A model generated the notes under the pieces. That model was not told the DNA's origin and made no database searches. It worked only from the letters and a program-made list of their open reading frames with translations. A DNA stretch of 64,000 nucleotides from Hyaloraphidium curvatum SAG 235-1 (Eukaryota; Fungi; Monoblepharomycota): the NCBI GenBank assembly GCA_025558095.1, contig JAIVFI010000016.1, positions 1 through 64,000 of the forward strand, given 5' to 3'. Below are positions 1-64,000 of the stretch, in pieces; position 1 is the first letter of the stretch, and each line of letters begins with the position of its first letter. The translations under genes and the position numbers were made by a program.

Positions 1-1
1 C

Positions 2-397
2 CCGTACCCCGAGTTCCGGATGCCGGGGTGGCACGCGCACTCGGTGGGCTGGCACTCGGACGACGGGCGCCTGTTCGTCTCGGACGCGTTCGGCGGGAGG
101 GTGTGGCAGGGGCCCTGGGGCGTCGGCGACGTCCTGGGCTGCGGGATGCTGCTCAACCCCGGCGGATCGATCAAGGGCTTCTTCTTCACCCGGAACGGCG
201 TGCTGATGCGCGGCGAGGGCGGGTCGGACTGCTACACGATGGCCGAGGCGATGGTGCCGCTGCTGTCCGAGCAGCAGGGGATGCTGGGGAAGACGTACAG
301 GGCGGCGGTGGGCGCGGACGGGAAGGCCGAGGTGGCGGTCAACTTTGGCGAGGCGCCGTTCGCGTGGGCGCCGGCCAACGGGGATGTGGAGATCTGA
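2..397 (+). CDS. SPRY-domain protein (Ssh4/RanBPM-like), 5'-truncated by window edge
   Basis: Motifs PYPEFRMPGW..SVGWHSDDGRLF, GDVLGCG, FFFTRNG and VNFGEAPF match the C-terminal half of a SPRY domain. Confidence 0.8.
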   Translation, partial: PYPEFRMPGWHAHSVGWHSDDGRLFVSDAFGGRVWQGPWGVGDVLGCGMLLNPGGSIKGFFFTRNGVLMRGEGGSDCYTMAEAMVPLLSEQQGMLGKTYRAAVGADGKAEVAVNFGEAPFAWAPANGDVEI

Positions 398-794
398 GCG
401 GCCGGGGTTCCGAAACTTATCTTGGTAGTACTCCTACGTAATGGGGGGAGATTGAAAAAGACGTCACTGCGTCTTAAGCCACTTTTGAAATCTGCCACGG
501 ATTCGTCTGGTCCTGATGCTCAGGTAGGAGGAGGTCTGACGCCGTTAGAGCTCGCAATGCTTGCAGAGCGACAGAACGCGACCCGGTACGTCTGGCAAGT
601 CCCGACGGGTGCCATCTCTTGTCGCGTCCACAGTGCATTCATCGTGGCGAGAGCGGGGCCGCGGAACAGTTCGCTGGGCCAGCGGCGGAGCTGTTCGTCT
701 CTGCCGCAAAGCGCTACCGGACAGGTCTCCGCGGCCGATGTCCCGATCGTTGCCGACGCCACAGTGTTGGGACCGCCGAGGCGGATCCGCCACC

Positions 795-2230
795 GGAGGC
801 GGAACCCCAGGGCTCGGTCTCCAAGGATCGGAGCCCGCCGCGGCGGCTAGGGCTGACGATGGGTGGCTTCCCGTCCAAAGTCCGACCGGGGTCCCCGCCG
901 AGCCGCCCATGCATGCAGTGGGAAGAACAACTTTCTGCGTGTCGCAGTGTCGCGGCCGCGGCAAGGTGGAAGCGGTCGTCCTCGACGGCGTAAGCGCCCC
1001 GAAGCCTCCCAGACGCGCGGGTTCACCCCTTCCCCAGCTGTCCGTTCAGGTCCAGCTAGTCCAGCCCAACGGTCCTCCATCGGCTCGGAGCAGAAACGGC
1101 CGAGGGCTCCGTCCCGATGACGGAAGTTCTGCGTCCCGCTGGCCGACTACTGACGGTGCGCGGCTTCCCCCACAGTCTCCGAGACAACTGTTCTAAGTCA
1201 TTTGGCTCCGTCGAGACAGCCACCTCCTTTGCCCATCGCCGCAGTTTTGGGTTGCGGCAGGAAAGGGCTCGTACTGCCTCGGCCTTCGTGCGTTGAGAAC
1301 CGACGCCTCCCAGCCTTGCGGCCTTGTCCTGCCCCCGCTGCCCCTTGTCCAGTCCCGGCCGGCCCCGAGTGGATTGCAGAAAAGGTCGCGGAGAAGCTGT
1401 TGGTTCTGATCGAATCGGAACCAAGGGGATCCGGCTCGATGCACGGACCCTCCGCGGCCCCGCTGGGACCCGGTGACGCTGCGCGGCTTCTCGTCCCAAA
1501 GTCCCCAGTGGTCCGTCTCGAGACGTTGATGCAAGTCGTCGAGGAAGCAACGCGTCCATGTCGCAGCGTTCTGGCCGCGACTGTGGCGGAAGCGGTCGTC
1601 CTCCACGGCGTAACGAGCCGACCCGAGCGTGGACCGGGCCCCGTCCAGATGGCACGCTCGAGTCCAGTCCGTCCCCAATCATGTGACCCGAATGCCGCAG
1701 GCAACCAAGGCATCAAAACGGAACCCAAGGGCTCCGTCTCGATGCCCGACAGCGCTGCGGCCCGCGGGTGACCGATGACGGTGCGCGGCTTCCCGTCCCA
1801 TGTCCGCGTCGTCGATGAACGCCGTCGATACCTTCCTCCACGCAGTCGCAGGTTCCCGGCTGCGACAGGGCGGAGGTCGTCCTCGACGGCGCGGCACGCG
1901 GACGCCTCCCCGCCTCGCTGGCTCGTCCTGCTCCCAGCTGCCCGCGTCCGGTCCGCCAATGCGATCCCGACGTCATTTCCGAACGCGCCGCCGAGGACTT
2001 GGATGCGAAGCGGATTTCGAGGGCTCCGCCTCGACACCCGGAAGCTCCGCGGCCCCGCCCGGGACCGCTGACGGTGCGCGGCTTCTCGTCCGGATTCCGT
2101 CCCGAGGCGACCGTCCGGGATGCTTCAGCTCTGTCGAGGCAGGACCAGTGCTCAGCTGCGACTGCCGCCGTATGGGCGGAAGCATGGCAGGGCCCGTGCT
2201 GCCTCGACCGGGCGGGCACTCGGGAGGCGT
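795..2230 (+). repeat. Degenerate tandem array of ~300-bp units (5 clear copies, possibly a 6th from ~500)
   Basis: GGGCTC(C/G)G-like motif recurs at ~810/1104/1426/1729/2021. TGACGGTGCGCGGCTTC-like motif recurs at ~855/1151/1474/1776/2069. GGTCGTCCTC(G/C)ACGGCG recurs at ~974/1594/1875. Confidence 0.75.
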
Positions 2231-2577
2231 ATGATGCATGGCCGGGCGCTCTGGCTGGGTCGTCCTCTCTCCGCCGTCATTGAAAAACCAATATCCATAG
2301 CCTCGTTCCTCCGTGGAAGTGAATTCGCCACCTCTCGCGGTCCCCTCGGGTGGTTCCGTTCTCCGCGTGATGGGTTTGCGGCGGGAGCGGCCGAGTCAGT
2401 TGAATCCCGCCGGCCCCGCTGCGCACCCCATCGCTCGGCCGTTTCCCCCGTTTGCCCTTCCGATAGCCCGGAGACCCGGTCCGAAGATAGAAATGATCAC
2501 ATCACCGGTGTTTCGCCGGCTGCCGACGCGCGGGCGCCGTTCCGCGGGCCCCCAACCGAACCGCCTCCCCTGCAACG

Positions 2578-5500
2578 ATGCCCGCCAACCCGCCCGCGCT
2601 GGCCCGCGAGCCGCAGCCGCCGGACGCTCTCTCGGCCGTCGTGGCCATTCTGCGCGGGTCTCCTGCGCCGCGGACTGTTGTGGAGGCCGACGAGGACGCC
2701 GGCGGGGGGGATAAACAAACGAACGACGCCGAGGGAGACGCCTGGGAGGGGAGCGCCGCGGAGCAGTCGATGGACGATGCGGCCGACAACGGCGAGGGCG
2801 GCGAATCGTCTTCGGCCGAGGACGCCGAGTACGCGCCCTCCGAGGCCTCCGAGGCGCCCGCCGACCCGCCCTCCCCCGCACCGCAAACCCGCGCCCGCGC
2901 CGGGCCCGCCTCGCCCGCTCGCGCGAGGTCGCCCTCGCCCCGCACGCAGTCGTTCCTCGCCAGCGTGGCCAAGTACGCCGAGGAGCGCCGTACCGAGGCC
3001 GACGTCCTCCGTTCCGAGCTGGCCCAATCCGCCGCCGAAGCGAGGAGGCTGCAGGGCGAGACGGGCCGGCTGGGCGGGGAACTGAAGAAGGCTTGACGGG
3101 AAAAGACGGAGGAGGAGGGGAGGAGGAAGGAGGCCGAGGAGCGGGTGGCGGGCCTCGAGGCGGAGCTGGTGGTCGAGAGGGAGGAAAAGGCCAAGGTGGA
3201 GGACGAGCTGGCGGAGAAGGTGGTGGAGCTGGGGGAGGTCAGGGCGACGCTGAACGAGGTGCAGGCGGCGCTCACGGACATGGAGGAACGGGCGGTCGCC
3301 GCGGAGACAAGGGCGGCGGACGCGGAGGGCAGGGCGGCCGCCGCCCAGGAGCGGGCGAGCGACGCGGAGGATCGGGCCGTCGATTTCGAGAGCCGCTTTT
3401 TCGTCGTGCTTGGAGACCTTGCCGAGGAGCGCAGGCTCGTGCAGGAGGCGACCGAAAGGCGGGAGCGGGCCGCCGCCGAGGCGAGGGCGGCCGAGGACAG
3501 GGCGGAAATGGCCGAGGGCAGGGCCGCCGAGGCGGAGCTGCAGGCGGAACTTGCCAGGAAGCGGGCCGAGGAGGCCGAGGTTCGGGCGGCGGAGGCGGAT
3601 CGCAAAACGGTCGAGGCCGAACGGAGGGCAGCCAAGGCCACGCAGCACGCGACCGACGCCGACCGGCGTGCCGAGGAGGCCGAGGGCAGGGCCACCGGCG
3701 CCGACCTCCGCGCGCTCGCGGCAGAGAACGCCGCCGGCGAGGCGAAGGTCCTCGCCGAGGCCGCCGAGGAGAGCGCGATGCTGGCGGAGCGGCGGGCCGA
3801 TGCGGCGGAGCTGCGAGCGCGGGAAGCCGAGGCCCGCGCGGTCGCCGCAGACGCCCGCGCCGCTGCCGCAGAATCCCGCGCCGAAGAGGCGGATCGGAAA
3901 CTCGAGGAAGCCGAGGCCGACGCGGTCAAGGGCATGTCGGCCCTCGAGCGCCTCCGCGCGGAAGCCCACGCCCGCGCCGAGGCGCTGCAGGAGCAGCTGG
4001 ACCGCGCGGCGGTTTCGTCGGCTGCAGCCGTGCGGACGCCGGCGAGTGAGTTGGTCGCGCGGGCGCTCGGCAGCGGGACGCGGGTGATGCCGTCGTCTGC
4101 GACGTCGACACCCGTTGCGCGAGCGGAACCGCGGCGCACGCCCGAGGAGGCGCCGCTCCTGGCGGACGACGACCGCGCGCCGACCCCGCCCTCCTCGGCC
4201 CGCACGCGGGTCGGCACCCCAACCCCGCCTCCCGCCCCCGCCGTGGACACCTCCGATGTGGTGGTGATCCCCGACACCTCGGACGAGGACATCCCCCTCT
4301 CGGGCGCATCCCCGCCAAGCCGCGGCGCCCCGCCCCGTCTTCGGACTCGGACGCTGCGGCGCGCGGGAGGGAGCGCACGCCCTCGCGTGCCCGGGTGCGG
4401 AAGAGGCTGAAGCGGAGGCACCGCGCGCCCCCGGCGTCGCACGCGCTGCCGGCGGGCGAGGAGTCGGACTACGGCAGCGACGGCTCCGCGGGCATCCCCC
4501 CCTCCGCCTCCGGTTCCGACGTCGAGGCGCCGCAGGAATCGAGCCAGCGCGTCAGGGAGATCCCCGCGCTCAAGCTCGTCCGCGGCGACGCGGAGCACGC
4601 GTGGGGCGGGGACGAGGATCCCGCGCGGGTGCCGCCGGGGGTGGCGAGGAAGTTGCGGGACGGGAGGACAACGCGGAGGCTGCAGGAGTTTGCGCGGGAG
4701 TGGAACGCGGCGAGGTGGGTCTTGCTTTTTGGTGGGCTGAGGGCGCACAACTGATGGTTGATTTTGGGAGCAGGACGGCGTCGAGCTCCTCGGCGCCCCC
4801 GGACCCCGAGTCCGCGCGCTACACCATCCCCGAGCCGCATGCCGCCGAGTTCATCCTCGCTGCCCGCGCCAAGTTCGCCCCCCTCTGGCCCGCCAACCCC
4901 GGCCCCCCGTTCGTCGCCGTGCGCTCGCACGCAAAGAAGGAGGACACCCCCCAGCCCGCGCCGACGCCGCAGGGGAAGAACCTGAGCGGGCACAGGCTGG
5001 TGGAGCTGGACGCTTACAACGCGTGGGGTGGGGAGGACCAGGTGCCGGGGGAGGTCAAGGAGAAGCTGGATGAGGCCAGGAAGAAGTCGCGGGTGGGCAC
5101 GGTTGCGCGCAAGTTCAACAACCACCGGTGCGCCGCCTGCCTGCCGCTTGCTCTGCCGGCCCGCTGCTGACCGGCCCGCCGTTTTCCGCAGGCCGGACCC
5201 CGAGACGGGCCTGAACAACGTCGAGCTGGGCCACTCGACGATCCGCCCGCAGGACGCGGTCGAGTTCCTCGAGCGTGCGAGGGGGCAGTTCCCGCAGTTC
5301 TACCCGCCGGACCCGCCGCCGCCGTTCGCGTCCCCGGAGGCGGTGCCGCACAGGACATGGAGGGGGCCGAGGGGGAAGGTGCGGGTTTCGGACGGGGAGA
5401 GCGATGATGGCGACGGGGAGAAGGAGGAGCAGGAGGAGGAGGGCGAGGACGAGGACGAGGAGGATAGCGATTTCGATCCCATGGAGGCGGAGCCGGATGG

Positions 5501-5960
5501 CGAGGACCGGGGAAAGGGGACCAAGGATTCGGACGTCGACGAGGATCCGGGCATCGGGCGGCGCGGGAGGAGGGCGGCGAAGGAGGAAAGCGAGGAGGAG
5601 GGTGGCGAGACACGGCGGCGTTCGAGGCGGGAGGTGCAGGAGGACAGCGACGACGATGACGAGGTCGAGGCGCCCGTGGGGCCCGTTTACCGGCGGCTGA
5701 GGAGGGCGGTGAAGGATGAGAGCGAGGAGGAGGGCGACGTTGCAGGGGGCGGAGACGTGGGTGGTGAAGCGGGAGACGATGGCAGCGGAGAAGAGGAAGG
5801 AGGCAACGACATCGCAAGCGAGGGGGACGCCGAGACGAAGGACGAGCAGCCCGCGGAGCCGAGGGACTCGGACAACCATAGCCCTAGCTGGGCTCCCTGC
5901 TGCGACCGGTGGAGGGCTAGGAAGCGATCTTGTAGTTCTGTGGTTGTTGGCAGGTCGTAG
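2578..5960 (+). pseudogene. Large coiled-coil protein with duplicated C-terminal domain and acidic tail; in-frame TGA and a frameshift
   Basis: ORFs 2578-3096 and 3145-4410 share a frame, and the coiled coil reads across TGA 3094-3096 (ELKKA*REKTEEE). The frame switches near 4330. GT-AG introns at ~4715-4772 and ~5129-5191 join the later exons. Confidence 0.55.
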
Positions 5961-6070
5961 TCAGCCTCAAGGGTCCGCTCGATGTGTGGGTAGCGCTATC
6001 CTTGGCGCCTCTGCTTTGCCACACCTCCAACGTCCGACAGTCGACGAATCAGACGCTCCCCGGCAGCACA

Positions 6071-8030
6071 ATGGGCCGGCCGCACGACAGCGACCCCATG
6101 CGCCTGGCCCGCGAGCCGCTGGTTGCCGCGGCGGGGGCGATGCTGCGCGGCGAGAGCCCGTTCTTCAAGTACGCGCGCGACATCCCGCGGCTCGACGAGC
6201 CGCCCATCCTGGCGCCCTCGCGGCACATCCCCGCCGAGGAGCGCGAGGCGCACGCGCGCAAGGCCGAGGTCGCCGGGGCGGGGTTGTTGGCCAAGTGCTG
6301 GGAGGCTCTGTTCCCCGCGGAGCGCGGCGACGGCTTCGCGTTCCGCACGGCGGCCGAGTTCCGCGCCGCGTACGCGTCGGGCGCAACCGATCCCGAGAAA
6401 GTGGCCGAAAGGTTGCTGGCCGCAATCAAGGAATCGGACGCGGCGCCAAAGCCGCTGAGGGCCGTGGTGCAGTGCGACGAGGCAGACGTGCGGCGCCAAG
6501 CGGCCGAGAGCGCGGCGAGGTGGAAGGCCGGCACGCCCATCGGGCCGCTGGACGGCGTATTTGTGACCATTAAGGTGTGGTGGACGGCTCTGAACGTCCG
6601 GCAAGCGATGACCGCGTTTCTTTTAGGAATCGTACAATGTCAAGGGCTACGAAGCGCGGCAGGGCACCTCCTTCGTGGGCCGTGGCAAGCCGGCCGCCAA
6701 CGACACCGAGTCCGTCGAAAAGCTCCGTAAGACCGGCGCCATCATCGCCGGGATCACGAACATGGTGCGTTCCAACTCTATACACCACTGTTGTCCCCCT
6801 CTGACTCTCACCTCCTGGTGGGCAGCACGAGGCCGGCTGGGACGTCAACGGGATCAACACCTTCTCGGGTCCGAGCCGCAACCCTTACGACCTCGACCGC
6901 ACGGCCGGCGGCTCGAGCGGGGGCTGCGCGGCGAGCGTGGCCGCGGGGTTCGTGCCCGTGAGCATGGGCGGCGACGGCGGGTTGGTCTCCTGCACCGGGC
7001 CTCCGGGTGGATGATTTGCTAACCGCTGTGTCGTCGGCGCCAGAGGCTCGGTCAGGATCCCGTCGGCGTTCTGCGGCATCGTGGGGCTCAAGCCGACCTG
7101 CGGACGGATCTCCAACGGGTCCGAAGGCGCGCACCTGTCGATGGCCGTCAAGGGCATCCATGCGGGAACAGTCGGTGACTTGGCCCTCGCGGTGGGACAT
7201 GACGAATCGGAGCCATCACGGCCCCGCTGACCCCCCACCTTTGCGCGCAGTACCTGGCAGTGGCGGGTCGCTCCGAAGCCGACCCCCTCACCTACCCCTC
7301 ACCGCCACCCCACGTGCACGCCCTGCTCCACCCCCCAAAGACCCTCCGCATCGGCGTTCCGACCAACTTCTGGGCCCTCCTTGATCACCCCGGCATCGAC
7401 TCCATCTGCCGTCGCGCGGTCGACGCCCTCCGCTCGCTCGGCCACGTCGTCACCGACTTTGAGCTCCCGGAGCTGCACCAGATCCGGCGTGGGCAGTTCG
7501 TCACCGCCGTCGCCGAAATGTCCGCCGCCGCAGAGAACCTCCCCCTCCCCGAGGGAGGCGGGGCAAAGAGCGCGTGGGAGCTCCTCCAGCCGCAGCAGCA
7601 GCTCGAGCTGCTCGGTTTCTCGCGCACCTTCACGGCGGGGGACTACCTCCAGGCGCTGCGGATGCGCCGCCGGGGCATGGACCTCCTCGCCGGGGTGTTC
7701 GAGGGGTTCGACGTCATCGTCACCCCCGCGACGGGAAACGTCGCGATCCCCATACACGACGGCGACGAGCTCCACGGGGCGTGCACCACCGCGTCGACCC
7801 TGGACGCGATCAAGTTCACCGGGTTCTGCAACTTCCTCGGGCTGCCCGCCGTCGTGGTGCCCGTCGGCTACATCGAGGGCGAGGATCCGGCGGAGGAGGG
7901 GATGCCGGTGGCGCTGCAGGTCGCGGGGAAGTGGTGGGACGAGGACGTGGTGATGGCCGTCGCCGGGATGCTGGAGAAGGAGGTGCCAGGGAGGAAGCGG
8001 CCGGGGCGCCATTGGGACCTGCTCGGGTAG
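6071..8030 (+). CDS. Amidase-signature family protein (FAAH-like), 4 introns
   Basis: Spliced product contains [52 protein letters not shown] and [13 protein letters not shown]. Confidence 0.92.
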
Positions 8031-8788
8031 CTGGCCGCGGGAGGCCGGAATAGCAACGACTCGACTCCATCTACGAAATGTCGGAATAGACTGCGAACCG
8101 TCGCCGCGGAAACTGGTAATGTGTGCTGGGAGCTGCCGTTCGACAAGTTCCGTTCGCGGGGCGGACGGGACTTCTTCGGACAGGGGTGTCGCTGGTCGCA
8201 TCGTGACAGCTATGGAAAAATAGCTAGCTCAGAAGCTCATCCGAGGATACCCGATCGCAGCTACACCCCGCGAATGCATCCTCGTCCAAGTCGAGCTGCC
8301 GAGCAGCGCGTACCTGCCATCCACGCCGGACACGGGGACGGACGATATCCCGCTGATGGGTATGTGGGATGCGTCGCACGAGTCTGCTTCTTGCCGGAGG
8401 AACGCTGAACGCTTGCCCACCGCAGGTCCCGACTCCGCGCCGGGCCGAGCGTCCCCGCATCCGGAACCCGGGGCGAATGGGCTTCGGCCCGACGACGTTC
8501 CCGGGGTCCACCTGCGATTAGAGCGGGTCCTGGGAGCGTCCCTTGCCGTTCGCCCGAGGGCGCGGACCGGGCGCGGACCGTCGCCCGTTGTCGCACGCGA
8601 GCACTTTTGCTTCGGGGCGGGCACGCCGGGACCGAGCATGCGATGCGCGTCCGCGCGGGGATGCTGCGCCGGGATGGCGGGTGCGCCTGGAACTCGCCTT
8701 CGGCCCGAGGCTGCTCTGGGACACAAACCCGCGGCATCCTGTCCATTCGCGCTTCCCTAACAATTTGCCTGAGCCGCCTACTCTCAAG

Positions 8789-9319
8789 ATGCTCCGCGCA
8801 GCCGCCGCTCTCGCCGCCCTGCTGCTCACCCTCGCAGTCGTCGCCGCGCCCGCCGCCGCAGCACCCTCGCCGCAGGCCCTGTTCCGCCGCTCGTGCGCCG
8901 AGTGCGACGCCGACTTTTTCTGGTGATGCCCGCCGCGCTCGCCCGCCGACGCCCCCGCTGACACCGACGCTCCCGCCAGCGAGTTCGCCTTCCCCGGCGC
9001 CCGCGAAGGCCACGTCGCATGCGTCGCCTACGCCCCCGGGGGCCGCCACCTCTACCGCCGTTACGAATCCGTCTTCACGCCCTGCCCCATCGTCCCCTGC
9101 ACCTTCACCGTCGCCTCGAACCCGGGCTACCTGCCCCAGGGGGAGTGCGTCAAGCAGTGCGCGGCGTCGGCGACGTGCGTCGCGGCGCTGGAGAACCCGG
9201 TGGGGTGCAGGCTGCTGAGCGCCATGAGCGAAAAGGGCGCGCCCAACATCATCGAGGGGATGCTGACGGTCAAGGGGACGACGTGCCCGGCGTTCGACGG
9301 GCCGTGCCAGCCGAACTGA
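8789..9319 (+). CDS. Secreted Cys-rich protein: LYRRY module plus PAN/apple-like domain (family member 1)
   Basis: Signal peptide MLRAAAALAALLLTLAVVA. Intron 8923-8979 splits a Cys codon (TG|C), giving LFRRSCAECDADFFCEFAFPGAREGHVACVAYAPGGRHLYRRY, then CVKQCAASATC..C..KGTTCP. Confidence 0.85.
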
Positions 9320-9910
9320 TCGCCCGCGCGGGCCGAAGGTGGGGTGCGTATCGGGTGACAAGGGTGGCTGCTCATAATGTGTGCATCTAGTTGAACAGCT
9401 GGCGGCTCGAAACAAAAGCAACGTCGGGGCAAGAGACCCGAAGGCAGAGCACGTGAAAGCAGGGGCATTGTAGTAGAGTGCTCTTATTCGAGCCATCTCC
9501 CCGTGCCATCGTGGGCCAGGCGGGGGAAATACACCGTTTGAAGCTGCCTTTGAGTGCCCTGCCGCGACGGATCGATCGGATGCCTTCGGAGCGCGGGCGG
9601 CACGGCGGACAAACAGCGTCTTCCCTTCCGCTCCGCCCTGCCGCCGGCCGACCGCACCTGACCGCCGCTTGACCTAACGCCCCGCTGCCGCCGCCCACCG
9701 CCGCGGAAGCTGAATGAGGCGTTCCGCACGGCCTCCGCCCCGCCCGCCGTCTCCGCCTCCGCGCCCCCGCTCCGCCGCAACGGCACCGCACGCTCCGCCG
9801 CTCCGCGAGAGAAAAAGCGCCCGCGCGCCCCGGACTTGACCGCCATCCGGCGACCCTCCTACCACTTTGCACCTACTATTTAAGCAACCTTCAAGGCTGG
9901 CGCACCCGCG

Positions 9911-10678
9911 ATGCCCGCGATTCCCGCCATCTCCTACGACACCGTGCTCCCCGGCCGCCCCGACGCCCCGGCGCTCCTCGCCCGCTGCCGCGCCGAGCTG
10001 CTCGTCCCGGCTTTCGGCGACGGCGACCTCGTCGACGCGACCGAGAACGTGGCGCCGCAGTACCTCGCCGACAGGCCCGAGGGGTCGCCGGCCGGCGCGG
10101 CAATCATCGCCTCGTGCGGCGGGAAGCTGGCCGGCTGCCTGCTCGCCGAGGTGTTCCCCGCCGCCGCCGCGTGGATCGTGACTTACGTAGTGGTCGACCC
10201 CGGCTTCCGCGGCGCGGGCGTGGGCAAGGGCCTCTTCTCCCGCGCCGTCCGCGCCGCGGAGGGGATTGCGGGCGCGCACGCCGTCGCGTTCGCCGAGACG
10301 GAGGAGCACGCGGGCGGGGCTGCCGCCGACCGGTTCTATTTCCTCGCGCGGATGGGGTTCAGGAGGCTCGAGGTGGCCTACGTGCAGCCGCCGCTGGCGG
10401 AGGGCAAGGACAAGGTCCGGAACCTGCTGCTGCTGGCGCGGACCTCGGAGGGCACGGTGCCGGCCGCCAAGGTCGCGGCGTTCCTCTCGGCGTTCTACAC
10501 CGCCATCACCGCGGACGGGTGGAAGCGCGACGCCGAGCTGTCGGGGGTGATGGCCTCGCTGCGGGCGCGCAAGGCCGTGGCGGCCGGGCCGCTCATCCCC
10601 GAGCTCAAGAAGGACGACTTCCAGGGCCGCGAGGGGGTGGAGGCCATGGAGGCCGAGGCGCCGGCGCAGACTGCTTGA
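9911..10678 (+). CDS. GNAT family N-acetyltransferase (intronless)
   Basis: Acetyl-CoA motif A (YVVVDPGFRGAGVGKGL), then FLARMGFRRL and YVQPPL. Confidence 0.85.
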   Translation: MPAIPAISYDTVLPGRPDAPALLARCRAELLVPAFGDGDLVDATENVAPQYLADRPEGSPAGAAIIASCGGKLAGCLLAEVFPAAAAWIVTYVVVDPGFRGAGVGKGLFSRAVRAAEGIAGAHAVAFAETEEHAGGAAADRFYFLARMGFRRLEVAYVQPPLAEGKDKVRNLLLLARTSEGTVPAAKVAAFLSAFYTAITADGWKRDAELSGVMASLRARKAVAAGPLIPELKKDDFQGREGVEAMEAEAPAQTA

Positions 10679-11429
10679 TCGACTGCGGTGCAGCGGGGCT
10701 CGGGACGTGTGCCGGATCCCGGGGTGTTGGACTCCTCGCAAACGGAACACGGCTCCTCTCACGACTCCCATCGCCGTTGGCGCAAAGCATGTAGCTACTC
10801 AGCATGGCTATCAGCCGGCCTCCAACTATCGAAACGCGCGACCTGTGCCCCTGCGGGAACCCGAACAAGTTCGAAAGCTGTCACAAATGATGCTTGGATC
10901 AGTCGCTCCATTCGCGACTGCCCAGATGTACATGCATAGCTTCGCGCGCAGTCCCGCCCGTGCTCCTTCCAGTGCAGTAGTACAGTAGTACGCAACTCCG
11001 CCCCCGTTGCACCTGCTCCTGTAACAGCTCCTGCCGCCTTTTCGTCGCGGCGCACTTGCATAACAGCCAGCAGGTACTCGCACCCCATAGGCTTCTCTCG
11101 GAGACCTAGAAACGGGCGATCCAGTACGAGGGGAAGCTGGCGTTGCGCGGGGCTGGTGCGACGGTAGAATCGCCCCGCCGTCTTCGAATCGCGCCCCAGC
11201 GCCGACAAGGACCACAGGGTCGGTGGCGGAAGAGTCCGAGGAGTAGCCTCCTGGCGTTTGGGCGCCGAATTTTGGTTCTGGAGCCGTGGACGGGGACCGG
11301 CCGATCTCGGTTTTGCGCGGTGCGGACGCTTCAGCCACGCGATTCCCTTCGTGTTTGCACCCGCCGTCACCTAATCGCACCGCCGGCTCCTCCCCCGTTT
11401 CCGCAGCGCCCCCGCCCCCGCCGACGACG

Positions 11430-12967
11430 ATGCCCTCCCGGAAAAACCTCCCGACACTCTCGGTCGGCCTCGCCGCGCTGCTGCTCGCCTCCCTGGTCGC
11501 CCCCGCCCGTTCCGTCGCCGTGTGGGTTCGGAGCCCGGCCCGACGCCGTGCTTCCCGCACTTACCCCGTCTTCTGACAGCCCTGGTGGCGGCGCGGCGCT
11601 CGTGATCTACCGACGGGGGTGCGGCGAGTGCCCGGAGGAGGCGTACTGCGAGTTCGGCTACCCCGGTGCGCCGGAGGGGCACGTCGGTGGGTTCCTGCGG
11701 GGCCCCGGGGCTGCGACAGGCGTCCTGATCTGTACCTCGCAGCCTGCGTCGCGAACGAGATCGAAGCCTCGCACCAGCTCTACCGCCGCTACACCCAACT
11801 TGGTACGCCTTCGCCACGCGGCTGATCACTTCCATCGACTTGCTGATCGATGTTTCCCTTCGCTCCCTCCAAAGACTCCTGCACCGCGTCCGCGGGGCGG
11901 AGCCTCGTTGTGGCCAAGATCGGCGACGGCACCTTCGACATCACGCAGAACACCTCGGCCCCCCTGACGCTCGACTTCCTCAACCCCTGCGACTTCTCCG
12001 TGCGCCGCACCCTGGCTTTTGACACCACCGGATCCAACGCCTTCACCACCTGGGGCACGCCGCGGCCCAACAGTGCCCTGATTCACTCGCCTTCCCTCGC
12101 TTCCGGCGAGGAGTCGACCTTCCTCCTGGTCCCGGGTTATCCGAAAGAGTCCGGTGACGCTGGTACGGGTACGGAAGCCGATTCCGTCGCGGCGGTTGTC
12201 GTAGATCCCGATGGCACAGTCAGGATCCGGTTTACCTTCGGACCGGCATGGGGGATGGGGCGCGGCATCACCGGTGCCTTCCCCTACAAAGGCAACGACG
12301 GATCGTGGAGGTTCGTCGGCAGCGGCTTGGACGGATTGGTCTCCTGCAAGCTCGACGGGACCGGCTACGAGGTCGTCCCCGTCGCTGGTCAGGACGCCCG
12401 CGGGTTCGCAGAGGACGATCGCGCGCCCATGTAGGTCGCCCTTTGCGTCTTGCCTGTGAGCAAAATGACCCGAGCACTTGAACCAGTTGGACGACCGCGG
12501 GCAGATCCGGTCTCAGGTTCATATTCCCCGCCTACAGGTCCTCAACGCCTTCCAACGGCGCTAGCCCGCTTTCCGGGCGCAACGGCGCGCAGTTCCTCTT
12601 CTGGCAATCTACCGAAGGCGGTGCCTATGATACCCTCTATTTTGCCGACATCAACGCGGCGTCTGCCAGCCCCTCCTTCGGCGGCGTGCAGAAGTGGACC
12701 CGGACCGCGACCTCTCCCGAAGCTTGGACTCGTCAGGCCAGGTTCTTCCCGTCGACGACCGCAGCAGGGTGCCGCGGCTTGGCCGTGTACCGGAACGGCA
12801 CGGACGTCGTCATCCTCACGACGACGGCCGAGACCGCGCCCAACAGGCTGATCCAGTTCATCGATACGGGCTACACCGGCGATACGGCCGTCACCGACTT
12901 CGAGGTCAAGGTGCCGGCCTCGCCGGGGATCGCCCTGCAAGGGCTGGCTTGGATCGTTCAGGAGTGA
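11430..12967 (+). CDS. Secreted protein: LYRRY module plus bacterial-type propeller-like domain (family member 2), 4 introns
   Basis: Signal peptide, then IYRRGCGECPEEAYCEFGYPGAPEGHV|ACVANEIEASHQLYRRY. Downstream: LVVAKIGDGT, FLLVPGY, DTLYFAD..GGVQKW, RGLAV, LIQFIDT. The frame is continuous after removing GT-AG introns. Confidence 0.8.
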
Positions 12968-13082
12968 GGCGTGCCCACTCTGCGGTGGTTACTGTTGGCG
13001 ACGAGAAGGGGATCTGCTGTTGGACTCTATCTTCTGTGTCAAGATGCACTACAGCTCGTAGAACTCGACGCCCTCGTTGCAT

Positions 13083-15026
13083 TTAGTACTCGAGGTCCTG
13101 CCCGTTCCAGAACGCCCCGTGGAACCCGAACCCGACCACGTGCCGCCCCGCCTCCGTCCCGTCGAACACGCACCGCGCCACCTCCTCCATCCGCGCCGCG
13201 TCGAGCACCACCAGCGCCGACGACGTCCTGGCCGCGTCGAAGCACACCGTCAGCAGCACGCCGTCGTCCTCCTCCGTTGCGCCGGGGCGCGGGACGAAGA
13301 TGGGCTCGGACGGGTACAGGCCGGGGGCCGACCAGGTCGTGCTCGTGTAGGCCTTGGCAATCGACTGGTGGGCCGTGGCGTCATTAGGCCCGGTGCGAGA
13401 GCGGCGGCAGAGCACAGAGACCCACCATCTTCTTGATCCCGGAAAACAGCCACACCTTCCCCTCCTCCTCTTCCCCCTGCGCGAGCGCATACACCCACCT
13501 CAGCCTCCCCGTCCCCGCCAGATCGGGATGGAACCTCGCCAGCTCCACCCCCGCCCCCGGATGCAGTACCTCCGGCACCACCCCATCCTTGACCCTCGCC
13601 ACCGCGGTCCCGGGCACGTCGTACCTCCCCGGGTCCGGGAACACGTACCGCCGCACGTCGCCGAACCGCGCCTGGCCCAGCTCCACGGTGCGGCGGGCGG
13701 TGCTCCGGACGAGGGAGGCGTCGTCGTAGCCGATCAGGGTGAGGACGAGGGAGCCGTCGGGGGCGTCGTAGGCGTCAATGGTGTCTGCGGTCGAATGGGA
13801 GATCGCTGGTAAGGTGTTTGGAGGTCCAAATGGAGCGGGAGACGCACGGAAGCACCACGCGGCGGGCGCGGTGTACAGGGCGACGAGGCGATTGTGTTTG
13901 CGCGAGATGAAGGCGAAGGTGGTACCCTTGCTGGGATCCCACTTGTAGGCGCCGACCAAGCTCCCGTGCCTTGAAGGGGGGCGGTAAGCGATCGTCCGGC
14001 ACCCATGCCTGTGCCGCCCACCAGAAGATACCCAGCCCGGACCCGAGATGGTACGGCCAGAACGGCATCACCACGAAGCGGTCCGTCATCGCGAACGAAT
14101 GAATGTAGGTCGTGGTGGGAGGCGTAAAGGACGCGATGATCTTGCCCTTGGGATCCTCGAGCGTCGTCGACAGCACCGTCATCTTCGGCGTCCCGCCGAG
14201 GGACATGGTGAAGTTGACCCGCTCCCCCGTCTTGAAATCGATCTGCCCGTGCGCGGCGCTCAACGGCCCCGGACCCATCTCCCGGTTCAGGTCCTGGTAT
14301 CCGTACAGCGCGACGGGCTCGAGGGTGACGGGGTCAAGCTGCTGCAGTTCGTTCACGTCCGTCTTGACCACCAGCGTGCGGGGCATCCCCGGCGCGGGCT
14401 TGCCCGGGGGCGGCGAAGGGATGGGAAAGTCGGGGGACACGGTCACACCGACGTTGCCGGAATCAACGGGCCGCTTGCTGGCCGGCGGCTGCGGGTTGGT
14501 GAAGCGGCTGTAGAATGACATGAAACGGCCGAGGAGCGAGACGCAGGGGTCCGTCTCCTGTCCGAACGAGACGGGCAGGCCGCCCTCGCGGCGGATGAGC
14601 TCCTCGACGCCCTTGGCCGTGTTGCGGTTCCGGTACAGGACCTTCTGGTCGGGCGTGATTTCAAATCGGTGGATTTGGCTCTGCGGCGGCCTTCAGCGGG
14701 ACCAACTGGGGTTTCGAGACAAGGAAACCCACGAGCCCGTCGAACCAGTGCGAGATCGAGTGCTTGGCCCGGCCCGTCTTCTTGGCCGCCTCGGGAGACA
14801 GTTCGACGTCGTATGTCCCCGGTCCCGCGCGGTACAGCACGCCGCGGAGCCACGTCGGCAGCTCCCCGCGGACGGCGAGCTCCACCGGCGCGGTGACTTC
14901 CGGGTTGTTGCGGAGCGCCTGGGCAAAGGGCGGCGGCGGCGGGCGCTGGGCGGACGAAGCGGGCGACAGCGCCGCGGCGACGTGGGCGACGCGGCGGCGC
15001 GCAGAATCGGCGTCGGAGTTCGGCAT
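13083..15026 (-). CDS. Carotenoid oxygenase (RPE65/CCO family), multi-intron
   Basis: GELPTWLRGVLYRAGPG, HWFDGL, SAAHG, YIHSFAMT, PSEPIFVPRPGATEEDDGVLL and GFHG; the iron-binding His residues are present. Confidence 0.92.
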
Positions 15027-15271
15027 TGCTGCGGTTCGGAAAGGAGCCGGCGCGGCCTTTTGGAGCTGGGCGACGGGCGACGCACGGAGCGTCGGCCGCG
15101 ACCCGGCGAAAGGCCCAATCTCCGTCCGGCCACAGCCACCTGGACGCAAGCTGGAGCATCCGGGTTGCCATCGCATCGCGATTCGACCGAGCTCGTGCGG
15201 CATGAAGACGGATAGCATTGCAGGAGTTTACAGATCGGCGTCTTCAAGCATCCCGGAGGGTCAGCAGGGGA

Positions 15272-16109
15272 TCACGGGCACTGTCCCGCCGGGCACGCCC
15301 CCTTGCTCCACACCACGCCGCCGGAGTAGGTTGAGGTGGCTCCTATGGAGCTGAAGTGGTAGCACCCCTGGGGGCTGGCGTTGTAAAAGAGCCCCTGGCA
15401 CGTCGAGTTTGCGGTGCACGACTCCCTGCACTGGGTCGCCGTCATCTCGGTGGAGGCGAATATCTGCGTCGAGCAGAAGAATTCCGGGACCTTGGCGCCG
15501 CAGTCCTGCATCGGGCACGTCGTACCCGGGCAGCTGCCCCTGGTTCTCATGACGGTGTTGGCAAAGAACGGGTCCGCCGGCTCCGAGGCACCGATGGCCC
15601 CGACCGTCGCGTAATGCAGGCACTTCTGTGGCAAACCGACGGGTTCGGCCCAGAGAAATCCGGCGCAGCTCGGGTCCAGGAAGCAGTCCATCTCGCACCC
15701 TGCCTCGTTGGTGTCCTTGGTGCGGAGTTCGGCGGAGCAGGACGCCCGCGGATAGCTGGTGCCGCATCGTACGAACGACTCGAACGGCGGGTCAGTATAC
15801 CGGCGGTACAGGGAATGTCGGTCGGCTGTCTCTGACACGCAGGCGACGTGGCCGGCGGGGCAGCCTTGGTAGGAAAACTCGCTGCGGGCCGAGGCGGTCA
15901 GCGCCCATCGCGACATCGGCATCGCCGTCCCACCAAAATTCGTAATCCTCGCACTGGGCGCACGAGCGGGCACACAGGACGCGGGGCTGGGCGGGCGCGG
16001 CGCCGGCGAGGCTGCGGTGCGGCGGGTGAGCGGTGCGCGGCGGGCCAGGCGGGGCCACCTACGCAGGGAAGAGCGCCGCCACGAGGGCGGACGCGGCGAG
16101 CGGGAGCAT
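15272..16109 (-). CDS. Secreted protein: LYRRY module plus two PAN/apple-like domains (family member 3), 2 introns
   Basis: MLPLAASALVAALFPA|LAG..LCARSCAQCEDYEFC|EFSYQGCPAGHVACVSETADRHSLYRRY, followed by two CxxxCxxxxxCxxF..C..(K/R)GxCP units. Confidence 0.85.
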
Positions 16110-16157
16110 GAGCGCTGTTTTTATTGGCGTTGGAGGTGAGTTCGTTTGGAGTTGTGG

Positions 16158-16186
16158 GAGTCACGCGCGGAGTCATTCGGGAGTCA
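16158..16186 (-). promoter_or_regulatory. Three TGACTC (Gcn4/AP-1-like) cores upstream of member 3
   Basis: GAGTCA at 16158, 16170 and 16181, which is 50-80 bp upstream of the ATG at 16109. Confidence 0.35.
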
Positions 16187-17254
16187 CAACCCTGAGGACC
16201 CGTTGGCTGTGCAGTCCGACCGATCGCTCGAGCCGGCACGTGTCACATTAGTTTCTCGTCGTCTACCATAGCAACATCACGTTTCATTGCCGCACGATCC
16301 AAGCACGCCCTTGGAGCGCGGCCGATCCACGCGGCTTGTCCGGGAAGGACGTGACCTGCACCGCGCTGCCCATGTTCTTGTGTCACATGACGAAAAACCC
16401 CAAATGCCTGCCTGTAAAGTGTTTTGGCGGTCGTTGTTCGAGCATGACGCCGTCCATGACGAGAGCGGCCGGTGCGCGGCCCGGCGCCTCGCCACCGGCG
16501 GCGGGCGGCGGGGCGGCGAACGGGGCGGATCGACCTCCCAGACGGATGACACTGCACGACATCCCCTATTGTCGATGCCCGCGGTTCGGACGGTCCTCGC
16601 GCGCCGCAAACAAGCGCGCTTCGGTCACGGCGGCGAGATTCGTCCGTCCCTCGAACCAGCCCGGCATGGGGTTGCGTGCGGCAAGTCGTCCGCCCACGTC
16701 GGGGAACTGCTTCGGCGCCGACATCGCCCAATCCCCGTGCGAATCTCCATCCACGGGCCGGTCATCAACGAATCCTGTGCCGTCGCCTCGTTTTCTCGCG
16801 ACACGGTGGTCGGTCACTAGCCACCCGCGGCGGCTTCTGCCCTCACTCCCCGACCGCGCTCCCGAACTGCAGGCGGCGCTCCCAGCCCCTCCAACGGGGC
16901 GTCTTTTGTCGCATTGCGTGCCTGTCCCAAGGTGATGTGCCTCGATGGCGCTGAGGTTTCGCCCGGCGGCGGTTTCACGGCGGCAACAACGCCGCCCGCC
17001 ATCGGGACCGACGTGCCGCACGCCGTCTCCGAACGCCCCGCATCGCATCGCCAGCCCGTGAGGAGCGCGTCCGATGCACTCCAAAAAATGACGCGCAACG
17101 GATGGCTGCCGTCAGGTCCGTCCCCGGGGCGATCGGCTCGTGCGCGGAACAGCGGGCCGACTTGGCGGCCCGATTTTCGATCGGGCGGCTGCCGCCCACA
17201 ACAAGGGAAATCGAGGGAACCGGCAAACTCGCCATCCCCCCGCATCCCTCCGCG

Positions 17255-17979
17255 ATGGCCCGAACCCTCACCTTGACGGCCTTTGTCTTGGCGTTCGCGC
17301 TGCTCGCCGGCGCGGCGCCCGCGGGCACGTGCGCCGCGCTCGCCCGCGAGGGCCCTATCGGGTGCTGACCTGCCGCAGCGCGCCCGCCCCCGCAGGTCCC
17401 GCGGTGCTCTTCCGCCGCAGCTGCGGGGACTGCCCCTTCGACGCGTACTGGTATGTGCCGATCGGGACCCGCCCGCCGCCCGCGCCCCGGACCGCGCTGA
17501 CCCACCCGCCGCCACCCGGCCGCTCCCCCACCCCCCGATCCCTCGAACCACCGCCCGCCGTTCCCCCGCCATCCAGCGAGTTCGGCCACCCCGACGCCCC
17601 CGAGGACCACGTCGCCTGCGTGGAGCAGACGCAGGAGGCCTCCCACGCCCTGTACAGGCGCTACGACACCTCCGACCTCTACTACAACTGCACCACCCTC
17701 CCCGGCTGGGAGCCGGGCGTCACCTGCGGCACGGCGACCGCAGCGAGCAACCCCACGGAGATCATCGACGTTGCCAACGTGGCGGCATGCAGGAAGATCT
17801 GTGACGAGGAGCCGACGTGCGCGGTCTTCTGGCTCATCGGGGCCAGTCCGGCGTCGTGCTTCTGGTACACGGCCGCGCAATGCACCACCCGCTGCAACAG
17901 TGGTGCGGAGGACATCTCCTTCCCGTTCAAGAAGACCCTGGGATCGTGCCCGAGCACGAACTGCACCGCTTCCGGCTGA
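17255..17979 (+). CDS. Secreted protein: LYRRY module plus PAN/apple-like domain (family member 4), 2 introns
   Basis: MARTLTLTAFVLAFALLAG..LFRRSCGDCPFDAYC|EFGHPDAPEDHVACVEQTQEASHALYRRY..CRKICDEEPTCAVF..C..GSCP. Confidence 0.85.
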
Positions 17980-18316
17980 CGGTCAGGTGCAGCGCGTTTT
18001 GCGGGAGCTGGCAACCAACACGAACGGGCAGTGCCACGGGGTGGCACACACCGGCCGCTGCCTACATCCTCGGGTCCGTCCCCAGCCACCGCCGCATCCC
18101 ACCATTCCCCCTGCCCGTCCATCCACACCCTCCGTCCTCCTCCAGCAGCCGCGTCAAGCAGGGCGACCCGCACCCACTCGCCGCCCTGCCCCCCCTTCCT
18201 CCGCAGGGCCGGGGCATTCCGGGTAAGGCAGCGTCCTGGCACGTCACCGGGAGTGACCATGCCGCAGCCGCGCATCCGCACCCGCCTCCGACCCCGAAGC
18301 ACGCCCGGCCGGGCCG

Positions 18317-19813
18317 TCAGTACACCGCGACCCCCGCGACCTGCACCCCCTCCCCGCTCGTCAGGTTCAGCACGCCCCTCCCGGCCCCGGCGGGCAGCGT
18401 GCAGTTGCACACCATCGTGTACAAGGGCGCCCCCAGCGCCCTCGGCGCGAACTCGCACCTCGTCCCGGCAAACTCGCCCAGCAGCGCGCCGCTCGCGCCG
18501 TACGCCAGCACGCAGAGTTCCCCGGCCCCGACGGCGTCGACGTCGAACGCGATCCACGCGTCGTCGGAAGCCGGGGTGTAGGTCCGCTTGGTGTCGGTGC
18601 GGGCGGTGCCGAAGCCGTTGGTCTCGCGGTACTCGCGGAGGGGGAAGGCGTGGGAGGAGAGGGGACCGAGGGAGGGGGAGTGCGTGTGGGTGAGGGTGAG
18701 GTTGCAGCGCGGGGCGGGGGGTGGGGCGGCGGTGGCGTTGGAGGGCGCCCGGGAGGGGGGGGGAGGGCGTTCCGTGGCGTCGATCTCGACCGCCACATCC
18801 TCCTCGTCGAGCCACTCGCCCAGGTCCCCGCACTCGGCTCCCGCCTCGTCCTCGCTGGCGAGCCGGAAGGCGTCCCAGATGTAGTCACCAAAGAGGTTGT
18901 GGCCAAAGACCCCGAAATGCGGGTCGCCCGCGTAGGCAAACAGCTGCTTGCTCCACTCGCGCAGCAGCTCCAGCGTCCGCCCCGTGGCGTTGGGGAACCC
19001 CTCGACGACGGCTGGGTCCGTCGGGTCCGGGCTGCCCGGCAGGGCGGCCGCCACGCCGTGCAGCCACGACACCAGGGGGAGGTCCAGCTTGCGCGCCGCC
19101 GCGAGCTGCACGGGAAACAGCGTACGCCACCTGCACCTCGCGCCCTCGCGCTGCGGCACCTGCCCAAGGCACGGCTGGAACACGGCGCCCGCGAGCACCA
19201 CGGCGGCGGTGCCGTTGCGCGAGCGGCCGGGGGCGCGCAGCAGCGTGTCCAGGAACGAGGCGTACTTGCCCGCGTCCAGGCCGAAGCGCTCGCCGGGCAC
19301 GTCGAGCGCCATGTTCTCCTGGAACTCCGCGACCCACACGTCGGGCATCTCGCCGTCTGCGGTGACGAGGGCGTGGATGTTTTCGAGGCACAGCATGGGC
19401 AGCGTGTAGTCCGACGCGCCCTGCGCCAGGCTGACGACGTCGGCGCCGTATGCCGCGGCGATCGTGCCGGGGCGCTCCCTCAATAGTTTTTGGAGCACGC
19501 CGGGGAAGGCCAGCGAGGCGTCGGGCACACCGGCGCCGGCCGAGAACGAGCCGCCCAGCACGCCGACCCGCAATGGACGCCCCGCGGCCGCCGCGGTGCG
19601 CATCGCACGTCTCAGACGGCACAGCGAGCCCCGGTGGGCGAGGGCACGTGAGCGCGAGGCGCCGAGACCTGACGCGTCCCACGGCGCGGGCGGCGGGGGA
19701 GGGGGACGCGGGCGGAGTGCCGCCGGCGAATCGCCGGGCGGGAACAGGTAGAGCGGCAACAGGAGGAGCGCGACCACGGCCGGGAGCGCCCCCGCCCACG
19801 CTGGGCCCCGCAT
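18317..19813 (-). CDS. Membrane-anchored SGNH/GDSL hydrolase-like protein (fungal CAS3/CAP64-like)
   Basis: N-terminal hydrophobic anchor, block I RVGVLGGSFSAGAG, AQGASD, DVWVAEFQEN and DPHF..GH. Confidence 0.7.
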   Translation of the reverse strand: MRGPAWAGALPAVVALLLLPLYLFPPGDSPAALRPRPPPPPPAPWDASGLGASRSRALAHRGSLCRLRRAMRTAAAAGRPLRVGVLGGSFSAGAGVPDASLAFPGVLQKLLRERPGTIAAAYGADVVSLAQGASDYTLPMLCLENIHALVTADGEMPDVWVAEFQENMALDVPGERFGLDAGKYASFLDTLLRAPGRSRNGTAAVVLAGAVFQPCLGQVPQREGARCRWRTLFPVQLAAARKLDLPLVSWLHGVAAALPGSPDPTDPAVVEGFPNATGRTLELLREWSKQLFAYAGDPHFGVFGHNLFGDYIWDAFRLASEDEAGAECGDLGEWLDEEDVAVEIDATERPPPPSRAPSNATAAPPPAPRCNLTLTHTHSPSLGPLSSHAFPLREYRETNGFGTARTDTKRTYTPASDDAWIAFDVDAVGAGELCVLAYGASGALLGEFAGTRCEFAPRALGAPLYTMVCNCTLPAGAGRGVLNLTSGEGVQVAGVAVY

Positions 19814-19851
19814 TTGTCGGGAGGGACTCTGGGTTTGTGGGTTGACGCTAG

Positions 19852-19945
19852 CTAAGCCCGAATTCCTCTGGTATCGACCGGGCCTTAGCGAGCATTTCTC
19901 TGGTATCGACCACACTTTAGCCAGCATTTCCCTGCTATCGAGGGG
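19852..19945. promoter_or_regulatory. Three ~32-bp direct repeats in a 155-bp divergent intergenic region
   Basis: ctaagcccgaattcctctggtatcgacc / cttagcgagcatttctctggtatcgacc / tttagccagcatttccctgctatcgagg. Confidence 0.6.
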
Positions 19946-19968
19946 TGTCTCCCGCTGCCCGCCTCTCG

Positions 19969-21786
19969 ATGCCGGTCTCTTCTCTGCGCCTGCTCCGCCG
20001 CGGCCCCGCGTTCGGCGGGCGCGCCTTCCGCTGTGGCGCGTACGAGCTGCTCGTCTGCGTCGCGGAAGGGACGGCGGCGGGGCAGCCGTTCGCCGTCGAC
20101 GTCGTTCTCCTTCGGCCCGCCGATTCCGCTGCCGCACAAACGCTCTTTTTCGAGGTCACCAACCGCGGAAACCCGCTGTCGCTCTTCCTGTTCTGCGACG
20201 CCCCCCGGCACGCCTCGTTCGCCGACCTCACCAGGCCCGAGGGCGCCGGCAACGGCTTTCTGTTCGACCTCGGGCTTGCCGTCGCGTGGACGGGGTGGCT
20301 GGGCACGATTCCGTGCTGGGGCACTTCCGATGCGGCCATGAACGTGAGGGACGCGTTTCCGGTGCTGCTTGGGACAAGTTTCCCCATGCTGGAGGGCGTG
20401 CAGGGGCGAGTGACAGAAGAGGCCGTCTTTGACCCTCCCTTTGCGCCCCGCGCCGTGATCCCGCTTGCCTACAAGCTCAATCGGACGTCGCCGGACTTTC
20501 GTATGACGGTCCGGGAGTCGCCGTCGGACCCCGAGGTCCAGGTCCCGCAGGACCTGTTCGCACCCTCGCGGCCGGGCAAGTCGGCCGTCCTCAAGCTCGA
20601 CGTCTCCAAACCCTTCGAACTCGGCGGCCGCACCTTCCACCCATCGGCCTGCATATTCACGCTGACGTACACCGCCGCCGACCCGCCCGCGATGGCATTG
20701 GGGTTCGATGCCACCCGCGACGTCCTCTCGCACCTGAAGCGCGCCGCCCTCTCCCCGGACCTCCTCCCCAACCATACCCCGCTTCCCTGCGCCGCGTTCG
20801 GGTACTCCCAATCCGGCCGCTTCCTGCGCTCGCTGCTGCACGAGTGCGGCAACCTGGACCCGTCCTCCGCGGGCGACGCCCCTGCCTCGCGTCGCCTGAT
20901 CGACCTCTGCCACCCCTTCGTCGCCGGCGCCCGCCTCCTCTCGCTCTCCTCCCCCTTCCCCTTCCCCGGGCGCTTCCCCCGCGCCTACGAGGACCATTCT
21001 TTCGTCCTCCCCTCCGCCGGCCGGCCGCACGCGTACCTCCCATCCTCCGCGGGACCGGGCATCCTCTCCCGCTGCCTCGACGAGGGCACGGCCCCCTTGC
21101 TCGTGCACGCTGACAGCTCCAACGAGTTCTGGCAGGGCTGGTCGTCGCTCCTCGGCCCTCCCCCCGCGGCGGACGCGGGCGTGAGGATGGTGCTGCTGCC
21201 GGCGTGCCCGCACTCGCCCGCGCCGGACTCGCCGCGGAGGTTGGAGCCCTTTGCGCACGGGGTCAACAGGCTCGACTACAGGCCCGCGCTGCGGGCCGTG
21301 CTCGCCGCCTCGCTGGGATGGCTCGCGGGCGGCCGGCCCCCGCCCAGCGCGTGGCCCTCGGCCCTTGCCCCCGCCTCCTCCCTCCCCGCGCTCCATCCCG
21401 ACCTCCCCTTCCCCGAAGCCAGCAACGCGCCGCACCCCTCCCTCCCCACGATGGTCCCCCTGCCCGGCGGGCCGGCGGCGGCCGAGGACGGCTGGCCGCT
21501 CGCGCAGCTCGCGGTCCCGCTCGGGAAATACGCGGGGTGGAACGTGCGCGTGCTTCCCGGCGGTCGGAGGGTGCTGGGGAGCATCCACGGGTCGTTCCTC
21601 CCCTTTTCGGTGGAGGAAGCGGCGCGGATGTATCCGGGCGGGAGGGACGAGTTCGTGCGGCGGACGGGGGAGTGGGTGAGGGGGGCGGTGGAGGGCGGGT
21701 GGTTGCTGGAGGGGGACACGGAGGGGATGGTGAAGGCGCAGGGGAAGCTGTGGGATGCGGTGGTCGGGGGGAGGGCGAGGTTGTAG
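19969..21786 (+). CDS. Bacterial-type alpha/beta hydrolase domain protein (Abhydrolase_10-like), intronless
   Basis: FEVTNRGN, GNGFL..AVAWTGW, nucleophile GYSQSGRFLR, SSNEFW, LAVPLGKYAGWNVR and GSFLPF..YP. Confidence 0.8.
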   Translation: MPVSSLRLLRRGPAFGGRAFRCGAYELLVCVAEGTAAGQPFAVDVVLLRPADSAAAQTLFFEVTNRGNPLSLFLFCDAPRHASFADLTRPEGAGNGFLFDLGLAVAWTGWLGTIPCWGTSDAAMNVRDAFPVLLGTSFPMLEGVQGRVTEEAVFDPPFAPRAVIPLAYKLNRTSPDFRMTVRESPSDPEVQVPQDLFAPSRPGKSAVLKLDVSKPFELGGRTFHPSACIFTLTYTAADPPAMALGFDATRDVLSHLKRAALSPDLLPNHTPLPCAAFGYSQSGRFLRSLLHECGNLDPSSAGDAPASRRLIDLCHPFVAGARLLSLSSPFPFPGRFPRAYEDHSFVLPSAGRPHAYLPSSAGPGILSRCLDEGTAPLLVHADSSNEFWQGWSSLLGPPPAADAGVRMVLLPACPHSPAPDSPRRLEPFAHGVNRLDYRPALRAVLAASLGWLAGGRPPPSAWPSALAPASSLPALHPDLPFPEASNAPHPSLPTMVPLPGGPAAAEDGWPLAQLAVPLGKYAGWNVRVLPGGRRVLGSIHGSFLPFSVEEAARMYPGGRDEFVRRTGEWVRGAVEGGWLLEGDTEGMVKAQGKLWDAVVGGRARL

Positions 21787-22039
21787 GTCGGCGCGACGTC
21801 CACTGCGAAGGATTGCCGAAGACGTATCGAATGCCGCCCTCGTAGCATTCAAGCGCCTTTTGTTGGGCGATTGTTGTCAAGGACGATGCCGACCGACGTG
21901 CGGGCCTACAGTTCCCACGCTGACACACCCCATTCACCGTCGCCAAGGAGCCATGGAAACCACGCCCATCGGGATAGCCGCCTACGATGGCAGCAGCATG
22001 GATTTAGGTTAGAGCGACGGTCATACGCAAGTACGCTCT

Positions 22040-22272
22040 TTTCGCGCCTTGATTACAAGGGCAATGGCTGGGGCTGGCCCGAAATCGGTGGGATTGGTGA
22101 AGTGCTGGATCCGGGTGCGGGGGTTCTCGAAAGACGCTGGGACACCTCGTTCATTGTCATTTTGTCCAGGATCTACGTTCACGATTCTTTTCGTTCGCCG
22201 GAGGGTGATGCGACAGAGGCAGAGAACAGGGACCTATTCGACGAACCCGTGTGGGACGACGCTCCGTTTTAG
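22040..22272 (+). pseudogene. 3' remnant of TRAF-like gene (end of MATH domain)
   Basis: GNGWGWPEI..VLDPGAGVLE..RIYVHDS..EPVWDDAPF* matches the C-termini of the three larger paralogs. No RING or zinc-finger part lies upstream. Confidence 0.65.
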
Positions 22273-22429
22273 GCAACCCAATTGCTGTACTATAGGATTC
22301 GCAAGCAATAACCGGATGCGTAGTGACGCGCTGTCCGGTCTTGCCCTACTCGCTTCCTTGTCCCTCGATGGTCGAGTCGGGTGCGGTGCGACCGCCAGAT
22401 CACCGTTTCGTGCCACCCATCCTCGAACA

Positions 22430-23487
22430 ATGTCCCGTTCCTCCGGTCCTTCGCGCCACCGTAGCCCTCCTGGCGGCCCCTCCGGGGCCTCTGCCTCGCG
22501 CTCCGACGATCTCGTCGAGGTCGTCTTCGTGCAGGACCGGGCGCCGTCGTTCCGCTACCTCCGCGGCAGCCTGGTCGCCCGGGCGCCCGGCTCCGTTTTC
22601 ACGCACCATTTCGGGCCGGACGGGGTCAATGCCGGCAAGAGCTCGCTGCCGGACACGTACACGGTGGACAGGGACAGGGATACATTCCGCCGGTTCGTGG
22701 ATCCGTACCTCCGCGGGTACCCTGCCCCGTCGGCGGAAGACCTCGCCGCTCTGACGCATCGCGTAGGACGCGGCATTCTACGGGCTGCCGGACGAGGAGT
22801 TCCGCCTGCCCGAGCCGGGCCCGCCGTGGGCCGAGTTCGACCTCCCGGGGGTGAGGTTCGTCACCTGGGCCGAGGCGGCCGAGATCGTCGCGGGCCTCGA
22901 ATGGAAGGACAACCGCGCGGTGCTCCCGTGCAAGTTCGCCATCGTGACGAAATCGGACTACCTGTTCAGCTACCGCGTCCGCTTCCAGGACGACGAGGAC
23001 GCCGCGGAAGTCCCCTGGGACGCCAAGCCCGTGCCGGCCTACATCAACGTGCCGAACTGGATCAGCACCAGGCACGAGGCTCCTTCCGAGCGGGGCTTCT
23101 GGAAGCGTCTCGGAGAAGCCTTGGATCGAGCGGGCCAGCGGGAAAAGGACTGCTCCCCTTTCTTGTTGCACCGTTCCTCACGTCGAGGACCTGGTTTGGA
23201 CCGCAATTGTCAAGGGAGCCACCTTCCCGGAGATCGAGATCGGCCCCAACGCGATCGTGCCCGACAAGAATCTTGTCCTTGGCTACGTCACGGCGGTGAT
23301 GCGTCAGCCTTTCGTCTTCTTTGACATTCGCACGATGGTCGACGACGAAGACGGTCACTCGCAATGCTTCGTGGAAGCCATCTACCCCGACCACCATACG
23401 ATGAGGAGTGCCAGCACCACCAAGATGACCCCACTTCTGACGAAGCTCGGCAACCCGATGGAGAAACCCGCCGGCGTGGAGGGGTGA
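22430..23487 (+). CDS. BTB/POZ (KCTD-type) domain protein, exon structure uncertain and possibly disrupted
   Basis: YTVDRDRDTFRRFVDPYLRG..DAAFYGL is a BTB signature. The frame changes near 22765 and 23160 without clear canonical splice donors. Confidence 0.55.
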
Positions 23488-23799
23488 TCGGGCCCGCCAT
23501 CGCGAAAGCACACGGGGATGGCAAGAATGACAACGTGTCGTAGCGCAGAAGAGGCAGTTTACTGATCAGATATGCCGAGAGCTTGTCGCCTCGTCCTGTC
23601 GCCCGGTCGACGAGCTGACGATCGTCGGGTCAGGTGGCGGAGCAGCGCCTCGCCGCAGCAAGCGCCCTCAAACTCCCGACCTGCCGGACCGGAATGGACT
23701 CTTTGCCGGCCCGTCGGAGGGCACGATGACCACTATTATTGCCTTCGCTCTCGGCTAGCGCCATTTTCGGACGGCGGAGGGTGTTTTGACTGCCCCGCC

Positions 23800-24765
23800 A
23801 TGTCGGCCGCGACGTGGATCGTCTCGCTCATCGCGTGCGCAGCGGCGGCCGGCATCGCCTTCACCATCTTCTACTGCACGCGCACGACGCTGCGGCCCGA
23901 GGCGCCGGCGGAAAAGGCGACCGAGCCGGAGGACGGCGGCGACCTCGAGGGCTCGTTCCGCTCGCTGTCGCCGCCGCCGTCGACCGGCGAGTGGGTGCCC
24001 GACGGGCTGCGGACCGATTTGCCGGCGCGGACGCTGGAGGGCGAAAGGGACGTGCTGTCGCTGTACGCCGCGTCGGCCGAGGGCTCGAGGGCCGGCACGC
24101 CGGGGGGCTACACGCTGCCGGCCGCCTACTCCCTGCGGGCCACCAACCAGGCCGCCAGCACCCTTCCAGCGGGCTACTCGTTGCCGGCAGGCTACTCGCT
24201 CTCCGCCGACGAGCAGGCAGCCGCAGCAGCAGCCGCCGCCGGCCGCCAGGGCCGAAGCTACCTCTCCACTCCCTCTCCACAACCTCCTGCCCCTCCTCCC
24301 CAACCTCCCTCCCCGAACCCCCGCCAATCCCGCCGCAAACGCCGCCCGGACTTCATCCCCATTTCCTACTCCCGACCCCAGTCGCAGCCTCCCCCCGCCG
24401 GCGCCCCCCGCGGCCCATCTCCCGCGTATCCGGCGGCCTCGGAGCTCGGCGAGCCGGCGATCCTCGCGAAACCGCTGAGCCCGCCGGTGCCGCCGACGGA
24501 AATCTCGGCGGCGGTGCTGCCGGGGTACGACGCGAGGATGGGGCCGTTCGGGGCGGCGGCGCAGAGCACCATCGCGTCGGGGAGCGGGCTCCCTTCCGGA
24601 CAGGCGCAGGGGCAGGTGGAGAGGGGGAGGTCGACGCGCAAGGCGAGGAGGGCGAGGTCCGCGGAGAGGGCGGGGGAGCCGTCGGGGACGGCGGGCGCGC
24701 CGGCCGCGCCCGGACGGTCCACGACCGAGGACGCGCTCTACGATCTCTACGGGGACGAGACATAG
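23800..24765 (+). CDS. Hypothetical single-pass membrane protein with Pro-rich tail
   Basis: N-terminal TM segment (WIVSLIACAAAAGIAFTIFYC), repeated LPAGYS motifs, coding-like GC3. Confidence 0.65.
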   Translation: MSAATWIVSLIACAAAAGIAFTIFYCTRTTLRPEAPAEKATEPEDGGDLEGSFRSLSPPPSTGEWVPDGLRTDLPARTLEGERDVLSLYAASAEGSRAGTPGGYTLPAAYSLRATNQAASTLPAGYSLPAGYSLSADEQAAAAAAAAGRQGRSYLSTPSPQPPAPPPQPPSPNPRQSRRKRRPDFIPISYSRPQSQPPPAGAPRGPSPAYPAASELGEPAILAKPLSPPVPPTEISAAVLPGYDARMGPFGAAAQSTIASGSGLPSGQAQGQVERGRSTRKARRARSAERAGEPSGTAGAPAAPGRSTTEDALYDLYGDET

Positions 24766-24845
24766 GAGGCGCGGGCGAGAGTCGTTCAAGGTGCCCGTTA
24801 TCGGCAGTGTATGTTGAGGTCGCTACAGTACAGAGTTGCGGCTCT

Positions 24846-26268
24846 TCAGAACGGTGCGTCGGTCCACTCGGGCTCGTCGTCAAGGTTCTTGCTGCTCTTT
24901 ATGCCGGCGTCGTCTTCGGTCATTTTGAGCGAATTGTGGACGTAGATCCAGCACCGGACACCCAGGAAAGTAGTGTCGCCATGCTTTTCGAGGAACCGTT
25001 CGTTCGGGTCCAAGATCCTGGCCGCGGCGCCGAAAGTCTGCCATCCTCGACCATGCGTTCTCGTGATCAACGCGCAACAGGTTTTGGCCGGCGGAGAAAT
25101 CTTGCTCGAGATCAACTGAATCTTCATCTTCACCTGAGCCCAAGCGTGATCGGCCGCGGCGGTGAGTTGCAAAAAGAGCCCCAACCTCGTGCCGTTGAAC
25201 TCCGCCCTCAGCTCCCAAGTCAAGCCGTTGGCAAGGAACGGTAACGATACATAGGCGAGACCGTTGCCGCCATTGAACACGAAGGAGCGTCCTTCGCAGT
25301 CGTCGGGCAGCAGGCTCGGAGGCAGGTGTGCACACAGGCTGCCCTTGTACCCGATCGGAATCCGCACGACCGTGCAGCACGAGGCTTCCAGCTTCATCTT
25401 CAAAAGGTCTACCTCGTCGCGGTGTCGCGAGAGCAAGGAATCCTCGAGGAGGCTGATGCGCTCCTCGAACTTGACTGCCATCCGTTCCTCAAGCTTTGAC
25501 GTTTCGGAGACCATCCTTTCCTCGAGCTCCGAGACCCTCCGCATGAACAGCTGCAGGTGGTCCTCTACAGCGGACTTCCGGTGCTCCGAATGGGCGTCGG
25601 CAGGTCCCTGCCACGATGATTCCGAATCAGATCGAAAGCCCTCGTTCTCGGATTGACCGAAACGAGCCCACCTTGAACTCGCACAACGGGTAGCTGCACG
25701 ACACAATCCTCTTGGGGCAGTCCTCGGTGTGGCTACCCGCGTCCTTGCGCGCAACTTGGACATCGCAACCCTCGTTCACACATGCGACCAGACCAGACTC
25801 GCACGACTCTTCCTGGTGCCTCTGCCGGCCCACACGTGTCACAAGACGCGTTCAAGCGCACGGCCCGGCATGCTGCCCACCTCCATGGTGGCCGGAGCCT
25901 CCACGGTCTCCCCGCACAGGTTGCACCTCAGACTCGAGCAGGCCACCTTGTGCCCGTCCAGATCCTCAAAGCCGACCACCTGTTCCGCAACCCCACGGGC
26001 ACGACACGGGGTATCTTCGGAGCACCTCCCAGAAGGCCTTGTCGTTCTTGACCGATTTTGCCTCGACCCATTTCGCGCGGCAGCAGGGACACTTGCGGTC
26101 CGCCCGCCTCTTGTTCTTCTGCAGCGACGCCACACATCCGCGGCAGAAGAAATGCGAGCACGCGTTCTTGCCCCTGTTGCCGCACAGGTACACGGGGTCG
26201 GCGCTGGGCAGGAGTTCGCTGAGGCAGACCGGGCAGGTCGCGAAAGGCGCGTCGCCGGGGGCGAGCAT
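24846..26268 (-). pseudogene. TRAF-like RING + TRAF zinc fingers + coiled coil + MATH protein; 1-nt frameshift near 25982
   Basis: RING CPVC..CSHFFCRGC..CPCC. TRAF fingers H..SC..VACVNEGC..H..DCPKRIVSCSYPLC. MATH TWEL..GRGWQTF..ILDP..FLE. The frameshift is inferred by aligning CPWGCG|QVVGFED with paralog CPFGCGGRVAIED. Confidence 0.75.
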
Positions 26269-26782
26269 CGCGGGTGCACGGGGCGGGGGGGATGCGCGCG
26301 CCGACAAGAATGGGAAAGCCACGAGTTCGGCGGTTCGCGTGTCGAGAGACACGCCGGGGCGGCGGGGCGATGGTCCTTTCCGCGAGCCAAGTTGGGGGGA
26401 CAATGGCCAGCTGCATCCGCGGTGGCAATACCGACGGCGGGCAATCCACAGGCCTTGCTAGTTCTTAGGTCTACATGTAACCGATGCGATTCAAGATATC
26501 ATCCATCAGTCATCATTCCTCGATGAGATGGCTTGGTGCGAGTGAACAGCTCAGGACGAAGTCAGGATGAGAACCAGCGCTGCAGGGACGATAATTGGCC
26601 AAAGCTGGTCGCCATCATTGCCAGTTGGATGATGCACGGGTCCCGACAGTGCAGCTTTGTGGCTTCGATCCGGCATTTGCCGGCCGGCGGAACAATCGGC
26701 GGGGGACACTCCGTGGTTCCCCGCGCCACCGGGCAAAGACGCGTCCATTCCCGCCGAATCCCGCCGCCATCGCCCGCACGAC

Positions 26783-27799
26783 ATGCTCCCAGTGCGATTC
26801 TCGCGCACGCCGTCTCTCTTCCCTCTGCCGCCCGGCATCGCCCGCACCATCCTCGCGACGCGGTCCGGCGCGCTTGAGCTGCTCTCCGCCCCCGCGTCGC
26901 CCTCCGCCGCCGTCTCGCCGCGACCGCACGTGCTCTTTGTGCACGGCGGCTTCGGATTCCCGGGCGTGTGGGTGCCGTGGATGTCGGCGCTCGCCGCGGC
27001 CGGGTACGCGTCACGTGCAGTCGGCCTTCGTGGACATGGGGCGAGCTGGGGACCGCCTTACCTCAAAATGTGGATGGGCACGACTGCAAACATGCTGGCA
27101 GAGGACGTGGCCGCCGCGGCCAAGGACGCCGAGGCCGCGGAGGGCTCGCCGCCCGTGCTGGTCGGCCACAGCTCGGGCGGCGGTCTCGTGCAGTGGGTGC
27201 TCGGCAACGGGATGGCCAGAGCCAAGGCGATGGTGCTGGTCGGCGCCGTCCCGCACTTTGGCTCCATGGGCGTCTATCGGAACTGGTTCCGCCTCGACCC
27301 GTGGTTCATGACCCGGAGCCTATTGCACCTGCAGCACCCTCGCTCCCCCCTCTCTTCCACGCGGCTGGTCAAGGCCGCCTTCTTTGGGCCCACCTTCCCC
27401 GACGCCGAGGTGCGGGAGTTCGAACGCTGGATGCCAGAGTACGAGAGCCTGGCGTGGCCGCTGGCCATGATGCGGCCTTTCGTCTCGGCGGGCGAGGTGG
27501 TCGCCAGCATCGAGCCCACGCCAGAGGGCGTCGACGCGGACCGCGTGATGATCCTCTCCGGCACGCTGGACCGGCTCATGGACCCTCCGATCCAGCTCCG
27601 CGCTGCGGAGGAGTACAGGCTCGCGCTCGGGGGCGCCGGGGCGCCGTTCGACGACAAACTGCCGGCGCAGGGATGGCGCGTGCAGCGCCGGGGCGGGGTT
27701 TCGTACGGGCTCGTCGCGGGTGCGGGGCACCACGTGCAGAACGACCTGCAGAAGGAAGAGGGGGCGGAGGCGCTGCTGCAGTTCCTGGACAGGCTGTGA
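26783..27799 (+). CDS. Alpha/beta hydrolase (Abhydrolase_6-like), intronless
   Basis: LFVHGG, LRGHGAS, nucleophile GHSSGG, GTLDRLM and GAGHHVQND. Confidence 0.9.
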   Translation: MLPVRFSRTPSLFPLPPGIARTILATRSGALELLSAPASPSAAVSPRPHVLFVHGGFGFPGVWVPWMSALAAAGYASRAVGLRGHGASWGPPYLKMWMGTTANMLAEDVAAAAKDAEAAEGSPPVLVGHSSGGGLVQWVLGNGMARAKAMVLVGAVPHFGSMGVYRNWFRLDPWFMTRSLLHLQHPRSPLSSTRLVKAAFFGPTFPDAEVREFERWMPEYESLAWPLAMMRPFVSAGEVVASIEPTPEGVDADRVMILSGTLDRLMDPPIQLRAAEEYRLALGGAGAPFDDKLPAQGWRVQRRGGVSYGLVAGAGHHVQNDLQKEEGAEALLQFLDRL

Positions 27800-27856
27800 A
27801 AACGCACAGGGTTGTTGGACTTCAATGCAAGACGCTGCGGTACAGTTCGGGGCTCC

Positions 27857-29053
27857 TCAGAAGGACGCCTCGGTCCACTCAGGCTCGTTGCTGAGGTCCA
27901 TCGTCTCGGATCCATCAACCTCGCACGACTGCAGGGAATCGCGAACGTAGATCCAGCACCGAGCGCTCAGGAACGTGACGTCGCCTCGCGTTTCGAGGAA
28001 TCCTTTCCCTGGGTCCAGCAACCGGTCCTTCGCAATGAACTCGGGCCAGCCAAACCCCCAGCCTCTGACAATGATCGCGCGAAGAACTTGTTCGGTTGGA
28101 GAACGATCCTTGCTTGATATCAATTCAGCCTTCCACTTCACTTGCGCCCAAGCATAGTGCCCCTCGATGGAAACGCGCAAGTAGGGCCCCATTTTCGTGC
28201 CACTGAAATCTGCCTTCAGCTCCCACGTCACGCCACCCGAAAGGCATGGCAACGAAATGAATACGGCGCCAACACCGTCGTCCAGCCTGTAAGATCGCCC
28301 ATCTTTGCAATCGTCCGGCAGCAGGGTGGGAGGTAGACTCCCCTTGTAACCGATCGGGATTCTGACGACCGCGGAGCACGACGCCTCCAGCTTCGACTTC
28401 AGCAGCTTAACCTCGGCCCCGTGTCGCGCGATGACGCCGTCCTTGAGGCGTTTGATCTCGGCAGCCATCCGGTCCGCGAACTTGCCCGTGATCCGCTCCT
28501 CAAGCTTGGCAGCATCCGCCGCGGTTCGACCTCAGCGCCCGTTCCTCGACGTCCAACAGCTTTCTCATAGCAAGCCGGAGATGCTCTTTTCCGGCGGCCT
28601 CCTCGTGCTCCTGCTGGGCATCCGCGGGTCCCTGCCAGGTGGGCCTTGTCATGCACAGAATGGCACACCCCGAGCCGGAAAGCTGCCCACCTTGTGCTCA
28701 CAGAGCGGGTAGGTGCACGAAACGATCCTTTTCGGGCACACGACGGCGTGCACGGCCACGTCCTTGCGCGCCACCGGCACCTGGCACCCCTGGTTGACGC
28801 AGTCGACCAGAGCAGCCTCGCAGGATTCTTTCTGGTGCCTCTACCAGCCCCAGAGGATCAGACGATGTGACCGAGATCGCTATGTGCAGCGCCCACCTCT
28901 ATGGTGAGGGGAGGTGGCACGCACGCTCCGCACAGATTGCACGCACACTGCGTGGCCGCCCGCGCCGCAGAGGTACACCGGGTCGGCGCTGGGGAGGTTC
29001 TCGTCCTTGCAGACCGCGCAGGTCGTGAAGGGCGCTTGGGCTCTGGCGTCCAT
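27857..29053 (-). pseudogene. TRAF-like paralog with internal deletion of the RING C-half and frameshifts
   Basis: CAVC..LPSADPVYLCG jumps out of frame to CNLCGACVPPP near 28945. A second frameshift lies near 28525. The MATH part is intact and ends EPEWTEASF. Confidence 0.75.
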
Positions 29054-29553
29054 CGCGGTCGGAGGTGGGGATTGTAGCAGCACGCTCCGAAGGGAGAGAG
29101 CAGCGAGTCCGGCCTGGGCAAACAGAAACGCTCCGGTCGTGTGTCGCGCTTCGGTCGTGCGTCGGCTTTTGGGATCGGTGACGTGTAGCTTCGTGATTCA
29201 CCCCCGCTGTGCATCTGATCCAAATCACAATTGAGGTCAGCGGATGCCAGCGTGCCTTTGACTATTTCCTTGCTCTTTGATTTTCGCGATATCATGTTGC
29301 AGTGAAGACAGCCTGCGGAGGCGTATGGATGAAAGGACCAGACCTGCTCTTCCAAGGCCGCCGTGCAACCTCCCCTTCTCCAATTAGAAAACTCAAGCGG
29401 AAGTCGTTTCCTCTCTCATCCGAAAGTGGATTCCCGGCTTCCGAGCCCGATCACCACATTGCGCAAGGGCACGTGTTGCTGGACCCGGCGCGGAAGGGAT
29501 TGTTTGGCCGACATCGCCGCTTCCCGACTGGGCCGGGCACCGGCTCCGTCGCC

Positions 29554-30603
29554 ATGGACCTCTCTTCGAGGACAATCACCGTGGACGACCTCCTGCTGAC
29601 CCTGCCGAAGGTCACCGTGCCGGAACCGCCGCCGACGGGGCTGCGGAAGGCGCGAAAGCGGGTCGAGGAAATCGTCGAACACCCCGCGTTCCAATGGACC
29701 GTGGTCGTCCTCATCCTGCTGAATGCGGTCATTCTGGGCTGCCAGACGTCGGCGGCAATACAGGCCGCGGCGGGGGACGCGCTGGACATCGTCGACCGGG
29801 TGCTGCTGGCCGTCTTCACCGTCGAGCTGGCGTTGAGGGCGTTCGCGATGGGATGGGGGTTCTTTCGGGATCCGTGGGTTCCGCCGTCTTCCTGGCAGCG
29901 GAATGTGCGCTGACCGCATACGCTGTCGGTCCCCAGGTGGTGTCTGTTTGACCTCGTGATCATCTCTGTCTCGTGGGTCCCCGCGGGGGACACCCTGTCC
30001 GTGCTGCGGGCGCTCCGGACGCTGCGGGTACTCCGCCTCATCTCCGTGCTGCAGAGCCTCCGCAATGTGGTCGAGGCGATGCTCGCCGCGGTCCCGGGCA
30101 TGGCCAGCATCTCCCTCCTCCTCTTCCTCATGTTCTACGTCTTTGGCGTCATGGCCGTACCGCTCTTTGGCGAGACGCAGCCCATGTACTTCGGCACCCT
30201 GGGAGACTCGCTCTTCACCCTCTTCCAGATCATGACCCTCGAGAACTGGTCCGAGATCGTGCGCGAGGCCATGTCGCAGCACTGGTACGCCCTCCCCTTC
30301 TTCCTCCCCTTCATCATCATCTCCACCTTCGTCATCCTCAACCTGTTCATCGGCGTCATCGTCGACTCGATCCAGAACATGCACGAGCAGCGGGCCGCGG
30401 CGGACCCCAAGATGCGCGCGGCCGAGGCGCGCAAGCGCGCCGAGGCGGACAACACGCGGAAGCTGCTGGAGGAGATCAGGGCGCTGCGGGCAGGCAACGC
30501 GCTCGGGAAAGAGGGGGACGTCGAGACGCTCAGCCCGTCGCCGGGGCCGGGTGCGGAGAGCGGGCTGGCGCCGGCGCCGAGCTCGCGGAGGGCGTCAAGC
30601 TGA
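29554..30603 (+). CDS. Single-domain 6TM voltage-gated cation channel, BacNav/CatSper-like; one intron 29874-29936
   Basis: FFRDPWCLFD, S4 VLRALRTLRVLRLIS, pore FTLFQIMTLENWSEIVR, S6 ILNLFIGVIVD and a C-terminal coiled coil. Confidence 0.92.
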
Positions 30604-30848
30604 ACAATGGGCGCGGGGCGTTCTCCATGACGGGCTAGAATTCCAGGGTCATCTGTACAGCGATTCAATGATACCTTTATCGTCGATTTAAATGGCCGAT
30701 CTCGGGACAGAAACGAGCAACAGTCGACGAAGTCATTTGACGGGCGGGCGGGCGGGAGCGAAGAAAGCCGCCTGCAACCCGAACGCCCACATTCCCCCCC
30801 GGTCGCCCCTCACTCGTCCCCCCCCTACCGCACGTTACAACACCCATC

Positions 30849-31670
30849 ATGGTGGGCCTGACGCCGGCCTTCGCGGCCCGTCGCGGGCCGCCCCGGGGAA
30901 CCGCCAGCTCACGCTCCCGCGTCCTTTTCGTGTCGCTCCTCTCCAATGCCCTCCCTCCTCCCCTCCGCCCTCCCTCTCTCCTGTACGCCCGTACTCCGTT
31001 GTGCCCGCAGTCTGGAAAGGGCGGCGGCAAGTCCGGCAAGTCCGGCAAGGCGGGCGGCGAATCCAAGAGCAAGTCGCGCTCGTCCCGCGCCGGTCTCCAG
31101 TTCCCCGTCGGCCGCATCCACCGTCTTCTCCGCAAGGGCAACTACGCTCCCAGGTGAGATGCGGGGGACACTTAGGAAGGAGGACAGGGGTTTTTCGGAC
31201 CGCTCCCGGCCTCGGCTCGTAGGAGATCTGCCTTTTCTCGAACTGACGCAATGCCCCGTCCTCCTCCCCAGGATCGGCTCCGGTGCCCCCGTCTACCTCG
31301 CCGCCGTGCTCGAGTACCTCGTCGCCGAGATCCTCGAGCTCGCCGGCAACGCCGCCCGCGACAACAAGAAGTCCCGGTTCGTGCGACGCCCCTTCACGTG
31401 CCGCCGACGAGGTTCCCTGATTGCGCCCCTTTCCCGCAGCATCATCCCCCGTCACCTGCAGCTGGCCATCAGGAACGACGAGGAGCTGAACAAGCTGCTG
31501 GGCAACGTGACGATCGCGCAGGGTGGAGGTGCGGTCGGGCCGGGGCGAGTCGTCGGGGCGTTCTAACTTTTCGTCCTTTGCGGATGCGGCCGGCAGTGCT
31601 CCCCAACATCCACTCGATCCTCCTGCCCAAGAAGAGCGGACCGAAGAAGGGAGCTTCGGTGGAGGAGTAG
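30849..31670 (+). CDS. H2A: Histone H2A, 4 introns
   Basis: [57 protein letters not shown] and VLPNIH. Confidence 0.97.
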
Positions 31671-32253
31671 GCGGGGTCGGGGGACCATCAGCTGGCCGCA
31701 GGAGGCACAGGCCCGGAGGATCAACGCGGAATGGCCACGAAGGAGGATTCAAGTGCGAAGGAATGGTGGGCCAGGTGGATTGGGCTGCATTTTCGGTGAA
31801 TGAGGACGGATGGATCGTTCGGCATCTCTGCGTGTCTTGCCCGCACCCATCGATCTACGTCCCGTCCACGCAAGGCGCACCTAGCGGGCGTCGACGTCCG
31901 AGCGAGGAGCACTCGGCAAGCCGAGGATCGGATGGCTAACAAAAGCGAGATCGGAGCGAGCCGCGGGCAACCATCCGGGCTGGTGCGACGGTGTCAGGCC
32001 GAAGTAGGGAACCCCGAAATCCCCGGTATCTCTTCCCGTGCATTTCTTGATTTAACCGGCCTGAAGGGCATCCAACAACGTGCACGGAAGCACTGTGGAG
32101 GTGGCCCAGCCAGCGATCTGAATCGTCGATGCGACCTGGCGGTTCGACAGGTTCGTGCTCGTTGCCCTGACTCTTCCCGTCCTCCGCTCGGGGCACTGCG
32201 CCCCTCTATCCCTCATCCAACTCACCACCAGCAACGCACACCAACACGCCACC

Positions 32254-32870
32254 ATAAAAGGCACCGCCAAGCCCGCCCTCGCTGTGTTCTTGGCCGCCGC
32301 CGTCGTCCTCGCGGCCTTTGCAGGGTCAGTGCTCCGCTGCTGCCGGACCCGCCCCGAGGCCTGATTCTCTGTTCCCCATGCTCGCCAGGTCTGCCGTGGC
32401 GGCCCCCGCGGGGGAGTCCCACGTCCGGTTCGTCCGCTCCTGCTCCGAATGCGACGTCTCTTCGTTCTGGTGCGCCTGCCCGCTGTTCGCCGCTCGGCGG
32501 ACGCAGCTCACCCTCCCCCCTGCAGCGAGTTCGCCCACCCCGGCGCCCCCGCGGGCCTCGTCGCCTGCGTCTCGCACGACGCTGGCCGCACCGCCCTGTA
32601 CCGCCGCTACGCCTCGGGCTTCACCTCCGGCGGCGCGCAGAAATGTGCGGCCTCGGCCTGGCGCCGATCGCCGTCAGCGCCCTCGCCCAGTCCGCGTGCG
32701 AAGCGTCGTGCGCGGGGGATGGGTTCTGCGCGGGGTACATCCATATCGCGGGGAGCGACTTCTGCATCACGTTCAGCGCGATCGGGGGCAAGGCGCCGGC
32801 GGCGGGGTACACGATGATGGTCAAGGGTACCTGCCCCGGGGACGTCAGCCCGAGCGAGTGCCCTGCTTGA
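32254..32870 (+). pseudogene. LYRRY-module secreted protein (family member 5): start codon lost and frameshifted
   Basis: gccaccATA stands where ATG is expected, ahead of a signal peptide. FVRSCSECDVSSFC|EFAHPGAPAGLVACVSHDAGRTALYRRY follows. The frame shifts near 32646 before CEASCAGDGFC..KGTCP. Confidence 0.75.
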
Positions 32871-33318
32871 GGATGGACTTCTCATCCCGTTCCGTCGATG
32901 AGGACGAGCGGTTGATTCGAGCTCGCACAAGTTTCATGGACAGCAACAGCAATTATATAATTCAACAGACATGTAGAGCTCAACATCGTATGATAGAGAA
33001 GCAGAGCTACAAGGAAGACATGGCGCAACTCCGGATGACTTCCTGTCGAATACTGGTGAGGTCGGGAAGCACGCGAGTCACCTCTGAGCCGACATCATCG
33101 ATCTATCTCGAGAACGCCAAGGCAGCAGTAGCTGGAATGTTAGACGATCTCTGCCATCGAGAGGTTTGCGGCCTGGAAAGCTGCTTTGTGTCGTGCCAGC
33201 GGTGCGAGCCTGGAAGCCGGGGCACGGGTGGACCCGACGGCCCGCAACGCGTCACGGTGTTCCGCACGCGCCGTTCCGCCGCCAGCCCCGCCCATCGCGG
33301 CGCGGATCCCGTTCCGAA

Positions 33319-35029
33319 ATGGCGGAGCACTCCGCCGCGCCCGCCGACGGGGCCCCGGGCGGCCCGCCACCGCGGTGGACGCCGCGGCGCGAGCCCTCCA
33401 ATCCCGGCGAAATCCTGCTCGCGGCGCTCAAGTCGTCGGGCCGCTCGGCGCTGATCGCCTACTCGGCGCGCGCGTTCCTCACGCTGCTGCTGCGCGCCGC
33501 GCGCGGGCGGTTCTCGAAGGGCACCCTGCGCGAGGTGTTCGGCGGCGACGAGGCGCTGCGGTTCGCCAGGATGTTCGGCACCTTCACGTTCCTCTTCAAG
33601 GCGATCAACGGACTCGGCTGCTACGCCGCAATCGGCAGGGTGCCGCGCCGCGCGTCGCTGCGGGAGCCGGCGCACCTGGCGCCCGCCGCGCCGGGGGACA
33701 AGGCGCACCTCTCTCTGAGGTCGCCCGAGTTCGTCGTGGCGTCGGTCTCGGGGGCGGTGGCCGGGCTCGCCGCGCTGAAGCTGGAAAAACCAGATGAGCG
33801 CTTGGGGTGGGCGCAGCAGTTCTTTGTGCGCGGCATGCAGTGCCTCGTCGTGTTCCTTGCCCGGGAGCGCAACATCTACGTCCCTCATGGAGGTACGTGG
33901 TCATTGGGCTTCGGCACACCTTGCCTGCATGGGCCAAGCTCGTCGTCGCGAGCACTCGGGACTCATTCTCGCTCCCTCCAATCCCAGACTCCCTCGTCTT
34001 CATCCTCTCGTGCGCCCAGATCATGTACGCCTACATCCTCCGGCCCTCCACCATCCCGCCGGCCTACTACACCTGGATGGTCCGCACCGCGCGCGTCCCC
34101 CACGACGTGCTCGAGGTCAACCGCCGCAACATCCGCTACCTGGACACCCTGGACCGGGTCAAGTTCGGCCTGCCCCCCGAGTCGGGTACCGCCGAGGCGC
34201 TGCACGCTGCCATCAGCGCCGGCGCCGCCGACCCGATCATCTCCAAGGACCACATCCTCGCCGTCGCGCGCGGGCACCACTCCGGCCCGACGCGGTACGC
34301 CAAACTCGCGGAGACGATCGAGGCCAAGGGGCTGCCGCTGCCCATCGTGCCGTGCGAGCTGCTGCACGCCGAGGGCGAGCACGGGTGCCTTCGGTACAAC
34401 GCCGGGCTGTTCAACAAGGTGTTCTGGGAGATCGCGAGGGTCTACGCCGCGCTCAACGTGGTGCCGCTGATCGTGTTCGGCAGCCGGCGGCTCATGAAGG
34501 AGTGGGTCGACCCCCGGGCCCGGCTGCCCCGCTCTTCCTCACCCGCGCGTTCGGCAGGCCGCTCAAGGTCGCCCTCCGCCTCGTCGAAAGCACCGCCCGC
34601 TCCTCCACCTTCCTCGCCGTCTACGTCACCTCGTACATGCTCCTCGCCTGCCTCCTCCGCAACCTGCACCTCGCCAACCTTTTGACGCGGGACCACAAGG
34701 GGTTCTACTACCTCTTCGGGATCGTCTCGGCGTGCTCCATTTTCATCGAGCGGGAGGGGAGGAGGGGCGAGCTGGCGGCGTACGTGCTGCCCAAGGCCGC
34801 CGAGAGCGCGTGGAGGGTGTGGGCGGACAGGGGGGTGCTGCCGAGGTGGATTCCGGGGGGGGATTTCGCGCTGTTCGGGGCGGGGATGGGGCTGCTGATG
34901 GTGGGTTCCGGGGCGTCGCGAGATGGAGGCGGTCGTGCTGACCTGAATCTTGCGCAGGGATTCTACCAGACCGCGCCGGGGAACGTGAGCGGGTTGCTGT
35001 ACGCGCTGATGAGGAGGGTCGTCGCTTGA
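33319..35029 (+). CDS. TMEM135: Transmembrane protein 135 family (TMEM135/PXMP4-like), 3 introns
   Basis: SCAQIMYAYILRP..PPAY, RSSTFLAVY and IEREGRRGELAAYVLPKAAES. Confidence 0.85.
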
Positions 35030-35361
35030 TGAAGGTGTGGCACGGGACGAAGAGGTGGAAGGGCGACCGTTGGGGAGTGGACTTCTTGTACGTAATCTTT
35101 GAATCGCTTGATCCGCGTCTGCTTTGCTGTTCTTCGCCCCTTGTCCGAGAACCAACTGTTTCCTTTCTCGGACGGTCTGTCTGCTCGGCGGGCGCACGCT
35201 TGCGGAGCAATCCCGGAAAGCCGCCCGGCGAGAGTTCCGAGGATTCCGACGCGCGCAAAACACCCTCGAATCCGACGCCTTTGTGGCCCCCGGAACCCGC
35301 GAATAACCGCGGCAGACGCATTTCATTACGATCTTGTCTTCCACTCGGCGGTGGGCCCGCG

Positions 35362-36237
35362 ATGCCGGGCGCACCGGACCAACGCGGGGACGTTCCCGCC
35401 GACTCCGCTCGGACGTCGGCACCGACCGCACGACGAATCTGGCGCGTCGTTCGCCCCCTCCTCTCCCTCTTCTCGGTCGTCTTGTCCCTCGTATTCGTCA
35501 TCGCTATGGTCGCCTTCGCTTTCGCGCAGCCCTACGTGTGGTTCGCTTGGCATCCGATTTGCATGGGACTTTATCTCGCCCTCGCTGTCTGGGGAGTGCT
35601 CATTCTCGCCGAGCCCGACGGGGTTCCGACTGCAATTTCGAAAGAGGAGGGCGATGGGAGGCAGCCATTGCTGCAGGGGCCCGTGGCGCCGAGCTACGGA
35701 GCCGCCGGTGACAGGGACGCAGAAGGTGGATCTCCTGCGGCCCAACCCACGCCTGGAGCATTTGGACTGGGCAGAAAAACCCGTCTGACGCTGCACCTGG
35801 TGCTGCACTGCCTCGCCGTCGCCCTCTGCCTCGGCGGCCTCGCGGTCGCGGTAGCCTTCAAACTCGTCAACGCCAAGAGCCACTTCACCACCTGGCACGC
35901 CATCCTGGGCCTAGTTGGGACGTGCCTGTCGTCTCTGCAGCTGGTGTGGGGATTCCTGGCGAAGAACGATTCGGCGCTCGGACAGTGGGCAGCCCGAACT
36001 GGACGGAGCAATGCTTTCCAGGCGTTCCGGCGCTGGCACCGCAGGTCGGGCATTCTTGTTGCCATCGGCGTGGCGATAGCGGTATCGGCTCTGGGCATGT
36101 ACGAGCACTGGACCATGGGAGGTATCGCGGGTCTGTTCGGGAGGGAGGTGCCTATGGGACTCGTCCAGGGGCTGTTGGTCGGCCTTCTGGTTGCGATGTT
36201 CCTGGGTACTGCGGCGCAGGGCGGCTTGCGGCACTAG
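35362..36237 (+). CDS. Cytochrome b561 domain protein (CYB561D-like)
   Basis: Four heme His motifs within TM helices: FAWHPICM, TLHLVL, HFTTWHAILGL and RWHRRSG. Confidence 0.88.
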   Translation: MPGAPDQRGDVPADSARTSAPTARRIWRVVRPLLSLFSVVLSLVFVIAMVAFAFAQPYVWFAWHPICMGLYLALAVWGVLILAEPDGVPTAISKEEGDGRQPLLQGPVAPSYGAAGDRDAEGGSPAAQPTPGAFGLGRKTRLTLHLVLHCLAVALCLGGLAVAVAFKLVNAKSHFTTWHAILGLVGTCLSSLQLVWGFLAKNDSALGQWAARTGRSNAFQAFRRWHRRSGILVAIGVAIAVSALGMYEHWTMGGIAGLFGREVPMGLVQGLLVGLLVAMFLGTAAQGGLRH

Positions 36238-36323
36238 AACGGACGTGATTGATGACCACTAGAACAGAAAAGACAAAGCCAACAAACAGAAGTCAACACC
36301 CAGCATCCGAGTCACCAGCCTGC

Positions 36324-39300
36324 TCAATCCTCGTCCACCGTCGGCACGTCGGCCCCCGCATCCGGAGCAACGAGGCTCATCACCGCCACATCCACGTTGG
36401 AAAGCGACCTCCCGACCTCCGCCAGCTTCTTGTCCTGCGCGCTCACCACCATCCTCAGCAGCCGGTCGGGATCCATGTCCGAAGTCCCCGCCTCCGAGGA
36501 CGGCGCGCTGAAGTCCTTCTCCGGGAATCCGAGCCTCGAAAGCCACTCGTTGTACCGCGCCTGTCCCTCCAGGCCGGCGAACCACCGCAGGCACATCACC
36601 ATGGCGTTCTCGAACAGCGGCTGGGCGCTCAGCGAGTGTCGCTGGGCGTGACGCAGGTGCAGGAAGATGATGCGCGTGAGGCGATCGATGCGTGTGTGGA
36701 ACCAGCGCAGCATGCGGTGGTCGTTGACGTCGACTAGAAGAACGGGATGATGTCAGATCGGGAAAGGGACGCGGCGCACCGAGGACCCACATCCGGACTC
36801 CAACATCTTGGCCAACAGCCTGGAACCCATGATGGCGAAGCTTCCAGCCTCGATCCCGTCCGTGGAGCTGTACCATGCCGGCTCCGGATCCATCGAAGGC
36901 GGCGGGCCCCTGGCACTTGCCTGGAACTCGTAGTTCCAGATCTGGTCGCCACTTAAGGGTTAGGCAGGCAATCAAACATCGTCTCGAGAGACAGACACCC
37001 ACGAAAATGCCGATCATCGACATGAGGACCGAGTCGCAGATCGTTGGGCACCTCCCCAGCAAGGCGAAAAGGTCGCCGATCCTGCCTTCCGCCTCCATCT
37101 TCCTCATCTCCGGTGGCAGCGCGTCGACCACCTCCTTGATCATCGCCCGCAGCCGGAGCACCTCGGCGCGGATCCAGGGCGCGGTCCTGAAGCCGATCGG
37201 GTACACGTTGGGCAGGCCGGCTTCGAGCGCCCTGCGGCGGAGCTCGATCCACTTGCGCTCGACGGCGATGCAGTGGTGCAGGGCAAAGTGCGCCCCAACG
37301 CGGAAGATCTGGTTCGGGATCGGCCGTTAGACCCTGATTGCGACTTCCTTCTGCAGTCTACCAACGTCACCGACGGTAGCAGCGAGAAGCTCCCCCCTCC
37401 TCTCGGGCGAAATGTCCTGTGCCATCCACTCGACCGCCAGTAACGTCGGCACGACCGGCAGGATTCGCAGCGGTGCCGCGGCGGGCGTCGGTTCCGCCAC
37501 GGAAATCTCGCCGCTGTAGGCAATCCGACCAAAGTCCACGAACTCGAAGTCGCGGCCGTCGAAGGGAACGGGCACCTCGTCGACCTCCATCGGCGGGTAC
37601 TGCAGCTTGGAACCGATGAGGTCGGCCGACCACAGGTCACAACCAAGGCCTGTCGGAAGCCGGCATCAGCGAGCACGCCAATCACGGCGCAAGACCCACA
37701 GTAGAAGTAGCACCCGGCAAACTCGGTGAGCAGAACCACCTCCTCCCTCTCCGCCGGCCCGAGCTTGGCCAGCCTCTCGGGGCTAATCAAGGTCGCCGAC
37801 AGCGACTTTGCCGGCGGGAACGGCGGCACGATCCCCTCGGCTGCCATCCACGCGTCGATGTCGGCAATGTGCGCTGGCGGCCCGGCCTTGCGCCCCGCGG
37901 GCTCGGTGAGCATCGTCACGACCCCCCTGATCCACCCCCGCAGCGCGACCCCCGCCAGCCGCGCCATCCGCACCGCGAGGTTCACCAGCGCGACCATGTT
38001 CTTCTCCCCGCCCGCCTTTTCCGAGAAGTTGAGGCCCAGCACGAGCGCCTGGATGATTGGCACCGTCCGTTTCGCCAGCGCGAAGCCCGGGCCCTTGCCA
38101 CCCGCCGAGCTCCGCCCGACGACCGTCAGCCCCCCACCCCACGCCCAGTTGGACCCGTCGGCGTCGCCTTCGGGCAGCGCAGCCTGCAGGTCGGTCATTG
38201 CCCGGTACAGCCCCCCGACCAGCACCATCCTCGCCCTGTCCGAGACCGCCCTGCGCGCCCGCGGCGTGAGCTCCGGGTGCAGCGCCCCGCGGTCCCACAC
38301 GCACGCGCCCCAGAGCGCGGTCCAGAGCAGCGGGCCGCCCGATGGGGCGCCCGAAAGGCACGTGTCGCTGAAGCGGTGCTTCTGGATGACGGCGGTGCGG
38401 CCAAACTCGGCGTAGCATTCCCTTCGGGTTCCGCCGATGTGAGTTTCTGCAACGGTGGGACGCCCAGGAGACCACCCACCAGAACCGGTTGATCATCCAG
38501 AAGATGCCTTCGGACGACGGCAGCGTCGCGTCGTGCTGCGAGAGCGGTAGTGGCACCACGGTCTCCGCCTGCTCCTCCTCGAACACCTCCCCCGCCACCT
38601 CCTCCGCCTTGACGACCACCTCCCGGAACGCGCCGCGCCCAGGGTCGTCGTTGAGCAGGAACGAGACGCTGGCCGAGGGACTCCTGCGCAGCGGCAGCGG
38701 AAGGTCGTCTGCCGGCAGGGAGGGGAACTCGGATACGATGGCAGCCAGCGGGCCGAGGCCATCAGTGAGGGGCGACCAGGAGCCCGAAGGGGAGGGGTTG
38801 TAGACGAGGCCGGAAAAGGGCGACATCGGGGAGGGTGCTTGGGCAGCCTGGAACGGGTGCGCCAACGGAGAGGCATTCATGAGGGGAGAGAAGGATGTCT
38901 GCTGCGGCGGGAAGGAGAGCGAAGGCTGGCTGACGGCGTTCGTGGCGAACGAAGAGTAGGCGAGTGGGGAAGTGACGGGTTGCGGTTGGCGGGCCTGGAT
39001 CATGAAGCCGGGCTGTTGGCCGAAGTAAAGACGCTGATGTCCGGCGAAAGCAGCGTTTCCCTGAGCAGCGCCTTGGAAGCCCCATTGAGTAGGGAGAGAC
39101 GGGGGGAACCCGATGTTCTGCGTCGCCACGAGACCGGGTGCGCTGGGCGCGGAGATTCCGGGGTAGTTGGTGATAGTCGATACCACGGAAAAGGAGGGTT
39201 GCGGGGAGAACGAAAGGTTGGTCATCGTCGGGTACGACGACGAGGGGTACGGCGGCTGTTGGTAGGCCGTGGGTTGCGAAAAGCTCCAGCTCGAGGACAC

Positions 39301-40189
39301 GGCTGACGGACCTCCTGCGCCGCCAGAAAAAGTTTCAGTCACGCCTCGACGCAAGGCATGAGCTTCCAAATCTCACCCCCGTTCATCTGCGAGCCCCATG
39401 GTAAGGTTCCCGGCGAATTCATGGGCTCGGACGGCCCAGGAGATTCCACCGGCTGAGCCATCCGCGGCCGTTTCGCCCTCCCCTCCTTCCGTTCCTCCTT
39501 GATCTTGTCGACCTTGCTCTCCATCTCGACAGCAGTCCTGAGCCCGACCGTAGCCGCCGGGTACACGCACTCGAGCCCGTGGCGCAGGCAGAACTCGCAC
39601 GGCGTCATGCCGTCCATCTCCGGCGCGTCGGCGTCGGGGCTGGCGTCCTCGGCGGGGCGCTTCTTGGCAGGACGACTGCGGAAAATGGGCTTGCCGCCCT
39701 CGCAGGCACGCTTGCGCCTCTTGCACTCTGGAAGGCGGTTCAGACCGGGGCATGGGCTCGGAGGTCAGGCACGGAAACCCACCGACGCAGGCCCATCTCG
39801 CGCGCCGCTGCTTCCCCGCCCCGTCGCCGTCGCCGTCCTCGGGCGCCACCACGCCGCTGGACGCGGTCCACTTTGTGCACGGCCGCGCCTTCTCCCTGCA
39901 GCGCGTGCAGCGCGGGTCGGCGGTGTCCTCCGGCCACAGACAGCGGGCCTTGGCCAGCCTGCACTCCTTGCTGTTGAATACAAAGTCGCAATAGACGAAT
40001 TGCGGCGAAATTCGGGGCGGAGGCGGCGTCGAATGTGCCGGGGCGCGGGCGGCAGGTCAGCGGGGGACGCCATCTCCGCGGGCGGCGCGCCCACCAGGGC
40101 TTGTTCCGCGCCTGCTGCGCGCCGGTCGCGCCTTGCGGAGTGCCGGGCACCGCATCCCGCGCACCGGCGGCCCCCGGTGGGGACTCCAT
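36324..40189 (-). CDS. Fungal Zn(II)2Cys6 transcription factor with two zinc clusters, multi-intron
   Basis: Splicing gives PC|KECRLAKARC..CTRCREKARPC and ACV|ECKRRKRAC..CEFCLRHGLECVY, then an S/P/Q-rich region and a helical C-terminal region. The 3' exon structure is less certain. Confidence 0.78.
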
Positions 40190-40364
40190 CGGGCGGCCGG
40201 GTGGCGGTGATGGTGCCGCCGTGGGCTGGCTCCGCGAGGCGTTGCCGCCGCTGCGGCCTCATCCGTCTCGCAATGGGACACGGCTAAGTAAATGCAATCA
40301 GCAAAATACATGCGGGCAATAAAAACATAAGAGTTACAACCAGAACGTCCGCGAACTGAATGGC

Positions 40365-41396
40365 TTATCGCCCTCCGGCACCAGCGGCCGCGCCTCCCGA
40401 CCGGAAGGCAAGCCAAGCCCTCCACAGCGCCTTCCTGGAGACATACAAGCGGACCAGCATCACCTCGACAAGCGCATGTGCACCCATGTTCGGTTCCGCG
40501 ACCAGTACGGGCCGGATCTCCTCGGTGAAGTGGTGCAATTGCTGGAGCCGCAATGTCAATGCCGATGCTCCAGGTCGGTACAGGGTAAGAACCTACAGTG
40601 ATGACCTGTTGCGCATGCGTGCCTTTGGCATTGTCCCAAAGCAGCTGCTTGGGGAGCTCGAAGGGAGCCTCCAAGTGAGCGGAGCTTGGGGCCGCTGCGT
40701 CCCCCGCCTCCTCGGGATCCCGGCACGCCGACATCGAAAGCACAACCTTCAGCTCCACACCACCCCTTTGTAGCATCGCTGCCGGCAAGGTTACCCCGAG
40801 AAAGCTGGTTCCTAGCAGCAGCCCCTCGTGGTGGTCGTCCATTGCCGAAGCAGGGCGGCACGCGTCCGGAAACCCGCTCTCCGGGTCCGAAAACAAGTAA
40901 TCGAGGATCTCCAGGCATTGCGGCAGCTTTGGCCTGAGGACGAACTTGGGAACTGCGGAGCAGGGTGCGTCCCGATCCCCGAGGACCAGCGCGAACGGCT
41001 CCCGCTCGCGCGCCCTCATCTCCCCCTCCTCCAAGGCCGGGAGCGTGCCGTCCCTGCAAAACAATCGTCAGCTTGCATCCTGGCCACTCGCGATGCACCG
41101 GCGACGCACCTCCCGGGGAGCACCTCCAACCCGGCCCTCCAACCGCAGGTCCGCAGATCCCACTCGAACTCCCTCCCCAGCCTCTGCAGCTCCCCCGCGA
41201 GGACGATCAACATCCGCTTTGAGCACCGGGCCAGGGCAATAAGGGAGCGCGGGTCCAGGAGGCGGGCGAATGCGAGTAGCATCTCGCCGGGGAGCGCCGG
41301 GAGCGAGGTCGATTCGGGCGGCGAGGTGAGGTCGGGGGCTGCTGATGCCCGGGCAGCGGGAAGCACGGAGCTGGGGAATGGTTGCGAGCCGTCCAT
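40365..41396 (-). CDS. F-box domain protein, 2 introns
   Basis: LPALPGEMLLAFARLLDPRSLIALARCSKRM is an F-box. Two ~55-nt GT-AG introns restore one frame to TAA at 40365. Confidence 0.7.
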
Positions 41397-41563
41397 TTCC
41401 GATGGGACAGGCGAGAGTCGGCGAGGAGAGCGCCGGGGACGGAGGTTGAGTCCCCGCCTTGGACCTCTCAGATACGCCGAGCTCGACTTGGCACACGGCG
41501 ACTTCGAGCGGCAGACGACTCTAATCCAATTCTACAACGCGCATTACACTCTCGAGGGTGCTT

Positions 41564-42319
41564 TCATTGCTGCGGTTGTTGCTCCTCCAGGCGGCGCTTG
41601 GCCATCATCACGCGGTACCGCTTGTCGGCGAGCCTGCGTGCCAGGCGATCGTGCTTGGGCCCAGGCGTGAACGTCGGCTTGCGCTTCTTGGTGGTCTGCC
41701 GGGGATCCGATCAGGCCCGATGCGGGTACGAGTTTGCGCAAAGTCCCACCTTGGTTGTTTTCTTGGGCGCAAGCGCGATCGTGAGGGGCGCAGGCGCCTG
41801 CCCGTTGGGGTTGCTCCTGAACGTCGCCAGCGGCACGTCGTCCTCGCTGGCCAGCGCGACCCCGTAGTCCGTGCGCGGCTTCAGCCTGGCGTTGATGGAG
41901 AATGTGCCGTCGGCGGTGCTGGTGCCGGTGCCGCCCGAGCGCTCCCAGCCGCCGTCGTCGTCGCGGGTGATCACAGCGAGGCGCACGCCGGCGAGGGGGG
42001 CGTCGGTGTTGGGGTTGTAGGCGCCGTTGCCGTTGTTGTCGGTGAAGATGCGGCCGCGGACCTGTCGGGGCGCGGAACTCGTCAGGACGCCCCACCGGGG
42101 AGCAATCTCACAGGGCGCAAGCCGAGGAGTTCAACTCACCACGGACAGGGGCCCCGAGCCGTAGTTGTCGTCGTCGTCGTCGTCGTCGTCCCCGTCTTCC
42201 CCATCGTCGTCGTCGTCGCCCTTGGGCTTGGCGGCCGCCGGCGCGGCGAGCAGCGACAGCGCGGCGAGCACGAGGAAGAGGGCAAACAGGGTGCGCTGCA
42301 GCGACCAGATGGAGGCCAT
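41564..42319 (-). CDS. Secreted protein with Asp-rich linker and SdrD-B/CnaB-like domain; introns 42062-42139 and 41696-41749
   Basis: Signal peptide, poly-Asp, VRGRIFTDNNGNGAYNPNTDAPLAGVRL..GTSTADGTFSI, then a basic tail. Confidence 0.75.
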
Positions 42320-43505
42320 GGCGTTTTCTCTCGCGGGGGGCGGGGCTGTGCCGAGGTCCGGCGAGGATCAGGGGGGCGCCTCCGAGTCAGTTCCTCGTTC
42401 GTGCGGCGGGATCGTCGACGTGCGCACCGTGGCTGTGGCGTCGGCGGGCTCCCTCCCTCGTTGGAGCGGAATGGGCGGCTGCTCGCGAGTGCGCGCTTTT
42501 ATGGGACCGGGGGTCGGGCCTCGATCGGGTCGGGGCTATGTCCGCCATCGGGCGGTGTTTGTGCCTTGCCGCAACACGTCCACGTCATTGGCGCGGCGGA
42601 ATCCGGGGATGCCGCATGTTCTCGCCCCCGCCTCGCCGACCTCCGCAACCCCCGGCCGCTCGGTTTGCAACATGCGGAGCGCCACCTAAACAATCTATTG
42701 AATCTCTTTCGGAGGTCCCGCTGCGTCCGCGGCGCGACCGACGTCGCCGGCGCGGTGTCCCCGGCGAAACGGCACAGCCCTGGCCTTGGGACGCCGCATC
42801 CCCAAATTCGCGTTTTGCCCCCGCGGTCCCCCAAATACTGCGGTGGTTTTGGCGGGCGGCGCATGACGTCGGATGTAGGCGGAAACCGAAGGCCGCGGAC
42901 GGGGGCCGGGGATGCTTGGGCCGGTAGTAGCGGCGGGCGGTGCAGACCGACCGGGTGTCTGCGGCAGGCACCGTGGGGCACGGCACCCCCGGTCGCCAAG
43001 ATAAGGGCGGTGCATCCGTGCGGCGCGGCGCTAGTCGCCACCGAGTTTCGAGTTTGGCCCAGTCCCCGTCCGCCGCGCTCGCGTCGAGCCGACGGCAGGA
43101 AGCCGGCCGTGCACGGACGACCACCAGGGCGAGGCAGGCTCACGACTGCGCTCCTTTTCACCGTTCTGCTTCCGATGGATTAACAAGCCGGTGGTATCCC
43201 GCGACACCCTCGTTTCGTCCATCGGCGCCTTCGCAGTTGTACACAGTAGCACTCCATTCGGGGGGCCCGGCCAACCGAGAATCCACTCCTGTCCGATGCT
43301 CGATCTTTTCCTTCCAGAAAATCCATTGCGTGCGCCTGTTCCACCCGGATTCCCGATCCACCCGGGATGCCGCCCTCCTTGCCCGAGCTCCATCCGGGAG
43401 CCGACCGACCGGCCAGCGGCGCAATGCCACCCGCGCAATTCCCCCCCCTTACGGCTCCTCTCCTCGCGGCCTCCCTCCCCGCCGCCGCGGAGCCACCGGT
43501 CCGGC

Positions 43506-44540
43506 ATGCCCCGCCCCGCGCTCCTCCTGGCGCTCGCCGCCCTGGTCGTCGCGGGGAGCGGGGCATGGGCGCCGACGCCCGTCGCGGGCGCGGGACGCGC
43601 CGGGCCCGAGCTAGGCGAGCTTCGCCGGCACGCGGAGCCTGGAGGATGGCCATCTGACGCGCACCGCCCAGACTACGCCCGCAACCGCGCCGTCCTGGCC
43701 CGGATCGCCGCGCAGGCCTCCTTCGACGCGTACGGATCCCCGCCCGACCGCTACGGATTCCCCGTTGCCGACCGCGAGGGGCATTGCGCCAACGCCAGCT
43801 TCGTCCGGCGGTTCCGCAACAACGAGGTGGCCGTGTACGAGGACGCGGGCGCGGGCTGGCAGGTGGTCGCGTTCCGCGGGACCGACGCCGATTTGGAGGA
43901 CTGGTGGGACAACGTCTGGATGAATTCGGAGGAGTGCGACCTCCGCGGGAGCTGCGGGAGGGTGCATTCGGGGTACTTTGCCGAGGTGCGGGTGCGGATC
44001 GACCAGATCCGGGCGGCGCTCGACCTGCAGGCGCACATGATGATCGTGGGCCATTCGCTGGGTGGGTGTCCGGCCCACGGACCGGCCGGCATGCCTGCGA
44101 AGCTGATCATCGCGCCCGGATTGTCTCCAGGGGGCGCCATGGCCATGCTGGCCGGCCTGTACCTCAGGCGGCGCGGCGTGCCCGAGGTCCACGTGGTCAC
44201 CTTCGGGCAGCCCAAGATCGCGCTGGCCGGGTTCGCCGAGGCCTTTGCGGCCGCGAACATCTCGACTTACGACCGCTACGTGGCGACCTGCGGAGGGGGC
44301 GCCATGTCGGACGAGTACGCGACACGGTGGTTCCCGGGGTACGAGCACCTCGGGCGGGAGATCGTGCTCGACGCGGGGAGCTGCGACGCGGTGTATCTCC
44401 ACGGGATCGACCTGTACCTGCGGCTTGTCGCCGCGGGGGACGGGGCGCGGACGTCCTGCGTCGATCCGCCTCGCAAGAGCGGGGATGGCGCGGGGTGCGG
44501 CTGCAGGGGATCCGACTCGTGCCTGGCGGTGCAGGATTGA
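43506..44540 (+). CDS. Secreted class 3 lipase, 1 intron
   Basis: Signal peptide, VVAFRGT, RVHSGY, VGHSLG|GAMA, VTFGQPK and YEHLGREI. Confidence 0.92.
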   Translation: MPRPALLLALAALVVAGSGAWAPTPVAGAGRAGPELGELRRHAEPGGWPSDAHRPDYARNRAVLARIAAQASFDAYGSPPDRYGFPVADREGHCANASFVRRFRNNEVAVYEDAGAGWQVVAFRGTDADLEDWWDNVWMNSEECDLRGSCGRVHSGYFAEVRVRIDQIRAALDLQAHMMIVGHSLGGCPAHGPAGMPAKLIIAPGLSPGGAMAMLAGLYLRRRGVPEVHVVTFGQPKIALAGFAEAFAAANISTYDRYVATCGGGAMSDEYATRWFPGYEHLGREIVLDAGSCDAVYLHGIDLYLRLVAAGDGARTSCVDPPRKSGDGAGCGCRGSDSCLAVQD

Positions 44541-44662
44541 TTCTGCAGCCAGGGCAATTGACTGTTGCTCCACGGTATGGGAACGACGTCGGGCCGATTG
44601 AACGTACTTGCAATTAGACAAAAGTACCATTACCCGCGCCCCGTCGCCCCGTGTCCGGCACC

Positions 44663-45724
44663 TCACAGCTTGCTTGCCTTCCCCCTCACGTACTCCCTCG
44701 CCGAATGCCCCGGCCTCGGGTACTGCACCGACTCGCCGTCCTCGCCCGCCACCACGAACGCCTGCCCCCTGATGCTTTCGTCCGTGATGCACCGGATCAC
44801 GGCGTCGGCGACGGCGCCGATGGGGGTGTACCCGCCGACGAGCTCGTAGAACGCGGGGAACATGCGGGCGAACTGCTCCTTTGTCCGCGGCGGTTCCTTC
44901 ACAGGTTGGGGAGAGGGATCAGTTCCCCGCGGAACCGGCGGCGGACGACGCACCCCGGGCTTGAGCCCCTCCTGCAGCAGCGGCGTGTACACCAGGCCGG
45001 GGCACACGGCGGCGCAGCGCACCCGCGACCTGCCGCGGGCGAGGATGTCCATGGTCGCCTGGAGCCCCTCGACGAAGGAGACCTGGGCGGCCTTGGTCGG
45101 CGCGTCTGCGCGGGCGGGGTCGGCATCCCGCCGGGGCGCGCCACGGGGGTGTACCCACACGAGAACCCGCCCCCCGCGGCGGTCGCCGTCCGTTCCGCGA
45201 GGTTCCCCAGGTGCATCCCCCCGATCGACGTGTTCCCGACAAACACCCCGGCCCTCTTCTCTTGATGCCAGTACGTCGCCGCCAGCCTCCCGAGCAGCAT
45301 GAACCCCACCAGGTTGCCTGCCACCCCGCGCATCCACGCGTCGTCCTGCGCCTTGGCGACCACCAGCGTCGGCACGGCGTCGTTGAACCCGGCGTTGGCG
45401 ACGACGGCGTCCAGCGCGCCCAGCGCGGCGACGGAGGCGGAGAAGGCCGCGCGGACCGAGCCGGGGTCGCACACGTCCAGCGGGACAAACACCGCCGCGG
45501 CGTCGCCGAACCGGGCGCGGAGCTCGGCGACCACCGCCGCGCCCTTCTTTTCGTTGCGGTTGGCGATGGCCACGCGGGCGCCCTGCGCGAGGAGGCGGTC
45601 GGCGATCTCGCGGCCGATGCCTGCGGGCGTCGCGGGGTCAGGCCCGCCAGCCGCACACGCGAAGCGGGCAGGACGCGCCTTCGGTGCCTCCGGTAACCAG
45701 CACCCGCGCTCCTTTAATCTCCAT
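44663..45724 (-). CDS. Short-chain dehydrogenase/reductase with PTS1 (SKL)
   Basis: VLVTGGTE|GIG, LDVCD, VVANAG, GYTP..TKAA (intron-split YxxxK), AVCPGLV and C-terminal SKL. Confidence 0.88.
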
Positions 45725-45933
45725 GGCGGGGACGGACGGCGGGATCGGGTTGTGGGGGACAGCGTTCCGCGGAACGTTCGCGCTTCCAAACACGAACCTT
45801 CGCCGGACGGTCAGCGGTCCGATCCCCCGAGAATCCCCCCCGAAAACCATTCCGAAGGAGATGCTTCCAATACATAGATGTCATTAATCAGCCAGGTCCC
45901 AAGCGCAACCCCCCACCACCTCCCCCGATCCAA

Positions 45934-47558
45934 TCACGTGTAGCACAGGTTGTCCACCGTCAGCCACAGCCCCGCGCTCCTCAGCACGGACCACAGCCCG
46001 GCCCCGACGGTCACCGCCGTGACCACCGTCGCCCGCATGGTCCCCTGGCTGATCTTGCTCCCGGCGAACTGCGCCCTGTTGCGTTCGGCCGTCGCCGCGA
46101 ACAGCGCGAGCTGCGCGTCGTGCGCCTCGAGCTCGGCCACCGCGGAGGGCGGGGCCAGGCGGGCGCGGGAAGCCAGCATCCGGCGGAGGCGGATCCGCGC
46201 GCCGACGTAGAGGTCCGCGAACCCGTCGATCTGCGAGTTGGCCACGGTCAGGTTGACGAGCACCATGCTCAGCTGCGCGAGCAGGTAGCACATGGCCAGC
46301 GGCACGAACAGCGGCACGCAGGAGCCGCCCGCGGCGGCAAAGATGGCGACGAACACCACCCCCACGAACAGGGCACCGAGGCGGGTCATCGAGTAGCCGA
46401 CGCCCGAGGCGCGCCGCTTCCAGCCCTCGGCGAGGCGGTCGTGCATCTCGGCGTAGGCCTCGGGGGGGCGCGGGGCGTCGACCTCCACGGCGGTGTGGGG
46501 CTTGGGGTCCCCCTCGGCGGCGTGGAGGAGGGCGGGAGGATCGTGGCGGGTGCCGTCCGCCGGCGCCTCGGCGGGATGCTGCGGGATCCGCCGGCGGTCC
46601 ATCTCCGCCTCCATCCGCACCAGAAGGTCGTCCAGCGCGAGCTTCATCGCGCGCCTCTGCACCCGCTTCGTGATCCGCAGCAGCGGCACGCTCTGGCCCA
46701 TCAGGCCGAGGAGGAACGGGCCGTAGCCGAGCACCATCGCGGGGACGGTGATGGCGCCCAGGAGCGCGGTCCACCAGGTGGTCCAGAAGAGGGGGGCAAA
46801 GGTGACGAATACGGTGTAGTCCTGGAGGAAGCAGCAGGCGGAGAAGAGGACGAACTTGAACACGTTCTCGCCCCTGCATCCCGAAGGCGGGATATGGGAG
46901 GTCAGCGGCGGCCCATCCTGCGGAACCGGGGACGATCGGCCCACCAGTACGCCCAGGCGATGCTCCGCCCCGAGTTGCCCAGGCACCCAGCGGCGGGGCA
47001 CGGGCACTCGGGGTCCCCCGGCGCGTGCGCGATGATCGGGCTGCCGGGCTCCGACGCGACGAGCTGCAGCCACCGTGCGTACACGGCCACCGGCTGCGCG
47101 GCGTAGCTTTTTGTCCAGAAGGGGTTGCCGGCCTCGATCGACGGCGCCAGGGCGTCGAAGGCCTGCAGGCCCCACGTGCACGCCAGCATCGACACCGTCC
47201 CCGCGAGGTTGAAGCCGGCCATGGACCGGTGGAAGGTCTTGCCGCCGACGACGACCTCGGGCCCGGGGATGAAGTAGAACAGGCACGCGTTGACGGCCGA
47301 CTGCATGGTGTAGGGCAGCGTGGTGTACGAGGCCAGGATGCGGTGGTACTTGTGCGGCAGCATCACGACGGGGTAGAAGCGCACGCAGGCGCGCAGGGCG
47401 GCGGCGTCGTTGCCCAGCAGGCGCAGCAGGTCGTCGAGCGGCAGCGGCAGCGGCGGCAGCGTGGCGCCCTCGCGGACCCGCACCATCGGGAGGGACGGCG
47501 GCAGCGTGGGGAACAGGGCCGCCCACTCCTTCAGCGACACGGTGAAGGCCGCCGTCAT
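45934..47558 (-). CDS. Multi-pass membrane protein, possibly gustatory-receptor-like/7TM ion channel fold; 1 intron
   Basis: Several TM helices, a long loop, and C-terminal FAGSKISQGTMRATVVTAVTV. The family call is inference. Confidence 0.65.
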
Positions 47559-47731
47559 CGTGCGGGGGCCGCGGCGCAAGGGGGGGCGGCCGGGCGATAA
47601 GAATGAGCGTCGAACGTTCTTTGGGGGACAGCCAGGCTAGCCGCAGCCGCGGTGGGACCGGGAAAAAGGAAGCTTCCCCTCCCGTGACCCGAGCCAAACA
47701 GACTCCAGCCGATCAGAGCCGCGGCCCGAGA

Positions 47732-48679
47732 ATGCCATCCGACATGGAATCCCTTGCCGAGCCGCCCGAGCCGGCCCCGGCGGCCCTCAAGGAGCTGTTT
47801 GCCACCTCGACGCCGCGGGCCACCACGGTCGACGGGGTCGCGTCGCACTGGCGCACGTGGGAGCCGCTTGCCGCGGGAAAAGACCTCGCACCGGTCCTCC
47901 TGGTGCACGGCGGGCCGGGCTCGCTGGCGCAGTGGATGTCGACGGTGCCCGCCCTCCGCGCCTCGGGCCGGCGCATTTATGCCGTGGACATGTTAGGAAG
48001 CGGGGCGTCGGATACTCCTCCGCCCAATCCTGACGGGCATCTCCCCGCACGGCACATTGCCGAAGGCCTGCGGCAGCTCGGCGTCGCCGGCCGCGTGGAC
48101 GTGGTCGCCTTCTCGGGCGGCGGCCTCGTCGCCCCCCTCATGCTCGAAACCCACGCCTCGGACCCCGTCATCCGCCGCCTGGTGGTCGTCGGCACCCCGA
48201 TCTCCTCGTCGCGGTCCACCCGCGGCCCGCGCCCCAAGTTCGTCAACTGGCGCGCAAAGGGCATCACGCCCGCCGCGCGCAAGGCCGCGCACGCGCACAA
48301 CGTCGCGAGCCTGATGATCGCCGACCCCGCGCGGGCCGACGAGACCGCGGCGTACATCTACGGCTGGGACCTCGAGCGGGATCGGTTCCGCCGGGACGAG
48401 CGGTTCCTCGCCGACCTGGCCCGCCGCTCGCGCAAGGCTATGGCGGCCCACCCGATCCGCAAGGACGCAATCTACGGCACCGAGGACCGCATAGCGGGGG
48501 ACGTCGAGGGCGTGTGGAAGGCGCTGGATACGTTCGAGGGGGTGGTGCGGAGGGTGAGGATGGAGGGCGCGGGGCACTGGGTGATGCAGGAGAGGCCGGA
48601 CGAGTTCAACGCCTTGCTGCTCGCGATCCTGGACGAGCCGGCAGAGGTACCCGTCTCTGCCGACAAGGCCAAGCTCTGA
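47732..48679 (+). CDS. Alpha/beta hydrolase with PTS1-like AKL, intronless
   Basis: LLVHGGPGS, DMLGSGASD, AFSGGG, YGTED and GAGHWVMQERPDEFN. Confidence 0.9.
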   Translation: MPSDMESLAEPPEPAPAALKELFATSTPRATTVDGVASHWRTWEPLAAGKDLAPVLLVHGGPGSLAQWMSTVPALRASGRRIYAVDMLGSGASDTPPPNPDGHLPARHIAEGLRQLGVAGRVDVVAFSGGGLVAPLMLETHASDPVIRRLVVVGTPISSSRSTRGPRPKFVNWRAKGITPAARKAAHAHNVASLMIADPARADETAAYIYGWDLERDRFRRDERFLADLARRSRKAMAAHPIRKDAIYGTEDRIAGDVEGVWKALDTFEGVVRRVRMEGAGHWVMQERPDEFNALLLAILDEPAEVPVSADKAKL

Positions 48680-48796
48680 GGGAGCTCGCCCGATGGAATA
48701 GACGCCGGATCGTATCGGAAGAGGTTCGATTCCATGGCAGAGATAGTCGTACATGTCCAGCACCGTAGCCCAAGAAGCTTATTTGCCGGCGGCTGC

Positions 48797-51274
48797 TCAC
48801 ACGTACGCATCTGCGAAAGGAACGTGGGCGTCAGCAGGCACCCGGAAACGCAGCCCGCAAGGCAACCCACAGTGCGGATCGTACATGTGGCCCCGGATGT
48901 ACTTCAGCAGCCCGGCCTTGTCCCCCGCCCTGACCATCCCCACCACCTCCTCGTTCTCCGCGTGCCCCTCGTTCACCGCCGCCTCGGCGATGTCCGCCGC
49001 CAGCTTCAGCGAGATCTCGCGGATGCGCGCCAGGCGGGGGTAGATGAGGCCCTCGGCGATCTCGCCCGGCGTGAGCGAGTCGGCGAGCGACGCGGCGGAC
49101 TGGTAGATCATGGTGTCGGATATGATCCGGGAGCGGGAGATGGATGCGCCCAGGCCGAGGCCGGGGAAGATGTACTGGGGGCGCCGCCGTCCGTCAGCGC
49201 GGCGATCGGATCCGGGGCCCGGCCCCGCGGCGGCTTACCATGTTGTTGCCCTGCCCCGGGCGGGACTTTTTCCCCGTCTGCGGGTCCGTGTACGGCGGGA
49301 ACGCCGTCCCGCTGGCAAAGAGCACCCTCCCCTCCGTCTCCCTCATGGCCGTCTCGAACGTGCACTCGGCGTTCTTGAGCGGGTTCGACAGTGGCATGAT
49401 GATCGGGCGCTCGTTGATGCCCGCCATCTTGCGGATGATGTCGGGGGTGAAGACGCCGCCCTGCGTCGACAGGCCGATCAGCGCCGTGGGGCGCACGTAG
49501 TCGATCACGGATTGGATGGTGGGGAGCTGCAGGCCGTCGTTGTCGCGGCGGGCAAAGACGAGCTTGTGCTCCGCGAGGGTGTCGCCGCGGTCCATCGTCA
49601 CCAGGCCTGAACGTTGCGGAGTGAGCGATGGGCGATCCGCAGCCCCGGGAGGCCGACGCACCCTTGGAGTCCATGAGCCAGAACCGCGCGTTGGCCTCCT
49701 CCTCGCTAAGCCCGCCCGCGCGCATCAGGTGGTCCCGCAGCTGGATCGCCACGCCCACGCCGGCCGACCCGGCCCCGTAAAAGAGCAGGCGCTGCTGGCC
49801 CACGGGTACGCCCGAGAGCTTGACGGCGTTGATGAAGCCAGAGAGGATGACGGCGCCGGTGCCCTGATGCCGTCCGTTGAGCCGAGAACAGGAGGGGGAG
49901 GATGTAGTGGGGACTCACCTGAATGTCGTCGTTGAAGGTCCGGTACTCGTTCCGGTACCGCTCCAGCGTCCCGAACGCGTGCGCCGCCGAAAAGTCCTCA
50001 AACTGGATCATGATGTTTGGCCACCGTTCCCTCAGCGCCGACATGACCTCGTCCACGAAATCGTAGAACACCTCGTCCGTCGGCCGCGGTCGCCGCGTGC
50101 CCAGGTACACCGGGTCGTTCACGATGGCGGGGGTGTTGCACCCGAGGTCGAGGGTGAGGGGGAGAGCGCGGTGCGGGTGGAAGCCGGCGGCGGCGATGTA
50201 GAGCGACAGCTTGCCGATGGGGATTCCTGGTCCGGAGGCGGAATCAGCGTGGACAGGGCGGCACCGGCGGCCGGGGAAGCCCACCCATGCCGTTGACGCC
50301 CAGGTCGCCCAGCCCGAGGATCCGCGAGCCGTCCGTGACGACGCTGATGTCCACCTCCTCGTACGGCCAGTTTTTGAGCACCTCGCGGACCTTGCCCCTG
50401 TCGTCCAGGCTGAGGTACAGCCCGTCGACGATGCCCGAGTTGTAGATGTGCGAGAACTTGATGCAGGCCTCGCCGACGGTGGGGGTGTAGATGATGGGGC
50501 AGATCTCGTCCATGTGGTCGATCACGGCGCGGTAAAAGAGCTGGATGTTGGAGTTTTTGAGGGTGCGGAGGTAGAGGTAGCGCTCGAGGTCGGTCGAGCG
50601 GGAGCGGAACTGGTGCATGATGCGGATCATCTGGGTGGAGAGGGTCTCGACGCCGGGGGGGATAAGGCCTGGAAAGACGTGAGCAAAAGAGGCCGGGCAA
50701 AGAGGTGTTGTCGTCTCACCCTTGATTCCGAGCACTTCGCGAATCTTCATGGGGAACCCGACGCCTGGAGGGATGGCAGGGGTCAGCCTGCCGTCTTCCG
50801 TTGCGAATCCCGAGCGGCACGCGAGTCCACAGCCGGCAGCATCCCGGGAGAGCTCTCCGCCTCGCGATTATAGCCCGATGATCATGGAATATCCCGGAGC
50901 CTGGGTAGCGTGGCGTTGTGGAGCAGCTGCCCTCTGGGGTGCTCTCCCACGTCCCTTCCGGGCTTCAACGTCCTTCGTTTTGGACCTCCCATGCCACATG
51001 CCAACCCGAGAAAGGCCCAGCACGAACCTTGGTTGACCATTGCCTCCTTCATGACTGACAGGCCTTTCCGGACAGCCACGCCGTCCTTGAACACCTCATC
51101 CTCCGGCCGCGGCCCCTCCGCGGGATCGTGCGGCACCATGTGGCCGTTCTGGGTCGCGGTGGTGGTCGTCTGCAGCCGGCACTGGAGCACCGTTCTCGTC
51201 GCCGGGATGGGGGACGCCACCGAGGGGCGCAGGCGGGCGGCGAGGGCAGGGCAACGCGACAAGGGCGCCGCCAT
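48797..51274 (-). CDS. MAE1: NAD(P)-dependent malic enzyme, mitochondrial presequence, multi-intron
   Basis: PIIYTPTVGEAC, VTDGSRILGLGDLG, GIPIGKL, IQFEDF, FNDDIQ|GT, GAGSAG, LSNP..AEC and GQGNN. Confidence 0.95.
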
Positions 51275-51759
51275 GGGCAGCTCGCGGAATGTCTCGGCGG
51301 GATGCGGGCGGCTATCTCCGCATTTCGGTCGAAAAGGGGGGGGAGTTGCGGTGGGGAAGCTTTGTTTCTGCGCCCGCGAGCCCGATGCCCGGCCCTGAAC
51401 CCACGTGATCCCGGGACCCTCCGAGCATTCGTCGCTTCCCGCCGAAAAGAGAGCCGGCAAGCTCGTGCTGGAGGTCGTCCGCGGAAGATGGAATTGGGTT
51501 CTAGCTCATCCACGTACCAGGGATTGGAAGGCATCGAGCCCCGGCCACGAGATCCAATCGGGACCGGACGGAAGATGCGTCATCGCCTGATCCGTTCCCA
51601 AGTCAGAGTTCTGGAGACAACTGATTGTCCTACCGCCGGTCAACTTTCGATCTCACATGCCACGAGCTCACTCCTGAAGCGCAAGGCAAGAGTCGACAAG
51701 CCGCACTAGGAGCCGGCCCATCGGCCTCAATGTCGATCCGAAAAGTGCCATTGATGGAT

Positions 51760-52205
51760 TCAGCCCGGCCCGCCAACGGCCCTCTGCTTCCGGGGGTCAA
51801 TTGGAAGCAGACAGTTGACATGATAGGTCAAACTCATTATGCCGTGAAAGGTCTCGGTGCCGTCCTGGGTCTGCTCAAGCCCGAAGTGCGTCGTCCGTCG
51901 CCGGTTTCTCGGGGAACCGATCCCTCTCCCCACCCCGTGAGGGAACCGCCGCGGACAAAGGAGCAGTTTGCCCGCATGTTCCCCGCCTTCTACGAGCTCG
52001 TCGGCGGGTACACCCCCATCGGCGCCGTCGCCGACGCTGTAATCCGGTGCATCACGGACGAAAGCATTAGGGGCCAGGCGTTCGTGGTGGCGGGCGAGGA
52101 CGGCGAGTCGGTGCAGTACCCGAGGCCGGGGCACTCGGCAAAGGAGTACGTGAGGGGGAAGGCGAGCAAGCTGTGATGCGCCGGACGGGCGCGGGACGGG
52201 GCGGC
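51760..52205 (+). pseudogene. Inverted partial duplicate of the SDR 3' end (copy of ~44635-44966)
   Basis: 51873-52203 is nearly identical to the reverse complement of 44635-44966, including the probable intron, the SKL stop and the 3' flank. The Rossmann fold is missing. Confidence 0.85.
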
Positions 52206-52445
52206 GGCCGGCTTTCGGTGGCTGTGGGTAGTGTTGTCCAGTGGAAGTTGTTGAATTGGCCGACTTTGCGCGATGGGAGCGGAATGTGGAGGATGAGTCA
52301 GTCACATGATAGCGCCAAGGCGCGCGTCCCGTGGCGCAGTCCGACCGCGCCCCATCCTTGGCCTACATAAGCAGGACACGAACACCGCAACGGGCTTCAA
52401 CAACGAATCAACTGCTATAGTACCAGCGTCTGTGCCGACCCGCGG

Positions 52446-52826
52446 ATGATGGACGCCCACGAAGTCCTCACAATCCTGGCCTTGCTCAGCATGGTCAGCC
52501 TGATCATCCACACGCTCCACACCTACACCGGCAACGAGTTCCTGGTTAACACGTTCGCCAGCTGCGCCTGCGGCGGGCTCCTGGGGCGGCTCCTCTTCGG
52601 ATGGACGCTGGTCGGCACGGTCGTCGGGTTCTTGGTCTCCCCGATGGGCGTGATGCTCGCGTCGCGGGGCGCCGAAATCAACTACGAAGCCGGCAAGGGG
52701 TTCAGCGCGACGCTCGGGAATTTGATCCAGGTCGGGACGCCGTCCACGGCTCCCAAGATTGGGAAATGCATCGCCAAGGAAGAGTCGGACGGGGAGAGGC
52801 GGCGCAGGATCCGCCTCGGATCATGA
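52446..52826 (+). CDS. Small hypothetical membrane protein
   Basis: 126-aa ORF with 2-3 hydrophobic segments and coding-like codon usage. Confidence 0.5.
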   Translation: MMDAHEVLTILALLSMVSLIIHTLHTYTGNEFLVNTFASCACGGLLGRLLFGWTLVGTVVGFLVSPMGVMLASRGAEINYEAGKGFSATLGNLIQVGTPSTAPKIGKCIAKEESDGERRRRIRLGS

Positions 52827-53300
52827 TCTCAACCCGGGTCGTTCCCGGCATCAGTCTGAGAGCGTCTTGGATGGCCGGGGATTAGGGCCCACGTTGGCGG
52901 ATGGGAGTGACCTCCGCGCACGCGGTTGGGTCGACGTGGGAAGCTGACGAGGACAAGAGAACAACAAAAGCTGTAACGCGGGTGGCAATCAGAGTTGATC
53001 ACTTTCTGCTATCAAGCCCGCCAATGATCATCAGTCTCATGCGACAAATGTTGCACTCCGTGTTGTTGGAGTTTTCGTCTTGCGGCGGCCGCGCACTTCA
53101 AGACTGCACCCTCTCTGCCCCACCCGAGCACTTCTCGCCGGCTGTCGGCGGCTTACGTCGTTTTCGTCCGCCTGCTGCTGCCGAGGAGCGGGTCGGAAGC
53201 GGGTCGGAACCCCCGCCGTCGGCGTTCCCCGCCCTCCCATCCCGGGACCAGCGACCCGCGAACCGCACCCCCCGCATTCCCCTTCCGAACACGCCCCGCC

Positions 53301-54847
53301 ATGCTCGCATCTGCGCACGCCGCGTCGTGGAGCACCTGCGCCGTGTGCCTCTCCGAGATCCTGCCCTCCGCGGACCCGGTCTTCCTCGCCGGGAAGAAGG
53401 GCCAATCCATCTGCCGCCATATCTTCTGCCGTGCCTGTGTGGCCCCCATCCAGCAGCGCAAAAGGCGGGCGGACAGGACGTGTCCGACGTGCCGCGCCGA
53501 GTGGGAGGAGGCGAAATCGCTGCAGACGGACCCGGTGAAATAGGTCCTGTACCGGAGCTACCCGGCCGCGTGCCCGTTCGGTTGCGGGGGGAGGGTTGCT
53601 ATCGAGGACCATGAGGTGCACAAGGCCGAGTGCCCCAGGCTGCGGTGCGACCTGTGCGGGGTCGCCGTACCCCCTCCGACGACGATTCAGGTGGGCCGAC
53701 AGCTGACCTTCGTTGCCGCTCGCTCGAGTCCCTCACGATCCAACAGGACCACCAAATCTCGTCGTGCCCCGAATCCCTCGTATCCTGCCCCAACGCCGAC
53801 TGCGGCCTTGAACTGCCCCGCAAGGACTCTCCCGCGCACGCCGCGGAATGCCCCAAGCGGACGGTCGGCTGCAGCTACCCCCTCTGCGACTTTAAGGTGG
53901 GCTTTTTTTGCCTGCAAATGCCCCAGTACGCTGCTGACGACGCGCATAGGGCCCCGCAGACACGCTGCCGGTGCACGTGGAGGGCGCGGTGCAGCAGCAT
54001 TTGCTGCTCGCGCTGAGGACGGTCTCGGAGCTCAAGGGCACGGTCGCGCGGCTCGAGGCGCAATGGAAGGAATGGGAGGAGCCCGCGGCGCAGGATGAGC
54101 CCGCGGTGCACGAGGAGCCCGCGGAGGAGGAAGATCCCGCCGAGGAGGACCGGAGAGAGGGGAGCGGACGAGCCGGAAGGAGCTGGCGAGACCGGGGGCG
54201 GCGACGCAACCGCCTCGGGACGCGCGGCCGCTACCGGCTCCGCTGCGCAAGGCTCAGCGGGCACGACCGGGGCCGGCGAATGCGTGGCGCTCCGGAAGGA
54301 GGTCCAGCTCCTCAGGGCCCGGCTCGCCGCGAGCTCCAGCATCGTCGTTCGAGTGCCGATCGGTTACAAGGGCAGTCTGCCGCCGACTCTCTTCCCTGAC
54401 AACGGCAAGTACGGCGGTGCCGGCCGATATTCGGTTATGGATGGCGACTGCGCCAGGTACTTCTCGCCTCGGTTTAGCTTTGGCGGGTGCGAGTGGGAGC
54501 TCTGCGCCTCCTTTGGCACCGTTTTGGGCGCAACCCTCATCCCCGCCGTCGGGGACGCGGTCGCGGTCAAGTTCGGTGCCGTGCTCATTTCGCGCTTGGG
54601 GAGGACGGGCGACCTGCATACCGTCAGATTCCGCGGGTGCGGGATGGGATATGGTGCCCGCGTCGCTTCAATCGACACCGCCCTGGACCCCGCCAAGGGG
54701 TTCATCCAAAACGAGGCGGATTACTCGTACCTGGCTTTCCGCGTCTTCATTTACGTGCACGACCGGTTGCCGCCTCGGAGCCTTGGGCCAAATCGAGGCG
54801 AGCTCGTACCCGACACGGACCCTGACTGGCCGGATGCACCCTTCTGA
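53301..54847 (+). pseudogene. TRAF-like RING/TRAF-ZnF/MATH paralog with in-frame TAG (53541-53543) and a frameshift near 54150
   Basis: RING CAVC..CRHIFCRAC..CPTC. The TAG aligns with Trp in the paralog. The two intron positions match the paralogs. MATH ends DPDWPDAPF. Confidence 0.75.
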
Positions 54848-55047
54848 CCGGACAACTCCCTCCTGGAGCCTCGGCGGCGCATTTTGCTTTCCCACATGTG
54901 TATTCCGACTCTCCCCCTCCAATGTCATGCTACTTGTACAGACGTTGTATGCAGATGCGACGATGCCCCGATGCAGAGCCACAGCCCCTGACGTAGATCC
55001 CCCACCACTTTCCCTCTATCCCCGTTCCGGGGCCTCTCTCGTGTTCT

Positions 55048-56775
55048 TCACGCGCGGAACCCGTCGTCCCCCTCCCAGACGAACGCCTCGGGCTCGTCCA
55101 CCTCCTCCTCCTCCTCGGCCTTTTCCGCCTGCCTTGCCTCGCCGCGCACGAACGAAGCCAGCTCGGCGCCCCAGTACACCGACTCGCGGGCGGCCGCGGG
55201 CTCGGGCACCGCGAGGTCCGCGGCGCCGAGGTGCGCGGCGATCTCGTGCGAGGTCGGGAGGATGGTGGGCGGGAGGTCGTCGACGACGGCGGTCATGGGC
55301 GTCGCCGTCTTGGGCGTGGCGGCCTCGGCGTCCGAGGAGAAGGACAGGTCCGTGTCGACCTTGGGCAGCTTGCCGCCGGCCTTGGCGGTGATGACCGCGA
55401 ACTGCCCCGGAGCCTGCTCGACGACGATGCCGGCCAGGCGGGCGTTGCGCACCGACTTGGTGGAGCCGACGCGCTGCAGCGTGCGCGACTTGTCGTCCAG
55501 GGCGACGATCTCGATGTCCTTGAAGGCGGCGTCGTCGAGCGCCTTGGAGGGCTTGGTGGGCTCGGCGGGGCCGGCGAGGGTGGACGCAGAGTCCGAGGTC
55601 GAGGCCTTGTCGGCGTCGCCGTCCTTGCCGTCCTTGTCCGACGGCCCGGCGGCGGCGTCGAGGAAGGTCAGGTAGGCGGTGTGCACGGCCTGCTGGCGCT
55701 TGGCCTCGCGGCGGCGGCGGACGAGGAAGAAGGTGGCGAGGAGGGCGGCGAGGAGGACGGCGGCGCCGGCGGCGATGCCGGCGATCAGCCCGACGGGGAC
55801 GCTCGCGGCGGGCGCGGGGGCGGCGGCGGAGGCCGAGAGATCGGTGCCGTAGTCCACGGGGGTATCGGGGGTAAACAGGCCGGGGATGCCGCGCCTGAAG
55901 GTCAGGGGGAAGGTGGAGCTGGATGGACGGGCGCAGCGATCAGCGGTGCATTGGGGGGGTGCATTCCGATGCGACCCACAGGTAGGTGGTGGTGGTGGTG
56001 TTGCCGGGCGAGGTCAGGATGATGTCGGACCACGTCAGGTAGCCGCGGGTCTGGTATAGGACGTATCCTGCGGATGGAGGCACGTGATGGTCAGACACGC
56101 CTCGGTGAAATGGCGGGATGCGATCGGCGCGCCATCCGCCCCGCAGCAACACCCACCGGGCAGCCGGGTGCCGTTGTCGATGGTGAATCCGCCGCATTTC
56201 TCGACGGCCGCGAAGGGAACGGCCATAGTGTGCATGGACACGCAGTTGTCCGACTCGACCTTGACTGCGGCCAGCGTGCACGGGTCCTCGGCGGCGGGCG
56301 CCCTGCGTGCCCTGCGCGAAGCGGCGGGCGAGGCCGAGTTGCCCGACACGGTCGCGGGCCGCGATCCGGCGGCAGCGGGCGTGCTGAGCGCCGAGTTGGG
56401 GCGGGCGGCGGCGGGGCCGCCCTGCTGCGGCACCGGCTCGTCCTGCGCGCCGAGCTTGACGAACACCGCGCGCACGGCGTTGGGCGCCGGCCGCGTCGAC
56501 TTGACGGTGAAGACGAGCCACGGCGCCGTGCCGTCTGTCTCGGCCACCGAGGTCGCCGTCAGGTTCTTCGTGCCGCGGTAGTTGTCGACGATCTCGCTCT
56601 TGAACACCTGCGGCTGGCCCATGTCGTAGAACGACGGGCAGCCGGGCAGCGGCTCGCGCTGCAAATAGTAGTCCGAGTTCCTCTGCCGACGGTGGAGTCG
56701 GGAGGAGTAGGAGGGGATGAGCGGAACCGGCGGCACCGCCAGGGGCATCGCCGCGGGGCGCTCCGAGGCGGACAT
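55048..56775 (-). CDS. Hypothetical single-pass membrane protein, 2 introns (start uncertain)
   Basis: Cys-containing N-terminal region, TM GLIAGIAAGAAVLLAALLATFFLV-RRRR, acidic tail. Confidence 0.65.
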
Positions 56776-57955
56776 GTCGGAGGAGCGGGGGGCGGAGGGG
56801 GGGGTCACGATGGCCGCCGATGCGTGTGGAATGGGATCCGTTGACGGGAGTGGGGGGAGGATGAGCAACGGCTTCGGGGATTTGTGCACCAGCCCCAGTT
56901 GATCGAGGGACGATTCCCCCGAGGCAACAAGGACACCACTCCCACAGACTCCTATTCCCGTTCTACGTCCTCCAAATCACCCAATCGCGTCCGCAAGTAC
57001 CGTCGGCTCAGGCAGCGCCCGGTCTCCTGCCCGACTCGGCCCCGGGGTGGCGTGGGGAGGGCGTGTCCATATGCGGAAGAATTGCCGCCGTAGAGTCCCT
57101 CAACAAGGACAGGCGCCAATCATGCTCTCCCCCGCCTGGGTCGATTCAAATGGGTCGGATGGAGCATCCAAGCATAGCTTAGAAGTAGCTTTCAACACGA
57201 GCCGGCCTCTGGCGCTGCCCCGATCCACCTTGTCCGCCCACCCGCGATCCCCTACTACCCCCACCACGCCAAAACCCTCCGACCCGCCCATCACGCCCCC
57301 CGGATCCTCCTCCGCGCTCCTCCCTGTTCCAATTCTTCGGTGCGCGCCCGCGGGAAAAGCGCCCCTGCCGAACTGCAAGACCCAGCGGACTGTGTAATCC
57401 AACCGTTCCGAACAAGGCGGGCCGGACGGATCACTGCTCGAGCAGGAGAACGGGCACCTGCAGCTCTTGCATCACAAAGATTGGGAAATGCGTCTCGGTG
57501 CGCCGTCGATCGCCCTCTGGCGGTGCGCCCAACGCCCGCGCAGGGGCACCGCGACCGATCCTCGTCCCCGATCCGGCAAGGGCTGCCGGTGCCCGGGAGG
57601 ACACTCCGGCGGATGCTGTTGGCCCGATCGCGGTACCCTCTTTCCGCGGTGCGCCCCGAGGATGCCGGTCGACACGGTTTTGGCGGCGTCGCGGAAATCG
57701 CGGGTCCCCACCAGTCCGTCCCACCAGCCTCAAGCAGATTTGGAGCCGGCCGGAACCGGACTCATTGGCGGGTTCCCGGGGCCGTCCCGATCGACCGCAT
57801 CAAAAGACGTGTCCGCAAGGCCCGCTGCGAGACGTTGTTAGACATAGCTACATTACACTCTGCCTTGCGCGATCCCCCGAACCATCCATCCAACGCCCGA
57901 TCCCCTTCCACCCCGCCGACGCCGCCGCCCATCAGATCTCTATCACAGGCGCCCA

Positions 57956-60447
57956 TCACACGACGTGCACCTTCCTCCACGTCCTCGCGGTCCGCAGCGT
58001 CTCCAGCGGCAGCGAAAACGCCACCAGCGCCGCGACGAAGAGGAGGCCGGAGCCGACCCAGGGAAGGAGGGCATTGTTCCACGGCACGCGGACCGAGAGG
58101 ATGGCGCCGGCGAGGAGCGGAGCGCAGACCTGTTAAGTAGGGATAAGCGGTGAGCAGAGATCGCGTGGGGAGGCGGAGGAGGGGGCGCACCTGCCCGATC
58201 CGGCCAAAGGCCATGCAGCACCCGTACAGGATGGTCCTGTAGCTGCTCTTGAACAGCTCCGGGGTGTACTGTTTCCCGCGACGGCGATCAGCCTCCTTTG
58301 CGGCCGTTCCCGGGCCCGGATCGACCCACCAGCCACAGCGCCGTGAGGCAGATCTGCAACAGCATGTTGTACGCCACGCTCGTCCCCAGCGTCCCGCCCA
58401 CCAGCGCCGTGTGGTTCGCCTCGGCGTACGCCGGGTCCGAGGCGAAGTAGGCGGTGACGCCGAAGCCGACGAGGGCGAGGGAGGTGCCGAGGGTCGCGAG
58501 GGACATGGAGCCGACGCGGCCGAGGGCGGGGAGGTCGAGGAGGTAGCGCGCGAAAAAGGCGGTGGGGATTGCGGCGACTGTGCGGAAGGGTCAGCGGGAT
58601 CCGGGGGTCCGGGAGGGAGGAATCAGTCACCGGTGTATATGATGAGGTCCCTGCGAGAGATCGGTAAGCAAACGGAGGGATGCGCGGGCCGCGGATGCCC
58701 ACCTGTAGACGTCCGACTCTTCCTGGAGCCCGAGGTTGGTCATGAGCACCGCCACGAACGAGCCGAACGAGGTCCAGCCAAAGCTATTGGGGACGCTCGG
58801 CGTCTGAGCCCAAGATCACAACCGCGCGCCTAGCCACCCACTTGGCAAAGAACCAAAACACGATCACCGTGATTGTCGTCCTCCTCAGCAGCGGATCCAC
58901 CGCGATGTTTTCGTTCCACATGTCCCTCAGCAGCCTGAACCCCGTCGCCAGCTCGTCGTAGAAGCCCCTCAGGAACGACACCTCCTCCCCCTTTTCCGCC
59001 TCGACCTCGACCTCCTTGCCGGCCGCCGCCGCCGCCTCGGCCGCCACCTGTGCCTCGAGGCCCATCCAGTCGCCCTCGACGACGGTGCCGCCGTTGTACT
59101 CGGCCACCCTGCGCATGTTCTCGACCGCCTCGCGGTAGCGCCCCTTGCTCACGAGGAAGTAGGGCGTCTCGTACAGCGGCAGCACGATCCTCCGGAGGGC
59201 GAGCATGACGAGGTTGAGCGACCCAAGGATCATGAGGTAGAGCCGCCAGCCGGCCTGGTCGTACGGGGGCGGGCCCCAGCTCATGTTGAGGGGGATCAGA
59301 ACCCACGCGAGGACCGAGGGGATCACGGAGCCGACGCTGAACATCATGTTCTGCGGGGGTGGGGTGAGATGATTGCGGCGGCGGTGCAGAGGAAGGGGGC
59401 CGACCATGTAGCTCAGCTTGGAGCCGTGGCTCTTGGGCACCCATTCCAGGAAGAGGCAAGTGTCGATAGCCACGTTGCCCCCGTACCCGGTCCCCAGGAA
59501 CACCACGAACACGCACACGAGCCTGTCGGACGAAAAGATCCAGCTCCCGCCCGTGCCACGGTCCCAAAGCGATGCCCCTCACCAGTAGTACGGCATCGCG
59601 CCCACGCAGATCCCCCAGAATCCGCAGAACCCCAGCGTCAGCTTGAAAGTGATCGTGCGCCCCAGGCGCGCGGAGAAGAAGCCCCAGAAGAGCTCGCCGA
59701 CGATGGCGCCGGCGGTGAAGAGGGAGAGGAGGAGGCCGGTCTCGGCGGAGGAGACGCCGAAGGTGGATTGCAGGGCCGGCTGGATGTAGCTGACGGCGGT
59801 CCACCAGAACGAGTCGTTGAGCCACTGGAGGGAGGAGAGGGGGGTCGAGGTCAGCTTCACGGAATCGGATCACGCGGTTCATGACGCACCCCAAGTCCAC
59901 AGAGCCAGAACAGACGCCACTGGTATTTCCCGAAACCGCCTGGAGCGTAGAGGGGGAAATCAAGGCCGCGTGAGCCCCTGACCGCGGTCCGGCCACGGGG
60001 GACACCCACCGAGCTCCAGCGCGGCCTGCACCAGCGCATCGTCCGACGCCACCTCTGCCGCCGCGGCCGTCGTCGCCGCCTTTTCCAGGTCCGTCTTGGC
60101 GCCGGCCCCCGTGGTCGTGCGCAAGACCGACACGGAGGTGAGCGCGACCGACGCCAGCGGCGAGGAGTAGTATGCTCCCGGGATCGCGGGGTCGTTCGGG
60201 TGTCTGCGCATCGCGGGGCAGAGGCACGCGGCCGGGGCGGGAAGAGGCCTCCGATCAGTTTCCGATCGCCTGCGGTCCACCGGAGGCCCGTGTGTGCCCA
60301 CATCTCGAGGTACTTCTCGGACAGCGTCTCGGCCCGCGTCGGGGCACGCGTCGGGTACACCGAGCCGGCGGTGCCTGCGGGAGCGACGGTCGGGCGCGCC
60401 GCGGGGTCGTCGTCGCCGCCCGCGAGCGGCATCACGGGGGCGTCCAT
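57956..60447 (-). CDS. MFS transporter (SV2/SVOP-like), multi-intron
   Basis: GFGKYQWRLFWLCGLG, SARLGR, GGNVAID..FLEWVP, GWR, YETPYFLVSKGR, PELF..R..GRIG and LPLET. Confidence 0.9.
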
Positions 60448-61196
60448 GGTTGGGGCGGTTGGGGCGGGGGGGACGTCTGGGTGCTGTCGGTCAGGGTCCC
60501 TCCGAGACCCCGGTCCTCGCGCGGCGCAGTGCAGGAGGCCGCGCTAAGCATGAAAATCAAGGAACTAAAAGCTGAGCTAATATTCTCTCCGGATCGGCTG
60601 ACCAGAGCAAGATCGGGATGGGATGGACGCGGGATCGGAGGTCGCTACCGAAGACGTCTATACCACGATCGGGAAGAAGAACCACGCAGACCGACGACTC
60701 CATATGATGCCGAATGCACCGATTTACTAATGTTCTAAGATGTCGATGCCCAACGTCTACCTGACTCCGGTCCAAAACGAAGGATTTCGGGTTTCAAAAA
60801 CGTTGACTGGATGTCGGCTAATCGGCACGGGACATTCGCGCCGAGGCCAAAGCAGTCCCCGCCATCCGCGGGTCATCGCACGGTCGCCGTTGTACAGCGC
60901 AGCTCAGGCAAGCTGTACAATTGAGCCTTTGATACTCCAGAGTCCGGCTGTCGGGTGTGTTTGCCGTTGATTTGCCAGCCCCAAGCAGCGCCGACTGCGG
61001 CCGCCTGACGTCGATCGGTCATGTAGCACAGCCTGAGAATGCACGCGGCGGAGCATGCTGTGGGCTCATTGTTCATCGATGAGGGCACTAAAGCCTGGAA
61101 AGGCTCATGGGTATTTGACAGTCTGTACAAGCCAAAGGGTTGGTAGGGAAGCTCGTTCTGCAAGCCTACTCATCATCCCTCCGGCCAAGAGGACCT

Positions 61197-62108
61197 TCAC
61201 GACGAGATGGGCGGCGCCGCGTACATTTGCTGCGGCTGCTGGGCCACCGGGAACGCTTCCGGCTTGGCCTCCTGCTCCTCCGCACGCTCAAGTGCCACGG
61301 CGTCTCCCGAGATTGCGCTGCTAGCCTTGCGGGCCGCGACGAGCTTGATCCCCGTCGAGATGAGGCACAGACCGAGGGCGGCGGCGCCGCAACCGAGCCC
61401 GGGGCCGGCGGTGAAGGACTCGTAGGGGCCGACCTTGTTGCCCAGGTCGTTGTTCAGCCACGCCATCATCGAGAAGGTCTGGGGGGATCGGGGGTTCAGG
61501 CTTGACGAAAGTGCTTGCCAGTCAAGGCAGCTTACGGGGATGTAGATGACGGTCGCGAAGACGCTAGTGGCCAGCATCGGGAAGGGGTTCAGGAATGCCA
61601 GCGTGAGCACACCGAAGAAGAGGGTTGCCCCGGCGATGACTTGGAGGCAGACGATGGCGTAGAAGAGCGAAGTGCCGTAGTTGGCGACGAAGAAGGGCGA
61701 GTACCACCTGTTGGATCAATGATCAGTCTCGGCTCTCGACGACACAGGCGCGGAAGCCTGACCAGTTGTTCTGGACTGGATAAGGAGGTCCCGGTTAAGA
61801 TGTCGTGGTCGAAACAAGCGGGGAAGGCCACACACCAATGACGCTCGGCCCCACGGTCTGGTAGGACCACATGCCCGTCTTCAGGTCGACCGGGAGCGGC
61901 TGCGGCGGCACGCGGGCACCCGAGTACAGGCCCCAGTACAGCGAGGAGTTGGGCACCGGACCGGCGCCGGCGACAGCCATGAGAATGAGGAACGCTGCGC
62001 GGGGGGAGGTGAGTCGCCTCGGAGCCGGCGCCCGGGCCGTCGACGCCCACAAATATCGAGGAGCAGGCAGAGGGCGACAAGCCGGAAGCGCGTCGACTTG
62101 GTGTCCAT
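61197..62108 (-). CDS. Four-TM membrane protein (SUR7/PalI/claudin-like), 2 introns
   Basis: N-terminal TM, loop with YWGLY, three more TM segments, GPG before the last TM. Confidence 0.6.
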
Positions 62109-62462
62109 GTCAATGCAAGCGGGCGCCATCGTTCTCTGCTTCGGAGCGGTGCTAGATGTGTTCGAGTGTTCGGTGTGTTTTGTGACTCGATGGTGTTTGT
62201 GACTCGACGTTCAGCCAGGGACGAGGGACCCCAGGCTCTCACGTGATTTGCCGCATGTTACGTATGTGTTCCAAGCCTTCGGGGAAGGGAAGCCGGGTAA
62301 GGGACACTGCCGATGCCGACATCGATTTGTATATGCACGTGAGCCCACCACGACGTCTCCCGGCGCGCCGACAATGCATTCGACAACCGACGACATCAGA
62401 TGTCCAGCGGCGGCTCGCTCGCCTGCCTCAGCCTCCTCCTCCGCATCCAAAACGGCTCGTCG

Positions 62463-64000
62463 TCAGATCACCTCGGTCGCCCCCGCCGCGGGGGCCGGGG
62501 CCGGTCCCGCCGGGATGGCCGGCCCGTCCCCTTGGTCGTCGTCCGAAATTTCGATTGGTCCCTCCGCCCCGCCCTGTCCCGTTCCGGCGTCCGGAAGTCC
62601 ATGCGCGGGCGGCGTCGCGGGCTCGTCCTCGCTGTCGCTGGAAAGCACGATCGGCTCCTCGGCTTGCCGATGCTCCGGCGGCATTTCGTGACCGTCCCCG
62701 AACCCCAGCACCTCCCCGTCGTCCGCCCCGTCGCTCGGCAAATCGCACGGATCCGCCGGAGGCCCGTCCGCGTCCCGGACCATCGGCGCCTCGCTCCCGG
62801 GCGACGCCGACCGCCCCCCGCCGTCGGAAGCCACCATCGGCGCCTCGCTGCCCGACGGCCCGCCATCGGAATCCCGCCCATCCATCTCGTCGTCCGCCTC
62901 CCCCTCCGACCCATCCGAGGGCACCCACCCCGCCGAATCCTCAAGCCTTGGGGGCGCCGCGCGCGGCTCCCGCGGCGGCCTCGGCCTCGGGTGGGTTGCC
63001 GTCGCAGGTTCGCCGTCCGCGGCCGGGTCCAGGCCCTCCCCGAACCCCCTGCCGTACAACGCCACCGCGCCGCCCGCATGCCCCACGGCGAGCCACATCC
63101 CGTCTTCGGCACGCGCATCAGCCCCGCTCCACTTCGCGGTGCACGGGGAACACACCTTCCGACAGCGCCATCCTGCTCACGGGCTGGAACCTGCTCACCG
63201 CGCAGCCGACCACCCTGAACGGCCGCAAGGCCGCGAGTTCGCCCGCGGGGGTGCGGGTCTGCGCGGAGGCGGGGTCGTACATGTGCACGCGGCCGTCGGC
63301 GCCGCCGACCGCCAGCCGCGAGTCGGGGAACCACAGCGCGGACCTGAGGCCGCCCGAGACGTCGACGTTGCCTAGAGCGGGGATCGGCGGTCAGTGGTGC
63401 GCGGAGGACGGTCGCGGGGGGCGCGGTGAGGGTACCCTCGGTCAGATCGCGGTGGTCCAGCTCGGCGACCAAGGTCCCCGCCGACGCCTTCCTCCACGCC
63501 TTTTCGGCCTTCTTGCCCCGTGCCCCCAAAAGCAGCCCGCCGCTCCCCAGCACCTTTGCGGAATCGAACATCCGCGCCGTCCCGTCCGCGCCGAGAGTGA
63601 GCAGCCACCCCCCGCACGGCGAGAACGAGGCCTCGTTCAGGTCCTGCTGCCGGACGTGCAGCCGCCTGTGCACTTCCAGCTCCCCCGCGGGAGAGACGGA
63701 GAAGATGTGCATGACGCCATCGGATTCGGCGGGGCCGAAGTGGTCGGCGGTGGTGCACCCGACGGCGAGGTGCCGGCCGGAGGGGGAGAGCGCGAGGCAC
63801 GAGGCGGGGTAGGCGAGCTCGATCGGTTCGGGGCGGGGGGCGGAGGGGGATGGGAGGAAGGAGGTGAGCTGCGGTGGGGGGCGAAGGTGAGGTGCGTTTT
63901 GCGGGAAGGTTCAAGAAGGCGCACCAGGCCGTAGTGTTTCCTCTGGGAGACCAGCTTGGCCGATGCGGCGACGACCAGGCGGTTCCCGAACCAGAGCAGG
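62463..64000 (-). CDS. WD40-repeat protein with acidic disordered tail, 5' part outside window
   Basis: LNEASFSPCGGWLLTLGADGTARMFD and VGCEQVRFQPVSRMALSEGVFPVHREV..LAVG. Confidence 0.75.

Follow-up and report, generated by a model that had tools for sequence, protein, structure and literature searches.

A lineage-restricted four-cysteine module in about 150 genes of Hyaloraphidium curvatum and its possible role as a folded pre-pro leader

Yeast alpha-factor is made with a pre-pro leader, in which a signal peptide is followed by a pro-region that promotes exit from the ER and that Kex2 excises at a site of the L-x-K-R type; this leader functions with many cargoes. The genes described here have the same order of parts, which is also that of fungal K2PP (Kex2-processed pro-domain) effectors such as SnTox3, ToxA and SIX1/4/6, where an LxxR, KR or RR motif lies right before the mature domain and the payloads are, as here, often small and Cys-rich (PMC8528282). 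Known Kex2-processed pro-domains are usually short and unstructured, and are not conserved between proteins (PMC8528282).

The window analysed in this study is a 64,000-nucleotide stretch of the genome of Hyaloraphidium curvatum SAG 235-1 (contig JAIVFI010000016.1), and contains five genes in which a signal peptide is followed by a Cys-containing module and a variable C-terminal payload. Hyaloraphidium curvatum is a freshwater, flagellum-less and barely studied member of the Monoblepharidomycetes, an early-diverging fungus that is not, to our knowledge, a pathogen.

Five module genes in the window

It had originally been predicted that the five genes share a signal peptide, a Cys module and an L-Y-R-R-Y motif, and both a six-frame scan and direct reading of the sequence bore this out. 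The pattern F-x-R-S-C-x2-C-x5-C-E-F...V-A-C-V, followed by a 7-14 residue spacer and L-Y-R-R-Y, is present in all of them, with L-Y-R-R-Y downstream of E-F...V-A-C-V at positions 9050, 11778, 17650 and 32596 on the forward strand and at 15811 on the reverse strand, and the upstream C-x2-C exon was located where it had been predicted. The same spacer range, counted from the fourth Cys to the motif, applies across members of the wider family.

Member 1 (8789..9319, + strand), delimited by sequence reading and motif scanning, encodes a 157 aa protein that corresponds to NCBI model P0023 and comprises a signal peptide, the module (8876-9064) and one PAN/apple-like payload. Member 2 (11431..12967, + strand; 431 aa in NCBI model P0009) features a signal peptide, the module (11602-11792) and a payload of approximately 345 aa without a Pfam family. 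On the reverse strand, member 3 (15272..16109) encodes a signal peptide, the module (15797-15980) and two PAN/apple-like domains; its module contains two additional Cys residues and has A-R on its N side, contrary to the expectation of R-R in all window members. Member 4 (17255..17979, + strand) consists of a signal peptide, the module (17404-17664) and one Cys-rich PAN-like payload.

Member 5 (32254..32870, + strand), assessed by sequence reading, ORF frames and motif scanning, is probably defective. Its module (32426-32610) features Leu where the others have His, so the His once thought common to the window members is not shared by all. Position 32254 is ATA rather than the ATG of an ordinary gene starting there, no in-frame ATG lies upstream, and the Cys-rich C-terminal part could be reached only through a frame change at approximately 32615-32650, where there is no space for an intron. 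Member 5 is therefore probably a pseudogene or contains an assembly error.

A phase-2 intron had been predicted inside the third Cys codon of four of the five members, and direct reading agreed with this: GT..AG introns of 52-126 nt interrupt the codon after its second base in member 1 (8923-8979, + strand), member 3 (15882-15933, - strand), member 4 (17451-17576, + strand) and member 5 (32470-32525, + strand). The corresponding codon of member 2 is uninterrupted, and the introns of this gene are at 11522-11579, 11687-11742 (in the H-V|A-C-V stretch), 11803-11874 and 12431-12486 on the + strand. Additional introns are found in member 3 (16012-16062, - strand), member 4 (17329-17378, + strand) and member 5 (32325-32388, + strand). 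RNA contigs provided a check on splicing, as both member 4 introns were seen as GT..AG joints (contig depth ~140), the member 2 introns 11687-11742 and 11803-11874 were also confirmed, and a member 3 contig covering 15237-15882 ends its alignment at the predicted acceptor, 15882. The member 2 intron 12431-12486 is spliced in model P0009 and retained in the sole RNA contig that spans it. The related suggestion that the module intron hides the family from the ORF track was only partly true, because most NCBI gene models, such as P0023 and P0009, already splice it correctly and a minority read through it.

Family size, distribution and payloads

A profile search of the H. curvatum genome returned at least 148 matches to the module, and a strict DNA motif of the module gave 114 genome matches compared with 0 for a reversed control. 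Therefore, the family is not a product of chance, and the five genes originally noted belong to a set of about 150 in this genome. These genes carry only "hypothetical protein" labels at present, and a literature search found no account of the module family. The module is restricted to the H. curvatum lineage: when 1.84 billion proteins were searched with the profile, the only matches were in H. curvatum and in one metagenome contig, which derives from a different organism and features the same intron. Word-based homology searches gave no match for the member 3 module region, and a complete intronless member matched solely its own NCBI entry. Two degenerate DNA patterns had 0 matches in JGI metagenome contigs, which is a weak negative as each pattern demanded one fixed Glu codon. 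As originally supposed, the module corresponds to no recognised named domain, since searches of Pfam-A with eight modules yielded nothing with E < 0.08 and searches of PDB chain sequences yielded no match at E up to 10. A mobile-element origin was rejected, as DNA likeness between dispersed copies is confined to approximately 200 nt across the module (66-72% identity).

The module follows the signal peptide, with a median start at residue 34. A heuristic check detected a hydrophobic signal-like stretch ahead of the module in 68 of 69 N-terminal members, and eight of the nine modules that appeared to be internal have a Met and a signal-like stretch immediately upstream, which indicates that these gene models are over-extended. 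A family alignment showed that the four Cys residues are invariant, including one CxxC pair, and that a series of aromatic positions is conserved (F3, F/Y15, F/Y18, Y20, Y33, Y42 and Y45). The unusual expectation that the pro-region would be better conserved than the mature part was upheld, with approximately 53% identity for the module and 30% for the payloads.

The payloads are diverse, with at least 39 unrelated clusters among the 82 analysed. Pfam domains identified in them include EGF, Stig1, NHL, PAN and thioredoxin, among others, and Cys-free beta-rich payloads also occur, in line with the proposal of a portable N-terminal unit with non-homologous payloads. For the window members, individual exons and NCBI models were used as queries. 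The second domain of member 3 matched PAN_1 (E 1.8e-6, 28.1 bits against a Pfam cut-off of 21.4), and the member 1 payload matched PAN_3 just below threshold (E 6e-4, 20 bits against a cut-off of 21.1). A predicted structure of member 1 contains one helix (100-107) and a sheet, in agreement with the PAN fold, in which disulfides lock a beta-sheet that packs on one helix, and Foldseek comparison of this model with the PDB gave PAN/apple structures as best matches (probability 0.94-0.99 but E >= 0.19): an Eimeria PAN module, MANEC, the TgMIC4 apple domain, and the plasminogen and HGF N domains. In Pfam searches, member 4 had weak PAN matches only and the member 5 payload had none, so the predicted PAN/apple payloads are moderately supported in members 1 and 3, weakly in member 4 and not in member 5. 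PAN-like payloads occur in members 1 and 3 and in approximately 14 or more other family members.

Comparison with PAN/apple domains (Pfam PAN_1 to PAN_4) concerns the payloads, and the module lies outside the PAN fold; the idea that it is a piece of this fold was rejected because NHL, EGF, Stig1-like and Cys-free payloads likewise follow it. The member 2 payload had been described as unrelated to the PAN ones. Its neighbours in a language-model atlas are bacterial hypothetical proteins (score 0.93), but a sequence search returned no protein other than the query; a bacterial origin is a tentative lead. Nearest module neighbours share a payload class in 11 cases versus 4.5 expected, a weak link that neither shows nor excludes payload swapping.

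Predicted structure, processing site and candidate functions

An AF2 model of member 1 had a pLDDT of 86.8 beside a pTM of 0.58, which suggests two independently oriented domains. In a module-only model, the core was predicted to form three strands (pLDDT 79-89). The L-Y-R-R-Y motif lies in a predicted coil, with pLDDT values of 56-64 in this model and, in member 1 (residues 61-76), of 74-79 between blocks of at least 90. Together with the variable spacer length, this suggests that the motif is accessible.

In fold comparison, the module model came closest to the defensin-type peptides helianthamide, cryptdin-4, crotamine and beta-defensins, which likewise fold into a small sheet of three antiparallel strands and contain several Cys residues, although Z scores of 2-3 (none above 3.0) are weak and within the range of common arrangements. 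Together with the dibasic pairs present on both sides in 37 of 86 members, these matches would favour the module itself as the product, namely a disulfide-rich, defensin-like peptide of about 40 residues that is freed from its carrier by cuts on both sides. Release of a ~38-aa peptide had indeed been raised in the original prediction, which described the module as dibasic-flanked. This description did not survive: only 42 of 79 members have a dibasic pair on the N side, and the conserved Arg of this pair falls in the first predicted strand. The released-peptide idea is weakened for the same reasons. In addition, defensin-like peptides have six Cys residues and are cationic, whereas the module has four, its core is anionic (mean net charge of -2) and it always forms the N-terminal portion of a longer protein; significant structural similarity, the six-Cys pattern and the cationic charge expected of defensins were all lacking in the module. 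Approximately 150 near-identical peptides on different carriers would also be redundant, and we regard this explanation as improbable.

The four invariant Cys residues with their CxxC pair might instead constitute a metal site, either as CxxC plus HxxC or as Cys4 zinc. The first of these patterns, which had been pointed out originally, was not sustained, as the His of HxxC is found in 31 of 86 members and is replaced elsewhere by S, Q, R, A, P or other residues. The Cys spacing does not match a two-knuckle zinc-ribbon pattern, and in the oxidising secretory pathway Cys pairs normally form disulfides. A metal site is thus highly improbable.

The C-side motif is more informative. In the family alignment, Leu occupies P4 in 83 of 85 members, P2 carries Arg (74) or Lys (9) and almost nothing else, and 79 members have Arg at P1. 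The sequence L-Y-[RK]-R occurs in 78 of 86 members, and Lys is found in the motif at P2 only, as Kex2 specificity predicts. Judged by residue preferences, the C-side dibasic pair probably represents a Kex2-type site, as first proposed, since the published consensus features Arg nearly always at P1, Lys or Arg at P2, a free P3 and Leu or an aliphatic residue at P4 (PMC8528282). Because the motif and the invariant Tyr on either side of it persist in front of all types of payload, it looks more like a recognition site than a surface that packs against the payload. Several convertase P-domain loci are present in the genome, with 11 matches above the cut-off, and the H. curvatum kexin gene is split by introns. 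Sixty-two of the 82 payloads have no further dibasic site; dibasic pairs are not depleted in payloads (33 versus 18.9 in shuffles), and such depletion was uninformative as a test of kexin exposure.

We propose, with a probability of roughly 0.45, that the module is a folded, shared pre-pro leader, with cleavage by a kexin-type convertase predicted to remove it. This lineage-specific extracellular mini-domain of approximately 45 residues would lie about 10 residues after the signal peptide, with a three-stranded core whose four invariant Cys residues probably form two disulfides, followed by the 7-14 residue spacer and L-Y-[R/K]-R-Y. The cut would most likely be made after the second basic residue by a kexin-type convertase acting late in the secretory pathway, freeing the variable payload, and until then the folded core could help many unrelated payloads to fold, leave the ER or be sorted. 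The module is predicted to be folded and is highly conserved, unlike known Kex2-processed pro-domains, so its role must go beyond that of carrying a cleavage site.

The invariant Tyr residues at P3 and P1', which Kex2 does not need, could indicate that the motif is structural or read by another partner. Their conservation beyond Kex2 requirements also favours a different explanation, in which the mature protein retains the module as a small domain for binding or anchoring, for example to a polymer of the cell wall or to a shared partner. The module would then present adhesive payloads of various kinds (PAN, EGF, NHL, beta-sandwich) on the cell surface, and L-Y-R-R-Y would belong to a binding or cross-linking surface instead of serving for cleavage. 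The confidently predicted core is rich in conserved aromatics, as in small carbohydrate-binding modules, and the payloads are for the most part domains of binding type, not enzymes. However, neither sequence searches (Pfam, PDB) nor fold comparison matched the module to a CBM or other binding domain, binding offers no ready explanation for the restriction of Lys to P2, and an exposed dibasic pair with P4 Leu in a flexible spacer is expected to be cut in a kexin-containing Golgi (PMC8528282). We consider such a retained domain possible, if somewhat unlikely.

More speculatively, the pre-pro leader may act as a folded address tag that sends the products of approximately 1% of H. curvatum genes to a dedicated processing or sorting route, in which a receptor mediates export from the ER or packaging and a kexin later releases the payload. 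It would then parallel RxLR/PEXEL-type leaders in the form of a domain, one that originated in a single early-diverging fungal lineage and was joined repeatedly to new payloads, a scenario that we consider doubtful. If the leader reading is true, the module represents a new protein domain family, its use with dozens of unrelated cargo folds would make it a natural, ready-made secretion leader, and the family would illustrate how reuse of one N-terminal unit can give a lineage a large secretome.

Comparison with known leader systems

Oomycete RxLR and CRN leaders, Plasmodium PEXEL and conotoxin pre-pro regions likewise combine a conserved leader and short motif with diverse C-terminal domains, and their leaders are more conserved than the cargo. 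These are linear motifs or unstructured regions, whereas the module is a disulfide-type domain without sequence likeness to them. The yeast alpha-factor leader differs in that it belongs to one gene family, has no Cys-rich fold and owes the use of its portability to engineers only. Among the features of K2PP proteins, the N-terminal position after a signal-like stretch (by the heuristic check) and the terminal KR/RR/LxxR motif are both found here; a disordered pro-region is not, given the three predicted strands of the core, and only the motif spacer has lower confidence. H. curvatum also differs from the K2PP effector systems as a non-pathogenic early-diverging fungus. K2PP pro-domains are short, mostly unstructured and mutually unrelated (PMC8528282), whereas in H. 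curvatum a single four-Cys domain, predicted to be folded, precedes unrelated payloads in approximately 150 genes.

The module-bearing genes of the window

A six-frame scan of the window recovered the pattern E-F...V-A-C-V...L-Y-R-R-Y five times, at the places where five genes had been predicted to encode a small four-cysteine module behind a signal peptide; the upstream exon encodes [x]-R-[S/G]-C-x2-C-x5. Gene models were read directly off the DNA. Member 1 (8789-9319, plus strand) has a single intron (8923-8979), member 2 (11431-12967, plus) has four (11522-11579, 11687-11742, 11803-11874 and 12431-12486), and two each are found in member 3 (16109-15272, minus; 16062-16012 and 15933-15882), member 4 (17255-17979, plus; 17329-17378 and 17451-17576) and member 5 (32254-32870, plus; 32325-32388 and 32470-32525). 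The phase-2 intron originally claimed for four of the five genes is indeed present, as the codon of the third cysteine (Cys3) is split after its second base in members 1, 3, 4 and 5. This codon is uninterrupted in member 2, which has an intron within the H-V-A-C-V stretch, between V and A.

One public sequencing run was identified as RNA because its contigs are spliced and bear adapter ends, and these contigs were compared with one 6,000-letter stretch of the window, which gave coverage of members 2, 3 and 4. GT..AG joints confirmed both introns of member 4 and two introns of member 2, while the contig alignment for member 3 runs up to the predicted acceptor and ends there. In member 2, the fourth and final intron (12431-12486) is removed in the NCBI model and kept in the sole RNA contig spanning it; with the intron retained, a stop codon at 12432-12434 would cut the protein short. 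Member 5 appears to be defective: its signal peptide begins at an ATA codon, a search for an upstream in-frame ATG found none, and a frame change is required at approximately 32615-32650, where no intron fits. The minus strand also carries a highly covered spliced gene at 13110-15117 (RNA contig depth ~159), with four CT..AC joints, equivalent to GT..AG introns on that strand (13365-13425, 13785-13847, 13969-14020 and 14681-14732).

Family size, distribution and payload diversity

The family is real and extends well beyond the five genes of the window. A 31-position profile built on the half of the module that exon 2 encodes matched the 32-Mb genome at least 148 times, with 150 of 251 candidates scored, and a strict DNA motif (A-C-[V/I], 7-14 codons, L-[Y/F]-R-R-Y) matched 114 times versus 0 in a reversed control. 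Across 30 loci, 33 modules show S-E-F or S-E-Y where the frame enters the module, a reading that arises from the AG of the intron together with the final base of the Cys codon. About a dozen family copies lack the Cys3 intron. One member without introns, located in another part of the genome, matches a Hyaloraphidium curvatum protein that NCBI lists as 'hypothetical protein'. In six NCBI models (P0073, P0075, P0076, P0080, P0082 and P0087) the Cys3 intron is read through or mis-spliced, or the model starts inside it, so their modules appear truncated.

A hand count of the listed profile matches, made from the first-base ends of contigs only, placed 34 of 148 within 60 kb of the first base, compared with ~15 expected. 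Tandem groups include six copies on contig C28 (1.6-17.3 kb), three on C17 (634-636 kb) and four on C34 (29-53 kb). The window start carries no telomere repeat and opens in coding sequence. Loci L021 (C17:634855-637974) and L022 (C47:80323-83442) are 99.96% identical across 2.6 kb; C47, a small contig, is probably a second copy of part of C17, either a haplotig or an assembly duplicate, and raw copy counts are therefore slightly inflated. C30:62498 and C48:18047 resemble this case.

As anticipated, the module matches no named domain: it has no Pfam match, PDB sequences gave no match at E up to 10, and no published description of the family was found in the literature. Window sequences entered the searches as separate exons, and the full-length proteins analysed were those that the searches returned. 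A HMMER search of 1.84 billion representative proteins, using a 47-position profile made from ten uninterrupted modules, returned 87 hits at E ≤0.001. Origins were checked for 33 of these, and 31 are H. curvatum NCBI entries. Of the other two, P0083 was rejected as a repeat-protein false positive. P0086 is encoded on L063, a 954-nt ENA metagenome contig (ERZ28614139, scaffold_242474; 66% G+C) where a phase-2 intron likewise splits the Cys3 codon; its payload, the variable part C-terminal to the module, is like those of proteins P0004 and P0005. Since L063 shares this intron and has no DNA match to the H. curvatum genome, its source is a related organism, unsequenced and uncultured, in which the family is present. 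Judged from the 33 of 87 hits with a traced origin, the family appears confined to the H. curvatum lineage.

The predicted lack of homology between payloads was borne out by their diversity, as 82 payloads of at least 30 residues form 39 clusters (BLASTP E ≤1e-5). The biggest has 14 PAN-like members, the next has 12 and is also Cys-rich, and a third has 7; further types are Cys-free beta-rich, Stig1-like, EGF and NHL-propeller. Pfam analysis identified EGF, Stig1, NHL, PAN, thioredoxin, leishmanolysin and other families in one to three members each, while most payloads have no Pfam family. The member 2 payload (11875-12967) has no relative by sequence search; its neighbours in a language-model atlas are uncharacterised bacterial proteins (Verrucomicrobiota and Actinomycetota; score 0.93), and it may represent the capture of a bacterial-type domain. 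Cys-free beta-rich payloads keep a second, internal L-x-R-R followed by A/G-P (proteins P0002 and P0031; loci L038:1396-2037 and L039:1369-2058), which may be a second convertase site.

Module anatomy and predicted structure

Across 86 proteins, there is little or no variation at the four cysteines, at the Glu that follows Cys3 and at the Ala that precedes Cys4, and five residues separate Cys2 from Cys3 in 69 of 76. The module starts at a median of residue 34, and a hydrophobicity heuristic detected a signal-like stretch before it in 68 of 69 N-terminal members. Eight of nine models with a seemingly internal module have a Met and signal-like stretch directly upstream, which indicates that these gene models are over-extended. 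Mean pairwise identity between modules is ~53% irrespective of payload, versus ~30% between payloads of the same class, in agreement with the proposal that the pro-region is better conserved than the mature part. A His-based metal site, originally suggested from a CxxC plus HxxC pattern, is not supported, as the His position is variable (H 31, S 22, Q 9, R 7).

In an AlphaFold2 model of member 1 built with the family alignment (mean pLDDT 86.8, pTM 0.58), the module forms three short strands (residues 30-33, 44-47 and 57-60), followed by a coil containing L-Y-R-R-Y (61-76, pLDDT 74-79). Beyond the coil comes a sheet-plus-helix domain whose best PDB matches are PAN/apple modules. The same strands were predicted for the module alone (pLDDT 79-89 in the core, 56-64 in the motif-bearing tail); views on disulfide pairing and R-R exposure come from secondary structure and confidence values only. 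A Foldseek-independent fold search of 48,161 chains gave defensin-type peptides at Z ≤3.0, which reflects a common arrangement and is no evidence of kinship.

Release of the module as a peptide would fit flanking by dibasic sites, as originally described, but the N side (F-x-R-S-C; x = R 28, A 24, K 14, V 7) carries a dibasic pair in just 42 of 79. This reading is further weakened by the predicted location of the N-side Arg in strand 1 and by the negative net charge of the module.

A candidate pre-pro leader

On the C side, a spacer of 7-14 residues separates Cys4 from the final motif (L in 83 of 85, then Y 77, R 74 or K 9, R 79 and Y 82). This motif fits the Kex2 consensus, in which P1 is nearly always Arg, P2 is Lys or Arg, P3 is free and P4 is Leu or another aliphatic residue (PMC8528282). 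The restriction of Lys to P2, the variable spacer, the lower-confidence coil and retention irrespective of payload suggest that the motif is a linear site for recognition or cleavage. The P domain of proprotein convertases has 11 genome matches above the Pfam cut-off, at approximately nine loci (for example C21:106766, C33:286159, C17:596445 and C36:442214), a larger number than the one kexin that yeasts typically have. The strongly conserved aromatic residues of the module and the binding-type payloads favour the main alternative, that the module stays on the protein as a binding or anchoring domain. From the motif evidence and the convertase P-domain loci, we infer that the module is a shared pre-pro leader, whose folded core would probably help folding, export or sorting, while cleavage at the kexin site after the core would free the payload.

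Such a leader would work like the Kex2-processed pro-domains (K2PPs) of fungal effectors and the yeast alpha-factor leader. However, the module lacks one defining feature of the K2PP class, an unstructured, idiosyncratic pro-domain, as it is conserved and predicted to be folded. RxLR, PEXEL and conotoxin leaders are comparable in logic only. What we rate as new is an apparently lineage-restricted domain family that, judging from sequence, would serve as a common leader.
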